In this document: positions 1-64,000 of the stretch, piece by piece | How positions within the stretch are numbered: the stretch's first letter is position 1 | Layout of the letters: each line of letters starts with the position of its first letter | Source: an uncultured Gemmatimonadales bacterium | GTDB lineage: Bacteria > Gemmatimonadota > Gemmatimonadetes > Longimicrobiales > RSA9 | NCBI GenBank assembly: GCA_963741945.1 | Contig: CAVUKA010000005.1 | Span: forward strand, 576,001 to 640,000 | Length of the DNA: 64,000 bases | Direction of reading: 5' to 3' | Made by a program: the position numbers and the translations under genes | The notes under the pieces: model-generated | The model's database searches: none | Seen by the model: only the letters and a program-made list of their open reading frames with translations | What the model was told of the DNA's origin: nothing

Positions 1-583
1 CGAACAGGAGCGAAGTCCAAAGCAGCCGGCGGCGCGACAGCAGGGCGTGAGGCAGGGCGGCGAGCGCGAGATAGGAGAACAGGTGGGGCCGCGCGATCCA
101 GTGCGACTGGTTCAGCACGACCGCCGCGGCGCCCGTGACCAGCGCCAGCCAGGGGTCGCCGCCATCCCGCCGCACGTATGCAACCACCAGCGCCACGGCC
201 CCGCCGATGAGCAGCGCGGCCAGCGCCACCACGCCGGCGAATCCAGCCGCCGCATGGGCCCCGGCGTATGCCACCTGGCTGAGCCATTCATAGGCGAGGA
301 ACGGCTCTCCGGCCCGGGAGAAGGAGAACGGGTCCGCGAACCTCGGCCCATGCCCGAGGATGTAGCGGCCGATGAGGATGTGCCGGAGGAGGTCGCCGTC
401 ACCATTGACCAGCCGCCCGTGGGCCAGGAATGCCGCTGAAGCCGAGGTCAGGGCGAACGCCATACCTACCACGGATGCCTGCTGGGGCTCACGGGCCGGC
501 ACAGCGGCACCGGCCGGCGGTTGCGAAACGGGTGAAGCCTCCTGGCCCGCCCGGGCGGTTTCCGTCGCGCCGGGGCCGCTCAC
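1..583 (-). CDS. GT-C fold integral membrane glycosyltransferase-like protein (3'-truncated by window edge), paralog of 2164-3687
   Basis: Not in the ORF track. The GTG at 583 overlaps the TGA of the GT2 gene. Manual translation gives LVNGDGDLLRHILIGRYILGHGPRFADPFSFSRAGEPFLAYEWLSQ...HWIARPHLFS, nearly identical to 2164-3687, and is open to the edge. Confidence 0.85.
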   Translation of the reverse strand, partial: MSGPGATETARAGQEASPVSQPPAGAAVPAREPQQASVVGMAFALTSASAAFLAHGRLVNGDGDLLRHILIGRYILGHGPRFADPFSFSRAGEPFLAYEWLSQVAYAGAHAAAGFAGVVALAALLIGGAVALVVAYVRRDGGDPWLALVTGAAAVVLNQSHWIARPHLFSYLALAALPHALLSRRRLLWTSLLF

Positions 584-1404
584 GGCTCCCTTCCCGCCGT
601 CATCGGCTCCGTTCCTTTCGATGCGGGCCGGCCGGTTGGCCCGGCCACCAGGCGGCGCCCGGGCCGCTGCACCCACAGGCGAAGAAGAAAAAGGAAAGCG
701 CGGGCGCCCGCCAGCATGGAGACCTTCGACTCGCCCACGTCGCGCCAGGCGGGAAGCGGCACCTCTACGATCCTGTCGATCCCGCTGTCCCCCCACCCCT
801 CCTGGAGGCGGCGCAGCAGCTCGATGTCGAACGCCCAGCGCGATTTGAACGGCCGCTGGAGTGCGTGCTCCAGGGCCGATGACTTCCGCAGGAGCTTGGC
901 ACCGCACTGTGTGTCGTATACGGGCACGCCGAGCGCCAGCGACGCCAGTGTGCCATAGGCACGCCCGGCCAGGTGGCGCAGGCCGGACCGCTGGATCTCG
1001 CGGCCCAGCATTCGAACGCGCGCGCCCATGACCACGTCCACCCCACGGCGCTCATCCAGGAGTTGATCGAACGCTTCGATCATGTCCAGCGGCGTGGCGA
1101 GATCAGCGTCCCAGTAGCCCACGCGCGACGCGCCCGCGTCGAGCGCCGTCCTGAGGCCGGCCCGAACCGCCTCTGCCTTCCCCACGTTCTGCTCCAGCGC
1201 CAGCACGCGGCAGCCGCCGGCACGGAGGCGCCCGATCCCGACGGCAAGGGCGTCCAGCGACCGGCGCGTGCCATCGGTGCTTCCGTCGTCCACGAAGATG
1301 AACGTGGGCGCGCGGGAGCCAGCGGCCGCCGCCAGGAATGCGGACGCATCCAGGCGAAGCGCCTCGTTGTAGCACGGCACGACCACCCAAGCATCACTCG
1401 CCAT
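580..1404 (-). CDS. GT2 polyprenol-phosphate glycosyltransferase (Dol-P-Glc/Dol-P-Man synthase-like)
   Basis: Motifs VVPCYNEA, FVDDGSTDGT, GKAEAVR, DADLATP (DxD), YDTQCGAK, WAFDIE. Confidence 0.9.
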   Translation of the reverse strand: MASDAWVVVPCYNEALRLDASAFLAAAAGSRAPTFIFVDDGSTDGTRRSLDALAVGIGRLRAGGCRVLALEQNVGKAEAVRAGLRTALDAGASRVGYWDADLATPLDMIEAFDQLLDERRGVDVVMGARVRMLGREIQRSGLRHLAGRAYGTLASLALGVPVYDTQCGAKLLRKSSALEHALQRPFKSRWAFDIELLRRLQEGWGDSGIDRIVEVPLPAWRDVGESKVSMLAGARAFLFLLRLWVQRPGRRLVAGPTGRPASKGTEPMTAGREP

Positions 1405-2167
1405 CGGCCTGGCTCCGCCTCAGAATCGCCAACAGACTCAGCCCATGCCCCGGGAGATCGCGGCGTCCCCGCTTCAGCGCATCCACGAGCCCTGGAACCT
1501 CGCCCGTGAACACCCGTTCCAGGGCGCGGTTCACCGGCGCCCATGGCAGCCCCATATCGCTTCCTTCGCGCCCCGTGCCGCTCCCCCGCCACGCCCCGAG
1601 ACGCCGGACCATCCGCGCCAGCGGGTACAGCCGGCGATTGAATGGCGCCAGCAGGCGGACTTCTGCCGGGACGCCCGACCAGGCGTCCCAGAGCATCTCG
1701 CGGGTGTATCGCCGGTAGTGTCCGTACACCTCGTCGTGGGGGCTCCAGAGCCAGGGCCCGAACGGCACGGTCATCAGCAGGTGCGCCTCCGGGCGCATGC
1801 TGCCGATCAACCGCTCCAGGAAAGCGTGGTCATGCTCGACGTGCTCCAGGACATCGCAGAGGAGGACCAGGTCGGCCCGGCCGATCATTTCCCTGCCGGC
1901 CTCCGGAGCGGCGCCTGTTTCGAAGCTGACGCCCGGATGGGCCCGTCGCGCCAGCTGGATTGCCGTGGGCGAGCTGTCGATCCCGTGGCGGTCGTGCCTC
2001 TCGGGGAACGCACCGATATCCGCGCCCGTGCCGCACCCGACATCCACCACCACACCCCGTTCGGGCAACAGCCGCGTCCCGAGTTCCAGGATGGCCCTGC
2101 GCCGCCCCCGGAACCACCAGTGGCGCGCCTCGAGCGCGTGGTGCGTGCTGAACAGCTGTTCCTTCAT
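1394..2167 (-). CDS. Class I SAM-dependent methyltransferase
   Basis: Real start ATG 2167 (MKEQLF...HWWFRGRR) overlaps the upstream stop; motifs VDVGCGTG, DVLEH, LWSPHDEVYGHYRRY. Confidence 0.88.
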   Translation of the reverse strand: MKEQLFSTHHALEARHWWFRGRRRAILELGTRLLPERGVVVDVGCGTGADIGAFPERHDRHGIDSSPTAIQLARRAHPGVSFETGAAPEAGREMIGRADLVLLCDVLEHVEHDHAFLERLIGSMRPEAHLLMTVPFGPWLWSPHDEVYGHYRRYTREMLWDAWSGVPAEVRLLAPFNRRLYPLARMVRRLGAWRGSGTGREGSDMGLPWAPVNRALERVFTGEVPGLVDALKRGRRDLPGHGLSLLAILRRSQADGE

Positions 2168-3687
2168 CCGCCCTCCCCGTTCTTCGCCAGCAGGACCGCC
2201 ACGCCGTCCTCGTGCACAACGCGCCAGCCGTCGGCCCCGCGGAGCGCCTCCACGATGGGCGTTCCCGGCGGGAAAAGCACGACGGAGATCCGGTTCCGGG
2301 CCAGCAGATTGCGCCAGCCGGGCCGGGCGTCCCTCAGCACGACGTAGTCGCCGATGAGCTCCGGGCCGAAGAAGTCGGCCATGCTGTCCACGAACACGCG
2401 CTGCCCCGGCCACGCGTAGAGGACGTAGCCGCCCCATGTGTACTCGCTGATCAGGCGACCGTCCAGTTGTTGACTCATGGCCACCCGGACCGCCGCCTCG
2501 GGAAACACGTGGGGCGAGAACCGGTCCGGCAGCAGCCCGGGTCCCCCGACCCGGCCCACCACGAGAAGCAGTGCCAGACCGGCCGCGGCCATCGAACCAT
2601 GGCGCGATCCTGGTCGATCCGATCGGGCGAACTCCGCGCGCATCCGGCCCAGCAGCCAGTGCGGGAGCGCCGCCATGGCGGGCGCCAGCGCGCGGGCCGC
2701 GAGGGGGAGCGCGAACAACGGAAGCAGCGTCGTGTACCGGCGTCCCATGAACGATACGGCCACCGCAATGGTGAACGGGAGCACCGCCGGCCACGGCCTG
2801 GCAGGCCGGGCGAGGGCGAGTCCGGCGGCGGCCGTTCCGGCAACAGCAAGGAACACCAGTCCGTTGATAGACAACAGGGGGAGCGGCAGGAACTCCGAGA
2901 CCCCCATGGCCGAGCCGCCTCCGCCGAGCGCAAGCGCGTGGACGTGGAGCGCCGCGCCGAAGGGGTTCAGCAGCGTGGCGGCGGAAGCGACCAGCACGGG
3001 CACGCCCCACCGCACGACGGCGCGCCCGGTCCCATCCCCGGAGCGGACGTCCTCCACGGCCATGCCCGACGACCATGCGCCGAGCATCACCAGTCCATAG
3101 AGAAACCCCGGGTGGAGGTTGGCCCACAGCGCGAACAACACCCCGAGCCACAGCGTCCGACGCGGGGACTCGATTGCGTACAGCAGCGCCGCGAGACCAA
3201 GGAAGCTGAACAGGTGGGGGCGCGCCAGCCAGTGCGGGTACGTCAGCACCACGGCAGCCGTCCCGACCATGAACGCGAGCCACGGGTCCCCCGCAGCCCG
3301 GACCCAGCGCACCACCAGCGCGAAGGATGTGGCCAGGAGCAGCGACGAGAGGACGACCACGCCAGCGAGCCCCAGCCAGCCATGGACGGCCGCAAGCAAC
3401 GCCTGACTCAGCCATTCGTACGCCAGAAACGGGTCTCCCCCTCGCGTGAATGAAAACGGATCCGCGAAGCGCGGCCCGTGCGCCAGGATATACCGGCCGG
3501 TCACGAGGTGACGGGCCAGGTCACCGTCCCCATTCACCAGCATTCCGCCGAAGCCCAGCGGGATCACGAGCGCCCAGAGAGCGAACGTGAGATCGACCAC
3601 CGACGCGCGGCCGCGCTCGCCATGGGCCGCGCCCAGCTCGGCACCGCCACGCGTGGACACGGCGGCCTCCACCGGTCCGTGCATCAC
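2164..3687 (-). CDS. GT-C fold multi-pass membrane glycosyltransferase-like protein
   Basis: Acidic DGD loop after TM1, EWLSQ, RPHLFS, LWANLHPGF, many TM helices, C-terminal periplasmic domain (YTWGGY...VFVDS). Confidence 0.75.
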   Translation of the reverse strand: MMHGPVEAAVSTRGGAELGAAHGERGRASVVDLTFALWALVIPLGFGGMLVNGDGDLARHLVTGRYILAHGPRFADPFSFTRGGDPFLAYEWLSQALLAAVHGWLGLAGVVVLSSLLLATSFALVVRWVRAAGDPWLAFMVGTAAVVLTYPHWLARPHLFSFLGLAALLYAIESPRRTLWLGVLFALWANLHPGFLYGLVMLGAWSSGMAVEDVRSGDGTGRAVVRWGVPVLVASAATLLNPFGAALHVHALALGGGGSAMGVSEFLPLPLLSINGLVFLAVAGTAAAGLALARPARPWPAVLPFTIAVAVSFMGRRYTTLLPLFALPLAARALAPAMAALPHWLLGRMRAEFARSDRPGSRHGSMAAAGLALLLVVGRVGGPGLLPDRFSPHVFPEAAVRVAMSQQLDGRLISEYTWGGYVLYAWPGQRVFVDSMADFFGPELIGDYVVLRDARPGWRNLLARNRISVVLFPPGTPIVEALRGADGWRVVHEDGVAVLLAKNGEGG

Positions 3688-4829
3688 GGTCCTGCAGAGG
3701 CGCTTGCAGTGGCACCGACCGCAGCCTCAGCCGCGGCCGCGCTCCCCCCGCCCGTCGCCCGTCCCTTCTTCCGCCCGACCAGCACGGCCGCGAACACCAG
3801 CCCGATGGCCAGATATCCGTTCCAGCAGAGCGGCGAGAACAGCAGCGACGCCAGCAATACCGCGGTCAGGTGCAGCCGGGTGTCCCACCGCCGCGTGAGC
3901 CACCAGGCGCCGAATGGCGCCGCCACGGAGGCGGCAGTCAACCACACCCTCCACCCCGGCGACAGCGGCCCTGACTCGTAGTGCGAGACGCCCGTCCAGC
4001 GGGCCACCCGCAGCACCAGGAACGATAGCGACCAGTTCGTGGACAGGAACGCGCCCTGGCCGAGCGCCGGCGGGATCGCGGTGAACCACTGCTGCGACAC
4101 GCGGAAAAGCCGCGCCGGACCCAGTGCGGCGACACTCACCAGCACCACGCCCACCGCGGCCCAGACGGCTCCTCGCACCACCCGCCACCGCTCCCGCCAC
4201 ACCGCCGCGATCACCGCCCATACGGCGTACGGTTTCACCGCCGTCGTGAGGACCAGCCCCGCCCCGCGGAACCGCGGATACGCGATGGCCCCGGCGAAGA
4301 ACACCCACAGAAGGGGATCGATGTTGAACAGCAGGAAGAACAGCAGGGCTCCCGGCATCAGCACAACCAGGCCATGCCAAAAGAAGAATCCTCCGACGCT
4401 CCACCGCCCCCGTGCAATCCGCGCCAGGAGCGCCGCGAACGCCCAGAAGGAGAACGCCACCACGAGGAACCACGCTCGCTGGAAGGTGACCAGCTCCGTG
4501 CGGGGCAGCAGTGCCACCACGGACGCCAGGGGAGGCAGGTACGGGCTGTTGTCCATCGGGTATCCGGTCGAGCCGGACCCCCCCATCACATCCGGTCCGA
4601 ACCCCGGCATCCGCCGGTACAGCTCCTCCGCTCCTGCACGTACCCGCTCCGACTGGTACCATACCTGTGGCGAGTCCACATTGTCCGGACCGGGGTGGCG
4701 GATGCTGTCCGCCAGCCACCACGCTTGAAAGGGGATGATCAGGGCGCCGACCAACAGAAAAGGAAGGCGCACATAAAATGAAGGCGTTCTGGACCTGCTT
4801 CCGTTGACGGTGCCTGCACGGATGATCAT
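3684..4829 (-). CDS. GT87/DUF2029-family membrane glycosyltransferase
   Basis: N-terminal loop Asp, PYLPP, VKPY, NWSL, SPLCWNGY patterns; polytopic. Confidence 0.7.
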   Translation of the reverse strand: MIIRAGTVNGSRSRTPSFYVRLPFLLVGALIIPFQAWWLADSIRHPGPDNVDSPQVWYQSERVRAGAEELYRRMPGFGPDVMGGSGSTGYPMDNSPYLPPLASVVALLPRTELVTFQRAWFLVVAFSFWAFAALLARIARGRWSVGGFFFWHGLVVLMPGALLFFLLFNIDPLLWVFFAGAIAYPRFRGAGLVLTTAVKPYAVWAVIAAVWRERWRVVRGAVWAAVGVVLVSVAALGPARLFRVSQQWFTAIPPALGQGAFLSTNWSLSFLVLRVARWTGVSHYESGPLSPGWRVWLTAASVAAPFGAWWLTRRWDTRLHLTAVLLASLLFSPLCWNGYLAIGLVFAAVLVGRKKGRATGGGSAAAAEAAVGATASASAGP

Positions 4830-4835
4830 TGCCGG

Positions 4836-5930
4836 TCAGGAGGTCTTCCGTGGGGCGCCGCTGATCGACCGGGAACGCCAGCCGCCACCAAGGTCAAGTC
4901 GGGGCCGACCCGTACCGGGGATGGCGTCCGGCCGCCCCCACCCGGTTCGCTCCCGCGTAGCTCGGCCGGCAAGTGCCCACCCGAGGAGCCCGACCAGGAT
5001 GCCCGCCAGGGCGTCCGCAGCATAGTGCTCACCAAGAAAGACCACGGCCACGCTCATCAAGGCGACATAGCCCATTCCTAGCCACTTCAGAGAACGGTGC
5101 AGATTGGTCAGGGCAAATGCCGTCACCGTTGCGAGCACGAGGTGGACGGAAGGCATTGCCGCCACGTCATTCGAGGAAGCGCGATAACCTGCCTCCATGA
5201 TCTGGGGCACGCTCGGGTACATGACGTCCCAAAGTATCCGGCGCACGGGCGCTATTGCGCCGGCGTTCGCGGCCATCCACGGCGGCACGGTTGGGAACGC
5301 GGTGTGCCACACCAGGGCGATCCCGAAACCCGACAACAGGGCCAAAACCACGCGGGTCGCCGACCTGTTCAGAGCAAGTGACGCGGCAAGCACAAGAGGG
5401 AAGGCAAAATGAAACGAAAGATACGTGATGCTCATCAGCACGTCCAACAACCTGGCCTGGAAGTGCTCCTGAAGCAGCACCGTCGGGACTGTCCCGAGCC
5501 CCAGCACCCGATCCACGAAGATCGGATACTGCGTGCGCCACGGCGCCACCGCGTCCGCCAGCCCGCGCAGTGAAGCGAAGGCCGCATATCCGAGAGCCCA
5601 CAGCCCGAACAGCTTCACGCGGATCGAACGCGTCCACAGGAGCCATAGGCCCAAGGGGACGAGCAGAATGGCGTTCCCCGGACTCAGCACGAAGAACAGG
5701 GGGCTGATGCCGATGACGAGAAGGACGAAGAGCCCGATGGCGGCCCCGAGCGCGCCGAGGACGCTTCGCAGGGCCGCCAGCAATCCCGCCCCGGTCACAC
5801 TACGCCCGCGGCCACCGGGGACGAATCGGGCGACCACGCTCCCCCGGGAAGGAGGCTCTGAACCGGGCCTTTCAGATCGGTATCGGCCGCCGGCAGCGTT
5901 CTCAAGCGGAGTTGTTGGGTGCAAAGCCAT
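4836..5930 (-). CDS. PAP2-family (Aur1/IPC-synthase-like) membrane phosphatase/phosphotransferase; start uncertain
   Basis: Catalytic motifs PTVPPW, AAMPSVH, GEHYAAD. Confidence 0.8.
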   Translation of the reverse strand: MALHPTTPLENAAGGRYRSERPGSEPPSRGSVVARFVPGGRGRSVTGAGLLAALRSVLGALGAAIGLFVLLVIGISPLFFVLSPGNAILLVPLGLWLLWTRSIRVKLFGLWALGYAAFASLRGLADAVAPWRTQYPIFVDRVLGLGTVPTVLLQEHFQARLLDVLMSITYLSFHFAFPLVLAASLALNRSATRVVLALLSGFGIALVWHTAFPTVPPWMAANAGAIAPVRRILWDVMYPSVPQIMEAGYRASSNDVAAMPSVHLVLATVTAFALTNLHRSLKWLGMGYVALMSVAVVFLGEHYAADALAGILVGLLGWALAGRATRERTGWGRPDAIPGTGRPRLDLGGGWRSRSISGAPRKTS

Positions 5931-6226
5931 GCCGGCCGCGTTTGCTGCCCCCCTCCGTTGCCTGGCGCCAGGCGCGCACGGATCCTCTCGATTTGCTGAC
6001 ATAAGATCACTGATGGCCGGCGTCCCACCGCGAATACTCGGGCACAATTCGAAGCCGAGTCACAACAGAGAAGCGGAAACCAGGTCACGGTGGAGCCCCG
6101 CCGCGCTCTCCAACAAGCTTACATTGACAGGCCCCGGGAACCAGCCAAACCACGCGCACCCGAAGCCGTACAGGAAGGCCAGTATGGCCAGAGACCCGGC
6201 AAACGCATATCTCTCAGGGCGGCTCT

Positions 6227-7822
6227 TCATCTACTCTGTCCTGCGCGTCCTGTTATATCCGGGGGCGGATCTGGCGTACGGACGCGTGTGGCCTGCTGGC
6301 ACAGTTGCCATACGGTTATTTTCGGCTGACGCTGACCTGCGTCCGTAACACGCACCGGTTCATCACACGCTCGCCCGGGCGCTAGAGATCTACGTAGCCA
6401 GAATGACCTCCCGGCACGTTCCGCACAGAAGATGTACTCGGCTTCGAGAGCGCGCTTGAAGCGGTTGGCGAAGTCACGACGCTGCAGCCTCAGCGCCACT
6501 GAGTCGACGATCACGACGAGAGCCGGCCGCCCAGTCTGGAGCCGTGAAACTACTGTATCCTGAACGGACGGCACGGACACAAGCTGCATCACGTACAATT
6601 GCTCGGGGACGGCGGGTGCCCGCTCGGCAACGAAGTAATCCTCGGGTTCAGAGGCGGCGATGTAGATCGACTCGGATGGCAGCGTGAGTTGCTGGATCTT
6701 GCTGGCGACCGTGTCGAGCGCTGCGGCCCTGCCTTCGTGCCACCAGTAGTCCTGCCACTGGCGATCGCCGCGCCACCACTTTGCTTCCAGCGGGAGCAGG
6801 CCGCAGGCGAGCACGACGACAATGGCTACCCCAGGGCGAATGCGCCTGAGATCCGCCAGGGCCATGATGCCGAAGGCGCCCAGGATTGCCAGGGGCGGCA
6901 CGAATGTGATGAAGTAATGAGGGTACCACTTCGAACCAATGAGGCCCCCAGCCAAGGAGGACAGGATCCACAGTGACGCAAACCACCGGATTTCGGCGGA
7001 AGACGTGCGTTCGTCCGCAGGAAGGGTCGCGCGGGGGAGAACGCCGAGAGCCAGCGGAAGCAGTAACGCGGGAGCAGCCCGGAGGGCTCCGTAGATGAAA
7101 CGCCCTATTTGCAGTGTGGGGGGGGCGGTCATGCCCGAGTCGACCAGAAGGCGCTGACTTACCAGCGAGTACCAGTAGCCCTGCCAGTCCGCCGCGGCCC
7201 CCGCGAGCATGGAAAAGGCTGGCCACACAGCAAACGTCCACAAAGAGGTCAGCGCTTCTCGCGCTTCGCGCCGCCTCGCGGCCCATGCGAAGAGGAGGAC
7301 GAACTGGCCGGCCCCCACGGGCTTGATGAATGCCGCCAGGCCTATCCAGAAACCGGCTCGCTTCCACTGGCCGGCCCAGATGGCGGCCGCCGAGAGCACG
7401 AGCGGCAGGTTGACCCATGTTTCGGCGTTCGCCGAGAAGCCTTCCACGCTCGCCGTGGTGGAAAGCACGGCGAACAACGCGGCTGCGAGCCAACCCCCGG
7501 CGCACCCCAGTACCGGCCGGGTGGTCCAACCGAGAAGGACTGATGTGGCCGCTACCCACAGCGCTGCACCCACCCGGAACCCCGTAACGGAATCGCCGAA
7601 CAGGCGCATGGCAGCCGTGAAGAGCCAGAAAATGCCTTGCGGGCGATCGAACGGAAAGGTGGAATAGAGCCCGCCGTGCCGGACGACCAACGCGTAAGCC
7701 GCAGCGTCCGGGGAGGGAGGGGCGTCAAGAAACAACATCCGCAGCGCAACGGCGAGAGCGAACACGCCACCCGCCAACCAGAAGTCCCCGGCGCTCCAAC
7801 GCCGTTCCCGGAGCACCGTCAC
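6227..7822 (-). CDS. ArnT/PMT-like (GT83/GT39) GT-C glycosyltransferase
   Basis: GTG 7822 overlaps the gtrA stop; PDAAAY loop, DRPQG, ANAE, FIKP, YPHYF; polytopic. Confidence 0.75.
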   Translation of the reverse strand: MTVLRERRWSAGDFWLAGGVFALAVALRMLFLDAPPSPDAAAYALVVRHGGLYSTFPFDRPQGIFWLFTAAMRLFGDSVTGFRVGAALWVAATSVLLGWTTRPVLGCAGGWLAAALFAVLSTTASVEGFSANAETWVNLPLVLSAAAIWAGQWKRAGFWIGLAAFIKPVGAGQFVLLFAWAARRREAREALTSLWTFAVWPAFSMLAGAAADWQGYWYSLVSQRLLVDSGMTAPPTLQIGRFIYGALRAAPALLLPLALGVLPRATLPADERTSSAEIRWFASLWILSSLAGGLIGSKWYPHYFITFVPPLAILGAFGIMALADLRRIRPGVAIVVVLACGLLPLEAKWWRGDRQWQDYWWHEGRAAALDTVASKIQQLTLPSESIYIAASEPEDYFVAERAPAVPEQLYVMQLVSVPSVQDTVVSRLQTGRPALVVIVDSVALRLQRRDFANRFKRALEAEYIFCAERAGRSFWLRRSLAPGRACDEPVRVTDAGQRQPKITVWQLCQQATRVRTPDPPPDITGRAGQSR

Positions 7823-8277
7823 CCTTCCCCTGCAACAAGCGGCCGTGCCCACGTGAAGGCGTTGTTAAGAACAAAGTTGAGGACCAGCATGGCTGCGATC
7901 GCAGTGGCATTGGCCAACATCAGCCAACCCATGCCCCACCACGCGGTGAGTGTCGTGACAGTTGCGACAGTTCCGGTGAGCGTGAGCAAGGATATGGACT
8001 GAAACCGAAGGAGCCGCTGAGCCCAGCCGTTCCGGGTAGTGCGCCCTCTGAACGTGAACGTATCGTTGCCGACGAAATTGAACAGGATCGCAGTCTCCGT
8101 GGCGGTGGCGGAACTCAGAATGACCGGCCATCCGACAGCGTGCACGCAGACCCAGAGAACGGCCATGTTGACAGTTGTCCCAGTCCCGCCCACCAGAGCA
8201 TAGCGAACGAAAGTCCGAAGATCCTCAAAGCTGTGAGGGAGCCGGTATTTGGTCGGGGTATTACACGCGACAGTCAT
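7819..8277 (-). CDS. GtrA-family lipid-linked sugar flippase-like protein
   Basis: 152 aa, 4 TM; FVRYALVGGTGT, NFVGNDTFTF, NFVLNNAFTW. Confidence 0.88.
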   Translation of the reverse strand: MTVACNTPTKYRLPHSFEDLRTFVRYALVGGTGTTVNMAVLWVCVHAVGWPVILSSATATETAILFNFVGNDTFTFRGRTTRNGWAQRLLRFQSISLLTLTGTVATVTTLTAWWGMGWLMLANATAIAAMLVLNFVLNNAFTWARPLVAGEG

Positions 8278-9764
8278 GACGCTGGAGCAGCAAGGTCAAC
8301 CGGGTGAATATTCTCCTGTTCGCGCCAGCCATCACAAGCCGGTTCCCCCAGCCGCATCTCCTCGTGGTATTCCATGTCGCTGTTCACTGCCCAAACGTCA
8401 TGGTGCGCGCCGAAGATGTTTTCGACCGCGAGCATGGCCGTGAGCATGGAGTGGTCCTGGTTGTTGTACTTGTGCATCCCGTTTCGGCCGGCCACCTGCA
8501 GGTTCGCTACCTCGTCGAGGAAAGCGCGCACCTCTCCGAGGTGGTGTTGATACGCCCCATCATAGACGGGGTACGCTTTCGTCATACGAACGACGTGCCC
8601 GCGGACGACCGTGGCGTCCCCCGACAGCCCGAGCTGCCGCAGCTCGCGCGTGGCCTGCTCGATCAAAGCGCCGTCATCGCTGCTCCAGAGACCATCGCCC
8701 TCGAAGCAGAAGTACTCCATTCCGAGGCAGGTGCGCCCCGCCTCCGGGACCATGGCGCGGCTCCAGTTGTTGAAGTTCTGGATCCGGCCCACCTGGACAT
8801 CGGGGGAGTGCACGTACACCCAGTTGTCCGGGAACAGCGGCTCGTCATCCAGAATCAGGGCAACCACCAGGAAGTCGCGGTAGCGGAGGCTCCGGCCCGA
8901 CTCCCGCGCGGTCGCCGGCGCGCTGTCGCCGAACGCGCGCACCAGCGCCCGCAATGGCATGGTGGAGATCACGTGGTCCGCCTCGAGCGTGACCCCACCG
9001 TCCGGGCCCTGGGCCTCCACGCCGGTCACGCTCCCGTTCTTGCGCAGGAAACCCACGGCACGGTGACCCATGAGGATCCGCCCGCCGAACTCCTCGACGC
9101 GCGCCGCCGCCTTCTCCCACATCTGGCCGGGCCCGAGGCGCGGGTACTGGAACTCCTCGATCAGGCTCTTGATGTCGTCGGAGCGGCGCTGGATCGGGAG
9201 CGCCCGCAGGATGGCCTTCCCGAGCGACAGGTTCTGGATCCGCTGCGCGGCCCACTCCGCCCGGATCTCCGTGCACGGCATCCCCCAGACCTTCTCGGTG
9301 TACGTCTTGAAGAACGTCCGGTACAGCGCGCGTCCGAAACGGTTCGTCACCCACTGCTGGAAAGTGTCCTCATCCTTTGACGGGAAGAGCCTGGCCCATG
9401 CATAGCTCAGGACCATGCCGGCGGCGCGGAAGAGTCCCAGACCCCGGAGCGCGTTGCCGGCCTTGAGCGGGTAATCGAAGAAGCGGCCCCGATAGTAGAT
9501 TCGCGACAGTCGGGGTACGGAGATCATCTCCTCGCCCAGCCACTCGTGCCAGAGCGCCTGCACTTCCGGGATCTTCGTGAAGAAGCGATGCCCGCCGATG
9601 TCAAAGCGATAGCCGTCGCGCACGACGGTACGCGAGATGCCGCCCACCTGGTCGTCCGCCTCCAGCACCGTCACGGCCACCCCACGCTTCGCCAGCATGT
9701 AGGCGGCCGTGAGTCCGGCGGGGCCGGCGCCGATGATGACGACTTGCTGGCTGCGTGGATCCAT
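8274..9764 (-). CDS. FAD/NAD(P)-dependent oxidoreductase (protoporphyrinogen oxidase/UDP-galactopyranose mutase-like fold)
   Basis: GAGPAGL Rossmann motif, VGGISRT, FDIGGHRFFTK, GRNGMHKYNNQDHSM. Confidence 0.85.
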   Translation of the reverse strand: MDPRSQQVVIIGAGPAGLTAAYMLAKRGVAVTVLEADDQVGGISRTVVRDGYRFDIGGHRFFTKIPEVQALWHEWLGEEMISVPRLSRIYYRGRFFDYPLKAGNALRGLGLFRAAGMVLSYAWARLFPSKDEDTFQQWVTNRFGRALYRTFFKTYTEKVWGMPCTEIRAEWAAQRIQNLSLGKAILRALPIQRRSDDIKSLIEEFQYPRLGPGQMWEKAAARVEEFGGRILMGHRAVGFLRKNGSVTGVEAQGPDGGVTLEADHVISTMPLRALVRAFGDSAPATARESGRSLRYRDFLVVALILDDEPLFPDNWVYVHSPDVQVGRIQNFNNWSRAMVPEAGRTCLGMEYFCFEGDGLWSSDDGALIEQATRELRQLGLSGDATVVRGHVVRMTKAYPVYDGAYQHHLGEVRAFLDEVANLQVAGRNGMHKYNNQDHSMLTAMLAVENIFGAHHDVWAVNSDMEYHEEMRLGEPACDGWREQENIHPVDLAAPAS

Positions 9765-9805
9765 GGCGGTTCAGCTCAATGTTGCGGTCCGGGGGCCGGA
9801 AAGAG

Positions 9806-9821
9806 AGCAGTGGCCATGCCG
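9806..9821 (-). promoter_or_regulatory. Candidate sigma54 -24/-12 promoter of the left glycosylation operon
   Basis: Minus strand CGGCATGGCCACTGCT = GG-N10-GC, ending about 40 nt before ATG 9764. Confidence 0.5.
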
Positions 9822-10120
9822 AGCGTCGACGCGTCGGGCTGACCCCCCGATGCCGCTGCAAATTCAGGGAAAACCCACAGTTGGCGCGGGCTTGCCGGCG
9901 TCACCCGGTGTTCCACCGCGGAACCGAGGCAGTGCCGACCCGGAACAGCGGCGCCATGCCCGCTTCGGGGTCCTGAGCCTCGCCTTCGAACTTCCGGGCG
10001 CAGACCCGAGCCGCCGAAGAGCCGGGGATCGAGAAGCTTGCGCGTGCAGGCGAGAAAGGGAACGATTACTTTGTGTTTCGAAACTTCATACGCGCCACAG
10101 CGAAATTGCCGGAGCCCAGC

Positions 10121-11812
10121 ATGGTGCTGCCCCTGATCATCGCGGTCGTGTTGATTGCGGCCCTCGTGGCGGCCCTCGTCCTTTTCCTCGGCGGGGGCGA
10201 CCGCCGGCGCGGGCGGCTCCGTCTCGTCCGCCGGATCCGCTCGCTTCGCCGGCGGCGCCTGTGGTCGCTGCTCCGGCGTCTGGGCCGGGGGCTGGGCATG
10301 GCGTCGCAGCGGCCGGGGCGGCGTTCGGTGGCCACGCAGCTGCGGCGGGTGGCGCAGCGGCTGGAGGGCGCGCACCGGGCGGGGCGGGATTTCGAGAGCG
10401 CGCAGCGCGAGCTCGCGCAGGGGGTGGAGCGGGTGCGGCGGGTGGTGGAGGCGCGGTCGCTGCGCTCCGAGAGCGCCCGCCGTCCGGGCACCCCGTCCGG
10501 GGTGACCACGGCCGGGCTGGTCCTGGGGCTGCTCATCGGCATGGCGGCGCTGGCGCTGGCCGCGGGGAACGCGTGGCTCCTGGTCCGGTGGGTGACCCCG
10601 GTGGTGGGGCGGGTGGCATGGTTCCCGTTCACGGTTCCCGCGGGTCCGGTTCCCGGCGCGGGGCTCGCCGCGCTGCCGCTCTTCCTCGGGCTCGGCTACT
10701 ACGCGCTCCTTTCGATGCGCCAGATCGGCGGCCGCGTCCTGCTGGTCCTGGCGGCGCTCGTGATCCTGGGGCTCGGCGTCCTGGAGGGTGGCGCGGCGGT
10801 GGCCGCGCTGAACGCGCACGGCCTGGTGGCGTTCGACTGGTGGGGCGCCATGGCGGTGGCGGCGCTGCTGGGCGTGGCGGCGGGGCTGGTCCCGCCGGTG
10901 ACGGCGGTGACGGCGCACGCGGCGGTGGACCGGCTCCATGGCTGGTACCTGGGGCGGGAGCGGCGGGCGTCGGCGCGGGTGGCCACGGCGCAGTACCGGG
11001 CCGCGAACGACCTTCCGGGCGTGCTGGAGCGGATGGAGCGTTCGCTGGGGGTGGTGCAGGCGGAGCTTTCCGCGCTGGCCATGGCGGGGGCCGGGCGGCT
11101 GCTGCTGCACCCGGGCGAGGAGGCATCGGTGGAGCGGGCGGTGCGGGTGCTCCGCCGGCTGGCGGCGGAAGTGGAGGAGGACTACGACGCCCCCGGCGAG
11201 CCCCGCGCCGGGGCGGAGACGCCGGCGTACCTGCTGCGGGACCTGGCGGCGCTGGGCGCGTGGGGGCTGGCCACGAGCGCCGCGCTGCTCCTTTCCCTGA
11301 CGGCCGTCGCCACGGGGATCCCGGCCGGCGTCCCCACCTCCCTGATCGCGCTGCTCATCACCCTGGTCGGCCTGCTCGGGATGGGTGGGCTCATCATGCG
11401 CTGGGTGGTCTCCCGCACGCTGGGCGCGGAAGAGCCCGTGGTACGGGCGGCCACCGTGCTGGTCTGGGCTTTTGCCGCCGCGTGCGCCGGCGCCGCGCTG
11501 GGTCCGCTGACCGCCACGGGGCCGTACTTCCGCGGCAGCGCGCTCACTGCGGGCGCGACGCTCACGCTCTTCATCCTGGTGGCCGGGACCGCGTCCATCC
11601 GGCTCCCGGAGTCCGTGACGGCCGCGGCCACGGTGGTGTACCTGATCGTGGCCGGCGTACTCTGGCTGCTGCTGCGGCTTTTCGACCTGGCGCTGGCCGC
11701 CCTGGACGCGGTCCTGGTCGGTTTCCGGCGACGCCCGTCCCGCCGCCGCGCGCGGCCGGAGCGCCCCCGCACGCCCGTGAGCGCCCTTGGCTCCGGGCAC
11801 GGGCCGAGCTAG
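10121..11812 (+). CDS. Hypothetical polytopic membrane protein with helical cytoplasmic segments
   Basis: GGAG before ATG 10121; about 12 hydrophobic segments; no recognised motif. Confidence 0.7.
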   Translation: MVLPLIIAVVLIAALVAALVLFLGGGDRRRGRLRLVRRIRSLRRRRLWSLLRRLGRGLGMASQRPGRRSVATQLRRVAQRLEGAHRAGRDFESAQRELAQGVERVRRVVEARSLRSESARRPGTPSGVTTAGLVLGLLIGMAALALAAGNAWLLVRWVTPVVGRVAWFPFTVPAGPVPGAGLAALPLFLGLGYYALLSMRQIGGRVLLVLAALVILGLGVLEGGAAVAALNAHGLVAFDWWGAMAVAALLGVAAGLVPPVTAVTAHAAVDRLHGWYLGRERRASARVATAQYRAANDLPGVLERMERSLGVVQAELSALAMAGAGRLLLHPGEEASVERAVRVLRRLAAEVEEDYDAPGEPRAGAETPAYLLRDLAALGAWGLATSAALLLSLTAVATGIPAGVPTSLIALLITLVGLLGMGGLIMRWVVSRTLGAEEPVVRAATVLVWAFAAACAGAALGPLTATGPYFRGSALTAGATLTLFILVAGTASIRLPESVTAAATVVYLIVAGVLWLLLRLFDLALAALDAVLVGFRRRPSRRRARPERPRTPVSALGSGHGPS

Positions 11813-11822
11813 CTTCTCGCGC

Positions 11823-12164
11823 ATGAGCACACCCGAGAAGGAGCGGCTGGAGCCCGGCCTCGATTTCACCCGGATCCTGGAAGTGGTGCGCTCGCCGCAG
11901 GCGAGGCCGCTGCTGCGGGAGGCCGCGTGGGCGGCCGGGATCTGTGTGGCGCTGATCGTGGTATCGGCGGTGCTCCTGCCCCGGATCGCCTACACCGTCT
12001 ACCTGACCGTGGGCGTCTTCTTCGCCGCGACGCTCACGGGCGTGTTCGTCTCGCTGGTCGAGAACGAGACGGGCGACCGTCTGCTTCGCTCTCCCCTGCT
12101 CCGCCGCTGGCTCGCCGGCTTCGCCCTGGTCGTTTCCTTCCTCGCCGCCATCATCCTGGTTTGA
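11823..12164 (+). CDS. Small 3-TM hypothetical membrane protein
   Basis: MSTPEKERLE...; stop overlaps the next TTG start. Confidence 0.7.
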   Translation: MSTPEKERLEPGLDFTRILEVVRSPQARPLLREAAWAAGICVALIVVSAVLLPRIAYTVYLTVGVFFAATLTGVFVSLVENETGDRLLRSPLLRRWLAGFALVVSFLAAIILV

Positions 12165-13129
12165 CCGCACCCCGCACCGACAGTCCCGCCCTCCTGCTCG
12201 AGGACGTCTCCAAGCACTTCTCCGGACACACGGCCGTGGACGGGCTCAGCCTGGCCATCCGCACCGGCTCCATCCACGGCCTCCTGGGCCCGAACGGCGC
12301 CGGCAAGTCCACCACGCTGCGGATGATCATGAACATCCTGCTGCGCGACGGCGGCCGGATCGAGGTGCTGGGGCGTGACCCCGAGCGGGACCGTGACGTT
12401 CTGCGGCAGGTGGGCTACCTGCCGGAGGAGCGGGGTCTGTACCGGCGGATGAGAGTGCTGGACGTCATCGTCTTCTTCGCCCGTCTGAAGGGGCTGAGCC
12501 GCGGCGAGGCGGCGGCGCGGGGGCGTGAATGGCTGGAGCGGCTCGGGCTCGACGAGTGGGCGGAGGAGCGCGTGGAGGCGCTGTCGAAGGGGATGCAGCA
12601 GAAAGTGCAGTTCATCACCACCGTGCTGCACGAGCCGCCGCTGCTGATCCTGGACGAGCCGCAGTCCGGACTCGACCCGGTCAACCAGGAAGTGCTGGCC
12701 GACACCATCCGCTCCGCCCGAGACGCCGGACGGACGGTGGTGCTGAGCACGCACAACATGGCGCAGGCGGAGGAGCTGTGTGAGGAGGTCACGCTCATCG
12801 CCGGCGGCCGCAAGGTGCTGGAGGGCACCGTGCCCGAGCTCCGGCGTCAGCACCGCACCCCCCGCTTCCGCCTCGCGCTGGAGGACGGCGCCGGGGAGGG
12901 CATGGTGGCGGGGCTGGAGCCGGTGGCCACGGCCGAAGCCCGGGGTCGCACGTGGGAAGTGGAGCTCCGGCCGGGGCGCACCGGACGGGACCTCCTGGAA
13001 GCGGTGGTGGCCGCGCGCCTCCCCCTCGAGCGCTTCGAGCACGTCGAGCCGTCGCTCCACGAGATCTTCCTGGCCACCGTGGGCGGGGACGCGCCCCGGG
13101 CCGCGAGGCGGGAGGCGGTGCATGGCTGA
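12161..13129 (+). CDS. ABC transporter ATP-binding protein (NatA/YhaQ-like)
   Basis: GPNGAGKS, LSKGM signature, LILDEP, STH; C-terminal EPSLHEIF. Confidence 0.93.
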   Translation: MTAPRTDSPALLLEDVSKHFSGHTAVDGLSLAIRTGSIHGLLGPNGAGKSTTLRMIMNILLRDGGRIEVLGRDPERDRDVLRQVGYLPEERGLYRRMRVLDVIVFFARLKGLSRGEAAARGREWLERLGLDEWAEERVEALSKGMQQKVQFITTVLHEPPLLILDEPQSGLDPVNQEVLADTIRSARDAGRTVVLSTHNMAQAEELCEEVTLIAGGRKVLEGTVPELRRQHRTPRFRLALEDGAGEGMVAGLEPVATAEARGRTWEVELRPGRTGRDLLEAVVAARLPLERFEHVEPSLHEIFLATVGGDAPRAARREAVHG

Positions 13130-14435
13130 GCTGCTGATCATCATCGAGCGGGAGTTCCGCGAGCGGGTCCAGACGCGCAGCTTCGTGGTGGGCACGCTCG
13201 CGTTCCCGGTCTTCCTCATCGCCATCCTCCTCCTGCCCACGCTGGGCGGGAGCTCGAGCGGGGAGCGGCGGCTCGTGGTGGTCGATGGCGCGCCCGCCGG
13301 CGTGGCCGACGTTTTCGTCCAGGCCATGCAGTCGCCGCGCGCCGAGGCCGCCGGAGCCGCGGCCGGGGCGCCGGCCGGGGCGGGCGAGGCGGAGGCGCCG
13401 CCCGGCTACGACATCCAGCGCGTCCCGCTCGCCAGCGCCGACTTCGACCGGCTCAACCGGCGGATCACCGGCAAGGAGCTGGACGCCTACGTGGTGCTCG
13501 GCCCCGCCACCGTGGACAGCGGCCGGGTGGAGCTGCGGGCGAGAAACATCACGAACCGGCTCCTGCTGCGCGACGTGCGTGCCGCCGCCACCGCCGCGGT
13601 CCAGACGCGGCGGCTCGGCTCGGCCGGGCTCGACCCGTCGGTGGTGGGCCAGCTCATGCACCCGGTCACGGTGCGCACCGCGCGCATCACGGAAGCGGGG
13701 GAATCGGCGGGCAACGCCGAGAGCACGTTCTTCGTGGCCTACATCCTGGCGTTCATGGCCTACTTCGTCATCGCCATGTACGGGCACGCGGTCATGCGCA
13801 GCGTGATCCAGGAGAAGACCACGCGCATCTCGGAGATCCTGGTCTCGACGGTGCGCGCGGGTCGGCTCATGGGCGGGAAGATCGCGGGCGTGAGCGCCGC
13901 CGCCCTCCTCCAGCTGGCGGTCTGGGCGGCGATCATCATGCTCGTGACCAGCCAGTCCGACCTCCTGCGCGAACAGTTCGGCGTATCCGCATCCACCATG
14001 GACGCCGTGCGGCTCCCGGGCGGCATCGTGGCGGCGCTGCTCGCTTTCTTCGTGCTCGGGTTCCTGGTCTACGCGTCGCTGTTCGCCGGCCTCGGCGCGT
14101 CCATGAGCACGGAGCAGGAAGCGCAGCCCTACCAGATGATGCTCATGCTCCCGCTCTTCCTCCCCCTCCTCTTCCTCGGCGCCATCACCAACGAGCCGGA
14201 CGGCGCCATCGCCACCTTCCTCGGGCTCTTCCCCCTCACCGCCCCCGTGGCCATGCCCATGCGCCTCGCCGCCGCGCCCGCGAACTGGTCGCAGGTGGGC
14301 GTCGCCCTCGCCATCATGGTCCTCACCGCCGCCCTCATCGCCTGGGTCGCCGGCAAGATCTATCGCGCCGGGATCCTGGCCACCGGGAAGAAAGCCACGC
14401 TCCACGAGCTCGTGCGCTGGATCCGGGCCGCCTGA
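13122..14435 (+). CDS. ABC-2 permease (NatB/YhaP-like)
   Basis: IIEREFRERV, large extracytoplasmic loop, QEKTTRISEILVS, GKIAG. Confidence 0.9.
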   Translation: MAELLIIIEREFRERVQTRSFVVGTLAFPVFLIAILLLPTLGGSSSGERRLVVVDGAPAGVADVFVQAMQSPRAEAAGAAAGAPAGAGEAEAPPGYDIQRVPLASADFDRLNRRITGKELDAYVVLGPATVDSGRVELRARNITNRLLLRDVRAAATAAVQTRRLGSAGLDPSVVGQLMHPVTVRTARITEAGESAGNAESTFFVAYILAFMAYFVIAMYGHAVMRSVIQEKTTRISEILVSTVRAGRLMGGKIAGVSAAALLQLAVWAAIIMLVTSQSDLLREQFGVSASTMDAVRLPGGIVAALLAFFVLGFLVYASLFAGLGASMSTEQEAQPYQMMLMLPLFLPLLFLGAITNEPDGAIATFLGLFPLTAPVAMPMRLAAAPANWSQVGVALAIMVLTAALIAWVAGKIYRAGILATGKKATLHELVRWIRAA

Positions 14436-14523
14436 GCGCTCGCTGAACGGCCGTATTCCCCCCTCACGACGGTACGGTTCGTGCGCCTCATCGCGCACGA
14501 ACGAACGTCGGAGGGAGGGTAGC

Positions 14524-15603
14524 TTGGTCGTTTCGATCCTGGTCACCATTGGCGTGCTGGCGCTGCTCATCCTGGTCCACGAGCTGGGCCATTTCGCGGC
14601 CGCCCGCTGGCTGGACATCCGCGTGCCCCGCTTCTCCATCGGCCTCGGCCCGAAGCTTTTCGGATTCCGCCGCGGCGAGACCGAGTTCCGCCTTTCCGCG
14701 CTTCCGCTGGGCGGCTACGTGAAGATCGCGGGGCTCGAGGAGATGAGCGCGCTGGAGGGCGGCGACGAGGAACAGGCCGGGGCCGACCCGGAGCGGACGT
14801 TCGAAGCGAAATCCGCCGCCGGTCGCGCCCTCGTCCTCTCCGCCGGCGTGGCCATGAACGCGCTCCTCGCGGTCGTCCTGTTCGCCGCCGTGGCAGCCAT
14901 CTGGGGCGCTCCCGTCCCGCCGCCTCCCGTGGTGGGCCACGTGATCGAGAAGTGGGTGCCGGCCAGCGCGGCCGCGCTCCTGGACATCGAACCGGGGGCC
15001 CGCGTGACGCGGGTGGGAACGCGCAGCGTCTCGGACATGGACGACGTGGCCCGCGCGATCATGGCGGCGCGCGCCGGGCCGCTCACCCTCCGCTTCGCCG
15101 ACCGGCCGCCCATCACCATCCGCATTCCACGGAACGCGGCGGAGCGGCGCTTCCTCCCGCTGGCGCTGGAGCCGCCATCGAACGCCCCCGCGCGCGTGCG
15201 CAAGGGTCCCGCCGCCGCCCTGGGCTGGGGCGTCTCGCAGAGCTGGGACATCGTCACCCTCGTGGGCGACTTCGTCAGTGGGCTCTTCGATGGCCGGCAC
15301 TCCGCCCGGGAGCTGGGCGGCCCCATCCTCATCGGGCAGCTCAGCGGCGCCACGGCACGGGCCGGGCTCCCCGTCTTCCTCATGTTCGTCGCCATGCTCT
15401 CCATCAACCTGGCGATCATCAACCTCCTCCCCATCCCCGCGCTGGACGGCGGGCACCTGCTGTTCCTGCTCGTGGAAGTGGTCCGGGGTCGCCCCGCGCC
15501 GCGAAAGGTCCGGGTGGCGCTGGGCAGGGCTGGCGTGGCCATCGTCGCCATGCTGATGGTCTGGGCCGTCACCAGCGACGTGCTGCGCGTGCTCGGGCTG
15601 TGA
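14524..15603 (+). CDS. Site-2 intramembrane zinc metalloprotease with PDZ domain (M50, RseP-like)
   Basis: HELGH, FSIGLGP, PLGGYV, NLLPIPALDGGH. Confidence 0.93.
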   Translation: MVVSILVTIGVLALLILVHELGHFAAARWLDIRVPRFSIGLGPKLFGFRRGETEFRLSALPLGGYVKIAGLEEMSALEGGDEEQAGADPERTFEAKSAAGRALVLSAGVAMNALLAVVLFAAVAAIWGAPVPPPPVVGHVIEKWVPASAAALLDIEPGARVTRVGTRSVSDMDDVARAIMAARAGPLTLRFADRPPITIRIPRNAAERRFLPLALEPPSNAPARVRKGPAAALGWGVSQSWDIVTLVGDFVSGLFDGRHSARELGGPILIGQLSGATARAGLPVFLMFVAMLSINLAIINLLPIPALDGGHLLFLLVEVVRGRPAPRKVRVALGRAGVAIVAMLMVWAVTSDVLRVLGL

Positions 15604-15616
15604 GACGGCGAGACGC

Positions 15617-15799
15617 TCAGTAGCGGCGGCGGTTCGGGACGAACGCGAAGAGGAGCAGGATGGCGGCCACCGCCAGCAGCACGAGAACCGTCAGGTCGCC
15701 GCTCCGCGCCCAGTCGGCGATGTGACCGCCCACGCCCGCGAAGAAGACCACGACCGCGTGGACGCCCGTGCGTGCGACGGCCATGAACCGCTCGAGCAT
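15617..15799 (-). CDS. Small membrane protein (60 aa)
   Basis: MLERFMAV...LTVLVLLAVAAILLLFAFVPNRRRY; TM helix followed by a basic tail. Confidence 0.5.
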   Translation of the reverse strand: MLERFMAVARTGVHAVVVFFAGVGGHIADWARSGDLTVLVLLAVAAILLLFAFVPNRRRY

Positions 15800-16088
15800 C
15801 CTGTGACTCCGTGCCGGTGAACGGGGGAAGCGCCTGCCCTTTACTCCGTAACAGCGAACGCGCGCGCAGTCAATGATCCACGGCCTCGCGCCTCCCCCGC
15901 AAAAGTGTTCCATCCCGGCACAAACTAGCCGCTTCCCTCCCCTGACACGGACGTCGACACCCTCGTAACTCCTTGGCGCCGCGGTAGTTGATGAGGGTGT
16001 GACCATGGGGCACATCGATTGCCCCCTCTCGGGCCCGGCCGCAGGAGCGTGGGCGGCCGCCACCGACCCCGGACAACCGAGAAGCTCG

Positions 16089-17642
16089 ATGATGACGCAG
16101 GGTGCAGCGCTGATGGAGCAGATGGACCCGCCGCGGCCGGGGCGCATGGTCTCGACGGGGATCGGCGCGCTGGACACTCGCCTGGGGACGCTGGTGCCCG
16201 GGCGCCACTACGCGGTCACGGGCGAGCCCGGCTCGGGGAAGACCACGGTGGCGCTGCACTTCATCGCCGCGGGCCTGGAGGCGGGCGAGCAGTGCGCCAT
16301 CGTGACCCAGGAATCGGCCGGGGACCTGCTGGCGCACGCGGACCACATCGGGTGCGAGCTCCGCTCTGCGCTGCGCGACGGGCGGCTGGTGCTGGTGCGG
16401 ATCCGGCCGGACTTCCCGCGCCGGTACGGCCGGCTCCGGAAGCCGGCGGCGGTGCGGGAAGAGCTCGGGGAGCTGCTGGCGGAGCGGGGCATGCTCCCGG
16501 ACCGGCTGGTCATCGACTCGGCGGCCCCGTTCCTCGATGGCTCCCGGGGCTCCGGCGAGCTGGTGGACGTTCTGGGTGACTTCCTGGACGATGCCCGCGG
16601 CACCACGTACCTGACGGTCCCGGGCGAGCCCGGCGGTGGGCGGGGTCGGTTCCACGACCGCGTGATCACTTCCGCGGCCGGCGTGTTCCACGTGAGCCGC
16701 TCGGGCGGGGAGCGCCGGGAGCTGTCGATCCGGAAGCTGCGCCAGAAAGCCCACCGCGCGGACCCGTTCCTGTTCGACATCCGGCCGGGCGTGGGCATCG
16801 TGGACGGGATCCGCAGCTGGGAGCCCGAAGCGCAGCCCGACGAAGCGCGGCAGCGGGTGCTGGTGCTGGATGAGCACGGCGTCATCCCCGGCCACTTCCT
16901 GGCGGCCCTCGGGGAGAGCTTCACCCTCGATCGGTTCGGCAGCCTGGAAACGGGGTTCAGCGACATCGTGGGCGGCGGCTACGGCGCGCTCGTCCTCGGG
17001 CTGGACCCGTACCACCCCAACCTCACGCTGGACCTGGCATACTCCCTCAGGAACTCCGGAAACGGCGCGCCGATCCTGTTCATCGCGCCGCGGGAAGGGC
17101 TGCGAGACAGCACGCGCGTGCGCGCGCTCAGGGCCGGCGCGGACGACTTCCTCACCGACGAGGCATCGCCAGTGGAAGTCCTCGAGCGCGTGGACGCCGC
17201 CACGGGGCGCGGGCCGCGGCGCGGATCGCCGGCCATCTCGCAGTCGCCGGTGCAGCCCGTGGACGCACGGGGGCGGCCGCGGCTCATGACGCCCGGGGAG
17301 CTCTCGAACGCCATCGAACGCGTCACTTCGGATCCGAGCCCGCCAATGTTCGCGCTGCTGGCGATCCGGCCGCGGGGCGGCCCCGGCGAGGCGTGGACGA
17401 TCCTGCAGGACCGCGTTCGCCTGAAGGACGGTGACCTGGTCGCGCTGCTCGACGACCGGAGCATCGCCGTCGTCCTGGCCCACGTGGACGCCGACACGGC
17501 GCTGGACCTCGCGGTGCGCCTGCGCGCAGGGAATCCGGGCGAGTACGAGCTGCTCACCTTCCCGGCCGACCGGGACGCCATTCACCACCGCTTCGGCGGG
17601 GAGCCGTCCCCCCGACCGCTCGCGATTCACGGGAGCCATTGA
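16089..17642 (+). CDS. KaiC/RAD55-like ATPase fused to pseudo-receiver and degenerate GGDEF-like domains (paralog 1); start uncertain
   Basis: STGIGALD, GEPGSGKT, RLVIDS, SIRKLR; REC-like PILFI...RAGADDFL; C-terminal RLKDGDLVALLDDRSIAVVL. Confidence 0.8.
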   Translation: MMTQGAALMEQMDPPRPGRMVSTGIGALDTRLGTLVPGRHYAVTGEPGSGKTTVALHFIAAGLEAGEQCAIVTQESAGDLLAHADHIGCELRSALRDGRLVLVRIRPDFPRRYGRLRKPAAVREELGELLAERGMLPDRLVIDSAAPFLDGSRGSGELVDVLGDFLDDARGTTYLTVPGEPGGGRGRFHDRVITSAAGVFHVSRSGGERRELSIRKLRQKAHRADPFLFDIRPGVGIVDGIRSWEPEAQPDEARQRVLVLDEHGVIPGHFLAALGESFTLDRFGSLETGFSDIVGGGYGALVLGLDPYHPNLTLDLAYSLRNSGNGAPILFIAPREGLRDSTRVRALRAGADDFLTDEASPVEVLERVDAATGRGPRRGSPAISQSPVQPVDARGRPRLMTPGELSNAIERVTSDPSPPMFALLAIRPRGGPGEAWTILQDRVRLKDGDLVALLDDRSIAVVLAHVDADTALDLAVRLRAGNPGEYELLTFPADRDAIHHRFGGEPSPRPLAIHGSH

Positions 17643-17643
17643 C

Positions 17644-17964
17644 ATGACACCGGACCAGATCCTCGCGCTCGCCATCCTCGTCACCGTGCTCGCCATCGTC
17701 GCCATGATCGTGCTGGCGGCCGCCGGATACCTGGTCTTCCGGCTCCGGGCCGGCGCCGCCGATCGGGGCGCCGACAGCGATGCCGCAGAGGCCACACCGG
17801 GCAGGCCGTACTTCTTCGAGCGCATCGGGCTGCCGGAAGCGGATGGCCTGGCCGATTCCGTGCCCGGAGGCCGCGGGCGCACGGTAACGCCACCACGGGG
17901 AAAGGGATGGCCGGGTTGTCCCGTGATGGAACAAGACCCTTGTAACCCCGGGGACACCCGCTAG
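17644..17964 (+). CDS. Small single-pass membrane protein
   Basis: ATG 1 nt after the upstream stop; long N-terminal hydrophobic helix ending YLVFRLR. Confidence 0.6.
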   Translation: MTPDQILALAILVTVLAIVAMIVLAAAGYLVFRLRAGAADRGADSDAAEATPGRPYFFERIGLPEADGLADSVPGGRGRTVTPPRGKGWPGCPVMEQDPCNPGDTR

Positions 17965-18045
17965 ATTGGCACCCTGACCGGCGCGCCAGTCCGGCGCGCG
18001 GACCTCCCGCGGACCACAGCCCTTCGCAACCGGAACGAGACGCGC

Positions 18046-19781
18046 GTGTCGCTGCGAGCGAAAATCCTGCTCCTCTTCTTCGGCTTCGCCCTGCTGCCGG
18101 TGCTGCTGCTCGGCGCGGGCGACTACCTGCAGTCGGTGGACGCGCTGCGCGCGGTCATCGAGGCGCGCGGCGAAGCGCTGGCCACGCAGGCCGCCGGGGA
18201 GCTGGAGCGGGAGTACGCGGACGCCACGTCCAGCCTCCGCTCCGTGGCGGAGCGCGTGGCGCTCCAGCAGGCCCGCGGATCCGCGATCGCGCTCGACGGG
18301 CCGCCGCCCGCCCCGTTCTCCTCCATCATCCTCGAGCTGCCCGGCCGCAAGGCGCGCGTCCTCTTCGAGGGCGGCGGTTCGGTGGGCATCGACAGCGGCT
18401 GTCCGGCGGAGCCGCGGGAGCTGCGGATCGCGGTGGCGCTGCCGGGCGCCGCGGCCGGCGCCCGGCTGGAGGGTGTTGTCGCCATGTCCAGGCTCCTCGG
18501 CGGGGCGCCCTCGCTGGCCGCGCACGTGGGGCAGCTGGGATTCAGCCGCCTGGTCGAGCGCAGCTCGGGACGGCCGCTGTACACGTCCGACTGCGCGCGG
18601 GTGGAGGGGCTGCCGTGGCCGCCGTTCGTGCCGGGCGCCCTCGATCCGCTGGTGGAGCGGCGCACGGTGGCGTACCATCGGCCGGGCGAGGGGACGTGGC
18701 GCGCTTCCGCCGCGGTGGCGCCCGGTCCCGGCTGGCTCGTCACCGTGCATTCCAGCGACGAGGAGTTCGTCGGCCCCTTCCGCCAGAGCCGCATGTTCTA
18801 CATCGGGCTCGCGCTCCTGGTCCTGTCCGCCGCCGCGCTCTTCTTTTCCGTCCTGGCCCAGAACTCGTTCCGCTCCCTCGGCGCCCTGGCGGCCGCGGCC
18901 GATGCCGTCCGCCTCGGCAACCTGAACCCGTGGCTCCCGCCCCCGGGGGACGACGAGGTCGGCCGGCTCACGCTGGCCTTCCGCAAGATGATGGACCGGC
19001 TCGATGACTCGATCCGGCAGAGCGAGCTGAACCAGAAGATGGCGGCCGTGGGGGAGCTGGCCTCGTACCTGTCGCACGAGATCCGCAACCCGCTCAGCTC
19101 GATCCGCCTCTCGCTCCAGAGCCTCCGCCGCTCCCTCGACCGCGGCCGCCTCCCCGAAGACGCGCCCCGCATCCTCGAGATCGCGCTCAGCGAGGTGAAC
19201 CGCCTCGATGGCGTGGTGCGCACGGTCCTCGAGATGGGGCGCCCGGCCGGCCGCGGACGCGCGGGCGCCTGCTCGGTCCACGACAATCTTGGCGAAGCGC
19301 TCCAGGTGCTGGGGCCCAAGATGACCGCCCGCGGCGTCGACGTTCAGCTCGCCCGCGGCGCCGAGCCCGACCGCGTCTTCTGCGATCCCGAGTCGCTCCG
19401 GGGCGTCTGGATCAACCTGCTGGTGAACGCGCTGGACGCGCTCCAGGACCGGCCGGAGCCGCGCGTCCGCATCAGCACGTGGACCGATTCCGGGAACGGA
19501 GAGGTCGTGGTCCGGATGGCCGACAACGGCCCCGGCGTTCCCCCAGGCCTCGCCCGCTCCATCTTCGAGCCGTTCTTCACCACCAAGCCGCGCGGCAACG
19601 GCATCGGCCTCTCCATGGCCGTTCGCGTCCTGCAGCGCTTCGGCGGCGGCATCGCCTGCGAGCCCGTCGCCGCCGGCACGGGCGCGGCGTTCGTCATCCG
19701 CCTCCAGCTCGCCGCCTCCGATGCCCCGGCCGCCGAGGGCGCCACGACCGAAGAAACCCCTGTACTCGCGGGAGCCCGTTG

Positions 19782-19782
<1 letters not shown>
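18046..19782 (+). CDS. Sensor histidine kinase (2 TM, periplasmic domain, HAMP, HisKA, HATPase)
   Basis: DEVGRL HAMP, SHEIRNPL H-box, NLLVNA, DNGPG, FEPFFTTK, GNGIGL. Confidence 0.95.
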
Positions 19783-21157
<1,375 letters not shown>

Positions 21158-21161
<4 letters not shown>

Positions 21162-22954
21162 CACCCCGCTCTCCCGAACGCGCGCTGCTGCGCCGGCCAC
21201 CTGCGTGGCCATGGATGGTCACGACCGCCGGGATACTGATGACTGCCGCGGCGGCTCGCGGGCGCCGCTGGCCCGACCTCCTTCGGGGGCAGCTCTCCGA
21301 CCCCGACGGGTACATGCGCCTCGTCCGAGTGCGTGAGCTTGTCCGGTCTCCGCTGAGCTGGTATCACGCCGAGATCTGGCGGAGCAACGTGCCGTTCGGC
21401 GAAGCCATGCACTGGACGCGCCCCCTGGACGCGCTGCTCGCTCTCGTGGCGCTTCCCCTCGAGCCGGTGATCGGCGCCAGCGCCGTTCTGGTTGCGGGTC
21501 TGGTGGTGCCGCCGCTCCTGCTTCTGGCTAGCTGCGTGGCGGCTGCATGGATGGTACGGCCGCTCGTCCGCGACCTCCATCCCGCCATGACCGCGCTCTT
21601 CGTCCTCGGTCAGCCGCTGGTCGTGAGCTATGGCCTCCCCGGGCGCGCCGACCATCACCTCCTCATCCTTCTCCTGGCCGCGCTGGTGCTCGGCGCCGCG
21701 GTCCGCATCGCCGAGGGGCGGAACGCCATCGAGGCGGCGCGGTTCGGCGGGATCGCGGCCGCCCTGGGAATCTGGGTGAGCACCGAGGCGCTGTTCGCCT
21801 ACGGAATCGCCACCGTGCTGCTCGGACTGCCGTGGCTGACGGAATCGCGGGAGAGCCACTGGGCTCGCGTCAACGCCAGATTCCATGGATGGGCCGCGCT
21901 GGGGCTGGCGGCCGCCATCCTCCTGGAGCGTCCCTACACTCAGTGGCTGACCCTCAGTCTCGATCGGATCAGCGCGGTCCATCTCATCCTTGCCATGGGC
22001 CTTGTCCTCTTCTGGGCATTCGCCTCCGGCGTTCGGGCCCGGGGCGTTCGGCGCCGCGCGGCCCTCGCCGCAATGGGAGCGGCCATGCTCCTCACGACCC
22101 TCAGCGCCATGGCACCCGGTTTCGCGGCCGGCCCCTTCGCCCGCGTCGATCCGGGACTCCGCACACTATGGCTGAGCCACGTCCAGGAGTTCCTGCCGGT
22201 GCCGTGGAGTCCCGGGAGGGCGCTGGCCTATTTCGGCGCACCGCTCACGGCAATGGTCGGGTTGCCGCTGCTACTCCGGCCGGGCAGCGGGGGCAGGCGT
22301 GGAGTGGCCGTGCTGGCGTTCCCGCTCCTGCTCGCCTCCGTGATGGGCGTTGCACAGGTGCGATGGCTGCTGTACGCGCAGCTGATCGCGGCGGCCCTGC
22401 TGGCGGTGTACGTGTCCCGGGTCCGCGAACGGCTATCCGAAAGCCTTCCGCACCGCCTCCTGAAGGCGCTGGTGGTTGTCATAGCGGCCACCGCCTGGCT
22501 TGTGGGCGGGGGGGTGATCGACGCCTTCATCCACCCGGCTCCGCGCGTAGCCGACAGCGTTCCCGCATGCGGCGAGCGGGATGTGATCTCCGCCCTCCAG
22601 GGTGCTGGATTCAGCGGGCCACAGGTGGTGGCCGCCCACGTAGACTTCGGGCCCGCGATCCTGTTCCGAACCCGTGATGCCGTGGTCGCCGCCCCGTACC
22701 ACCGCAATTCGGGCACCCTCGCCGTCTACCAGGCGCTCAACGCGGTGGATCCGGAGCGCGCCAGAACCATCCTCCGGGCACGCCGGGTCGACCTCGTGGT
22801 CGTGTGCCCGGGCCACGACGAACCGTTCTTCCAAAAGCGGGTCCAGGGCGCGGAGACGCTTTTCGGGCATCTCGCCGCCGGGGATCCGCCTCCATGGCTG
22901 GCACCTCTCCCCCGTGGTTCCGGGGGTGCGGTCCTTTACCAGGTCCGGGAATGA
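21158..22954 (+). CDS. AglB/STT3-like GT-C membrane glycosyltransferase, copy 1
   Basis: TTG overlaps the regulator stop; DPDGYMR, GRADHH, HVQE, HVDFG...APYHRN, VDLVVV. Confidence 0.7.
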
Positions 22955-24935
22955 CGTCCAGCCGAACGCGCGCGGGGTTGACCTGGGCGTCCGCGGGCGC
23001 GGTCATGGTGCTGTGGGTGGTGGCGGCATCATACCAGCGATGGTCCCAGCTCTCGGCCGGATGGCTCCCCGGAACGGACGCGTACATGCGCCTCTTGCGC
23101 GTCCAGCGTCTGCTCGGGGGCGCCGGCTGGTTCGATGGGTCGATTCCGCGCAGCAACGTTCCCTACGGCGAGATGCTGCACTGGACCCGTCCCCTGGACG
23201 TGCTCATCGTCGCGGTCGCAATGGTCGTCAAGCCCTTCTCCCACGATCCACTGCTCACCACCGCTCTCGTCCTCCCGCCCGCGCTGATGATCGCGGCGGC
23301 CGTTGCGGCCGCCTGGATGGTCAGGCCCCTGTTGCAGGAGCTGTCGGCTCCGCTCGCGGCGATCTTATTCGTGGGCCAGCCCGTGGTCTTCGCCTACGGA
23401 TTCCCCGGTCGTGCCGATCACCATCACCTCATCCTGCTGGCTGCTCTCATTCTTTTCGGCGCCATGGTACGGCTGCTCATCCGCCCCAGCTACGACATGG
23501 CTGTCGTCGCCGGGCTGGCAGCCGGATTCGGAATGTGGGTCAGCGTCGAAGCGCTGCTCGCGTACGCCATCGTGACGGTGGTACTCGGACTTGCCTGGCT
23601 GAGGGGCGACACGCGGGCGTGGGCGCGGTCAACCTGCGCTTTCACGCCGCCGCCGCGCTGGTCGTGGCGGTCTCGATCATCGTGGAGCGGCCTCCGGCCC
23701 AATGGCTGGATGTCTTCCTGGACCGCGTCAGCGTGGTTCATCTCCTCGTCTGCCTCGGCCTCGTGGCCTTCTGGGCGCTCGTGGCCCCGCGGGTCGCGGA
23801 CGCTGGCGCGAGATCGAGGATGGCTGCGGCGGCGCTGTCCGGGGGTGCCATAGCCGCCCTCATTGCCGCTGTCGCACCGGCCTTCTTCCTCGGGCCGTAC
23901 GCGAGCCTCGATCCGGCCCTGGTGGCTGTCTGGCTCCCCGGCATCAGCGAAGTCCACCCGGAAACGCTGACGCCGCGCCGGATCCTGCTGCACCTGGGCG
24001 CACCCGCCGTGGCTCTCGCCGCAACCGCCGCGGCAGCGCTGCGGACGGCGAGCCACCGGCCCGCGCGAGCGGCGCTCCTGGTCCCCCTTTCGGTCACCCT
24101 GGTCCTCGGGATCTTTCAGTTCCGCTGGCTCCTGTATGCCGAAGCACTCGGGGCCGCGTTGCTGGCCGTCGCCATCTCCGACGCCTCCGTCACCCTGCGC
24201 GGCTCCCCTCTCCAGCCCTGGGTCCGTAGCACGCTGGCGGTGGCGGGCACGTTCGGATGGGTGGTGGTCGGAAGCCTGCCGTGGCCAACGGCCAACTCCG
24301 CACCCGAGTTCGCATCCACATCCGGCTGCTCCGATCAGCAGGCCGTCGCCGCGCTCGATGGCCTCGGCCCGAGCACCATCGCCACGTACGTCGATCTCGG
24401 GCCGGTGATCCTCTATCATACATCGCACGCGGTGCTGGCCGCCCCCTACCTCCACAATTCCGGCAACCGGGTGGTCATCGGGACACTGGACGCTCCGCTC
24501 GCCGAGGCCGACCCGGCCGAGCTCCGGGAGCGCGGCGTGAATTTGGTGCTGGTGTGCCCGGCCGGAAGGGACGCATACCTCGTGGCGGAGCGCGACGGGC
24601 GGGAGACCCTGTACGGCGCCCTCGTCCGGGGCCGCCATCCCGCCTGGCTCACACCCGTAGGAGATCCGGTTGAAAGTGCACCGGTTCGCCTCTACCGTCT
24701 GACGGGGAGCGCCGTCCCTGTTGCGCACCGCGGCTCTCGCGTGTCTCGCGCCGGAACAGAGTGGCCCGACGCCGCATCCGCCGCGAGGGCGAACAGTGGC
24801 GTATCCACGCGAATTCCGGCCGGTCGACGGCGTGCCAGAGGCGAGGAACGGCCCATGCCCTTTCGACGGGCATTTCGAGTCCACCCGGGCAACCCATGGC
24901 TGATCGCATCGTGGAAATCGGACACCCTCTCGTAA
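22951..24935 (+). CDS. AglB/STT3-like GT-C glycosyltransferase, copy 2 (frameshift near 23628, probably assembly error)
   Basis: GTDAYMR and GRADHH in one frame; GISE and YVDLG...APYLHN in another; one added G restores WARVNLRFH (copy 1: WARVNARFH). Confidence 0.68.
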
Positions 24936-25669
24936 GCGTCATCCTCCCGGCGCGCGACGAAGCGGGCACCATCGCCGAGGTGGTGCGCCGGGTCGCGGCT
25001 TCCGTGGAGCGACGGGGCTGGAGCTACGAGATCGTGCTCGGAGACTCCGCGTCGTCGGATGACACCGTCGCCCGTGCCCTGGAAGCCGACCCCCGCCTGC
25101 GGGTCGTGCGCGCCGAACGCCCCGGAAAGGGATTCGCCCTCACACGGGCGTTCCTGCACGCACGCGGCCAGATCCTTGCCTTCATGGACAGCGACCTCGA
25201 CCTCGCCCCGGAAGACCTTCCCGCCCTCATCGACGCCGTTCTCGCCGGCGCCGCCTGCGCCGCCGGCGCCAAGACCGGCGCCGCCCTGGCGTCACGACCA
25301 TTCTTCCGTCGCATCGCGAGCAGGGCTGTGAACGTGGCCGCCCGCTTGGCGCTGCGCAGCGGCATCAGCGATCATCAGACCGGAATGAAGGCGTTCGATG
25401 GGGCGGCGCTCCGGGCCGTCCTCCCCGAAGTCATGGAAGCCGGGTGGCTCTGGGACACCGAAGTCCTATGGCGCCTCGGCCAGAGGGGTTCGGCCGTGGT
25501 CCAGGTTCCCGTGGGCCTCTCGGGAGCGCGGGACGGCGCCTTCCGGAGCTGGCCGGACAGGATCACAGGGCTCGCGCAGGTCTTGTCGCTGTACGCACGC
25601 CTCTCCCGCGAGCCGGCACGGAACCCCGCGCATGCCGATGCGGTAGCGTCGGGCCGATCCCGCAGGTAG
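24896..25669 (+). CDS. GT2 polyprenol-phosphate glycosyltransferase
   Basis: VSVILPARDE, DSASSDDT, GKGFA, DSDL (DxD), DHQTGMKAF, WDTEVL. Confidence 0.88.
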   Translation: MADRIVEIGHPLVSVILPARDEAGTIAEVVRRVAASVERRGWSYEIVLGDSASSDDTVARALEADPRLRVVRAERPGKGFALTRAFLHARGQILAFMDSDLDLAPEDLPALIDAVLAGAACAAGAKTGAALASRPFFRRIASRAVNVAARLALRSGISDHQTGMKAFDGAALRAVLPEVMEAGWLWDTEVLWRLGQRGSAVVQVPVGLSGARDGAFRSWPDRITGLAQVLSLYARLSREPARNPAHADAVASGRSRR

Positions 25670-25671
25670 GA

Positions 25672-27852
25672 ATGCCGCCCCGGGCGGACCGTTCGGACTC
25701 GCGTCCCGCAGGTGCCGTCCCGTCTTCGCGCCCGGCACACGGGTCGTTGATCGGCATTTCCCTCCTCTTCGCCCTCGTTGCGGTGGCGTACGGCACCGGA
25801 GTCCGGCCACTTCTGCACCCCGGACCTCCAGTGTTCGGCGATCTCGGCGGCCATATGGTGCCGATCCGTGAGGGAGTGGAAGCGCTCCGCCAGGGTCACC
25901 TCCGGGGATGGTCCTACAGCTGGTTCGGCGGATTCCCCCGATTCTACTTCTATTTCCCGCTGCCCTCCATCCTCGTGGCGGCGCTGTCGATGGTGCTGGG
26001 GCTCGGCCGGGCCGCGATGCTGGGCGTGCTCGTCGGGCCGCTGCTCCTGCCGCTCGCGGCCGCATCCCTGGTTACCGCATCGGGCGGCACACGGCGAGGC
26101 GCGATCCTGGTCGCAGCGGGATCGGCGGTCTTCCTCCTCTCCCGCTCGCTCGGGCTGGACGGGGGAACGCTCGAATCGGCCATCGTCGGTGAGTTCTCGT
26201 ACGGCATCGCCATGCCTCTCGCGCTCTTCTACCTGGCGTCGCTCCCCGAGCTGCTGCGCGGACGCCGCCTCACCCGGTTCGCGCTCTCGGCCGTGCTGCT
26301 CGCGCTCACGGCCCTTTCGCACGTCCTCGTGACCGCCGTCGCCATCGTGGCTTCCCTAGCCCTGCTCCGGCGCCGGCGGGACCTGATGACCGCGGCCGCC
26401 ACCTGGGTCTTCGCCTTCCTCCTCACCGCCTGGTGGAGCGTGCCTTTCCTGTGGTTCGCCGGCGAGATGGGGGATCTGGCCTGGAAACCGTTGTCGCCCG
26501 CGCAGCTTTCTGCCGCGTTGATCGAAGGAATCCCCCTCGGGGTCCTGGGCGTTCTCGCGTTCACGTGGCGAAGCCCGGCCCTTGGTGAACGGTTCTACCG
26601 CCTCGCAGCCGTGTTCGCGGTCCTGGCCCTCGTCCCTCTCCTGGTCCCTCACACCCCCTTCTACTCCGGGCGGCTCCTCCCCTTCGGGATGTGGGCAGCG
26701 TCCGCGCTCGCCGCTGTCGCCGCATGGCAGTGTCTCCAGGCTCTCGCGGCTCGCCGCCACCTCGTCCGCACGGGGATCGGGCTCCTGGCATTGGCGGCCG
26801 CCCTCGTCGTTGCGGTCCTCCGTCCCCCCCCACGCGGGCTCGCCGAAGCCAACTTCGGCGGCATGCGGGCGGCCGTCGACTACCGCGACTGGCTGTCCCT
26901 GCAACAGCGTGTCCAGCGGCTCCCCGCGGGAGCGGTTGCGGAGGCTTCGCTCTTCGAGCGCGACGCGGCGCGCCCGCGCTTCATCTCCGATGGCGGGCTT
27001 CTGCAACTGGAGCGGCTCACCGGCCACCGGACGGTCGGGGGGACGTGGCGGGAATCCAGCCCCAGAGGTTCATACGAGTTTCGCGCGCGCGGACACCTCC
27101 GCGCGGACACCTCCTCCATGACCACCGGGTTCCCGGCGCGCAGTCCGGATCGCGGCCTCGGGGTCCGGCAGGCCCGCCTGCTCGGGGCCCGCTTCCTGTT
27201 CGTCTCCGGATCCACCACCGCGCTCGATACCATCTCCTGGCCCAGTACCCGAGAGATCGCCCGGGACTCCACCTGGCGGTTGTTCGAGATCGCCGATGCG
27301 GCCATCGCGCGCACGCTCCGCCGCTTCACGCCCACCCCTGCAGACTCGTTCGCCCTGGCAGCCGCCCGCTGGTTCGAGGACGGGGGTCGGAGTGCTCTCC
27401 CCGTCCGGATCGACGCCGCCGAAGCGCCGACCACGGGGGGGCTGCCGGAGCCCGCGCGAATCGACGAGTCCGCCATCACCATGAGCCCGGAGGAAATCCT
27501 GATCCCGGGTGCGGTGCCCGGCCAGCCCCTGCTGGTTCGGCTGTCCTTCTTCCCGAACTGGAAGCTCGCAACGCCGGGACGCGGGCCCTACCGCGCCGCA
27601 CCCAACGACATGCTGATCATCCCCCGCTCCGAGACCATCCGCCTGGTCTGGCGCCCCGGCTGGCCCGAACGCGCCGGCCTTGCCGCGAGTGTCGGGTCTG
27701 CTCTCGTCCTGCTCCTCCTCCTCGGCACGGCCCTGGCCCGCCGTCGCCGCCGCCCACCCTCGCCGTCCTCCTCCCCGCTCCGCCCCCATGGAACGCTCGC
27801 CGCGGGCTCCCCCCGTCACGCGGTCGAAGACCCTGAGGAACTGTGCCTGTGA
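25672..27852 (+). CDS. GT-C membrane protein of the 'PTPS-related' family, copy 1
   Basis: GDLGGH, GWSYSWFGGFPRFYFYFPLP, GEFSY, LSH, AWWSVPF; C-terminal LSFFPNW. Confidence 0.75.
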   Translation: MPPRADRSDSRPAGAVPSSRPAHGSLIGISLLFALVAVAYGTGVRPLLHPGPPVFGDLGGHMVPIREGVEALRQGHLRGWSYSWFGGFPRFYFYFPLPSILVAALSMVLGLGRAAMLGVLVGPLLLPLAAASLVTASGGTRRGAILVAAGSAVFLLSRSLGLDGGTLESAIVGEFSYGIAMPLALFYLASLPELLRGRRLTRFALSAVLLALTALSHVLVTAVAIVASLALLRRRRDLMTAAATWVFAFLLTAWWSVPFLWFAGEMGDLAWKPLSPAQLSAALIEGIPLGVLGVLAFTWRSPALGERFYRLAAVFAVLALVPLLVPHTPFYSGRLLPFGMWAASALAAVAAWQCLQALAARRHLVRTGIGLLALAAALVVAVLRPPPRGLAEANFGGMRAAVDYRDWLSLQQRVQRLPAGAVAEASLFERDAARPRFISDGGLLQLERLTGHRTVGGTWRESSPRGSYEFRARGHLRADTSSMTTGFPARSPDRGLGVRQARLLGARFLFVSGSTTALDTISWPSTREIARDSTWRLFEIADAAIARTLRRFTPTPADSFALAAARWFEDGGRSALPVRIDAAEAPTTGGLPEPARIDESAITMSPEEILIPGAVPGQPLLVRLSFFPNWKLATPGRGPYRAAPNDMLIIPRSETIRLVWRPGWPERAGLAASVGSALVLLLLLGTALARRRRRPPSPSSSPLRPHGTLAAGSPRHAVEDPEELCL

Positions 27853-29919
27853 GCCGGAACACCGCGTGGATCGCCGCTGCGCTCGCTCCGCTGCCGCGGC
27901 GATCCTCTACGGTATCGGCACGCTCCCCCTCCTCCACCCTGAGACTCCCGTCCTCGGCGACCTCGGCGGGCACATGGCCCCGATCCGGGAGTCCATCGAG
28001 TCGCTGCGCCGCGGCGGGCTGCGGGGCTGGTCCTACTCCTGGTTCGGTGGATACCCGCGATTCTACTTCTATTTCCCGCTTCCCACCCTTGCCATCGCCG
28101 GGCTGGCCAGCGTCCTGCCACTCGCCGTAGCGGTGATGCTGGTGGTGCTGGCCGGGCCGTTCCTCACGCCCCTGGCCGCGGGGGCGCTGGTCGTGGCCAC
28201 GGGGGGCACGAGCACCGGCGCGGTGGTCGTGGCCACGGGATCGGCGTTCTTCCTCCTGTCGCATGCTCTCGGCCTGGCGGGCGGAACGCTGGAGGCGGCG
28301 GTCGTGGGCGAATTCTCCTACGGGCTCGCTTTCCCGCTCGGGCTTCTGTACCTCGCCTCGCTGCCGCCACTGTTCCGGCGCCGGACCGCGTCGGCGTTCG
28401 CGCTTTCGTCTCTCCTCCTGGCCGGGACGGCGCTGTCCCATGTCCTCGTTACGGGCGTCGTCGTCCTGGCCTCGACGGTGCTTGCCCGGAAGCGCGACGG
28501 GTGGTGGCTGATCGGGAGCTGGGTCGCTGCGTTCTGCGTTTCCGCGTGGTGGACGCTCCCGTTCCTCTGGTATCGCGGCGAGATGAGCTCGCTCCACTGG
28601 GGTCCGCTACCCGCACCACAGGTCGATGCGCTTCTGTACGAGGGAGTGCCGGCGGCGGTGCTGGCGGTATTGGCGTTCGCCTGGCGCGGCCCGCACGTGG
28701 GGCGGGGGTTCTATCGCGTAGCAGGCGTGTTCATCGCGGCTTCGATGATCCCCCTGGTGGTTCCCGATTCCCCGATCTACCGGGCCCGCCTCATGCCCTT
28801 CGCTTTCCTGGCGATCAGCGCGCTGGCCGTACTGGCGGTCTTGCAGTCGGTCGAGGCCATGGCTGCGCGACGGCATCGAGGCCGCGCCGCCGTGGGCGTC
28901 CTCGGGCTGGGCGCCCTTCTGGGCCTGGTTGCCCTGAGAGACACGCCGCGCCGTGCGGCAGAAGTGATATTCGGCGGTACGGCCTCCGCCGCGGACACCA
29001 CATCGTGGCGGGCGCTTCTGGAGGAGCTGGACCGCCTGCCGCCCGGGGCCGTGCTGACGGCGGCGCGTTTCGAGCCGGACGGTGGCGGCGAGCGCACGGC
29101 GCGCCTCCTCGGCGATGGCGGATTCCGGCACCTCGCCGGATGGACGGGTCGGCGTATCATCGGCGGGCTGTGGCAGGAATCCGGCCGCAGCAGCCCGTAC
29201 GTCACCCGTGCGCGCGCCAACCTCGCGGGGGGTGGAACCACGCTGGCTGCCGCCGGCGACGAAGGAGTCCCGGATGCGGCGCTGGGGGTCCGTCAGGCGC
29301 GCCTCCTCGGGGCGCGGTTCATCGTGCTGGCCGGCGACCCGCGATTCCTCGCCCGCGCTATTCTCCCGGGCACACTGGAGTTGGCCCGCGACTCGATCTG
29401 GCGCCTGTACGAGATCCACGATGCGGCCGTCGCGCTCGGTCCGGGCCTCCTGCGACCGGTCCCCAGTGACTCTCTCCCCCTCGCCGCAGCCGCCTGGTTC
29501 CGGTCCGGCGGCCGTGAACCGCTCCCCGTGTCCGCTCCCGGCAGCACGGTGCCGGCGGCCGCGAGCGGAGCTCCCGTCCGGGTTCCGGAATCGGCCGTGC
29601 GCCTCCTGCCGGGAGAGATCAGGGTGACGGGGCGCACCCCGGTGTCCCGATGGTGCTCCGGCTGTCGTACTTCCCGAACTGGCGCCTGGCGTCGCCGGGT
29701 GTCGGCCCGTTCCGGGCCGCGCCAAGCCATATCCTCGTGGTCCCCGCCTCCCGTGAGGTCCGCCTGGTCTGGCGCCCCGGCACGGCCGAGACGATCGGCA
29801 CGCTCACGAGCATGATCGCCGCGGCGCTGCTCCTGGCGGCTCTCTCGATCCAGATGATGCGCCGATCCGGTCCGGACTCCACCCCCTTCCCGATCGTTCC
29901 CAGGCGTGTCGCATCGTGA
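27849..29919 (+). CDS. GT-C membrane protein of the 'PTPS-related' family, copy 2 (apparent frameshifts near 27886 and 29640)
   Basis: Same motifs as copy 1; GTG 27849 overlaps the copy 1 stop; C-terminal LSYFPNW lies in a shifted frame after a C-run. Confidence 0.72.
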
Positions 29920-30034
29920 CGGGCGCGTGTCCCGATGCGCGACAAACCAGCCGTTCCCGCGATCGACCGGACACACGAAAGTCCAGCAATGGCGCGGAAA
30001 ACCTGCGATGGCACGCGCGGCACGGCTCCTGTAA
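29907..30034 (+). promoter_or_regulatory. Candidate sigma54 promoter (30018-30033) with upstream TGTC..GAC dyads for the flp operon
   Basis: CGGCACGGCTCCTGTA (good -24, GT instead of GC at -12); TGTCGCATCGTGACG at 29907 and TGTCCCGATGCGCGACA at 29928. Confidence 0.4.
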
Positions 30035-30176
30035 CCAGTACCGTGCGAAGGCGGGTCGAGCGACCTGCCGGAACGGGGAGATTCCCCTATCGGGCGCCGG
30101 TTCGGGCGCCCGCCCCGATCGCCGCCCGACACTCGGGCAGTTACTCACCCGGTCCCGGTAGGGACGAGGAGGAACG

Positions 30177-30368
30177 ATGAAGGACCTGTGGAACAAGTTC
30201 CTGGCGGACGAGTCCGGCCAGGGCCTCGTGGAGTACGTGCTCATCATCGCGCTCGTGGCCATCGGTCTCGTGCTGGTGCTGACCGTCTTCCGCAACGCCA
30301 TCGGCAAGATCTTCGACACGGTCTCCGAGACGCTGAACACCGCGCCGAACAACGCCTACGGCACCTGA
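30177..30368 (+). CDS. flp: Flp family type IVb/c major pilin
   Basis: Strong RBS GAGGAGG; ESG|QGLVEY Flp motif followed by a hydrophobic helix; 63 aa. Confidence 0.96.
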   Translation: MKDLWNKFLADESGQGLVEYVLIIALVAIGLVLVLTVFRNAIGKIFDTVSETLNTAPNNAYGT

Positions 30369-30396
30369 TCGGCGCTGGCGGCTGGCGCAAACGTGG

Positions 30397-30424
30397 GCGG
30401 GTGGGGCGCTGGTGCCCCACCCGC
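30397..30424 (+). other. GC-rich stem-loop after flp (mRNA stabiliser/attenuator)
   Basis: GCGGGTGGGGC-6 nt-GCCCCACCCGC perfect 11-bp stem, no U-tract. Confidence 0.6.
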
Positions 30425-30461
30425 ACGCGCGCCGGAGGGAACCCCACGCGAACCGAAGCGA

Positions 30462-30995
30462 ATGTTCTCGACACTCCTAGCGATACCCGTTACTGTTGTC
30501 CTGATGCTCGGCGCCCTCACGGACGTCCGGGCTCGACGGGTGCCCAACGCCCTCGTCCTCGCGGGTCTCCCCCTCGCCCTGCTGGCCAGTGCCGGCGCCG
30601 GTGGGGTGGCGAGCATCCCGGGGGCGCTGCTGGGCGGGGTCATCGCGTTCGCGCTGGGCTTCGCCGCTTTCGGCATCGGCGCCATCGGCGGCGGGGATGC
30701 CAAGTTCCTGGTGGTCGGAGCGCTGGCCGTGGGCTGGAGCGGGCTGGTCCCGTACCTCCTGGCCTTCGGAGCGCTGGGTGGCGTGGTTGCGATTGCGGAG
30801 ATCGTTCGCAGGCGCGCGGGGATCGAGGCCACGGTCATGACGCTCGACCTCGCGAAGCACGCCGCCACGCTGGGCGGCAGCGGTCATCGCGCCCGGCTGG
30901 GCGATGAAGGGCGACTGACGGTTCCGTACGCCGTGGCCGTGGCGGGAGCCGCGGCTCTTACTCTCTTCACCCCCTACGCGCAATGGCTCCATTGA
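30462..30995 (+). CDS. cpaA: Prepilin peptidase (A24, TadV/CpaA)
   Basis: TDVRARRVPN, GGGDAKF, VPYAVA. Confidence 0.92.
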   Translation: MFSTLLAIPVTVVLMLGALTDVRARRVPNALVLAGLPLALLASAGAGGVASIPGALLGGVIAFALGFAAFGIGAIGGGDAKFLVVGALAVGWSGLVPYLLAFGALGGVVAIAEIVRRRAGIEATVMTLDLAKHAATLGGSGHRARLGDEGRLTVPYAVAVAGAAALTLFTPYAQWLH

Positions 30996-31462
30996 TCAGG
31001 TCGCTGAAGCGGCGGGCTGCGCCGCAGCTGAAGGGGAGACGTCCCGGTCAGGCGGTGGTGGAGTTCGCGCTGATCGCGCCGATCCTGCTGCTCATCGTCA
31101 TGGGGATGATCGACTTCGCCCGCGCCTGGAGCGCGGCCCACGTCATCGCCGACGCGGCGAGGGAAGGGGCCCGCTGGTCCGCCGTGGCCAACAACTCCAC
31201 GCCGGACTCGGTCCTGCTACACGTGGGCCAGGCGCTTCAGAACGGGCGGCTGGACGCCAGCGGCCTGAGCCTCGGCTGCGGCACGCCGCCGTGCCTGGAC
31301 GTGGACGACAGCGGCGGCGGCGGCGGCGGGGCCACGGGGCAGCCGAGCACGGTGTATCTCGAGTACCCCTACCGGTTCAACCTGGTGGGGCCATTCCTCC
31401 GCTGGACCACGGGCCAGGGCACGATCACGCTGAAGAGCCGCATCGTGATGCGGAACGAATAG
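30983..31462 (+). CDS. tadE: TadE-like pseudopilin
   Basis: GQAVVEFALIAP...AAREGAR; C-terminal MRNE. Confidence 0.9.
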   Translation: MAPLIRSLKRRAAPQLKGRRPGQAVVEFALIAPILLLIVMGMIDFARAWSAAHVIADAAREGARWSAVANNSTPDSVLLHVGQALQNGRLDASGLSLGCGTPPCLDVDDSGGGGGGATGQPSTVYLEYPYRFNLVGPFLRWTTGQGTITLKSRIVMRNE

Positions 31463-31475
31463 GAGAAGGACCCTC

Positions 31476-32282
31476 ATGAAGCAACGACGCGTCATCGTCA
31501 TCCTCCTGCTCGCGCTGGCTGCGGCCGCGGTGGCCGGGTTCTCGACGCTCCGTTACCTGTCCACCCGCCCCGCCACGTCGGTGGCGGTGCGCCCGGACCG
31601 CACCGCCCAGGTGGTGGTGGCCGCGCGGCCGCTGCCGGTGGGCGCGCTTCTCACACGGGAAGACCTGAACGTGATCGAGTGGCCGGCCAGCACGGTGCCG
31701 GACAACTACGTAGCGGTTCCGGCCGATGCGGTGGGCCGGGGGCTCATGAGCCCCGTCCACATGAACGAGCCGATCCTGGCCAGCGACCTGGCCGAGAAGG
31801 GGAGCGGCGCGGGGCTGCCGATCACGATCCCGGAGGGGAAGCGTGCGCTCAGCATCCGCGTCAACGAAGTGGTTTCGGTGGCCGGGTTCGTGATCCCGTA
31901 CACGCGGGTGGACGTGCTGCTGAGCCTGGATCAGGGCGGGGAGCCGCGCACGCAGATCATCCTCCAGGACATGACCGTCCTCGCCGCCGGGCAGGTGTCC
32001 GCCCGTGACGAGGAGGGCAAGCCGATGAGCTACTCCGTGGTCACGCTGCTGGTCACGCCGCAGGAGGCCGAGAAGCTCACGCTGGCGAGCCAGCAGGGGC
32101 AGCTCCAGCTGGCGCTGCGCAACATGATCGACGTGGCGGAAGTCAGCACGGACGGGATCCGCAAGAGCGCGCTCATGACGGGCCCCACGCGGCGCACGCA
32201 GACGGGGCGCGTGGTCCCGCGGCCTGCCGCGCCATCGGTGGAGCTGTACCGCGGCGGCGCGCGCTCGCTGCAGCGATTCTGA
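31476..32282 (+). CDS. cpaB: Flp pilus assembly protein CpaB/RcpC
   Basis: SAF domain VVVAARPL, GKRALSI, VAGFVIP..RVDV, VTLLVTP, LQLALRN. Confidence 0.93.
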   Translation: MKQRRVIVILLLALAAAAVAGFSTLRYLSTRPATSVAVRPDRTAQVVVAARPLPVGALLTREDLNVIEWPASTVPDNYVAVPADAVGRGLMSPVHMNEPILASDLAEKGSGAGLPITIPEGKRALSIRVNEVVSVAGFVIPYTRVDVLLSLDQGGEPRTQIILQDMTVLAAGQVSARDEEGKPMSYSVVTLLVTPQEAEKLTLASQQGQLQLALRNMIDVAEVSTDGIRKSALMTGPTRRTQTGRVVPRPAAPSVELYRGGARSLQRF

Positions 32283-32334
32283 TCCGTTGCGGACTGGCGG
32301 ATCTTGCATGAACACCAGGGAAAGGGCGCATGAC

Positions 32335-33703
32335 ATGAGCTACGAGCATGGGGGTGAAGGCGCCTCCGTGGGGCCGCGCTGGCTGATGGCGGTCGTGATG
32401 GTGGTGGGGCTGGCGTGGGCCAGCGGGGCAGCCGCGCAGCGGATCATGTCGGAGCCCGGCCAGGTGATCACGCTCGCGAAGGGGGGCTCGGCGCTGCTCA
32501 CGCAGCCGCAGCCGCTCAAGCGGGTGCTGGTGGGTGATCCTTCCATTGCCGACTACGCCCTGGTGTCTCCAGGCGAGCTGGTGGTGAACGCGCTCGCCGT
32601 GGGGTCCACCAGCCTGTTCGTCTGGGAGCAGGACGGCGGCGTCCGCATGTACACCATTGCCGTCAGTCCCGACGTGGGCGCGCTCCAGCGCCAGATGGAC
32701 CAGCTCTTCCCGCAGGCGGACATCCGCATCACCGCCAGCGGCCAGGCGGTGGTGGTCAGCGGCACCGTCCGCGATCCGCGCATCGCGCGCCGCGCCATGG
32801 AGATCCTCCAGAGTGGCGGCGCCGAAGTGATCAACAACCTGGTGGCGCCCTCCGCGCAGCAGGTGCTGCTGCACGTGCGCTTCGCGGAAGTGGACCGCAG
32901 CATCCTGCACAACCTGTCCAGCGACCTGCGCGCGCTCAACCCGCACGAGTTCGGGAACGTGGAGAAAGTGGTGGGGTCGTCGCTGCAGACGCTGTCCGAG
33001 GGGATCGTCCAGCTGCTGCTCCTCGGCGACAACGGCACCGAGCTCGACTGGTTCCTGCGCGCGCTGCGCACGCAGGGCTACTTCAAGAGCCTGGCCGAGC
33101 CGAACCTGGTGGCCATCGAGGGGCAGGAGGCCACGTTCCTGGCGGGCGGCGAGTTCCCGTACCCGTCCGTGCAGGGCGGGCAGAACAGCCAGGTCAGCAT
33201 CCAGTGGAAGGAGTTCGGCATCCGGCTCAACTTCACTCCGCGCATCATGAACGATGGCGGGATCCGGCTCGAAGTGGCCCCGGAAGTGTCCTCCCTGGAT
33301 TTCGCCAACGGCCTGACGTTCTCCGGCTACCAGATCCCGGCGCTGAACACGCGCCGCGCGGAAACGCAGGTGGAGCTGAAGCCCGGGCAGAGCATCGCCA
33401 TTGCCGGGCCTGCTGAACAACGAGCACCAGAAGGACGTGGACCAGATCCCGATCCTGGGGCAGATCCCGATCATCGGCGCCTTCTTCAGCAACCGCTCCA
33501 GCCGCGACACGCAGACCGAGCTGCTGGTGATCGTCACGCCGTACATCGTTCAGCCCAGCGACGCGTCTCCCGCCCTCCCCACGGGCGAGCCGTCCACGTG
33601 GGAGCGCAGCAGGATATTCAACGAGACGGAGCTCCATCTCCCGATCGGCGAGCCGGCGGCCCCGCCCGCTTCCATTCCGGGGGGCGGCGGGCAGGAAGAG
33701 TAG
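32335..33703 (+). CDS. cpaC: Tad secretin CpaC/RcpA (+1 frameshift near 33407, probably assembly error)
   Basis: QVLLHVRFAEV, LAEPNL, FLAGGEFP, EFGIRL; secretin C-terminus (GLL..IPILGQIPIIGAFF..TELLVIVTP) is in the next frame. Confidence 0.9.
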
Positions 33704-33710
33704 GGGAGCC

Positions 33711-34952
33711 ATGAACAAGCACCAGGACGCGGTGGTTTCCGGACGGCGGCAGGGCGTGGCCCTGCCGATCGTCGCGGTCATGTTGATAGGGCTGCTGGCC
33801 ATCATCTCCCTGGCCGTGGACCTCGGAATGGCCTACACCGGCCGCGCCGAGGCCCAGCGCGTTGCGGACGCCGCCGCGCTGGCCGGCGCCAGCGCGTACC
33901 TGGACTTCACGCCCCCGGACGCGCAGGAAACGATCGACGCTGCGGACGCGCGGGCGCACGACTACGTGGCGCGCAACGTCATCCGCAGCGAGCACATCGA
34001 CCAGGACCAGGATGTCCAGGTGGACGTGATGCCGGAGACCCAGCGGGTCCGGGTGTGGGTCCGCCGCCGCGGCCTCGCGACCTGGTTCGCCAAGCTGTTC
34101 GGCGTCGATCAGATCGCCGTCACGGCCGAAGCCACCGCGGAAGCCATGTCCGCCGGCGCCACGAACGATTGCCTCAAGCCGTTCGTGCTCCCCGACCTGT
34201 GGGATGAGAACGACCCGAGCCAGGACACGAACGGCGACAACTGGTGGGATAACGACGAGGACTGGGATTACAATCCAAACGATCCTGAGTTCCCCGATGA
34301 ATATCAGGTCGCCCAAGCGGTCGGTGATACCGCCGCCACGGGATATGGCAGCGCATTCCGGAACGCCACGAGTGACTTCGGCGACGACTACGGCCGCCAG
34401 CTCATGATCAAGCCGGCGGACCCGAACGACCCGAAGATCGCGCGGCCGGGCATCTTCTACCCGTGGCGGATCGGCGAGTCCAGCGGCGCGAGCGATTACA
34501 AGGAGAACATCGTCACGTGCAACCCGGAGAACACGGTGATCGGGGACGGGGACATCGAAACCACGGACGACCAGTACAGCCTGGAGCCCGGGAACATGAT
34601 CGGCCCCACGTTCCAGGGCATCGGCGACCTGATCGCCCTCGATCCGACCGCGCAGTGGCAGCCCGGCCAGGGCCCCGACGGCCAGGGCGCGGTGGTGGGC
34701 TCGGCGTATTCCGACTGGCTGAACCACAGCCCGCGTGTGGTGACCATCGGGCTGGTTGACCCCGGCATGCTGAACCAGGACATCAACCCCTCGGACAAGA
34801 TCGAGTTCAACAACTTCGCCAAGGTCTTCATCGAGGCCCAGCCGAGCCGGAAGGACCCCGTGACCGCCCGGTTCCTCTACTACGTGCAGGGCTCCGGACC
34901 GTCCGGCAAGACGCAGAGCCCGCTCGTCAAGACCATTCGACTTGTCCAGTAG
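33711..34952 (+). CDS. tadG: TadG-like minor pilin/tip adhesin
   Basis: GVALPIVA...LAVDLG...AQRVADAAALAGA; acidic C-terminal domain. Confidence 0.85.
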   Translation: MNKHQDAVVSGRRQGVALPIVAVMLIGLLAIISLAVDLGMAYTGRAEAQRVADAAALAGASAYLDFTPPDAQETIDAADARAHDYVARNVIRSEHIDQDQDVQVDVMPETQRVRVWVRRRGLATWFAKLFGVDQIAVTAEATAEAMSAGATNDCLKPFVLPDLWDENDPSQDTNGDNWWDNDEDWDYNPNDPEFPDEYQVAQAVGDTAATGYGSAFRNATSDFGDDYGRQLMIKPADPNDPKIARPGIFYPWRIGESSGASDYKENIVTCNPENTVIGDGDIETTDDQYSLEPGNMIGPTFQGIGDLIALDPTAQWQPGQGPDGQGAVVGSAYSDWLNHSPRVVTIGLVDPGMLNQDINPSDKIEFNNFAKVFIEAQPSRKDPVTARFLYYVQGSGPSGKTQSPLVKTIRLVQ

Positions 34953-34961
34953 ACGGCCCAA

Positions 34962-36209
34962 ATGGATGATGCCAAGCTGAAGACCGCCGTCATATCGGGG
35001 AGCCGCGAGTTCCGGGAGACCGTGTCCCGGCTGCTCAAGGAGTTCCCCGAGATGCTGCGCGTGGTGAGCGATTTCCCGGTGCCCGCGGGCGACCTCGACA
35101 GCGAGATGCTCGAGGAGCTGCACCGGGACGATCCGGAGCTCATCATCGCGGATTTCAATGGCGACCCGGTCGCGTCGCTGCGCTACATCCGGCTGCTCTC
35201 GGATGCGCGCCCGTCGCGCCTCTTCCTCGGCGCCGGCCCGGAGCTGCCGCCCAAGCTGCTGATCGAAGCGATGCGCGCGGGCGTCTCCGAGTACCTGCCC
35301 ATGCCGGTGGAGCCGCGGCAGCTGGACGAGGCGCTGCGGCGGGTGGGCCGGAAGCTCGGACGCGGCCCGTCGGCGGGGACGAAGGAGGGCGCCCGCATCG
35401 TGGCGTTCGCGGGCGCCAAGGGCGGAACGGGCGCGACCACGGCAGCGGTGAACGCGGCCGTCCACGCGCACGCGCTGACAGGCCGTCGCACGCTGCTGCT
35501 GGACCTGGACGTGGAGTACGGGAGCGTGGGCGTGATGACCGGCGTCGCCCCGAAGTACAGCATCCGGGACCTCGTTTCCAACCTGCACCGGCTCGATGAG
35601 AGCCTGCTGGAATCGCTCATCACCGAGCACGGCTCGGGGGTGCACGTCCTGCCCGCCCCGGTCCAGTGGGACGAAGCGGAGTCCATCCGGCCCGAAGACG
35701 TGCGCACGGTGCTCCGCCTCATCCGCCACCACTACGACATGGTGGTGGTGGACGTGGCGCGCCCCAGCACCCCCCTCGCCCGGGTCGTGCTCGAGCAGGC
35801 GGACGCCATCTACCTGGTCCTGAACGCGGACCTCCCGTCGCTCCGCCACGCGAAGCGGATCATCGCCCAGCTCCAGACCGGGAACGGCCAGTCCCACGAT
35901 CGCGTGCGCGTCATCCTGAACCGCATCACCGCCGGCGGCGAGGAGGTCACGGCGGCGGACGTCGACAAGACGCTGAACGTCCCCGTCGCCTTCAGGCTGC
36001 GGCAGGACGACGCCGCCGTGCTCCGCTCCGTGAACGTGGGCGAGCCGGCGGTCTCGAACGGCTCGCGGTCGAAGTACTGCCAGGACGTGAAGGAGCTGGG
36101 CCTCGAGATCGCCCGGTCGGTGGACCCGGGCATCGAGGAACAGGGGCGCGGCCTCCTTGGCCGGCTGTCCAGGAAGATCGGTGGCAAACGCAGCGGGAGC
36201 GGCTCATGA
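34962..36209 (+). CDS. cpaE: CpaE/TadZ: receiver-like + MinD/ParA ATPase
   Basis: [37 protein letters not shown]. Confidence 0.9.
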
Positions 36210-37654
36210 GCACGGATGCGGGGGAACAGCAGGTTCGGCAGAAGCGCCCGGACGGAGGCGAGGGCCTCGAGCCGCTGGCGCCGCTCGCGCGGTCGGGCGA
36301 CGCGGGCACGCGGACCATGGAGGACGTGCGCGGGCGGATCCACCGCAAGCTGCTGGAGCGGCTGAACCTGTCCAACCTGGACGGGCTCAGCCGCGAGGAC
36401 GCGGCCGCGTCCATCAAGCCGGAGATCCAGAGCCTCCTGAGCGCCGAGGGCGTGGCGCTGAACCTGGAGGAGCGGGAGAAGCTGACGCAGCAGGTCCTGG
36501 ACGAGATTTTCGGCCTCGGCCCGCTCGAGCCGCTCATGAAGGACCCGGACGTCTCCGACATCCTGGTCAACACGCACGCCCAGGTGGTGGTGGAGAAGTA
36601 CGGCAAGCTGGAGCCCACGAACGTGCGCTTCCGCAACGATGCCCATCTCATGCAGATCATCGACCGCATCGTGTCCGCCGTGGGCCGCCGCATCGACGAT
36701 TCTTCGCCCATGGTGGACGCGCGGCTCCCGGACGGCTCGCGCGTCAACGCCATCATCCCGCCGCTGGCGCTGGACGGGCCGCACCTCTCCATCCGGAAGT
36801 TCAAGCGGGACACGCTTTCCGGTGACGACCTCCTGCGCAGCCGGAGCTTGACCGAGCCGATGCTCGAGCTGCTCCGCGCCGTGATCCAGGCGAGGCTGAA
36901 CGTCCTGATCTCCGGCGGCACGGGCGCGGGCAAGACCACGCTGCTGAACATCCTGACGTCCTACATCCCGGCGAACGAGCGGATCGTGACCATCGAGGAC
37001 TCCGCCGAGCTCCAGCTCCGCCAGCCGCACGTGGTGCGCCTGGAGACGCGGCCGGCGAACCTCGAGGGGCGGGGCGAGGTGGCGCAGCGGATGCTCCTGG
37101 TGAACGCGCTCCGCATGCGCCCCGACCGGATCATCGTGGGCGAAGTCCGAGGCGGTGAAGCGGTGGACATGCTCCAGGCCATGAACACCGGCCACGACGG
37201 CTCCATCACCACGCTGCACGCGAACACGGCCCGGGACGCGCTGAGCCGGCTGGAGACCATGATCTCCATGGCCAACCTGCGGCTGCCGGAAAAGGCCATG
37301 CGGCAGCAGGTGGCCTCGGCCATCAACGTGGTGATCCAGCTCAGCCGCCTCTCCGACGGCTCCCGCAAGGTGACCTCGGTCTCGGAGATCGTCGGCATGG
37401 AAGGCGACGTCATCACCATGCAGGACATCTTCCAGTTCGAGCGTCAGGGGATCAACGAGGAGGGCGACGTGGTGGGTCGCTTTCGCTCCACCGGGATCCG
37501 CCCGCGCTTCTCCGACCGGCTCAAGGCGCACGGCATCAACCTCGGCGAGCTGCTCTTCTCGAACACCGACGGTCCGGCGGCGCAGGAGAGCCTGCGATCG
37601 CTGCGCGCCGAAGCGGCACCGGGGCCCGGCCGCTCGCTCAAGGAGTGGTCATGA
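36206..37654 (+). CDS. cpaF: Tad pilus motor ATPase CpaF/TadA
   Basis: [53 protein letters not shown]. Confidence 0.97.
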
Positions 37655-38628
37655 GTCCCTGGATCCCCACCATCCTCGTCTTCGTGGCGGCGGCGTTCGC
37701 CACCGTGGCGGTGGTCCTCGTCCTGGAGGGCGGGCGGGCGTGGTACCGCCGGCGCGACGTGACGCGGCGGGTGGACGACATGCTGACGGGGCGCGCCGAC
37801 CTGCCCGCGGACGCCACGGGCTCGCTCTTCCGCGAGCGGCGCCCGGAGGCGGGCGGCCTCGAGCTGCTCGTCGCCCGGTTGCCGAAGATCCGGGACGTGC
37901 CGGTGCTCCTCGAGCACGCGCGCAGCACGTGGAGCATGAACACGTTCGTTTTCCTGACCATCGGGCTCGCGGTGGCGTTCGGCCTGGCGGCCATGACCGC
38001 GGGGGCCGGCCCGATCGTGGCCGCGATCCTGGCCCTGGTGGGCGCGTGGCTCCCCTACGCCTGGCTGAAGCTTAAGAAGTCGCGCCACCTGAACCGGTTC
38101 GAGGAAGCGTTCCCGGAAGCCATCGACATGCTCGGGCGCGCCATCCGGGCCGGCCACCCCCTCTCCGCCGGGATCCAGATGGTGGGGCAGGAGATGCCGG
38201 ACCCCGTGGGCGGCGAGTTCCGCACGCTTTCCGAGGAGTCCCGCTTCGGCGTGCCGTTCGCCGAGGCCATGATGGGGATGGTGGACCGCGTGGACCTGGT
38301 GGACGTGCGCATCTTCTCCACCGCCATCCTGGTCCAGCGCGAGGTGGGCGGCAACCTGGCGGAGATCCTGGACAACATCTCGAACATGATCCGCTCGCGC
38401 TTCAAGATCCGGCGCCAGCTGCGCACGTACACGGCGCAGGGCCGGATGAGCGGGATCGTGGTGGGGCTCATGCCCCTCGTGGTGGGCGTCGCCTTCTATT
38501 TCCTGAATCCGGAATACGTCCGGCTCCTGTTCGAGCACCCGATCGGCCGGGTGATGCTGGCGTTCGCCGTGGTCATGCAGATCTTCGGCTACTTCTGGAT
38601 CCGCAAGATCGTCAACATCGAGATCTGA
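37651..38628 (+). CDS. tadB: Tad inner-membrane platform protein TadB
   Basis: [26 protein letters not shown]. Confidence 0.93.
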
Positions 38629-38629
38629 C

Positions 38630-39556
38630 ATGATTTCACTCATTGCGCTCAGCGCGGCCGTGGCCATCGGGCTGGTGGTCTACCTGATCGGACAGCTCAT
38701 CCCGGCTCGCTCCGCGGCCGTCGACCGGCGGGTGACGGAAGTGGCCACGCTGTCGGAGGCCGCCGAGGCGGTCCAGCGCCGCCGCCGCCAGGAGCAGCGT
38801 CAGCAGCTCGAGGACCTGCTCGAGGTGGTGGGGCGGCAGCTCAAGGGCTACACCGCGGAATCGGAAGCGACCCGCGAGCTGCTCACCCACGCGGGCTACC
38901 GCAGCCCGAAGGCCGGGCCGATCTACTGGGGGCTCCGCTTCACGTCCGCGGCCGTCCTCGCCATCGGCGCGAGCGTGGTGCTGCCGATGGTGGGCGCGAA
39001 GGCAGCGATCACGGTCCTGGTGTCCGTGTACGTGGCCGCCATGGGCTTCGTGCTGCCGCTGCTCGTGGTCCGGGCCAGGGCGCGGCGCCGGCAGAAGGAG
39101 ATCGTGCTCGCCCTCCCCGACGCGCTCGACCTGCTGGTGGTGTGCGTGGAAGCGGGGCTCGGGCTGAACCAGGCGTTCGTGCGCGTGGCCGACGAGATCC
39201 ACCCGCTGAGCCAGACCATGGCCGCGGAGCTCCACCTCCTCAACCTGGAGATCCGGGCGGGGAAGCCGCGGGAGGAAGCGCTCAGGAACGTCTACAACCG
39301 GACGGGCGTCGACGACCTCCGCTCCCTCACGCTCATGCTGATCCAGGCGGACCGCTTCGGCACGTCCATCGCCCACGCGCTCCGCGTCCACTCCGAGACG
39401 CTGCGTGACAAGCGGCGGCAGCGGGCGGAGGAGGCCGCGGCCAAGACCGCCATCAAGCTCATCTTCCCGCTCGTGCTCTGCATCTTCCCGGCGATGTTCG
39501 TGGTGCTGGTCGGGCCCGGCCTGATCCAGATCATCGAAACGCTCGGCAGCATGTAG
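38630..39556 (+). CDS. tadC: Tad inner-membrane platform protein TadC
   Basis: LPDALDLLVVCVEAGLGL, QADRFGTSI, AEEAAAK..KLIFPL. Confidence 0.93.
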   Translation: MISLIALSAAVAIGLVVYLIGQLIPARSAAVDRRVTEVATLSEAAEAVQRRRRQEQRQQLEDLLEVVGRQLKGYTAESEATRELLTHAGYRSPKAGPIYWGLRFTSAAVLAIGASVVLPMVGAKAAITVLVSVYVAAMGFVLPLLVVRARARRRQKEIVLALPDALDLLVVCVEAGLGLNQAFVRVADEIHPLSQTMAAELHLLNLEIRAGKPREEALRNVYNRTGVDDLRSLTLMLIQADRFGTSIAHALRVHSETLRDKRRQRAEEAAAKTAIKLIFPLVLCIFPAMFVVLVGPGLIQIIETLGSM

Positions 39557-39574
39557 CCGGAGATTCGAACCGAC

Positions 39575-40007
39575 ATGCGAGCGCTGCGCGTGGAGAACCG
39601 GACCAGGGATACCGTGCTCGGCACGCGCATCCGGCTGGCGGACGACCTGTTCGGCCGGCTCCGGGGCTTCCTGCTGCGCCCGGCGCCGGAGCCCGGGGAA
39701 GGGATCCTGCTCAGCCCCTGCCAGGGCGTGCACATGTTCGGCGTGCGCTATCCCCTGGACGTCCTGTTCATCGACGAGAGCGGTCGCATCCTGCGCGTCT
39801 ACGAGGGGCTGCGTCCCTGGCGCTGGACCCCCGTCCACGGCGAGGCGTCGTACGCGCTGGAGCTCCCGCCCGGCACCGTCCGGGAAACGGGTACGCGCAT
39901 CGGGGATGCGCTGACCTGGCTTCCCAACAGTGATGCCAGCGGTCCGCCGCGGGAGCGGCAGTCACCGCGGGAGTCGGGCTCCGGCTCCCGCAGAACCGGA
40001 AAGCGGT

Positions 40008-40021
<14 letters not shown>
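39575..40021 (+). CDS. DUF192 family protein
   Basis: LADDLFGRLRG, VHMFGVRYPLDVLFID, ALELPPG. Confidence 0.85.
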
Positions 40022-41381
<1,360 letters not shown>

Positions 41382-41383
41382 GC

Positions 41384-42031
41384 ATGGCCGAAATGGATCA
41401 GAAGACCGAGCCCATGGAGATGCCGCCCGAGCTGGTCCGGGAGTTCAGGGACCTGGTCTCGGAGCGGGTGCGCGTCGAGACCGCGGCCATCCGGCGGAGG
41501 ATGAAGGTGCTCGGCTGGTTCGCCGTGGTCCTGGCGCTGGTCGCGGCCGCCGGCACCGCCGGCGTCCTCTACTACGCTTTCTACCAGGGGCTCCCGGTCC
41601 TCACGTCTCCCACCGTCCGCACGCGCGAGGTGGTGCTCATGGGGGCGGACGGGAAGGCGCGCGGCTACTGGCGCGTGGACGAGGAGGGCGCGGCCCGCTT
41701 CGCCCTCACGGATCCCCGCGGCGTGGACCGGCTGAAGCTGACCCTGAAGACCAACGGGGAGCAGGGCGTCTCCATGGCCGACTCCACCGGCGCGGCGCGC
41801 GTGGTGCTGGGCTTCCTCGACGACCAGAGCGGCACGCTCGGCTTCGCGGATGGCCGCGGCCAGACCCGGGGCGTCCTGGGCCTCACGCCGGACGGCGAGA
41901 CCTCGCTCCTCTTCGCCGACCAGAACGGCGGCACGCGGGCGGTCCTGGGCGTGCGGGCGGACGGCGAGCCGGAGTTCTGGTGGCCGGCCCTTCAGCAGGG
42001 GCAGACCGACACGGCCGGCGGCAGTCGCTGA
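41384..42031 (+). CDS. Single-pass membrane protein with ~23-aa beta-repeats
   Basis: TM near the N-terminus, then about 5 repeats of D-x2-G-x2-R-x2-LG-x3-DG. Confidence 0.75.
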   Translation: MAEMDQKTEPMEMPPELVREFRDLVSERVRVETAAIRRRMKVLGWFAVVLALVAAAGTAGVLYYAFYQGLPVLTSPTVRTREVVLMGADGKARGYWRVDEEGAARFALTDPRGVDRLKLTLKTNGEQGVSMADSTGAARVVLGFLDDQSGTLGFADGRGQTRGVLGLTPDGETSLLFADQNGGTRAVLGVRADGEPEFWWPALQQGQTDTAGGSR

Positions 42032-42077
42032 CATTCCACGGATCTGACTCCACCACCCATCACACGGATAACGGCGC

Positions 42078-43586
42078 ATGCGGTCAACTGGCGTGGAGGC
42101 ACTGGAATCACGGCTCGGCGGGATCGACCCGAGCGGGGCTTTCCTGGTCGCGGGGCCGGAGGGGGTGGGGAAGAGCGTGCTCGGGCTCCACTTCCTCATC
42201 GCCGGTCTCGAGCAGCAGGAGCACTGCATCCTGGTCACCGCCAGCGACGCGGGCATGGTGGACGGGCGCGGCCTGTACATGGGCTTCAGCCCCGGCTCCA
42301 TCTCCGAGCACCCCTCGCTGCAGGTGGTGGACATCCGTGACGCCATCTCGCGGCTCGGCGTGTGGCGCGAGCGCCACGCACCCGTGGAAGCGCTCAAGCG
42401 GCTGGTCGGCCAGGGGCCGCGCCCCGTCACGCGCATCGTCATCGACGAGCTGCGCCACTTCCTCCAGGACTCGCACACGCCCCAGGCCACGGCACGGGCG
42501 CTCATGAGCTTCCTGGCCGGGTCCGGCGCGTCCGCCTACCTCATCGCCAGCAACGCCGACATGACGGCGCTCCCCGATGACGTGCTCCGCACCATCGAGG
42601 GCGAGGCGGCGGCCGTGCTGGAGATGGAGCCGCTGGGCCGCGGCCGCAAGCGCATCTCGTTCCGGAGCGTGCGGCAGAACAGCTTCTCCACCGAGCCGTT
42701 CCTCTACACGCTGCGCACGGGCGGCGGGATCGCGGAAGACCTGCCCGCGTACGAGCGCGAGGTCCGCACGTCGCTCCGTGGCACCATCGCAATCCTGGAC
42801 GAAGCGGGCGTGCTGCCGGGCGAAGTGGTGCAGGCGCTCTCCACCAGCTTCGAAGTGGAGCTGTACAACGAGCTCCAGGGCTCGCTGGTCAAGCTCCTGG
42901 AAGCCCGCTACGGCGTGCTGGTGCTGGGCGTGGACCCGTACGACCCGGAGCGCGCGTTCAACCTGACCTACACGCTCCGCAAGGCGGGCAACGGCGCGCC
43001 CATCCTCTTCGTGGCACCCAGCCGCGGGCTGCGCAGCATGACCCGCTCGCGCGGGCTCCGCATGGGCGGCGACGATTTCGTCCTCTCCGAGCTCCCGCCC
43101 GCCGAGATCGTGGAGCGGATCCGGATCAGCGCGGCCCGGGGGCACCACCGGCGCAACGGCTCGGTCCGTCCCGACCGGCAGCTGCAGCCGCGGAACGAGG
43201 CCGGCGAGCTGCGCCCGATGAAGGCGCACGAGATGGCGCTGGCCGTGCGCGAGCTCGTCGACGAAGCGCCCACGCCCTTCTTCGCCCTGGCGCTGCTGGA
43301 CACCCGCGAGCTGCTCAGCCCCACCGAGCTGTGGGAGTCGCTGCGTCGCCAGGCCCGGCTCAACGACGGGGACCTGGTCTCCATCCTCCCCGACGGCCGC
43401 GTGGCGCTGCTCATCAACCAGGTCGACCAGCACCTGGCGAACCGCGTCCTCACGCGCATCCAGCGCTCGCACCCGGCGCTTCAGAACATCCTCGAAACCA
43501 GGGTCCTCACCAGCCCGCTGGAGGAGTCCGAGATCGAGCGCTGGGCCACGCAGATCGGGCTGAAGAAGCTGGAAGCCGGAGGCTGA
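42078..43586 (+). CDS. KaiC/RAD55-like ATPase + pseudo-receiver + degenerate GGDEF-like domain (paralog 2)
   Basis: STGVEAL, GPEGVGKS, RIVIDE; YGVLVLGVDPY, GNGAPILF, GGDDF; RLNDGDLVSILPDGRVALLI. Confidence 0.8.
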   Translation: MRSTGVEALESRLGGIDPSGAFLVAGPEGVGKSVLGLHFLIAGLEQQEHCILVTASDAGMVDGRGLYMGFSPGSISEHPSLQVVDIRDAISRLGVWRERHAPVEALKRLVGQGPRPVTRIVIDELRHFLQDSHTPQATARALMSFLAGSGASAYLIASNADMTALPDDVLRTIEGEAAAVLEMEPLGRGRKRISFRSVRQNSFSTEPFLYTLRTGGGIAEDLPAYEREVRTSLRGTIAILDEAGVLPGEVVQALSTSFEVELYNELQGSLVKLLEARYGVLVLGVDPYDPERAFNLTYTLRKAGNGAPILFVAPSRGLRSMTRSRGLRMGGDDFVLSELPPAEIVERIRISAARGHHRRNGSVRPDRQLQPRNEAGELRPMKAHEMALAVRELVDEAPTPFFALALLDTRELLSPTELWESLRRQARLNDGDLVSILPDGRVALLINQVDQHLANRVLTRIQRSHPALQNILETRVLTSPLEESEIERWATQIGLKKLEAGG

Positions 43587-43596
43587 GGAGGCAGCT

Positions 43597-43992
43597 TCAG
43601 CCGGACGTCCCGGACCGCTCCTCTCTGCCCTCCCACCGCCCCGACTGGATCCGCCGGTCCGGGACGAGGCCGGGCCCCAGCCCGGGGCCCGCCACGTACG
43701 TCCAGCACCCTCGCCCGTCCACTTCCACGCCCACGCGACGGAACAGGCCCTCGGCCACGCCCTCGTAGCGATCCAGGTCCGGGAGGGCGTGGGCCGGGCA
43801 GCGCCAGATCTCGCCGGAAATGCGGTCGTCGCCGGCCAGGAGGAGGGCCGGGTAGTCGCCGACATCGTACAGCGTGCCGCGCACGGAGCCCGGGCCGACG
43901 CGCTCGCAGCGGGCGAGGAGCGCGCGCGCTTCCGCCGACGCCGCCCCCGCTTTCAGTGACCCGTAGGTGAACAGGTGGAACAGCCCCTTCAT
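43597..43992 (-). CDS. Gamma-glutamylcyclotransferase (AIG2-like)
   Basis: FTYGSLK, YPAL, GEIW, LDRYEG. Confidence 0.9.
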   Translation of the reverse strand: MKGLFHLFTYGSLKAGAASAEARALLARCERVGPGSVRGTLYDVGDYPALLLAGDDRISGEIWRCPAHALPDLDRYEGVAEGLFRRVGVEVDGRGCWTYVAGPGLGPGLVPDRRIQSGRWEGREERSGTSG

Positions 43993-44005
43993 CCGACCTC
44001 CTCCA

Positions 44006-45247
44006 TCACGACAGCGCGCTCCACAGCGCCCGCAGCCCCAGCACGAGCGTGACCAGTACCACGGCCCCGCCCGCCAGGTTCATCACTCGCCCGTTCGCCC
44101 GCTCGCCCATGGCCGCACGGTCGTTCGCGGCCACGAGCAGGAAGACCGCGAGCGCCGGCAGCAGGATCCCGTTGGCCACCTGGGCGAACAGGATGGCGGG
44201 GACCGGCCGCACGCCCAGCCCGGCGAACACGATCCCGGCCGCGAGCACGCCCATCCACACGGCCCGGAACCTGACATCGTCGAAGCGGCGGGGCCAGCCG
44301 AGCGCGCCGGCCGTGGCGTAGGCGGCGGCGAGCGGCGCCGTGATCGCCGACGTCAGCCCGGCCGCGAGCAGCCCGGCGGCGAAGAAGTACTTCGCCCACG
44401 ACCCCAGGAGCGGCTCCAGCTGGACGGCCATGTCCGCGGCACCGTGGATCCCCGCCGCTCCCCCCGCGTCCGCCGCCATGGCGGCCGCGGTGGCGACGAT
44501 CGCCATGGAAACCGCGGCGCCGATGATGATGCTGACGCCCAGGTCGATCCGGGCCGCGTTCAGGTCCTCGGGCCCGGCGAACCGCTCCCGGACCGCAGCC
44601 GCGTGCAGGAACAGGTTGTACGGCACCACGGTGGTGCCCACGAGCCCCGCCACGTACAGCACGCCCGCGCCGCCTGGGATGCCTGGGACGAACATGCCGT
44701 GCAGCAGACTGGCCAGCGGCGGGCGCGTGACCACGGCAGTGGCGAGGAACGCCATGGACATGAGCCCCACGAGCACCACCAGCACCCGCTCCACCACCCG
44801 GTAGCTGCCGGTCCGCAGCAGCAGGTAGGCCGCGAGCCCGGCGAGGATCGCCCAGGTCCGCGGCGTGGCGCCCCAGACCGCTTCGGCGCCGAGGCCGGCA
44901 CCCAGGAGGTTGCCCGTTTCGTACGCGGCGTTCCCGAGCGCGATGGCCGCGATCACGAGCCCCACCGCCGCGCCGCGCGAGAACCGCCCCGTGAACCGCC
45001 GCCGCACCGCCTCGCCCAGCCCCTCCCCCGTGACCAGCCCCAGGCGCGCGGCCATCTCCTGGAGCACCAGCGTGGCCAGCAGCGAGAACGTGAGCGCCCA
45101 CAGCAGCGCGTAGCCGTAGCCCACCCCCGCGAGCGTGGCCGTGGTCACGGTACCGGGGCCGATGAACGCCGCCGCCACCACGGCACCCGGGCCGAAGCGG
45201 ATGCGACGCCGACTCCTCGCGGGAGCGGCCGCGGCCGACGCCTTCAC
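44006..45247 (-). CDS. Nramp-family (YcsG-like) divalent metal transporter
   Basis: GPGAVVAAAFIGPGTVTT, LQEMAARLG, GTTVVPYNLFLH. Confidence 0.88.
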   Translation of the reverse strand: MKASAAAAPARSRRRIRFGPGAVVAAAFIGPGTVTTATLAGVGYGYALLWALTFSLLATLVLQEMAARLGLVTGEGLGEAVRRRFTGRFSRGAAVGLVIAAIALGNAAYETGNLLGAGLGAEAVWGATPRTWAILAGLAAYLLLRTGSYRVVERVLVVLVGLMSMAFLATAVVTRPPLASLLHGMFVPGIPGGAGVLYVAGLVGTTVVPYNLFLHAAAVRERFAGPEDLNAARIDLGVSIIIGAAVSMAIVATAAAMAADAGGAAGIHGAADMAVQLEPLLGSWAKYFFAAGLLAAGLTSAITAPLAAAYATAGALGWPRRFDDVRFRAVWMGVLAAGIVFAGLGVRPVPAILFAQVANGILLPALAVFLLVAANDRAAMGERANGRVMNLAGGAVVLVTLVLGLRALWSALS

Positions 45248-45254
45248 CCGGCCT

Positions 45255-46283
45255 TCACCCCAGTGCCTCGATGTTGACGGGCGGGCCATCGGGCGATCCG
45301 ACGCGCAGCTGCGCCGGCGGCTCCACCTCCCGACGGACGTAGCCCAGCCCCAGCGCGCCGGCTTCGTTCGCCACGGCGCTGGTGATGACGCCCCTGGAGC
45401 GCCCGGTCTCGGGATCGAACAGCTCCGTGCCCGGCTCGGGCGCGCCTTCCGCGAACTCCAGCCGCCGCAGCTCCCGGTTGACGTGCCCCCGGTGCAGGAT
45501 CCGCACGATCACTTCCTGGCCCGTGTAGCACCCCTTGGTCCGGCTGATCGCGCGCTCCAGCAGCCCGGCCTCGAGCGGGATCACCCCGTCCGTCAGCTCA
45601 CGCCCCCAGCGCGGCCGCCCGGCCATCACCCTCAGCGCTTCCAGCGCTTCCGGCGACCCCGGCCTCGCCCCCGCTTCGGCCAGGCCAGAGACGACGGCGT
45701 CGGCCAGACCGGACGCGTCAGGCCCGAGGAAGAAGTCCCAGCCATCGTCGCCGGTGAGGAGCGTATGGACCGCGAATCCCGCCCCCCCCGCGTCGCCCAG
45801 CGGGACCACCGCCTCTTCCGGCGACGCCGGGTCGAACGCGCCGACTTCCGCCGGGTCCCCGGGGCTCGCCGCCGCCACGTCCGTCGTGGCCGCCGCAGCC
45901 GCCGCGGCCGCGCTCGCTCCATCCCCGTAGACGCCGATCACACGCCAGCCGTCGCTCACGTCCGCCGCCCGCGCGAACAGCGGTGGGACGAACCGTCGCA
46001 GGTGCTCCTGGAGCGGCTCGAGGGCGTCGGGCGCCACGTCCAGCAGCAGCGACGGGCCCTCGCCCGCTTCCGCGCGCAGGAACACGCGGGCGTCCGCCAC
46101 CATCTTCCCTTTCGGCGTCAGGAACGTGGTGTAAACGCCGCGCGTGGGCGAGGCGGCGAGGATGTCGGCGCTGGCCAGGCCGTGGATCATGCGGACCGGA
46201 TCGCGGCCACGGACCGCGAGCAGGCCCCTGGACCGCTCGAGGAGCAGCGGCCGGGTCAATGGCCGGGTCACTGGCCGGGTCAC
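45255..46283 (-). CDS. ygfZ: Folate-binding YgfZ/GcvT-like protein
   Basis: KGCYTGQE signature, LTPKGK. Confidence 0.9.
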   Translation of the reverse strand: MTRPVTRPLTRPLLLERSRGLLAVRGRDPVRMIHGLASADILAASPTRGVYTTFLTPKGKMVADARVFLRAEAGEGPSLLLDVAPDALEPLQEHLRRFVPPLFARAADVSDGWRVIGVYGDGASAAAAAAAATTDVAAASPGDPAEVGAFDPASPEEAVVPLGDAGGAGFAVHTLLTGDDGWDFFLGPDASGLADAVVSGLAEAGARPGSPEALEALRVMAGRPRWGRELTDGVIPLEAGLLERAISRTKGCYTGQEVIVRILHRGHVNRELRRLEFAEGAPEPGTELFDPETGRSRGVITSAVANEAGALGLGYVRREVEPPAQLRVGSPDGPPVNIEALG

Positions 46284-47104
46284 TGGCCGGGGCGCGACAG
46301 GTCGGCGATCAGGGAGCGCACGCGCTGGGCGTCGGGCGCGGTGGGCACGAAGTCGAGGTACCTCTCCAGGTCCGCCACGGCCTCATCTCGCCGCCCCGTA
46401 CGCGCCAGCAGGAGCCCGCGGTCGCGGAGCTCGACGCCGGCGCCAGGGCGCAGCATCAGGATCCGGTCCACGGCGGCCAGCGCCCGGACGTCGTCGCGGG
46501 CGTTCAGATAGATCCCCTTGAGATTCGTCAGGACGCGGGCGAGGATATCCACTTTCGCGGCGGGCTGCAGGAACTCCGGCCGCATGGTCACCATCCCGCC
46601 GTAGACGCGGTCCAGCAGGTCCTGCCCCTCATCCTCCCAGCGCACCCGCCCGGCGTCGAACGGGTCCACCAGCAGGCGCGCGATCTCGCCCTCGTACCGG
46701 ACCAGGAAGTGGCCGGGGAAGTTGATCCCGGACAGCGGCAGCCCCACGCGTCGCCCCACTTCCAGTACCACGATCCCCAGCGTGATCGGGATCCCCAGTC
46801 GGCGGTCCAGCACGTCGTTCAGGAAGGAGTTGCGCGGGTCGTAGTACGCGTCCGCGTTGCCCGCGAACCCTTCCTCCCCGAACAGCACCACGCACAGCTC
46901 CTGGAGGACCACCGGCGCCGCCGTTTCGCCCGCCAGCCGGTCCTGCACGCGCTGCGCGAGCAGGTCCAGCCGCCGCAGGTACGGCGCCACCCTGAGCTGC
47001 GGATACTCCTCCGCCGCGATCAGGAGCGCGCCCACCGCCAGGTCGATCTGCGACTCCGGCATCGCGACCAGATCGGCGAGCCTCTGTCGGGGGGTCATGG
47101 TCAT
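46280..47104 (-). CDS. SirB1/transglutaminase-like protein with TPR
   Basis: YYDPRNSFL..VLDRRLGIPITL, NFPGHF, NLKGIY, RDRG. Confidence 0.9.
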   Translation of the reverse strand: MTMTPRQRLADLVAMPESQIDLAVGALLIAAEEYPQLRVAPYLRRLDLLAQRVQDRLAGETAAPVVLQELCVVLFGEEGFAGNADAYYDPRNSFLNDVLDRRLGIPITLGIVVLEVGRRVGLPLSGINFPGHFLVRYEGEIARLLVDPFDAGRVRWEDEGQDLLDRVYGGMVTMRPEFLQPAAKVDILARVLTNLKGIYLNARDDVRALAAVDRILMLRPGAGVELRDRGLLLARTGRRDEAVADLERYLDFVPTAPDAQRVRSLIADLSRPGQ

Positions 47105-47184
47105 GACGTGAACCTAAGCCGCGTCCCACGGCACGGGCAACGCCGGCCACCCGCGGCGCCACCCCACCTTCGGCCAGCCCCCGA

Positions 47185-47466
47185 TCAGGCCGCCCTCTGG
47201 TCCGGTCCACCGCTGCTCCCCGGACTCAGGTCGAGCGCCGCGGCCCGCTTGCAGTCGTGGCAGTACAGGACCACCGTGTAATCGCCGTCGGGCTCGGCCG
47301 CACGCACGACACCATCCTGGATGCCGTCCACATCGAGGTACGCGATCACCTCCATGGTCCCGGGCCCGCACGTGGGACAGGGGACATCGGATGGGTCGTG
47401 CAGGTAATTCAACGCCAGGGACAGCCCCTCTGCGTTTGTGTATTCGGGCATATTCTGGTCCGTCAT
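47185..47466 (-). CDS. Small hypothetical Zn-ribbon protein (93 aa)
   Basis: RBS GGAAGGAG before ATG 47466; CPTC and CHDC pairs. Confidence 0.75.
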   Translation of the reverse strand: MTDQNMPEYTNAEGLSLALNYLHDPSDVPCPTCGPGTMEVIAYLDVDGIQDGVVRAAEPDGDYTVVLYCHDCKRAAALDLSPGSSGGPDQRAA

Positions 47467-47586
47467 CGTCGTCTCCTTCCTGGGCTGTACAGAGGGGCAA
47501 CATCCGTTCCCTCGCCCGGGGCGCCAACAGGCCACCGCGGGCGCCCCATCCGATCACGCGGAGAACGCGGAGAACCGCAACGACGT

Positions 47587-48333
47587 TTCACGCGAAGACG
47601 CGGAGAACGCGGAGGGCATCGAGCGCGGGGAGACTGTGGCGGCCGGGCACCCTCCCGGGCGAGGCTTCCCCGGGAACGGCATTCACGCGAAGACGCGGAG
47701 AACGCGGAGGGCATCGAGCGCGGGGAGACTGTGGCGGCCGGGCACCCTCCCGGGCGAGGCTTCCCCGGGAACGGCATTCACGCGAAGACGCGGAGAACGC
47801 GGAGGGCATCGAGCGCGGGGAGACTGTGGCGGCCGGGCACCCTCCCGGGCGAGGCTTCCCCGGGAACGGCATTCACGCGAAGACGCGGAGAACGCGGAGG
47901 GCATCGAGCGCGGGGAGACTGTGGCGGCCGGGCACCCTCCCGGGCGAGGCTTCCCCGGGAACGGCATTCACGCGAAGACGCGGAGAACGCGGAGGGCATC
48001 GAGCGCGGGGAGACTGTGGCGGCCGGGCACCCTCCCGGGCGAGGCTTCCCCGGGAACGGCATTCACGCGAAGACGCGGAGAACGCGGAGGGCATCGAGCG
48101 CGGGGAGACTGTGGCGGCCGGGCACCCTCCCGGGCGAGGCTTCCCCGGGAACGGCATTCACGCGAAGACGCGGAGAACGCGGAGGGCATCGAGCGCGGGG
48201 AGACTGTGGCGGCCGGGCACCCTCCCGGGCGAGGCTTCCCCGGGAACGGCATTCACGCGAAGACGCGGAGAACGCGGAGGGCATCGAGCGCGGGGAGACT
48301 GTGGCGGCCGGGCACCCTCCCGGGCGAGGCTTC
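47587..48333. repeat. Tandem array of a 95-bp unit, 7 full copies + 82 bp
   Basis: Units start at 47587, 47682, 47777, 47872, 47967, 48062, 48157, 48252; each begins TTCACGCGAAGACGCGGAGAACGCGGAGGG; copies appear identical. Confidence 0.97.
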
Positions 48334-48399
48334 GAAAATGGGGATCACGGGCACCATCGATGCCGCTGGAAGCCGAGCCGTTGCCTGCCCCGACAGACC

Positions 48400-48576
48400 C
48401 TCCGCGTTCTTCGCGTCTCCGCGTGAAACGTTGTTGCGGTTCTCCGCGTTCTTCGCGTCTCCGCGTGAAACGTTGTTGCGGTTCTCCGCGTTCTTCGCGT
48501 CTCCGCGTGAAACGTTGTTGCGGTTCTCCGCGTTCTTCGCGTCTCCGCGTGAAACGTTGTTGCGGTTCTCCGCGTG
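48400..48576. repeat. Tandem array of a 42-bp unit (4 copies + partial), inverted relative to the 95-bp array
   Basis: CTCCGCGTTCTTCGCGTCTCCGCGTGAAACGTTGTTGCGGTT at 48400, 48442, 48484, 48526. Confidence 0.97.
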
Positions 48577-48648
48577 CTTCGTGTGGGCCGGGCGGGCGGC
48601 GGGGGGCACCCCTTTCGACCGGGCCCCGGCTGTCCTACCATGCCCCCC

Positions 48649-49728
48649 ATGTCCAGCCACGAGATCGTCCGACTCACGGCCCTGAGCCACGGCGCCGGCT
48701 GAGCGTGCAAGCTCGGCTCGGCCGAGCTGGCGCACGTGCTGCGTCGATTCGTCCCGGCGGATGACCCGGCGGTGCTGGTGGATGCCAGCACTGCCGACGA
48801 CGCCGCTGTCTACCGTCTCGATGGGGACCGCGCCCTCGTCGTCACGGCGGACTTCTTCACGCCCATCGTGGACGACCCCTTCGACTTCGGGCGGATCGCC
48901 GCGGCCAACGCGCTGTCGGACATCTACGCCATGGGTGCCCGCCCGCTCCTGGCGCTCAACCTGGTGGCCTTCCCCCGGGACCTGCTCGACCACGGCATCC
49001 TGGAGCGGATCCTGGAAGGCGGCGGCGAGGTGGTGCGGGCGGCGGGCGCCGTGGTGCTGGGCGGCCATTCCATCGACGACCCCGAGCCGAAGTACGGGCT
49101 GTGCGTGGTGGGCGAGGTCCGGCCGGACCAGGTGGTGCGGAACTCCACCGCTCGCGCCGGTGACGCGCTCGTGCTGACGAAAGCGCTCGGCACCGGGATC
49201 ATCGGGACGGCGGTGAAGGCGGGGCAGGCGTCGCCGGGCGTGCTGGAGGCCGCCGTCGCAAGCATGACCACGCTCAACCGCGCGGCCGCGGAAGCCATGC
49301 GCCGCCACGGCGTCCACGCGTGCACGGACGTGACCGGGTTCGGCCTGCTCGGTCACCTGAGGGAGCTCGCGCTGGCCAGCGGACTGGCCGCGCGCGTGGA
49401 TCCAGCCATGGTGCCGCTGCTCCCTGGCGTGCGTCCGCTGGTGGAAGCGGGGCATGTCCCGGGCGGGACGACCCGCAACCGGGCCGACGTGGCGGAGTTC
49501 ATGGACTGGGGCGGTGCCGACGAGGTCACCCGCACGCTCCTCACGGATGCGCAGACTTCCGGTGGCCTCCTGATCGCGCTGCCACCCGAAGATGCCCGCG
49601 CGCTCGTGGCCGGGCTGCGGTCTCCGGACGATGAAGCGGGCGCCGCCGGTGAGTCGGCCGCGCCCGCCATCGTCGGGGAGCTGCGCGCGGGGGAGCCGGG
49701 CGCCATCACGCTCGGGCCCGCGGACTGA
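48649..49728 (+). CDS. selD: Selenide,water dikinase; selenoprotein with in-frame UGA (Sec) at 48700-48702
   Basis: MSSHEIVRLTALSHGAG-U-ACKLG continues in frame into DDAAVY, DFFTPIVDDP, ANALSDIYAMG, TDVTGFGLLGH, DAQTSGGLL. Confidence 0.95.
48704..48736 (+). promoter_or_regulatory. Bacterial SECIS-like hairpin immediately 3' of the UGA
   Basis: AGCTCGGC-TCG-GCCGAGCT 8-bp stem plus lower stem CGTGC/GCACG. Confidence 0.75.
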
Positions 49729-49789
49729 TTTCCGCCCGCTACAGCTCCTCGTCCGCTACTGATCTCCGCTCGCTACAACTGTGCGCCCG

Positions 49790-50356
49790 CTACAGCGTGG
49801 TCGCCCCCTCGTTCTGGAACGCCACGGTGAGCGTGCCGGGCGTGGGGTCGAACAGCTGCTCGTCGGCGTAGAGAGTCGGGAAGAGCTCGAGCAGGCGGGC
49901 GCGCGGGATCTCGGCAATGCCGGTGTGCGTCAGCGTCATGGCCTCCGCGTCCCAGTCCAGCTCCAGCCGCTCGGGGAGGAGCAGCTCGTTGGCGGCGTCC
50001 TTGTTGCCGAACACGAGCCTCAGCCCCGCGGCCGTGCGCGTCACGTTCCCGGTGGCCGTACGGATGAGGTGTGTGGACGGGTCGACGAACGCGATCTGGA
50101 ACACGCCCGTCTGCGAGATCACCAGCTGCGGCTGCGTGCTCTCGATCAGCGGCAGCACGTTCGCTTCCGGCGCCGATCCCTGGGGATCGAAGCGGAGCGC
50201 CGTGAGCGAGTAGATCCCCACCATGTCCGGCTCGATCTTGAGTCCCGTGGGCCCGCTGTCGCCGCACGCCGTGGCGCCCGCGAGCATGGCGAACGCCAGG
50301 ACCACGAGCCCCACCGCGCGATTGCGCCGGTGACCGTGCATACCGTCCTCCTTCAT
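49790..50356 (-). CDS. Hypothetical lipoprotein
   Basis: Basic N-terminus, hydrophobic stretch, ATAC lipobox-like Cys. Confidence 0.75.
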   Translation of the reverse strand: MKEDGMHGHRRNRAVGLVVLAFAMLAGATACGDSGPTGLKIEPDMVGIYSLTALRFDPQGSAPEANVLPLIESTQPQLVISQTGVFQIAFVDPSTHLIRTATGNVTRTAAGLRLVFGNKDAANELLLPERLELDWDAEAMTLTHTGIAEIPRARLLELFPTLYADEQLFDPTPGTLTVAFQNEGATTL

Positions 50357-50360
50357 GTCC

Positions 50361-51794
50361 TCAGATGTGAAGCGCGTGCCCGAGCGAGCTCAGCGCCGCC
50401 TCCGCGATCGCTTCGGACAGCGTTGGGTGCGGATGCATGGCCCGGTCCATTTCCTCGGCCGTGGTCTCCAGGTGCCGCCCAACGATCAGCTCGCCGATCA
50501 GCTCACTGGCGTGCGGACCCACGATGTGCGCCCCCAGCACCTCGCCGTACTTCCGGTCCCGGATGATCTTCACGAACCCGTCCGTCTCCCCCGCCGTACG
50601 GGCGCGGCCGTTGGCGCTGAACGGGAACTTGCCCACGTCGATCTCGTGGCCGGCCTCCTTCGCCTGCGCTTCCGTCATCCCGCACGACGCCACTTCCGGG
50701 TGGCAGTAGGTCACCGCCGGGATGTTGCCGTAGTCGACGCCCGCGTGCTCGTCGCCGGCCATCCCCTCCACGGCCGCGATCCCCTCGTGCGACGCCTTGT
50801 GCGCCAGCAGCGGCGGTCCCGCGCAGTCGCCAATGGCGTAGATGCCGTCCACGTTCGTGCGCATCTTCGCATCGATCTTGATGAAGCCGTTCTCCAGCTT
50901 CACGCCGACCTTGTCGAGGCCGATGTCGTCCGTGATCGGTGCGCGGCCCACGGCCACCAGCACCCGCTCCACGTCCACCTGCTGCGTCTCCCCCTTCTTC
51001 GTCTGAACGAACAGCTTGACCTTGGTCTTCAGGACTTCCGCCTTCTCCAGGCGAGCGCCCTCCATGAGCGTGATGCCGCGCTTCTTGTACGCCCGCGCCA
51101 CCGCCTTCGACGACTCCTCGTCCTCCAGCGGGAGGATCCTGTCCAGCGCTTCGATGATCGTCACTTCCGAGCCGAACGACGCGAACACGTCCGCGAACTC
51201 CATCCCGATGGCGCCCGCGCCGATGATGCCGATGGACTTCGGCACCTCGGGCGCGTACACGGCGTGGTCGCTGCTCCACACCCGGTCCCCATCGATCTTC
51301 AGCATCGGCAGCGACTTGGGCCGCGAGCCCGTGGCGACGATGATGTTCTTCGCCTGCAGCGTCCGCTTCTCGCCCTTCGATTCCGGGGCCTCGTCGCCAT
51401 GCCCCGCGTTCTTCCCGGGCTCCACCTCGACCTGACCCTTGCCGACGATCCGGCCCCAGCCGGCGATGTGCTCCACACCGTTCTTCTTGAACAGGTACGC
51501 CGTCCCCTTGGCTCCCTGCCCCGCCACTTCCGCCGCCCGCTTCGCCGCCACGCCGATGTCCAGCTTGACGTCACCCACCGTGATGCCGAAGTCGCCCAGC
51601 TCACTCACCTTCTTCGCGTGCTTGGCGCTCTCCAGCATGGCCTTCGTCGGGATGCACCCCCAGTTGTTGCACACCCCTCCCAGCTTCTGCGCTTCCACGC
51701 ACGCCACCTTCATCCCGAGCTGCGCCGCCCGGATCGCCGCGACGTAGCCACCCGGGCCGCCGCCGATCACCACAACGTCATACTGTTCCGCCAC
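50361..51794 (-). CDS. lpdA: Dihydrolipoyl dehydrogenase (E3)
   Basis: GGGPGGY, GGVCNNWGCIPTK, HPHPTLSE. Confidence 0.97.
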   Translation of the reverse strand: MAEQYDVVVIGGGPGGYVAAIRAAQLGMKVACVEAQKLGGVCNNWGCIPTKAMLESAKHAKKVSELGDFGITVGDVKLDIGVAAKRAAEVAGQGAKGTAYLFKKNGVEHIAGWGRIVGKGQVEVEPGKNAGHGDEAPESKGEKRTLQAKNIIVATGSRPKSLPMLKIDGDRVWSSDHAVYAPEVPKSIGIIGAGAIGMEFADVFASFGSEVTIIEALDRILPLEDEESSKAVARAYKKRGITLMEGARLEKAEVLKTKVKLFVQTKKGETQQVDVERVLVAVGRAPITDDIGLDKVGVKLENGFIKIDAKMRTNVDGIYAIGDCAGPPLLAHKASHEGIAAVEGMAGDEHAGVDYGNIPAVTYCHPEVASCGMTEAQAKEAGHEIDVGKFPFSANGRARTAGETDGFVKIIRDRKYGEVLGAHIVGPHASELIGELIVGRHLETTAEEMDRAMHPHPTLSEAIAEAALSSLGHALHI

Positions 51795-51972
51795 GCGGTA
51801 CCTCGCCGATTGGGTTCGTCAGGTCGTGAACGTAAGTGGGCTGCGGGGCTGAAGCCACGGAAGCACGAAGCCACGATGTGGCCGCCGCGCGGCGCGCGGC
51901 TTGCCTCGGTCCTCCCGCAACTCCGGTTCCGGAGCACGCATGAATAGTGATCCGTCCTTCGTGTCTTCCCGC

Positions 51973-53451
51973 CTAGGCAAGCACCATCGCCGGCTCCTCC
52001 AGGAACCCGGTCAGCGTCTGGAGGAAGCGCGCGCCCGTGGCGCCATCCACCACCCGGTGGTCGCAGCTCATGGTCATCTTCAGCCGGGGCGCGATCATCG
52101 CCTCGCCTTCTTCCACCACCACCCGGTCCTCGACCTTGCCCACGGCCAGGATGGCCGCCTCGGGCGGGTTGATGATGGCCGTGAACTCCTCGATGCCGAA
52201 CATGCCCAGATTCGAGATGGAGAACGTGGCGCCCGTGTACTCGTCCGGCTGGAGCTTCTTCTCCCGCGCCCGCCCGGCCATCTCCCGCACCTCCGCCCCG
52301 ATCTGCGCCGCGCCCTTCAGGTCGGCGTCCCGCACCACCGGCGTGATGAGCCCGTCCTCGACGGCCACGGCCACGCCCATGTGGACCCGGTGGTAGCGCT
52401 TGATGTGGTCCTCGTGCCACGCGGCGTTGACTTCCGGATGACGCTTGAGCGCCAGCGCCGTCGCCTTGATGAGAAGGTCGTTGACGCTGACTTTCAGCCC
52501 CTGCTTCTCCAGTGCGGCGTTCATCCGCTCGCGCGCTTCCATCATGCGCGTCATGTCCACGTCCACCGTCAGGTAGAACGTGGGCACCGGACCGATGCTC
52601 GTGACCAGCCGCTTCGCGATGGTCTTCCGCATCTGCGTGACCGGGACTTCCTCGACTTCGGGACCCTGGTAGACCGGCTGGACGAACCGGCCGGCGACGC
52701 CGCCACCCGCTCCCGCGCCGGCGGCCGGTCCGGGCGCTCCGGCCCCGCCGCGCGCTCCGGGCGAGGCCGCAGCCGCGGGCGACGTCGCCAGCCCCTGCTC
52801 GAGCGCCGCTTCGATGTCCCGCTTCGTGATGCGGCCGCCGGGGCCCGACCCCTCCACCCTGTCCAGCTCGAGTCCTGCCTCGTCCGCCAGCCGGCGGGCC
52901 AGCGGCGACGCCTTCACCCGCCCGTTCCCGCCGCGCGACGTCCCGGCGCCGGTGCCACCCGCCTCGCCCTGTGCGGGCGCGGGTGTGGCCGGCCGGGCCG
53001 ATGCGTCGGCGGCGTCATCCACGCCCGCCGCCGCCCGGTCGCGCTCGGACTCCCCGGCTGCGGCCACGGCCGCGGCGCCGCGGGAGACCTCGTCGCCGGA
53101 CGCCTCGGCCTGGGCCTCCGCCTCCGCCTTCCCCTCCGCTTCCGCCGGCTCCGCCGGCCGCGCCGCTTCCTCGCCCTCGGTGGAGGCCTGGACGAGGTCG
53201 GAGATGTCCTCGTCGGCGGCCGCGATCACGCCGATGACGGTGCCCACCGGCGCGGTGTCGCCCTGGGAGAGGATGCGCTTCCGGAGCACACCGGAGCCGC
53301 GGGCCACCAGCTCCATGGTGGCCTTGTCCGTCTCGATCTCGGCGAGCACGTCACCTTCGGCGACCTCGTCCCCCTCGCCCTTGAGCCAGCGGACCAGCTG
53401 CCCCTCCTCCATGGTCGGGGACAGCGCCTCCATGTGGACCTTGGTCGCCAT
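51973..53451 (-). CDS. pdhC: Pyruvate dehydrogenase E2 dihydrolipoamide acetyltransferase
   Basis: LSPTMEEG, ETDKA lipoyl site, ASPLARR, DHRVVDG. Confidence 0.96.
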   Translation of the reverse strand: MATKVHMEALSPTMEEGQLVRWLKGEGDEVAEGDVLAEIETDKATMELVARGSGVLRKRILSQGDTAPVGTVIGVIAAADEDISDLVQASTEGEEAARPAEPAEAEGKAEAEAQAEASGDEVSRGAAAVAAAGESERDRAAAGVDDAADASARPATPAPAQGEAGGTGAGTSRGGNGRVKASPLARRLADEAGLELDRVEGSGPGGRITKRDIEAALEQGLATSPAAAASPGARGGAGAPGPAAGAGAGGGVAGRFVQPVYQGPEVEEVPVTQMRKTIAKRLVTSIGPVPTFYLTVDVDMTRMMEARERMNAALEKQGLKVSVNDLLIKATALALKRHPEVNAAWHEDHIKRYHRVHMGVAVAVEDGLITPVVRDADLKGAAQIGAEVREMAGRAREKKLQPDEYTGATFSISNLGMFGIEEFTAIINPPEAAILAVGKVEDRVVVEEGEAMIAPRLKMTMSCDHRVVDGATGARFLQTLTGFLEEPAMVLA

Positions 53452-54437
53452 CAAACTCTCCGGTACAGAACTCGATTGCACGCCTCCACCACCCGCTCCT
53501 TCGACGGCTTGGCCAGCTTCTCCAGCCCCTTCGCGTACGGCATGGGCACGTCCGCCTGCCCCACGCGCAGCACGGGCGCGTCCAGGTAGTCGAACAGCTC
53601 CTCCTGGACGATCCCGATCACGCTGTTGGCGATCCCCGCGAACGCCCAGCCCTCCTCCAGGTAGACCGCGCGGTTCGTCTTCCGGACGGACTCCGCGATG
53701 GTGTCCACGTCCAGCGGCCGGAGCGTTCTTAGATCCACGACCTCCGCGCCCACCCCGTCCTTCGCCAGCTCGGCCGCCGCCTGCAGCGCCACGTGGATCA
53801 TCTTGCCGTGCGTGATGATGGTGACGTCGTCGCCCTCGTGCTTCACTTCCGCCTGTCCCAGGGGGATGACGAAGTCGTCATCATCCGGGACCTCCCCCTT
53901 CAGGGCGTACAGCATCTCACCTTCGAAGAAGGCGACGGGGTCGTTGTCGCGGATCGCTGCTTTCAGCAGCCCCTTCGCGTCCGCCGGTGTGCCGGGCGTC
54001 ACCACCTTCAGGCCGGGGAAGTGCGCGTACGTGGGCTCGAGCGCCTGCGAGTGCTGCGCGCTCAGCTGGAGCGCCGCGCCCGTGGGGCCACGGAACACGA
54101 TGGGGCAGTTGAACTGGCCGCCGCTCATGTACAGCATCTTGGCGGCGCTGTTGAACACCTGGTCCTCCGCCAGCATGGCGAAGTTGAACGTCATGAACTC
54201 GATCACCGGCCTCAGCCCCGCCATTGCGGCGCCCACGCCGAGGCCCGCGAAGCCGAGCTCGGTGATGGGCGTGTCCACCACGCGCTTGTCGCCGAACCGG
54301 TCCAGCAGCCCCTTCGACACCTTGTAGGCGCCGTTGTACAGCCCCACTTCCTCGCCCATGAGGAAGACGCCGGGGTCCCGCTCCATCTCTTCGGCGAGCG
54401 CCTGGTTGAGCGCCTCGCGGTACGTGATCTGTGCCAT
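53451..54437 (-). CDS. pdhB: Pyruvate dehydrogenase E1 beta
   Basis: YREALN, DTPITE, EFMTFNF, AQHSQ. Confidence 0.97.
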   Translation of the reverse strand: MAQITYREALNQALAEEMERDPGVFLMGEEVGLYNGAYKVSKGLLDRFGDKRVVDTPITELGFAGLGVGAAMAGLRPVIEFMTFNFAMLAEDQVFNSAAKMLYMSGGQFNCPIVFRGPTGAALQLSAQHSQALEPTYAHFPGLKVVTPGTPADAKGLLKAAIRDNDPVAFFEGEMLYALKGEVPDDDDFVIPLGQAEVKHEGDDVTIITHGKMIHVALQAAAELAKDGVGAEVVDLRTLRPLDVDTIAESVRKTNRAVYLEEGWAFAGIANSVIGIVQEELFDYLDAPVLRVGQADVPMPYAKGLEKLAKPSKERVVEACNRVLYRRV

Positions 54438-54441
54438 GGCC

Positions 54442-55527
54442 TCAGCGTCCGTCGAAGTAGAGCCGGCCGCTCACGCCGTCGTCGGCGTACACGTGCTCGT
54501 AGAGCGCGTCCTCCCCCGGCTCCGGGGAGTCGTCGGCGAACCCGGTGGCGTCGTCCACTTGCTTCTGGATTTCGGCGTCCATGGCGTGGAGCTCGTCGTC
54601 GGTGAGGCGGTCGCCCTCCCTGAGCACGTCGATGAACCGCTTGATCGGGTCGGTCTCCTTGGCCTTCTCCACGTCCTCCCTGGTGCGGTAGACGCCGTGG
54701 ACCGGGTCGGACATGGAGTGCCCCATGAAGCGGTAGCACTGCGCCTCGATGAGCGTGGGCGTCCCGTCCTCCCGCGCCCGCTCGATGGCGTGCTCCACGG
54801 TCTGGCGCATTTCCAGCACGTCCATCCCGTTCGCCACCACCGACGGCATGGCGTACGCGCACGCCTTCTGCGCGATGTCGTACAGCGACGCCACGCGCTC
54901 CCACGCGGTGCCCATGCCAAAGCGGTTGTTCTCCACGATGTAGATCACCGGGAGCTGCCAGAGCGCCGCCATGTTCATGGCCTCGTGGAACGCGCCCTGG
55001 TTCACCGCCGCTTCGCCGAAGAAGCAGACGACGACGCGGTCCTCCTCCGAGTACCGGATCTTCCACCCGATCCCGGTGGCCAGCGGGATCTGGCCGCCCA
55101 CGATCCCCCAGCCGCCCATGAAGTTCTTCTCGCGGCTGAACATGTGCATCGAGCCGCCCTTCCCGCCCGAGCAGCCGCCGACGCGACCGTACAGCTCCGC
55201 CATCACTTCCCGCGGCGCCACGCCCTTGACCAGTGCGTGGACGTGGTCGCGGTAGGCGGCAATCACGTAGTCGTCGTCGCGCAGCGGCGTCAGGGCACCG
55301 GTGGCCACGGCCTCCTGACCGATGTAGAGGTGGCAGAAGCCGCCGATCTTCCCGAGCGCGTACGCTTCCGCCGCCTTCTCCTCGAACCGGCGACCCAGCA
55401 GCATGAGCCGGAGCATCCGGTGCAGCTCGTCCCGATCGTAGCGCTCCAGCGCTTCCAGGTCCGCGGCCGGCACCGTGACCGTGGCGCCGCCATCCCGGGA
55501 CTTCCCGCCGTTCGTTTTCTCTGCCAT
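54442..55527 (-). CDS. pdhA: Pyruvate dehydrogenase E1 alpha
   Basis: [36 protein letters not shown]. Confidence 0.97.
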
Positions 55528-55591
55528 CCGCATCCGTGTTGGCGTCCGCCGCGGAGCGCCATTCGCGCGGGCGGCGGACGGTATGCGCGTC

Positions 55592-56744
55592 CTACTTCCG
55601 GCCTTCGATCTGCACCAGCTGCGCGGAGGCCGCACCGTTCGCGCCAGCGCCGCCGAGGCCGTGCTCCAGCGAGCCCCCGGCCGTACGGCGCGCGGCCAGC
55701 TCCTCCGTCGAAAGCTCGCCCGGCGCGGCCCGGTCCTTCTCGAGCACTTCCGTGATCTCGCCCACCCCGCCCGCGCCCACGGTCCGGGCCTGCGTCTCGG
55801 CATGGTAGCTGGAGCGAACCAGCGCCCCCGCCTCCACGTGCCGGAAGCCCAGCTCCGCCTCCCCGATCCGCTTCCACTCCCGGAACTCCTCGGGCGTGAC
55901 CCAGCGGGCCACCGGCGCGTGGTGCTCCGACGGGCGCAGGTACTGGCCGATGGTCATGATGTCCACGCTCGCCTTGCGCAGGTCCACCATCGACTGTCGG
56001 ATCTCCTCCTGCGTCTCGCCCAGCCCCACCATGATCCCGGACTTGGTCAGCATGTCCGGGTCCAGCTTCTTCGCGTACCCCAGGAACGAGATGCTGCGCC
56101 AGTAGCGGCCACCGGGCCGCGCCGACGGGTGCAGCCGCTCCACCGTCTCCAGGTTGTGGGCGTAGATGTCCGGCTTCGCCCGCGACACCGTCGCGATCGC
56201 GCGCCTCGTCCCCCTTGAAGTCCGGCGTCAGCACTTCGATGGTGCACCCCGGCCGGAGTTCCCGCGTGCGCCGGATCGTCTCGGCGAAGATCCCCGCGCC
56301 GCCATCCGGCAGCTCGTCACGGTTCACGCTCGTGATCACCACGTGCTCCAGCCGCAGCTCCGACACCGCCTCCGCCACCCGACGGGGCTCGTCCTCGTCC
56401 AGCTCCGTGGGAAGGCCGTGGGCGATCGCGCAGTACTTGCACGCGCGCGTGCACACATCCCCCAGGATCAGGAACGTGGCCGTGCCCGCCTGCCAGCACT
56501 CGCCGATGTTCGGACAGCCGGCCTCCTCGCACACCGAATGCAGGCGCTGGTGCCGCATCAGCTGCTTCAGCCGCCGGTAGTTCTCGCCCCCGGGCGACCG
56601 CACTTTCAGCCACTTCGGCTTGCGACCCCGTATGTCGATCGCCGCGCCGTCCTCGATCGGGATCCGGGCCGTTCCCTTCGACTTCACCACGCCCGTGTCC
56701 TTCCCGGTCGGCGCGTATCCCTTCACAGCGTTGTCCGCGCTCAT
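55592..56744 (-). CDS. lipA: Lipoyl synthase (frameshift near 56200, probably assembly error)
   Basis: [12 protein letters not shown] and CTRACKYC in one frame; [26 protein letters not shown] in another. Confidence 0.93.
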
Positions 56745-57295
56745 CGCGCTCCTGTTCGTTCGCTCGCCCCGGTACCCCCTGCCCCCGCGGCAACATGCAT
56801 TCCCACGGCGCCGCGACCGGTCCCGCCCGGACACCCGCCTCGCCGCTGCCACACCGGACAGAACCATGAATGGTAGGGGAACCCCGGCGCGTTTGCTACC
56901 CGGTTGAGCCGTTCCGGACGGGCCCGCCGCCGCAACGTCGCCGGGCGCTGCGAATCGATCACCCGGACGCCGGTGCTCCAATGCCGGGTGTACGATCGAC
57001 GGCAGTATTCGCCGTTGATCGTACACTCGAGGCCCCTGGGGACCGCCGAGTGAACAATGTACGGCTCCATTCCGCCGTCAATCATTCAGTCAAGGACGGC
57101 GCCGCGTTCACGGTCGGACGACTGTGGCCTCGTCCGTCGCCCGTCGTCCCGTCGCCCCGTCAGGGCCCCGTCGGCCCGTCGCGCTCGCCTCCGTTTTGCG
57201 TACGCGGGCCGGAGGCGCCGGGCGAGGCGTGTGAATACGCGCGTGCGGCGGTAGTTTCCGGTGGGCCTGGCCGTACGAACAACGGAGGTCAGAAG

Positions 57296-58630
57296 ATGGA
57301 GACGGAGACCAGCTGGACCGCGTCCGCCATCGCGGCCGACGTTCGCTCGGGAGCCCGCGAGCCGTGGGACGTGGTGCGCGAAAGTCTCGATCGCATCCGC
57401 GACCGGGACCCGGAGGTGCGCGCTTTCGTACGGGTCCGCGACGACGCTGCGCTGGCGGAGGCGGGCCGGCTCGGTGCCCGGAGCGACCTCCACGATCTCC
57501 CGCTGGCGGGGGTGCCCGTGGCGGTGAAGGACAACCTGGACGTCGCCGGCGAGCCGACGCTGGTGGGATCCGACGCGGTATCCCGGATCATCGCTGCCAG
57601 CGACGCGGACCCGGTGGCCCGGCTCCGTGACGCGGGCGCCATCATCGTGGGCAAGACCACGCTCCCCGAGCTGGGGATCTGGGCCACAACGGACGGGGAC
57701 TGGGGAGTGACGGAGAACCCGCTCCGCCCCGGTCGCACGCCCGGCGGCTCTTCGGGGGGAAGCGCCGCGGCGGTGGCCGCCGGGATGGTCCCGCTGGCGC
57801 TGGGCAACGACGGGCTCGGCTCGGTGCGCATCCCGGCCGGCGCGTGCGGGCTGGTGGGGCTGAAGCTCGGGAACGGCTCCGCCCCGGTGGGACTGGCCGG
57901 CGGGGACTGGTTCGGGATGGCGACGAACGGGCCGCTGGCCCGGACGGCGGCCGATGCCGCGCTGGCCGCGTCGATCCTGTGCGGCCGGCCCGGGCTCCGG
58001 GATCCCGGCGTCGGGCGGGCGCTCTCGGTCGCGGTCTCGATCCGGACGCCCCTGCCGGGTGGGAGCGTGGCGGCCGCGTGGTCGTCCGCGGCCCGGGAAG
58101 CGGGGGAGCACCTGCGGCGCGCGGGCCACCGGGTGTCGGAGGCCGACCCGCCGTACTCCGCGCTCTACGCCCTGCCGGTCTTCGCTCGCTGGTTCGCCGG
58201 CGTGGAAGCGGCGAGGGCGGCGCTGGCCACTGGTGGCCTGCTGCGTCCCGAGCGACTCCAGCCCCGCACGCGCCGGCACGCCGCCCTGGGACGCTGGGTC
58301 CTCCGGGTCGGTGGACCCCGGGACGGACTCGCCGACCGGTGGCGGCGGCGGCTGTCGGCGTTCTTCCAGGAGCACGACATCATCCTCACCCCGGCACTGG
58401 CCCATCCGCCCATCGCAGCGCGGGAGTGGTCGCAGATCGGCTGGCTGCGGAACGTCGCCTCGAACGCGTTCTACGCGCCGTTCGCGGCCATGTGGAACCT
58501 GGCGGGCGTCCCGGCCGGCGTGGTGCCGTTCGGCGACGATGGCAGTGGCAGGCCGGCGGCGGTGCAGGTCATCGGCCGCCCGGGCGAGGAGGCCACGGTG
58601 CTGGCGGCCATGGCCCTGCTGGAGCGCTAG
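57296..58630 (+). CDS. Amidase signature family enzyme
   Basis: GVPVAVKD, PGGSSGGSAAAVA, DGLGSVRIPA. Confidence 0.93.
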   Translation: METETSWTASAIAADVRSGAREPWDVVRESLDRIRDRDPEVRAFVRVRDDAALAEAGRLGARSDLHDLPLAGVPVAVKDNLDVAGEPTLVGSDAVSRIIAASDADPVARLRDAGAIIVGKTTLPELGIWATTDGDWGVTENPLRPGRTPGGSSGGSAAAVAAGMVPLALGNDGLGSVRIPAGACGLVGLKLGNGSAPVGLAGGDWFGMATNGPLARTAADAALAASILCGRPGLRDPGVGRALSVAVSIRTPLPGGSVAAAWSSAAREAGEHLRRAGHRVSEADPPYSALYALPVFARWFAGVEAARAALATGGLLRPERLQPRTRRHAALGRWVLRVGGPRDGLADRWRRRLSAFFQEHDIILTPALAHPPIAAREWSQIGWLRNVASNAFYAPFAAMWNLAGVPAGVVPFGDDGSGRPAAVQVIGRPGEEATVLAAMALLER

Positions 58631-60469
58631 ATGGCCCGCCACCACGGTCGGCACCGCCGGAGCACCGAGCTCCCACCGCTGCGCGAGCGGTTGCGCTCGC
58701 TGCGCCAGCTCCCGCCGTTCCTTAAGCTGGTGTGGGAGACCCGTCCGCCCGCAGTGCTCGGGATCCTCGTCCTGCGCGCGCTCCAGGCGTTCGGCCCCGT
58801 GGCGCTGCTCTGGGTGGGCAAGCTCATCATCGACACCGTGGTGGCCAGCGTGGGCGAGGCCGCGCCCGACTGGCGTCGCCTGATCGGCCTGGTCCTCCTC
58901 GAGCTGGCGCTCGCGCTCCTCATGGACGCCATGCAGCGCGGGTCGGCACTGCTGGAAAGCCTGCTGGGCGACCTGTTCAGCAACCGCATGAGCGTGCGCC
59001 TGATGGAGCACGCGGCCACACTGGACCTGGAGCACTTCGAGGACCCCGAGTTCTACGACCACCTGGAGCGGGCGAGGCGGCAGACCGTCGGGCGGCTGGC
59101 GCTCATCTCGCTGCTGCTCGGCATGGCCCAGAGCGCCCTGACCCTGGCGTCGCTGATGGCCGCGCTCCTGGCGTTCAGCCCCTGGCTGCTGCTCCTGCTC
59201 CTCGTCGCCGTGCTCCCCAGCTTCATCGGCGAGACGCACTACGCCGGGCTCTCCTACTCCCTGCTCTACCAGTGGACACCCGAGCGGCGGCAGCTCGACT
59301 ACCTCCGCTTCGTCGCCTCCAGCGACGCCACGGCCAAGGAAGTGAAGCTGTTCGGCCTCTCCGACCACTTCATCGGACGCTACGCCGAGCTGGCCGACGA
59401 CTTCTACCGCGCCAACCGCGCTCTCGCCATCCGGCGCGCGGGCGTCGGCGCCGCCCTCGTCGCCATCAGCACGCTCGTCTACTACGGCGCCTACGGCTAC
59501 ATCATCTGGCAGACGGTGGTCGGCCTGATCACCATCGGCAGCCTCACGTTCCTGGCGTCCAGCTTCCAGCGCAGCCGCGACCTGATCCAGCGGATCCTGC
59601 TGAACTCCGCCGACGTGTTCGAGCAGAGCCTCTTCATCCGCGACCTGTTCACGTTCCTGGACATGCAGCCGCGCGTGGCTTCGACCACCGAGCCGCGCCC
59701 GGTTCCCGACCCGATCCGCGACGGGATCGTCTTCGACGACGTCGGCTTCCGCTACCCCGACGCCGAGCGCTGGGCCCTCCGCCACGTCTCCTTCACGCTG
59801 CACCCGGGCGAGCGCCTGGCGCTGGTGGGAGAGAACGGCGCAGGGAAGACCACGCTGGTCAAGCTCCTGGCCCGGCTCTACGACCCCGGCGAGGGACGCA
59901 TCCTCCTGGATGGCGTCGACCTGCGCGACTACGACATCGACCAGCTCCGGCGCGCCATCGGCGTCATCTTCCAGGACTTCGTCCGCTACGACATGGTGGC
60001 CCGCGAGAACATCGCCGTCGGCAACATCGACGCGCTCACCGATCACGACCGCATCCGCGAAGCCGCACACAAGAGCCTGGCGGAAGAGGTGGTCGAGCGG
60101 CTGGAGAAGGGGTACGACCACATGCTCGGGCGCCGCTTCGACGGCGGCGCCAACCTGTCCGGCGGCGAATGGCAGAAAGTGGCGCTCGCCCGGGCGTACA
60201 TGCGCAACGCCCAGGTCCTGATCCTCGACGAGCCCACCGCCGCGCTCGACGCCCGCGCCGAGTTCCAGGTGTTCCAGCGCTTCACCGAGCTCACCGCCGG
60301 CCGCATGGCCGTCCTCATCAGCCACCGCTTCTCCACCGTCCGCATGGCCGACCGCATCCTCGTCCTCGGCGGAGGCACCGTCATAGAGAACGGCACCCAC
60401 GAAGAGCTCCTCGCCGCCGACGGCGTCTATGCCGAGCTGTTCACGCTCCAGGCCGCCGGCTACCGGTAG
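58631..60469 (+). CDS. ABC exporter, fused permease/ATP-binding
   Basis: TM domain + GENGAGKT, LSGGEWQ, ILDEPT, SHR. Confidence 0.95.
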   Translation: MARHHGRHRRSTELPPLRERLRSLRQLPPFLKLVWETRPPAVLGILVLRALQAFGPVALLWVGKLIIDTVVASVGEAAPDWRRLIGLVLLELALALLMDAMQRGSALLESLLGDLFSNRMSVRLMEHAATLDLEHFEDPEFYDHLERARRQTVGRLALISLLLGMAQSALTLASLMAALLAFSPWLLLLLLVAVLPSFIGETHYAGLSYSLLYQWTPERRQLDYLRFVASSDATAKEVKLFGLSDHFIGRYAELADDFYRANRALAIRRAGVGAALVAISTLVYYGAYGYIIWQTVVGLITIGSLTFLASSFQRSRDLIQRILLNSADVFEQSLFIRDLFTFLDMQPRVASTTEPRPVPDPIRDGIVFDDVGFRYPDAERWALRHVSFTLHPGERLALVGENGAGKTTLVKLLARLYDPGEGRILLDGVDLRDYDIDQLRRAIGVIFQDFVRYDMVARENIAVGNIDALTDHDRIREAAHKSLAEEVVERLEKGYDHMLGRRFDGGANLSGGEWQKVALARAYMRNAQVLILDEPTAALDARAEFQVFQRFTELTAGRMAVLISHRFSTVRMADRILVLGGGTVIENGTHEELLAADGVYAELFTLQAAGYR

Positions 60470-60473
60470 GGCG

Positions 60474-61155
60474 TTCACGGCGAGAACGCGGAGGTGGCGG
60501 AGGACGCGAAGGACGTCAACGGCCTTTTTTCACGCGGAGACGCGGAGGACGCGGAGGACTTCAACGGCTATTTTCACGCGGAGACGCGGAGGACGCGGAG
60601 GACTTCAACGGCCTTTTTTCACGCGGAGACGCGGAGGACGCGGAGGACTTCAACGGCCTTTTTCACGCGGAGACGCGGAGGACGCGGAGGGCGCCGGGGG
60701 GCGGCGCGGACTCCCCGGGGAAGCGAGGGGCACCGGGCAATCCGTTCTGGTTGGGCATGGCGGCGTGCAGGGCTGCGCCGAGCGAACCGGCCGTAGCACG
60801 GCCATGGGGCGGCTGGCCTGGAGACACACAGGGGGGGCGAGCGAACCGGGCCGCAACGCCAGCGTCGAGAACGGCTACCCGGCCCCTGAAGCCGCGGCCA
60901 GAGCCTGGAATCCCGCGTGAAGGTAGTCAACAATGAAGAGATCGCCCCGGGAGGCCTGCTGACGCCCGGAAACTCAGCGCCCCCCGAACGCCCTTCGCGC
61001 TCTCCGCGTCTCCGCGTGAGATGGGTTTCCGCCGTTCTTCGCGTCCTTTCTGCGCTCTCCGCGTCTTCGCGTGAGGTGGGACCCCGCCGTTCTCCGCGTG
61101 AGATGGGGCCCTGAAGTTCTCCGCGTGAGGCGGTGTCCTGCGGTTCTCCGCGTGA
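60474..61155. repeat. Palindromic ACGCGGAG-repeat element: left arm of 44-45 bp units, ~280 nt core, inverted right arm
   Basis: CACGCGGAGACGCGGAGGACGCGGAG at 60531, 60575, 60620, 60664; reverse copies CTCCGCGTGA/CTTCGCGTGA in 60995-61155. Confidence 0.92.
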
Positions 61156-62103
61156 TCACTCCCGGGCCTCCCGGAGCGCCGGCCCCAGGCTCTGCCCACC
61201 GACATCCCCGCCCCCGAAATCGAGCGTGCGGATCGGGAACGGGATGACGATGCCGTTCTGGTCGAACGCCCGCTTGATCGCCTGGATGGCATCGCTCCGG
61301 GCGGCCAGGTAGTCCGTCTGGCGCGTGAACGGGATCCAGAAGCGGACCTGGAAGTTGATGGAGCTGTCGCCGAACTCCTCGTAGAACAGCTCCACGTCCC
61401 GTCCGGGATCGCGAGTCGCCACGTCGCCGATGGCGGCCACCGCCACGCGCTTCGCCTTCTCCAGGTCCTCGCCGTAGTTCACGCCCACCGCCACGTCCAC
61501 CCGCCTGTGGCTGGTCTGCGAGTAGTTCGTGATGGGGTTCTTGTAGACCGCTGCGTTCGGGATCAGCACTCGCTGCCCCGTGAACGTGCGCAGCGCCGTC
61601 GCCCTCAGGTCCACGTGCTCCACGGTCCCCATGAAGTCGTTGGACTCGATGATGTCGCCCTCGGTGAACTGGTTGCGGACGTTCAGGAGGATTCCCGCCA
61701 GGAAGTTCTCCGCGATGTTCTGGAACGCGAAGCCGACCGCCAGTCCCACGATACCGGCACCGGCCAGCAGCGACGTGACCGTCTTGTCCAGGTTCAGCAC
61801 GCCCAGCGCGAGAACCAGCCCGATCCCGATCACGATGGCGAACGCCGTGGACGCCACCAGGCGGTTGACCTCCGGCTGGTCCGCCACCCGACGCGCGATC
61901 CGGGCGACGATCCCGCGCACGGTGCGCGCGATCATCCAGAAGATGAAGAGCACCACCAGCGCCGCGATGACATTGGGCAGGCCGGCCACCACCTTCTCTC
62001 CCCACCCCGCCACCTTGTCCGCGGCTTCGCCCAGCGCCGTTCCCGTGCTGGACGCCGCCTTGCTGGCCACCGCGGCGAGGGAGTCCGCCTGCTGTGCCGT
62101 CAT
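61156..62103 (-). CDS. mscS: Small-conductance mechanosensitive channel
   Basis: GAGIVGLAVGFAFQ, NFLAG, IPN, FGDSSINF, IPFP. Confidence 0.93.
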   Translation of the reverse strand: MTAQQADSLAAVASKAASSTGTALGEAADKVAGWGEKVVAGLPNVIAALVVLFIFWMIARTVRGIVARIARRVADQPEVNRLVASTAFAIVIGIGLVLALGVLNLDKTVTSLLAGAGIVGLAVGFAFQNIAENFLAGILLNVRNQFTEGDIIESNDFMGTVEHVDLRATALRTFTGQRVLIPNAAVYKNPITNYSQTSHRRVDVAVGVNYGEDLEKAKRVAVAAIGDVATRDPGRDVELFYEEFGDSSINFQVRFWIPFTRQTDYLAARSDAIQAIKRAFDQNGIVIPFPIRTLDFGGGDVGGQSLGPALREARE

Positions 62104-62178
62104 CGCACCTCCATGGGGCGGTTCCGCGGCATGACGCAGCGGAACTTCAATTCCGACAACGAGTTGCGTGCCCGGCTG

Positions 62179-63081
62179 TCAGCGGCCCAGAAGCCGCCGC
62201 AGCGCTGGCTCCAGCCTGGGGTCGCGCCAGGCGTAGCCCGCTTCTTCGAGCTTGCGCGGCACCACCCAGGCCCCGGTCAGCATCTCCCTGCCGAAATCGC
62301 CGAGCAGCGACAGGACGGGAGCCGGGATCTGCAGGAAGCGGGGTCTGTTCAGAACCCGTGCCAGCGTGTCGGCGAACTCGCGGTTGGTGACGTGGTCCGG
62401 TGCGGCGACGTTCACCGGACCGGTGAGCTCGGTGTGCTCGAGGGCGAACGCCACCAGGGCGGCAATGTCATCGCGCGTGACCCAGGGAAAGGCCTGCCGG
62501 CCGGACCCGAGGGTCGCGCCGAAGCCGAGCCGCGTGGCGAGCGACATTCCCTGGAGGAGCAGCGCATCGGGGTCGAGCACGGGGGCGAAGCGGAGGTGGA
62601 GCGTGCGGATCCCCGCTTCGCGGGCCGGCTCGGCTGCGGCCTCCCAGTCCCGTACCACGCCGGCCATGAACGTGGTGGCGGGGAGAGCGTTCTCGGTCAG
62701 CGGCTCGTGCGCCGGCCGCGTCCCGTAATAGCCGACGGCCGAAGCGTTGATCATGACCGCAGGGCGGCGCGCTTCCGGGAGTCGCGCGAGCGTTTTCGCC
62801 AGCAGGCGAGTGCTGTCCACGCGGCTGTGATAGATCCGGCTCTTCTTCGATTCCGTCCACACCCCGAAGATGTTCTCGCCAGCCAGGTTCACCACCGCGT
62901 CGTGGCCGGCGAGCCCTTCCGCATCGATCTCGTTCTGCGACGGTCGCCAGTAGACGGCGTCCGCGGGGCGTGCGGCGTCCCGGGCGCGGACCACGCGGGT
63001 GATGGCGTGGCCATCGTCGCGCAGCCTCGCCTGGACGGCGGTCCCGATGAGCCCCGAGGAGCCGGTGATCGCTACGCGCAT
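62179..63081 (-). CDS. TIGR01777-family NAD-dependent epimerase
   Basis: ITGSSGLIG, VNLAGENI, SAVGYYG, GSGRQ..PWV, GPVN. Confidence 0.92.
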   Translation of the reverse strand: MRVAITGSSGLIGTAVQARLRDDGHAITRVVRARDAARPADAVYWRPSQNEIDAEGLAGHDAVVNLAGENIFGVWTESKKSRIYHSRVDSTRLLAKTLARLPEARRPAVMINASAVGYYGTRPAHEPLTENALPATTFMAGVVRDWEAAAEPAREAGIRTLHLRFAPVLDPDALLLQGMSLATRLGFGATLGSGRQAFPWVTRDDIAALVAFALEHTELTGPVNVAAPDHVTNREFADTLARVLNRPRFLQIPAPVLSLLGDFGREMLTGAWVVPRKLEEAGYAWRDPRLEPALRRLLGR

Positions 63082-63100
63082 GAGTCAGCCCTCTCCATGG

Positions 63101-64000
63101 TCAGCCGGCCAACAACCCGCGCAGCCAGTATGCAACGCCCAGGCCGAGATAGTTGCCCACGGCGTATCCGAGCAGGCCCACGACCACGCCCGGGAGCACC
63201 AGCGCCTTCCACTCCCGTCCCACCGCCAGCGCCAGCGCCGACGACGGTCCGCCGATGGCGGCCTGGGACGCCACGGACGTGGTCTCCAGGTCCAGCCGGG
63301 CGAGGCGGGCCCCGCCGTACGTGAGCAGTCCGTGGATCCCCACCACGGTCGCCGTGAACCAGAACACGTCCGGGCCCACGCGTGCGATCTCGGAGAAGCG
63401 GGAGGCGATCCCGATGGTGGCGAGAAAGAGATGGAGTCCCAGCGCGCCCAGGTGCATGTCCCCCTTGATCTGCCGCACCCATGGCGTGTGGCCGAGCACG
63501 AGCGCGAACGTGGTCAGCCAGAGCACGGACGGCAGGGAAACCACCTGGCTCATCCGCTCGGCCGCCCACATCAGGGCGAACCCGAGGCCGATCAGCAGCG
63601 ACACGTCCAGGATCCGGAGCGGCGCCTCGGAGAAGAACGGGTGGTCGGCGTGCGGGTCCTGCACGGCCGCTCCCGCCGCCGCGTCGCCCACGCCCGCGGG
63701 CGGCGCCTCGGCCGAAGCCTCCGCCACGGCGCGCTCCACCTCCGGACCCACCGCCGGCGCGTGGCGGTGCTTCGGCGCCGGGAAGTAGCGACGCAGCCAG
63801 ATCGGGATCATGAGCGTCGCAGCGAACCACAGCGCCGTCATCACGGCGTCCGACGCGGTGGCCGCGGCGAACAGGGCGGGCGGGAAGTCCAGGGACCGGC
63901 CCACCGCCACGAAGTTGATGCTGCCACCGGCGTACGTCCCCGTCATGACGCCGGCCAGCTTCCACGCATCGCCGTTGAAGTCGCCGTTGAAGGCGAACCC
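63101..64000 (-). CDS. DUF819-family membrane protein (5' end outside window)
   Basis: TYAGGSINF, SQAAIGGP, GLLGYAVGNYLG; frame open to 64000. Confidence 0.85.
   Translation of the reverse strand, partial: GFAFNGDFNGDAWKLAGVMTGTYAGGSINFVAVGRSLDFPPALFAAATASDAVMTALWFAATLMIPIWLRRYFPAPKHRHAPAVGPEVERAVAEASAEAPPAGVGDAAAGAAVQDPHADHPFFSEAPLRILDVSLLIGLGFALMWAAERMSQVVSLPSVLWLTTFALVLGHTPWVRQIKGDMHLGALGLHLFLATIGIASRFSEIARVGPDVFWFTATVVGIHGLLTYGGARLARLDLETTSVASQAAIGGPSSALALAVGREWKALVLPGVVVGLLGYAVGNYLGLGVAYWLRGLLAG

Follow-up and report, generated by a model that had tools for sequence, protein, structure and literature searches.

We predict that the single Tad/Flp pilus operon of this Gemmatimonadota genome lies amid a lineage-specific accumulation of envelope-glycosylation genes, which is the best reading of the region. 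A GT-C glycosyltransferase found there (family A) is supported as evolutionarily linked to Tad pili in the phylum, and it is best read as a new family of STT3-like enzymes with a component of the Tad pilus as its glycosylation target. We put the probability of the whole explanation, a Tad operon within accumulated glycan genes and a family A module acting on a Tad component, at roughly 0.55.

We examined gene content, predicted folds, and synteny, and scored promoter matches statistically. In the window (the whole 64,000-nt stretch of DNA analyzed) the tad/flp operon is complete, and the window also encodes eight membrane proteins of GT-C type, two GT2s, GtrA, two KaiC-REC-GGDEF-like proteins, and a kinase with a sigma54 activator (Table 1). 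All parts named in the sequence-only reading were found by Pfam, TM prediction, and paralog alignment. The eight GT-C candidates are real open reading frames with 5-10 predicted TM segments; alignment confirms three paralog pairs (A, B, and C) plus two singles, and the evidence for GT-C membership is uneven, differing gene by gene. The tight coupling noted earlier for 18046-29919 towards flp is present, with overlaps of 4, 7, 4, and 40 nt and one 2-nt gap, and a 257-nt gap separates the last GT-C gene of this block from flp. The cluster reaches beyond the left end of the window, where another GT87 paralog and a locus for exopolysaccharide synthase follow, and housekeeping genes lie to the right of 43586.

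Table 1. Predicted features of the window
Feature	Position	Strand	Basis
A2, second A-family GT-C, N-terminal part	2..490	-	paralogy to A1
GT2a, polyprenyl-phosphate-sugar synthase type	580..1404	-	Glycos_transf_2 E 4.1e-15
class I SAM methyltransferase	1394..2167	-	Methyltransf_23 E 2.5e-13
A1, unnamed STT3-like GT-C	2164..3687	-	predicted fold, synteny with Tad
GT87-family GT-C	3684..4829	-	GT87 E 3.3e-7, 30.8 bits (Pfam cut-off 25)
PAP2_3 membrane phosphatase/transferase	4836..5927	-	Pfam E 3e-23
probable GT-C, PMT_2/GT87-like	6227..7852	-	PMT_2 E 0.0011, GT87 E 0.0017; 6 TM segments
GtrA-family small membrane protein	7819..8277	-	Pfam E 1e-23
FAD-dependent oxidoreductase, PRK07208 type	8274..9764	-	NF005548 E 1.6e-211
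ABC-2 transporter pair (ATPase and permease)	12161..14435	+	Pfam
BcsE-like ATPase 1 (KaiC, REC-like, GGDEF-like)	16146..17642	+	Pfam; ORF opens at 15999
HAMP-HisKA-HATPase sensor kinase	18046..19782	+	Pfam
REC-AAA+ sigma54 activator with HTH_8	19779..21161	+	Sigma54_activat E 3.5e-66
B1, distant STT3-like GT-C	21155..22954	+	TIGR04154 archaeo_STT3 weak, E 8.6e-8; 9 TM segments
B2, B1 paralog, one -1 frame break near 23622	22951..24935	+	alignment to B1
GT2b, polyprenyl-phosphate-sugar-synthase-type GT2, partner of C	24896..25669	+	Glycos_transf_2 E 3.9e-20
C1, PTPS_related/YfhO-like GT-C	25672..27852	+	distant relatives carry PF10131
C2, C1 paralog, one -1 frame break near 29645	27788..29919	+	alignment to C1
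flp pilin gene	30177..30368	+	Pfam Flp1_like E 1.4e-8
tadV (A24 peptidase), tadE, cpaB/rcpC, secretin, tadG, tadZ, cpaF/tadA, tadB, tadC	30393..39556	+	Pfam
DUF192 protein, AAA+ ATPase (ORF from 39930), one-TM protein	39575..42031	+	Pfam
BcsE-like ATPase 2	42078..43586	+	AF2 pLDDT 90.7; Foldseek

This flp gene is the only Flp_Fap match in the whole genome. CpaF/TadA matches T2SSE (E 3.5e-65), tadZ encodes a TadZ-like ParA/MinD ATPase (both by Pfam), and the gene order from tadV to tadC is the same in related loci. Among 20 related loci, hand-picked for close relationship and long contigs and not random, the operon tail includes the DUF192 gene in 14, the AAA+ gene in 13, and the one-TM gene in 9. 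The source is a soil-type bacterium and its Tad pilus is adhesive.

In a sample of 300 further genomes from the phylum, 37 have family A and 59 have a CpaF ortholog (one genome counted in these figures, G157, is unpublished). CpaF is also present in 32 of the 37 genomes with A, and A occurs in 5 of the 241 genomes without CpaF. The two genes are at most 15 kb apart in 24 genomes, far apart in one, and on different contigs in seven, so that of the 25 genomes where linkage is decidable, all but one keep A no more than 15 kb from the gene for the Tad ATPase. The A-linked genomes span four taxonomic families, and they are mutually related, so these counts overstate independence. Placement varies: A is often divergent from flp and in many loci the gene nearest to it, but it may also sit in the operon tail (G180) or 13-15 kb away. 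Here A1 is 26 kb from flp on the opposite strand, farther than in most relatives. A GT2 or methyltransferase gene adjoins A in G180, G165, G031, G145, G086, G114, and L065. At E <= 1e-15, A was not found in 27 of the 59 Tad-bearing genomes, and therefore it is not needed for Tad. No other GT-C family of the window tracks Tad in the 300 genomes, and this tracking makes A a candidate pilus-glycosylating enzyme.

A1 has no match among Pfam and NCBIfam profiles, and its 245 homologs are all unnamed (named sources are Gemmatimonadota). The A2 gene extends past the left window end (G000:C5:575042-576496); it is 59.5% identical to A1 over the 163 aa within the window and 54% identical over residues 22-504. 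The AF2 model of A1 (pLDDT 90.9, pTM 0.90) is closest to STT3 (Z 17.6, 429 aligned, rmsd 4.2), followed by DPY19 (Z 16.2), AglB (15.6), PglB (about 14.7), and ArnT (13.9), and the C-terminal domain (390-503) resembles the globular domain of AglB-S2 (Z 7.9). In its model, family A shares with STT3, AglB, and PglB an overall fold of a membrane part and a C-terminal globular domain (Z 17.6 to 14.6), the shape of the enzyme that attaches glycans to proteins in archaea and eukaryotes. A D-x-D after TM1 and a Glu in a 'VSE / TxE' context define STT3, and both are invariant in family A, whose invariant residues are D54-G-D56, E91, R156, H158, E265, R317, and W418-G-G. Family A differs in length (about 500 residues against 650-870), has 8-12% identity to these enzymes, lacks a match to the STT3 HMM (PF02516), and has W-G-G-Y in place of the WWDYG motif, which was not found.

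The module tied to Tad would comprise family A (about 500 residues; A1 and A2), a GT2, and a methyltransferase. The likeliest product of its GT2 is a polyprenyl-phosphate sugar, and family A would move the lipid-linked sugar, in the periplasm, to some exposed part of the Tad pilus, with the Flp pilin as the most probable acceptor; enzyme activity, donor, and acceptor are predictions, and we infer pilin glycosylation and any sequential order in it. GT2a has weak matches to PpgS and dolichyl-P-hexose transferase, and its homolog adjoins A in G180 and L065. In G165, G031, G086, G114, L065, and L011 a methyltransferase homolog stands next to a gene of family A or C. Of 14 A-linked loci, only 5 have a Flp with canonical N-x-S/T sequons. 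Flp1 of A. actinomycetemcomitans is reported to be glycosylated, shifting from 5.1 to 6.2-6.5 kDa, and the passage describing this names no transferase for the glycan (PMC6182317); glycan density is absent from the Caulobacter Tad pilus (PMC10710030). A preprint (bioRxiv 10.1101/2020.04.19.049825) describes TfpW of Pseudomonas aeruginosa group IV strains as a membrane glycosyltransferase, encoded beside a type IV pilin gene, that takes D-arabinofuranose from a polyprenyl-linked donor and adds it to the pilin on the periplasmic side. The adjacency of family A to flp in many relatives is similar, but TfpW serves type IVa and not Tad/Flp pili, and A structurally best matches STT3, AglB, and PglB, not arabinosyltransferases.

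It is possible, but we consider it unlikely, that the region is an adhesion island in which the acceptors of A and of the remaining GT-Cs lie outside the pilus (LPS or lipid A, the glycan of an exopolysaccharide or adhesin, or different envelope proteins), these genes lying near tad only through co-regulation or joint inheritance of attachment genes. The exopolysaccharide synthase locus and further GT-C, PAP2, and ABC-2 genes share this neighborhood, and other taxonomic families also have homologs of the ABC-2, FAD-oxidoreductase, PAP2, and GT2 genes close to tad. Of the 20 loci, 6 have ABC-2 homologs near tad, with both genes present in G191, G040, G271, G257, and G136 and only the permease in G114; the FAD oxidoreductase has a homolog near tad in G136 and G257. 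The lipid- or glycan-acting ArnT, AftA, AftD, and Emb also match A1 (Z 9.6-13.9), and a CpaF ortholog is missing from five of the genomes with A. Against this, A has stayed near cpaF in nearly all decidable genomes despite several rearrangements, and its top matches over membrane and soluble domains are the protein-modifying STT3, DPY19, AglB, and PglB.

The sequence-only reading had proposed one Tad-dedicated glyco-pathway, in which all eight GT-Cs, both GT2s, and GtrA decorate pilins stepwise and BcsE-like ATPases tune Tad assembly. Of this, a link between a GT-C and Tad is supported, for family A; families B and C were each found in only 1 of the 300 other genomes, and we regard the full scheme as very unlikely. 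It is favored by the coupling towards flp, by a locus (L089) where the kinase, activator, GT2b, and C homolog are divergent from flp, by a B homolog in G239 that is 10.7 kb from cpaF and next to activator and kinase genes, and by the BcsE-like gene that comes after the tad operon in G179. B1 and B2 are 46% and 38% identical over two pieces, and C1 and C2 52% over 582 aa; the frame breaks of B2 and C2 in the assembly speak against the full scheme, and in a contig of run X1 an extra base stands behind 23622, in B2. GT2b also matches ArnC and AglJ-type profiles, and ESM Atlas groups C1 with PF10131/YfhO clusters (0.99). In 69 of 80 loci a C homolog adjoins a GT2b homolog, and most such pairs come from Acidimicrobiia and lack tad; only 2 of the 80 loci have tad genes close by, the other 78 show none, and none lies within 20 kb of the C homolog in G259. 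C with GT2b is a general self-contained two-gene module, and its proposed dedication to Tad is not supported.

CsbB/GtcA/YfhO-type systems are three-component glycosylation systems. GT2b and the PTPS_related/YfhO-like C are conserved neighbors and GtrA is in the window, but GtrA is 17 kb from them and most homologous pairs are in Acidimicrobiia. The PMT_2/GT87-like protein falls under the Pfam cut-off (PMT_2 19.6 against 26.1). The B and C pairs and the GT87, PMT_2-like, GtrA, PAP2, and FAD genes are rare or general glycan genes, which may act on the same or other envelope acceptors.

By structure, the two KaiC-REC proteins are homologous to BcsE, as had been proposed: the best five Foldseek matches of the second are E. 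coli BcsE chains (9fp0_E, E 2.4e-16), aligned over about 525-535 columns. With BcsE of E. coli cellulose secretion they share RecA/KaiC-like, degenerate REC, and degenerate GGDEF domains, although CBP_BcsE matches only 2 of 54 family members and GGDEF or GGDEF_2 matches 9. The family Walker A (G-x-x-G-x-G-K-S/T) is invariant and intact, including in the first protein, whereas that of BcsE is described as degenerate (PMC7439463). The I-site is R-x3-G-D and not R-x-G-D, BcsF, BcsR, and cellulose synthase were not seen, and the gene here follows the tad operon. A relation to ArlH, raised as an analogy, is rejected as membership (22 bits against a cut-off of 215). The family occurs in 8 of the 300 genomes and beside tad in one, and its members are not generally Tad regulators. 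CpaF orthologs are missing in four of the eight (G266, G078, G188, and G049), and in G266 and G049 the gene heads an exopolysaccharide-synthase (TPR and GT2-synthase) operon. Here both genes are beside tad and about 18 kb from the exopolysaccharide synthase locus; their probable role is to sense nucleotides and regulate surface-polymer machines, with the nucleotide ligand predicted.

Still less probable is that family A has no catalytic role and serves the Tad machine as a membrane component, with the GT-C fold as scaffold, which would fit the unmatched glycosyltransferase HMMs and the operon-tail position in G180 but not the invariance of acidic and basic residues at GT-C-used positions (D54, D56, H158, E265, and R317 in 41 sequences of 35-66% identity) or the GT2 and methyltransferase genes that repeatedly accompany A.

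PilS-PilR-sigma54 controls type IVa pilin genes. In this window the genes for a kinase and sigma54 activator likewise lie upstream of a pilin gene, and by analogy they probably act on flp like PilS and PilR, although the pilin is Flp and five GT genes separate the activator gene from flp. The genome encodes rpoN. We searched upstream of the first flp in 22 loci for the consensus TGGCACN5TTGCW; -24/-12 elements with at most two mismatches occur in 11 of 22 (4.2% of random 300-nt windows) and with at most one in 5 of 22 (0.36%). The earlier claim of a sigma54-controlled Tad pilus is thus plausible across the phylum, but upstream of the flp in the window the best match has three mismatches, no better than background. 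A full-length sigma54 activator is encoded near tad in G180, G239, and L089, and a sigma54-like element (GGGCACATCGATTGCC) is present at 16008, at BcsE-like ATPase 1.

Genes for surface glycans and a Tad pilus are packed unusually densely in the window, and this density is real. What is both conserved and new here is the pairing of Tad with family A, a family of STT3-like GT-C proteins; the remainder is lineage-specific or general. Genes were called from third-position G+C together with Pfam, in DNA of about 70% G+C.

Features of the window, its left flank and related loci
Feature	Position	Strand	Content
Left flank, fetched locus L009 (G000:C5:556001-576000)	10590-19998 of L009		HEAT-repeat protein, PgaC/BcsA-type GT2 synthase, TPR protein, family-less 863-aa protein, further GT87 paralog, remainder of A2
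Minus-strand block	1-9764	-	A2 (runs off the left end), GT2a, SAM methyltransferase, A1, GT87 protein
Minus-strand block, rest	up to 9764	-	PAP2_3, PMT_2/GT87-like protein, GtrA, FAD oxidoreductase
A2	2..490	-	GT-C, family A
GT2a	580..1404	-	GT2 neighboring family A
A1	2164..3687	-	GT-C, family A
Next genes		+	two family-less membrane proteins, ABC-2 transporter pair, M50 protease, KaiC-domain protein
sigma54-type element	16008-16023		about 125 nt before likely start 16146
BcsE-like ATPase 1	16146..17642	+	KaiC-REC-GGDEF-like protein
Continuous series	from 18046	+	sensor kinase, sigma54 activator, B1, B2, GT2b, C1, C2
B1, B2	21155..22954; 22951..24935	+	GT-C pair
Break in B2	23600-23650		one -1 break
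GT2b	24896..25669	+	partner of family C
C1, C2	25672..27852; 27788..29919	+	GT-C pair
Break in C2	29630-29660		one -1 break
flp and full tad operon	257 nt past C2	+	A24 peptidase, TadE, CpaB/RcpC, secretin, TadG, TadZ, CpaF, TadB, TadC, then DUF192, AAA+ and one-TM proteins
Hairpin before flp	30140-30176		short, G+C-rich
Flp C-terminus	30315-30365		region compared for Leu/Met-Asn
DUF192, AAA+, one-TM tail	39575-42031		compared across loci L090-L117
BcsE-like ATPase 2 (second KaiC-domain protein)	42078..43586	+	last gene of the tad-side block
A homolog of genome G125 (locus L100)	9990-12620 of L100	-	877-aa ORF

The Tad/Flp component set is complete in one operon (Flp, A24 peptidase, TadA/CpaF, TadB, TadC, RcpA secretin, RcpC/CpaB, TadZ and TadE/TadG; Pfam, E <= 1e-8, with a ParA-type match of 2.3e-10 for TadZ), and tad gene order is the same in related loci. 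The 4.09-Mb genome contains a single Flp match and a single CpaF ortholog. Spacing within the series that begins with the sensor kinase is tight (overlaps of 4 to 40 nt, or 2 nt between genes), and housekeeping genes lie to the right of the second KaiC-domain gene. Pairwise comparison bears out three pairs of GT-C paralogs. The GT87 protein scores above the Pfam cut-off and the protein encoded at 6227-7852 below it.

Some accompanying genes recur near tad elsewhere. The DUF192 gene, the gene for an AAA+ ATPase (about 430-480 aa) and that for a one-TM protein follow tadC in 14, 13 and 9 of 20 loci, respectively, and this tail is absent from six tad loci of one taxonomic family (f5). Downstream of tad operons, homologs of the ABC-2 transporter occur at a distance of up to about 10 kb (L118-L129, L106), with both genes near tad in G040, G271, G257, G136 and G191 and only the permease in G114. 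Also found near tad are FAD oxidoreductase homologs (G136, G257), PAP2 (G136) and GT2b-like genes (G040, G114, G136).

Five proteins (CpaF, A, B, C and the KaiC-REC protein, the BcsE-like ATPase) served as queries against one sample of 300 other genomes from the phylum, with E < 1e-100 as the threshold for CpaF orthologs. CpaF orthologs are present in 59 genomes (one, G157, unpublished), A in 37 and the KaiC-REC protein in 8. Thirty-two of the 37 genomes with A have CpaF, and A is present in 5 of the 241 genomes that lack it. The distance from A to cpaF is 3.8 to 15 kb on the same contig in 24 genomes; the two are 1.46 Mb apart in G259 and on different contigs in seven. Twenty tad loci were fetched, a non-random choice of closest relatives and long contigs, and 13 of them have an A homolog within 20 kb (11 when matches are also held to E <= 1e-15). 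The gene is directly upstream of flp and divergent from it in seven genomes (G125, G165, G198, G191, G031, G145 and G270). In G180 it comes next to last in the operon, ahead of a GT2a homolog; in G280 it lies upstream in the same orientation; and G179, G114 and G084 have it at a distance of 13-15 kb. A gene for a GT2 or a methyltransferase adjoins A in seven loci. In the window, A1 is 26 kb from flp, farther than usual.

The sequence-only reading had joined the GT-C genes, the BcsE-like ATPases and a sigma54-controlled Tad pilus into one system with a dedicated glyco-decoration pathway. Linkage of GT-C genes to tad in relatives is supported for family A and not for B and C, each found in 1 of the 300 genomes. 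The negative result matters: the striking density of genes in the window comes mostly from lineage-specific accretion and does not reflect a single conserved system.

A1 matches no family in Pfam (E <= 5) or NCBIfam (E <= 0.1), PF02516 and TIGR04154 included. Its 245 homologs are all unnamed proteins, and those with a named source are from Gemmatimonadota. The AlphaFold model of A1, built from a 41-sequence alignment, is confident (pLDDT 90.9, pTM 0.90), and its top matches in both Foldseek and VIA-align are eukaryotic STT3 subunits (Z 17.6, 429 residues aligned, rmsd 4.2). Ranked lower are DPY19 (Z 16.2), AglB (15.6), PMT (14.9, membrane part alone) and PglB (14.7), further down ArnT (13.9) and then arabinosyltransferases. 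The soluble C-terminal domain (residues 390-503), compared on its own, resembles its globular counterpart in a short AglB (3vu0; Z 7.9, rmsd 2.9, 108 aligned). The model of A has the GT-C fold of STT3, AglB and PglB, in the membrane core as well as in the globular C-terminal domain.

STT3 proteins have an acidic D-x-D in the first external loop, a Glu in the TIXE/SVSE motif of EL5, and a WWDYG motif in the C-terminal domain. Invariant in 41 family A sequences are D54-G-D56, right after TM1, and E265 in a VSE/TxE context, as well as R156, H158, R317 and W418-G-G. D54, D56 and E265 fit the external-loop D-x-D and the EL5 Glu by chain order, not by residue superposition. Where STT3 has WWDYG, A has W418-G419-G420 followed by Tyr or Phe, with no Asp. 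Because of the model fold and the invariant residues, we predict that family A is a compact STT3-like enzyme and a candidate transferase. Judged by sequence, with no HMM match and W-G-G-Y for WWDYG, it lies outside the STT3 family. In G125, the A homolog extends at its C-terminus by about 400 residues that have no counterpart in A1.

Family A is compact, is without a database model and stays beside flp through several rearrangements, which makes it a testable glycosyltransferase candidate. If this assignment is true, the protein-modifying GT-C enzymes would gain a branch in bacteria, and A, with about 500 residues, would offer a small enzyme for structural work on acceptor choice.

Ser, Thr, Asn and Pro are abundant in the Flp tails that these genomes encode. 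Leu/Met-Asn occurs in the last 18 Flp residues in 11 of 14 A-linked loci versus 1 of 8 others, a motif chosen post hoc, and kinship among the genomes may explain the bias. Canonical N-x-S/T sequons are present in Flp in 5 of the 14 A-linked loci.

In excerpts of the published accounts, Flp1 of Aggregatibacter is reported to carry glycans (PMC6182317), and a role in this modification of Flp is reported to have been attributed to RcpC (PMC12307814); neither excerpt names a glycosyltransferase. The excerpt on the Caulobacter Tad pilus describes no extra density (PMC10710030). A literature search on Tad or Flp with glycosylation or glycosyltransferase found no paper linking a GT-C enzyme to a tad locus. 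The nearest precedent is TfpW, a pilin-adjacent membrane glycosyltransferase, likened to A here by its description in part of a preprint (bioRxiv 10.1101/2020.04.19.049825).

A bolder reading has three parts, and that all of them hold together seems to us unlikely. Family A would be a true, miniaturized oligosaccharyltransferase of the STT3 type, devoted to Tad pilins; its target would be a conserved Asn (or nearby Ser/Thr), a non-canonical site in an "L-N-x-A-P"-like C-terminal tail of Flp; and the BcsE-like ATPases would couple a nucleotide signal to pilus and exopolysaccharide machines. A non-canonical acceptor site would fit the replacement of WWDYG by W-G-G-Y in A. On this reading, A would be the counterpart in bacteria of the AglB-dependent glycosylation of pilins in archaea, the probable origin of Tad systems.

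B2 and C2 are each spread over two frames by a single break. With one placeholder at the break, B2 is a full-length protein of 661 aa (42% identity to B1 residues 20-585) and C2 one of 710 aa (52% identity to C1 residues 34-674). An extra base behind 23622, at the B2 break, is present in one 151-nt public metagenome contig at depth 3, so B2 also occurs in nature without the break. The metagenome DNA run, which matches 18% of sampled words, does not reach the C2 break. The public runs listed as carrying the sequence include none of RNA. Both breaks may be either assembly errors or real.

Family B appears to resemble STT3 distantly, below the cut-offs of both models: B1 matches the archaeal STT3 model TIGR04154 weakly (E 8.6e-8, 31 bits, cut-off 450), and the N-terminal part of B2 reaches 23.7 against 24.5 for PF02516. 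C1 itself has no Pfam match, PF10131 and PF09586 included. It has 18 detectable homologs, 4 of them with PF10131, and ESM Atlas groups it with PF10131 and YfhO clusters (0.99), families that we take to be members of the GT-C clan. Profile-profile comparison reached a probability below 1% both for A against C and for A against B1, so A, B and C are separate families at the sequence level.

A search of the genome contigs with the single C1 sequence found no relatives, and an alignment query did find loci. Across all species representatives we collected 80 C-family loci (L010-L089), mostly from Acidimicrobiia. A GT2b homolog is present in 71 and adjacent to C in 69, usually downstream. Two of the 80 contain tad genes, both from Gemmatimonadota: in L089, flp-tad is divergent from the series kinase-activator-GT2b-C, and in L065, C, a methyltransferase, A, GT2a and TadG occur together. 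In G259, the 20 kb around the C homolog contain no tad gene. The sole B homolog (G239) is at a distance of 10.7 kb from cpaF and has an activator and a kinase next to it. In 47 of the C-family loci, a response-regulator gene is found 4-6 kb away from the C/GT2b pair. The tblastn matches to the sigma54 activator in 51 of the 80 loci cover the REC domain alone in 47 and are no sign of sigma54 activators.

All three kinds of protein in the three-component route (GT2, GtrA and GT-C) are encoded in the window, and GT2b-C and GT2a-A form adjacent pairs. The GtrA gene adjoins the PMT_2-like gene and has no neighboring GT2. Matches of GT2a and GT2b to lipid-sugar synthase models are far below the cut-offs.

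The two KaiC-REC copies share 35% identity over their whole length. In the PDB, their family profile finds KaiC (E 2e-43) as well as receiver domains (E 2e-14). Among 1.84 billion representatives, 272 proteins match at E <= 1e-30; many of the best 150 of these are full-length, at about 500 residues. Among 54 full-length members, Pfam assigns KaiC to 52, Response_reg to 11, GGDEF_2 to 7, GGDEF to 2 and CBP_BcsE (PF10995) to 2, with a best E of 3.9e-5; CBP_BcsE matches neither window protein. The model of copy 2 (pLDDT 90.7) finds E. coli BcsE chains at Foldseek ranks 1-5, over the whole length and above KaiC.

BcsE has three domains: a RecA-like one at the N-terminus, whose Walker A motif is degenerate, a degenerate REC and a degenerate GGDEF. 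In E. coli the GGDEF domain binds c-di-GMP via R415TGD and also binds BcsQ (PMC7439463, in excerpt). The window proteins have the same three domains. Where the Walker A motif of BcsE is degenerate in that excerpt, G-x-x-G-x-G-K-S/T is intact in the window family. In place of the R-x-G-D of the BcsE I-site, the family appears to have R-x3-G-D, with R427 and G431 nearly invariant and D432 invariant. Two other assignments were rejected: ArlH, at 22 and 16.4 bits against a cut-off of 215, and an RxxD I-site, in which the Arg three before D432 varies across the family.

The window encodes no cellulose synthase, BcsQ, BcsR or BcsF with the BcsE-like genes. Of the eight other genomes with a KaiC-REC gene, G179 alone has it next to tad. 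The gene heads an operon in G266 and G049 that also encodes a TPR protein and a GT2 synthase of the PgaC/BcsA type, joined in G049 by a deacetylase, and four other genomes have no telling neighbors. The label "BcsE-like" is thus supported by domains and Foldseek, and that of Tad regulator fails as a rule for the family, although these proteins possibly regulate Tad in this lineage. A predicted complex of TadZ with the REC-GGDEF-like part of copy 2, run without control pairs, scored 0.00. The intact ATPase motif of these BcsE homologs suggests the state of BcsE before its N-terminal degeneration, and BcsE-type regulators extend beyond cellulose systems. Ahead of the first BcsE-like gene is a sigma54-type -24/-12 element with two mismatches, GGGCACATCGATTGCC.

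Control of flp by sigma54 is likely in the phylum, because matches upstream of flp exceed those in random windows and activators occur near tad. Ahead of the first flp, TGGCAC-N5-TTGCW is found with two or fewer mismatches in 11 of 22 loci (4.2% of random 300-nt windows drawn from the same DNA) and with at most one in 5 of 22 (0.36%). The match is perfect in G221 (TGGCACGTGGATTGCA) and has one mismatch in G239 (TGGCATATCGCTTGCA). A full-length sigma54 activator is encoded near tad in G180, G239 and L089. For the window itself, sigma54 control of flp is a proposal: the genome has rpoN and an enhancer-binding protein, and the best match upstream of flp lacks the GG/GC core and is at background level, with three mismatches, a number reached in 32% of random windows. 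A perfect TGGCAC is present 168 nt before flp without a proper -12 box. A scan of the whole window gave 14 matches with at most two mismatches, against about 20 by chance, none of them in the gaps upstream of flp or the kinase.

The flp leaders were also compared for structure. RNAalifold on a MAFFT alignment of 14 leaders gave no consensus structure, and Rfam gave just a sub-threshold sucA match on the opposite strand (19.4 bits, with a cut-off of 40). By eye, a short G+C-rich hairpin (stem of 4-6 bp, loop of 3-5 nt, e.g., GGCC-N4-GGCC) ends 0-3 nt ahead of the GGAGG ribosome-binding site in 11 of the 14 leaders: that of the window and those of L091, L095, L097, L099, L100, L102, L107, L110, L115 and L116. 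The letters of the stem vary among genomes.

Follow-up and report, generated by a model that had tools for sequence, protein, structure and literature searches.

AglB/STT3-fold transferases with a substituted WWD motif beside a bacterial Tad locus: candidates for sequon-independent pilin glycosylation

What acceptor is recognized by a transferase that has the fold and the catalytic residues of an oligosaccharyltransferase (OST) but a replaced WWD motif? The WWD pocket is regarded as the reason why all OSTs require Asn-x-Ser/Thr, and WWD is reported to be strictly conserved in STT3 proteins (PMC10859629). The question is raised by two tandem genes in the window, i.e. the whole 64,000-nucleotide stretch of an uncultured Gemmatimonadales genome analysed here.

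The gene pair and its fold

Copy 1 (21158..22954, + strand) encodes 598 aa from a TTG at 21158, which overlaps the stop codon of the upstream response regulator, or 579 aa from an ATG at 21215; the ATG of copy 2 (22951..24935, +) in turn overlaps the stop of copy 1. Sequence identity between the two is 46-47% in the N-terminal ~220 aa and 39% in the C-terminal ~360 aa. The motifs quoted in an earlier note on this DNA, DPDGY, GRADHH, HVQE and HVDFG in copy 1 and GTDAY, GRADHH, GISE and YVDLG in copy 2, are all present in the sequence, and profile alignment and conservation among homologues place the catalytic ones beyond chance. In copy 1 (+) the relevant positions are D31 (21305), H66 (21410), DHH (21650-21658), E325 (22187), R383 (22361), the HVD at the WWD position (22637-22645) and YHRN (22697-22708); where the family has YHRN, copy 2 has YLHN. 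The C-terminal tail of copy 2 (~75 aa after 24710) is poorly conserved.

Copy 2 is not a single ORF in the assembly, being split by a shift of frame near 23622-23630. Because a single short-read contig bridging this site (n=1, depth 3, possibly from the source sample) has one extra base, the one missing from the assembly, and because the equivalent gene of a same-genus genome (G001) and that of P0007 are open there, we rejected its reading as a pseudogene; the frameshift is probably a sequencing or assembly error. We also rejected an STT3-GT2 fusion: the 902-aa ORF of G001 arises from a one-base gap that the window does not have.

By structure prediction and superposition, which agree with the earlier proposal of an STT3/AglB fold, both genes code for GT-C enzymes of the STT3/AglB fold. 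The AlphaFold model of copy 1 (pLDDT 94.7, pTM 0.94) has its best structural match in Archaeoglobus fulgidus AglB (AfAglB; Z 26.9, rmsd 3.6, 539 aligned), followed by yeast STT3 (Z 23.7), DPY19 (20.3), PglB (19.3) and ArnT (17.5), and overall structural comparison, rather than helix-by-helix pairing, recovers a 13-TM GT-C fold with a C-terminal soluble core. At the sequence level STT3 is reached by profiles only: a PDB search with a single sequence returned nothing (best E 0.15), and comparison of yeast and human STT3 with a family profile gives an alignment of ~440 columns (best E 1e-6), in which WWDYG lines up with the family's xxDxGP column and the SVSE and conserved Arg of STT3 are also paired. 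The C-terminal core likewise aligns with 3VGP in a profile search (E 1.4e-6). PF02516 (STT3) matches the N-terminal half of copy 2 (25.3 bits vs a cut-off of 24.5) and 5/36 homologues, with no match to copy 1; TIGR04154 matches copy 1 at E 8.6e-8 and 31 bits, far under its cut-off of 450. The genome contains no other STT3 match and no WWD[YFWH]G motif.

The pair belongs to an unnamed bacterial 'Mlr4739-like' family (Atlas 0.99), for which our literature search found no function in print. It is matched by 2374 clusters at E up to 1e-10, and phages gave no family match. A genome scan with a single protein as query likewise recovered no relatives, which an alignment of 11 sequences did find. In the tree, built without 17 partial ORFs, among them both fragments of copy 2, the window copies belong to the large HWTRP clade, not to the Sphingomonas-type clade. 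The RefSeq label of the Sphingomonas member, 'AcrB/AcrD/AcrF family protein', was dropped because the fold is GT-C.

The catalytic centre and the WWD position

The residues equivalent to those that bind the metal and the phosphate in AfAglB (PMC8342417) are near-invariant across 150 homologues: D31 occurs in 150, H66 in 142, D146 in 148, H147 in 150, H148 in 149, E325 in 146 and R383 in 150, with E191 joining D31, H147 and R383 as invariant in all 150. Both DxD-type metal motifs, of EL1 (D31) and EL2 (D146/H147/H148), are present, the latter in the DHH form seen in AfAglB; the lipid donors of Euryarchaeota carry a monophosphate (PMC8342417). The TIXE/SVSE-type Glu, E325, has V or I two residues before it in 139/150, the T/S position being unconserved. 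Even the spacing is similar, with 35 and 80 residues separating D31, H66 and D146 as compared to 34 and 80 for D47, H81 and D161 of AfAglB.

The family lacks the WWDYG motif of N-oligosaccharyltransferases: W occurs in 1/150 at each of the two Trp positions, which are highly variable, and D and G are found in 107/150 and 139/150. Columns 532-548, the region matched to the DK/MI motif by sequence alignment, hold no conserved K, M or I. Thus, the earlier claims of a retained catalytic centre and a lost sequon pocket both stand, with two amendments. The replacement of WWDYG is true of both Trp, its Asp still being there in both copies and in most homologues; and the loss, first seen in the tandem pair, is not specific to it but family-wide, since neither Trp is kept across the 150 homologues.

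Genomic context and the Flp pilin

Copy 1 directly follows a histidine kinase and sigma-54 response regulator (18046..21161, +); this regulatory pair also precedes flp in several relatives without the family. Scans for promoters, terminators and sigma-54 sites gave nothing above chance. Downstream of copy 2 lies a GT2 of the polyprenyl-phosphate-sugar synthase type (24893..25669, +; PF00535 E 3e-20), which likely makes a lipid-linked donor; its best NCBIfam matches, all under their cut-offs, include AglJ, ArnC and dolichyl-phosphate hexose transferase. Next come a PTPS_related/YfhO-like membrane protein (25672..27852, +; Atlas 0.99 to PF10131 clusters, with no Pfam match), which is likely a GT-C, and its YfhO-like paralogue (27779..29815, +), which probably carries an assembly frameshift at its 5' end, near 27884. 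The Flp prepilin (30177..30368, +; mature pilin 30219-30365), the only Flp match of the genome, and the Tad locus (30462..39556, +) follow, the latter comprising prepilin peptidase A24, TadE, CpaB (one match in the genome), secretin, TadG, TadZ, TadA, TadB and TadC and then DUF192. On the other strand are a GtrA flippase-like gene (PF04138 E 1e-23) and a flavoenzyme similar to the UDP-galactopyranose mutase of eukaryotes (top PDB match 4dsg, E 6e-21; both at 7819..9764, -), which likely contribute to donor supply, and a set of envelope-glycosylation genes coding for ArnT/PMT-like, PAP2, GT87, 507-aa membrane, methyltransferase and GT2 proteins (580..7852, -). The window therewith holds the GT2, GtrA and GT-C parts of a three-component set, the GT2 adjacent and the GtrA 13 kb away.

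To what extent this context recurs was gauged from 69 loci drawn from the best 80 of 215 hits, which are interdependent (21 from Kiloniellaceae/Pelagibius and 11 from Nitrospirota). A GT2 lies near the family gene in 41 of them, a GtrA in 8, and the GtrA/flavoenzyme pair beside it in 7. At least two Tad genes are found within 10 kb in 34/69, and in 27/43 of those loci that are at least 15 kb long; encoding at the pilin locus, as in TfpW, is not universal. The linked loci are spread over six phyla (Gemmatimonadota, Pseudomonadota, Nitrospirota, deltaproteobacteria, Bacillota and Planctomycetota), with the family gene situated between flp and other tad genes (L022, L029, L081) or head-to-head with flp (L085, L106, L112), and the five Tad-linked genomes checked each have a single copy. 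In an evenly drawn sample of Alphaproteobacteria, Tad genes lie within 9 kb in 3/18 family-bearing genomes (p 7e-4 to 5e-3 for an assumed background of 1-2%). Both close relatives with full-length members (n=2) have one near Tad, G001 in the same layout and G010 at ~14 kb from flp. Tad pili do not need the family, as 13/15 CpaB-positive relatives have no match to it. Nor are the Tad-linked members one clade, since 19 changes of the linkage label are needed to explain its distribution over the tree; Tad links occur in 0/10 rows of a distant clade to which Sphingomonas and Shinella members belong. Unlinked members have TadA ~2 Mb away (G225, G230), and in 6/35 genomes TadA was not found with the query used. 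Some genomes are multi-copy (seven matches in G216), and linked members do not differ from unlinked ones in their catalytic and YHRN motifs.

The predicted enzyme-Flp complex scored 0.67 as against 0.00 for the best control, the controls being unrelated proteins and not other pilins, and passes a mark reached by 116/157 solved pairs and 2/215 mismatched pairs. The pilin tail lies in the predicted catalytic cleft, contacting residues 28-31, 146, 322-325, 382-383 and 475-477, with at least 93% agreement of contacts between runs and a partner pLDDT of at least 71, although the score may reflect memory of solved OST-peptide structures. This prediction and the cross-phylum neighbourhood both back the link to Flp. 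Two arguments from acceptor sequences made in the earlier note were rejected as evidence. As it stated, mature Flp is without N-x-S/T and TadE (NNST) and TadG (NATS) bear one, but these sequons are uninformative because CpaC, TadZ, TadA, TadB and TadC have them too. The Ser/Thr/Asn-rich Flp tail is not distinctive: Ser and Thr make up a fraction of 0.226 in linked pilins (n=38) vs 0.180 in those from relatives without the family (n=15; p 0.18), and Asn 0.123 vs 0.125. N-x-S/T is present in 11/38 linked and 3/15 unlinked pilins. A fixed acceptor site is absent from the linked set, with Asn44 in 5/38 and Asn45 in 6/38, and 6/38 ending by residue 42. Flp1 of A. actinomycetemcomitans is glycosylated (PMC6182317), and no glycan density is seen on the Tad pilus of Caulobacter (PMC10710030); the literature searched yielded no enzyme glycosylating a Tad/Flp pilus.

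Proposed function, alternatives and known systems

We posit, as a somewhat probable reading, that the pair effects sequon-independent glycosylation of Flp from a polyprenyl-monophosphate sugar, which the adjacent GT2 makes and GtrA flips. Here, the inner-membrane AglB/STT3-fold transferases would move the sugar onto the periplasmic C-terminal part of Flp. The GT2 would load it, possibly as a furanose from the mutase-like flavoenzyme, onto undecaprenyl phosphate, a monophosphate donor to which DHH and the gene context point, and GtrA would then flip the lipid-linked sugar. As in AfAglB, the metal would be held by D31, D146 and H148, with E325 joining via water, and the phosphate bound by H66, H147 and R383. 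The amphipathic helix of the membrane-anchored pilin is predicted to dock on the enzyme so that residues 43-46 thread along HVQE towards D477. More speculatively, copy 2 and both YfhO-like proteins might modify other sites or extend the glycan. Asn and Ser/Thr are about equally plausible as the linkage residue. By analogy with TfpW, the benefit is likely the masking of the pilus from phages or the tuning of adhesion. With four GT-C-like genes upstream of flp, another of these could be the one attaching the sugar to the pilin.

A narrower proposal, which we regard as tentative and rather improbable, is that the family comprises sequon-independent N-glycosyltransferases in which an Asp/Glu pair would activate the Asn amide, membrane-anchored Flp would be read by its amphipathic helix and not by a +2 Ser/Thr, and a lipid-monophosphate-linked sugar, possibly a furanose, would go to Asn44/Asn45; the predicted complex places Ala46 against the WWD-position Asp. 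If true, there would be a Tad-pilus N-glycosylation system across at least six bacterial phyla.

The same three-component context could also serve a different acceptor. Such GT-C systems decorate glycans (PMC11127046), and the enzymes might place a side-chain sugar on LPS, capsule or a glycolipid, or elongate a pilin glycan started by a different GT-C, rather than linking sugar to protein themselves. The recurrent GT2 and occasional GtrA neighbours fit this, as do a Sphingomonas member head-to-head with GtrA and a methyltransferase, with Tad genes absent over 12 kb on both sides, and the other GT-C-like genes that hold the slot upstream of flp in L090, L093, L094 and L096. We nevertheless consider a glycan or lipid acceptor unlikely: the nearest folds are the protein-glycosylating AglB, STT3 and DPY19, ahead of ArnT and the ALG enzymes, the TIXE-like Glu and WWD Asp are kept, the Flp tail docks in the predicted cleft, and the family is present in Bacillota, which generally lack LPS.

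Were the acceptor a protein, it need not be Flp in particular. A broad-range, sequon-independent glycosyltransferase of envelope proteins, for which Flp is one of several substrates or not a substrate at all, with the Tad link due to a shared surface-modification island, would account for members far from Tad or in genomes where TadA was not found, for the multi-copy genomes and for the uniform motifs of linked and unlinked members. Across unrelated phyla, members repeatedly sit within tad operons or head-to-head with them, at several points of the tree and not in one clade, which makes this quite improbable. Finally, these could be ordinary N-oligosaccharyltransferases with a rebuilt pocket reading Asn-x-Ser/Thr in TadE, TadG or sequon-bearing pilins, as the frequent WWD Asp, the sequons themselves and the genome's want of any other STT3 might suggest. 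We hold this very improbable, given the loss of both Trp from a motif that STT3 proteins strictly conserve, the variability of their positions, the unconserved DK/MI region, a sequon frequency in linked pilins close to that of unlinked ones, and a window Flp with none.

Under our preferred reading, sequon-independent glycosylation of Flp, a family of thousands of bacterial proteins that has an intact AglB-type catalytic centre and no WWD pocket would show the same scaffold operating under a different acceptor rule. This would bear on how N-glycosylation evolved and on the glycoengineering of sequon-free sites. The family also offers a candidate enzyme for Tad/Flp pilus glycosylation, with a cultured single-copy host in Pelagibius litoralis DSM 21314 (L069), where the family gene, a GT2 and flp lie consecutively.

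Among known systems, AfAglB (AglB-L, PDB 3WAK/7E9S; C-terminal domains of the short paralogues, 3VGP and 3VU0), a member of CAZy family GT66, has in common with the family its whole-chain fold and, at matching spacing, the EL1 Asp, the phosphate-proximal His, DHH, the TIXE-like Glu and the Arg. The family differs in its 13% identity, the substituted WW, the unconserved DK/MI motif, a new conserved PYHRN loop where DGGK/DNNT sits, an invariant E191, a near-invariant D250 and a conserved Cys pair (C452/C531), and in being bacterial and Tad-linked. The fold is also that of eukaryotic STT3 and Campylobacter PglB (Z 19-24), but these use diphosphate-linked oligosaccharides and a strict sequon, whereas in the family WWD is missing, DHH stands in place of DNE, and the GT2/GtrA neighbours suggest a sugar carried on a monophosphate. 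DPY19, the tryptophan C-mannosyltransferase, combines an OST-like fold with another acceptor and a monophosphate-linked single sugar (PMC10154233); being eukaryotic, acting on WxxW and sharing 9% identity, it is a precedent only. TfpW of Pseudomonas aeruginosa group IV is an Emb arabinosyltransferase-like enzyme with a TPR domain that acts on a non-Tad type IV pilin, and the searched passages of its paper leave STT3/AglB unmentioned (10.1101/2020.04.19.049825). It is a functional analogue: a GT-C encoded next to pilA and supplied by a GtrA-like flippase, it glycosylates the pilin with the furanose D-Araf (10.1101/2020.04.19.049825), and the pilin glycan of this system blocks phage (10.1101/150227).

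Tandem genes with a predicted STT3/AglB fold

The two GT-C genes are co-oriented on the forward strand, copy 1 extending from a TTG at 21158 (or an ATG at 21215) to 22954 and copy 2 from 22951 to 24935. The TTG overlaps the stop of the upstream response regulator and recurs at the same position in G001, a genome of the same genus. Copy 2 changes frame near 23622-23630, which we treat as an assembly error because the single bridging short-read contig (151 bases, depth 3) carries an additional base there and the G001 frame is open across the site. The source genome comprises 4.09 Mb in 8 contigs and is 96.7% complete. In G001, copy 2 runs in frame into the GT2 gene via a one-base gap (L014:748-3453, minus strand; 902 aa); this joined ORF is probably an artefact, the gap being absent from the window.

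The earlier note had proposed AglB/STT3-like enzymes that keep the catalytic site and lose WWD; all its quoted motifs occur in the two genes and the feature is real. A profile of 36 homologues matched yeast STT3 (E 1.1e-6, ~440 columns), aligning DHH on YDNE, VqE on SVSE and xxDxG on WWDYG, and a 150-sequence profile matched a short A. fulgidus AglB C-terminal domain (E 1.4e-6). The predicted model of copy 1 (pLDDT 94.7) superposes best on AfAglB (Z 26.9, 539 residues aligned at rmsd 3.6), followed by STT3 (Z up to 23.7), DPY19 (20.3; described in PMC10154233), PglB (19.3) and ArnT (17.5); Foldseek likewise returned STT3 and AglB. We regard the fold as settled.

In AfAglB, according to PMC8342417, D47, D161 and H163 coordinate the metal and E360 contacts it via water; H81 and R426 are close to the phosphate, and the pocket for Ser/Thr consists of WWDYG and DK/MI. 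The family equivalents are kept almost throughout the homologue alignment: D31 (150/150), H66 (142/150), D146 (148/150), H147 (150/150), H148 (149/150), E325 (146/150) and R383 (150/150; copy 1 numbering). The WWD, given as strictly conserved across STT3 proteins in PMC10859629, has lost both its Trp: each occurs in 1/150 homologues, the third position being Asp in 107/150 and Asn in 18/150. A DK/MI motif is not conserved in the alignment. In place of the DGGK/DNNT loop of AglB/STT3, the family has its own loop, Y495-H496-R497-N498 (136, 142, 141 and 124 of 150; YLHN in copy 2). From the kept catalytic residues, the lost Trp and the lack of a conserved DK/MI, the enzymes are predicted to work like AglB, yet to lie outside the sequon-reading OSTs.

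Family distribution and linkage to Tad

With an E limit of 0.001, a search of cluster representatives recovered 3454 clusters, a set whose weak tail may contain true AglBs; with a limit of 1e-10 it recovered 2374. Near clusters are labelled 'Mlr4739 family' or 'hypothetical' in the Atlas. RefSeq names a Sphingomonas member (L018:11866-13635), which neighbors GtrA and a methyltransferase, 'AcrB/AcrD/AcrF family protein', a mis-annotation under which the family may be hiding. In one homologue (P0035, 759 aa) the N-terminus carries a fused GtrA domain, supporting a flippase-transferase partnership. In the source genome itself, neither a WWD[YFWH]G motif nor an STT3 match beyond the pair turned up. 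A literature search covering mostly open-access main texts returned nothing relevant on this family or on a Tad-linked STT3.

Among the best 80 of 215 relatives (69 loci; profiles built from recurring neighbors and named by Pfam), at least two Tad genes lie within 10 kb in 34/69 loci and in 27/43 long loci. By our own grouping of record titles, linkage is seen in Gemmatimonadota (3/10), Kiloniellaceae/Pelagibius (14/21), other Alphaproteobacteria (1/11), unspecified Proteobacteria (2/3), Nitrospirota (10/11), deltaproteobacteria (2/4), Bacillota (1/5), Planctomycetota (1/1) and others (0/3). Other neighbors in these 69 loci are GT2 (41), PAP2 (13), GtrA (8) and the flavoenzyme (7). For the 35 remaining loci, a copy or fragment lies 6-22 kb from tadA in four more genomes, tadA is ~2 Mb distant in two, and the one TadA query found no match in six. 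An even draw of 150 Alphaproteobacteria contained the family in 18, with Tad within 9 kb in 3/18. On a 98-row tree (quick method; 17 partial ORFs dropped) the Tad label changes 19 times, a distant 10-row clade having 0/10 labelled. Across 60 relatives of the source genome, full-length members occur in two, both near Tad, besides one weak partial match; 13/15 CpaB-bearing relatives lack the family. Three Syntrophomonadaceae loci (L075, L078, L088) have the genes for GtrA, the flavoenzyme and the STT3-like protein next to one another. In L075, A24, DUF192 and PAP2 lie nearby as well, and the one TadA query found no match in that genome.

The gene neighborhood and the slot upstream of flp

The pair is followed by GT2, two PTPS_related/YfhO-like membrane proteins without Pfam match (25672-29815), the only flp of the genome (30177-30368) and a full tad locus (30462-39556); pilin and TadA are 73% and 70% identical to named Gemmatimonadota records, from which the source genome probably belongs to this phylum. 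An additional base follows 27884 in a short-read contig, and the second PTPS_related/YfhO-like gene is probably frameshifted in the assembly only. The secretin gene (32287-33714) shows an apparent frame shift near 33400, probably another assembly error, its C-terminal part lying in ORF 33401-33703. DUF192 (39575-40021), located after tadC and seen again close to Tad or STT3-like genes at five loci (L036, L048, L075, L081, L088), is a possible Tad accessory gene.

GtrA and a mutase-like flavoenzyme lie 11-13 kb upstream of the pair. The latter (8274-9764, minus strand) matches eukaryotic UDP-galactopyranose mutase (E 6e-21) better than bacterial Glf (E 2e-8); in Bacillota and Gemmatimonadota it accompanies GtrA and the STT3-like gene. 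A 507-aa membrane protein without Pfam match (2164-3687, minus strand), whose homologues immediately precede flp in three relatives, is another candidate pilin glycosyltransferase.

Between the HK/sigma-54 regulators and flp (18046-30368 in the window), the 14 control loci from relatives (L089-L102) hold varying genes: the 507-aa protein homologue in L090, L093 and L096, Big_7 proteins in L089 and L099, and PAP2 with GT-C-like genes in L094. As other GT-C-like genes precede flp in 4/14 controls, the slot looks like a swappable glycosylation or pilus-accessory cassette.

The probable acceptor and parallels in known systems

In the reading that we consider most likely, the enzymes would transfer sugar from a lipid-monophosphate donor to the Flp pilin without need of a sequon; our confidence in this prediction is moderate. 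Modelled together, copy 1 and mature Flp score 0.67 as a complex, against 0.00 for the best control; the mark passed by 116/157 solved and 2/215 mismatched pairs is only roughly applicable here because our own alignments were used. The runs share at least 93% of contacts, with partner pLDDT of at least 71. In this model, pilin residues 27-49 contact enzyme residues 28-31, 146, 322-325, 382-383 and 475-477, placing the motif residues in one predicted cleft, as the active-site claim of the earlier note entailed. Ala46 contacts D477 and Q324; by analogy with AfAglB, our reading of this contact list is that Asn44 would be the acceptor residue, with Ala occupying the +2 position. Since solved OST-peptide structures exist, the pose may be the prediction model's memory of them.

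That the enzymes are ordinary sequon-reading OSTs is very improbable. Broad glycosylation of envelope proteins, with which the loci distant from Tad are compatible, appears improbable and also ranks behind Flp glycosylation. A glycan or lipid acceptor, though unlikely, is the foremost of these alternatives. No fixed acceptor position was found among the 38 linked pilins, and six stop by residue 42. The Ser/Thr/Asn-rich pilin tail does not discriminate as had been suggested, with S/T fractions of 0.226 in linked pilins and 0.180 in controls (p 0.18), Asn fractions of 0.123 and 0.125, and sequons in 11/38 and 3/15; the control pilins represent one family only and their loci often carry other GT-Cs.

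The function of the STT3-like pair is directly testable. The linkage made by the GT-C enzyme TfpW is reportedly to Ser/Thr. TfpW, encoded beside pilA, adds arabinose to pilin with the aid of a GtrA-like partner (10.1101/2020.04.19.049825). Glycans on pilin protect against phage (10.1101/150227), and three-component furanose systems are described (PMC11127046). For Tad pili themselves, the Caulobacter pilus is depicted without extra density (PMC10710030) and glycosylation is documented for Flp1 of A. actinomycetemcomitans (PMC6182317).
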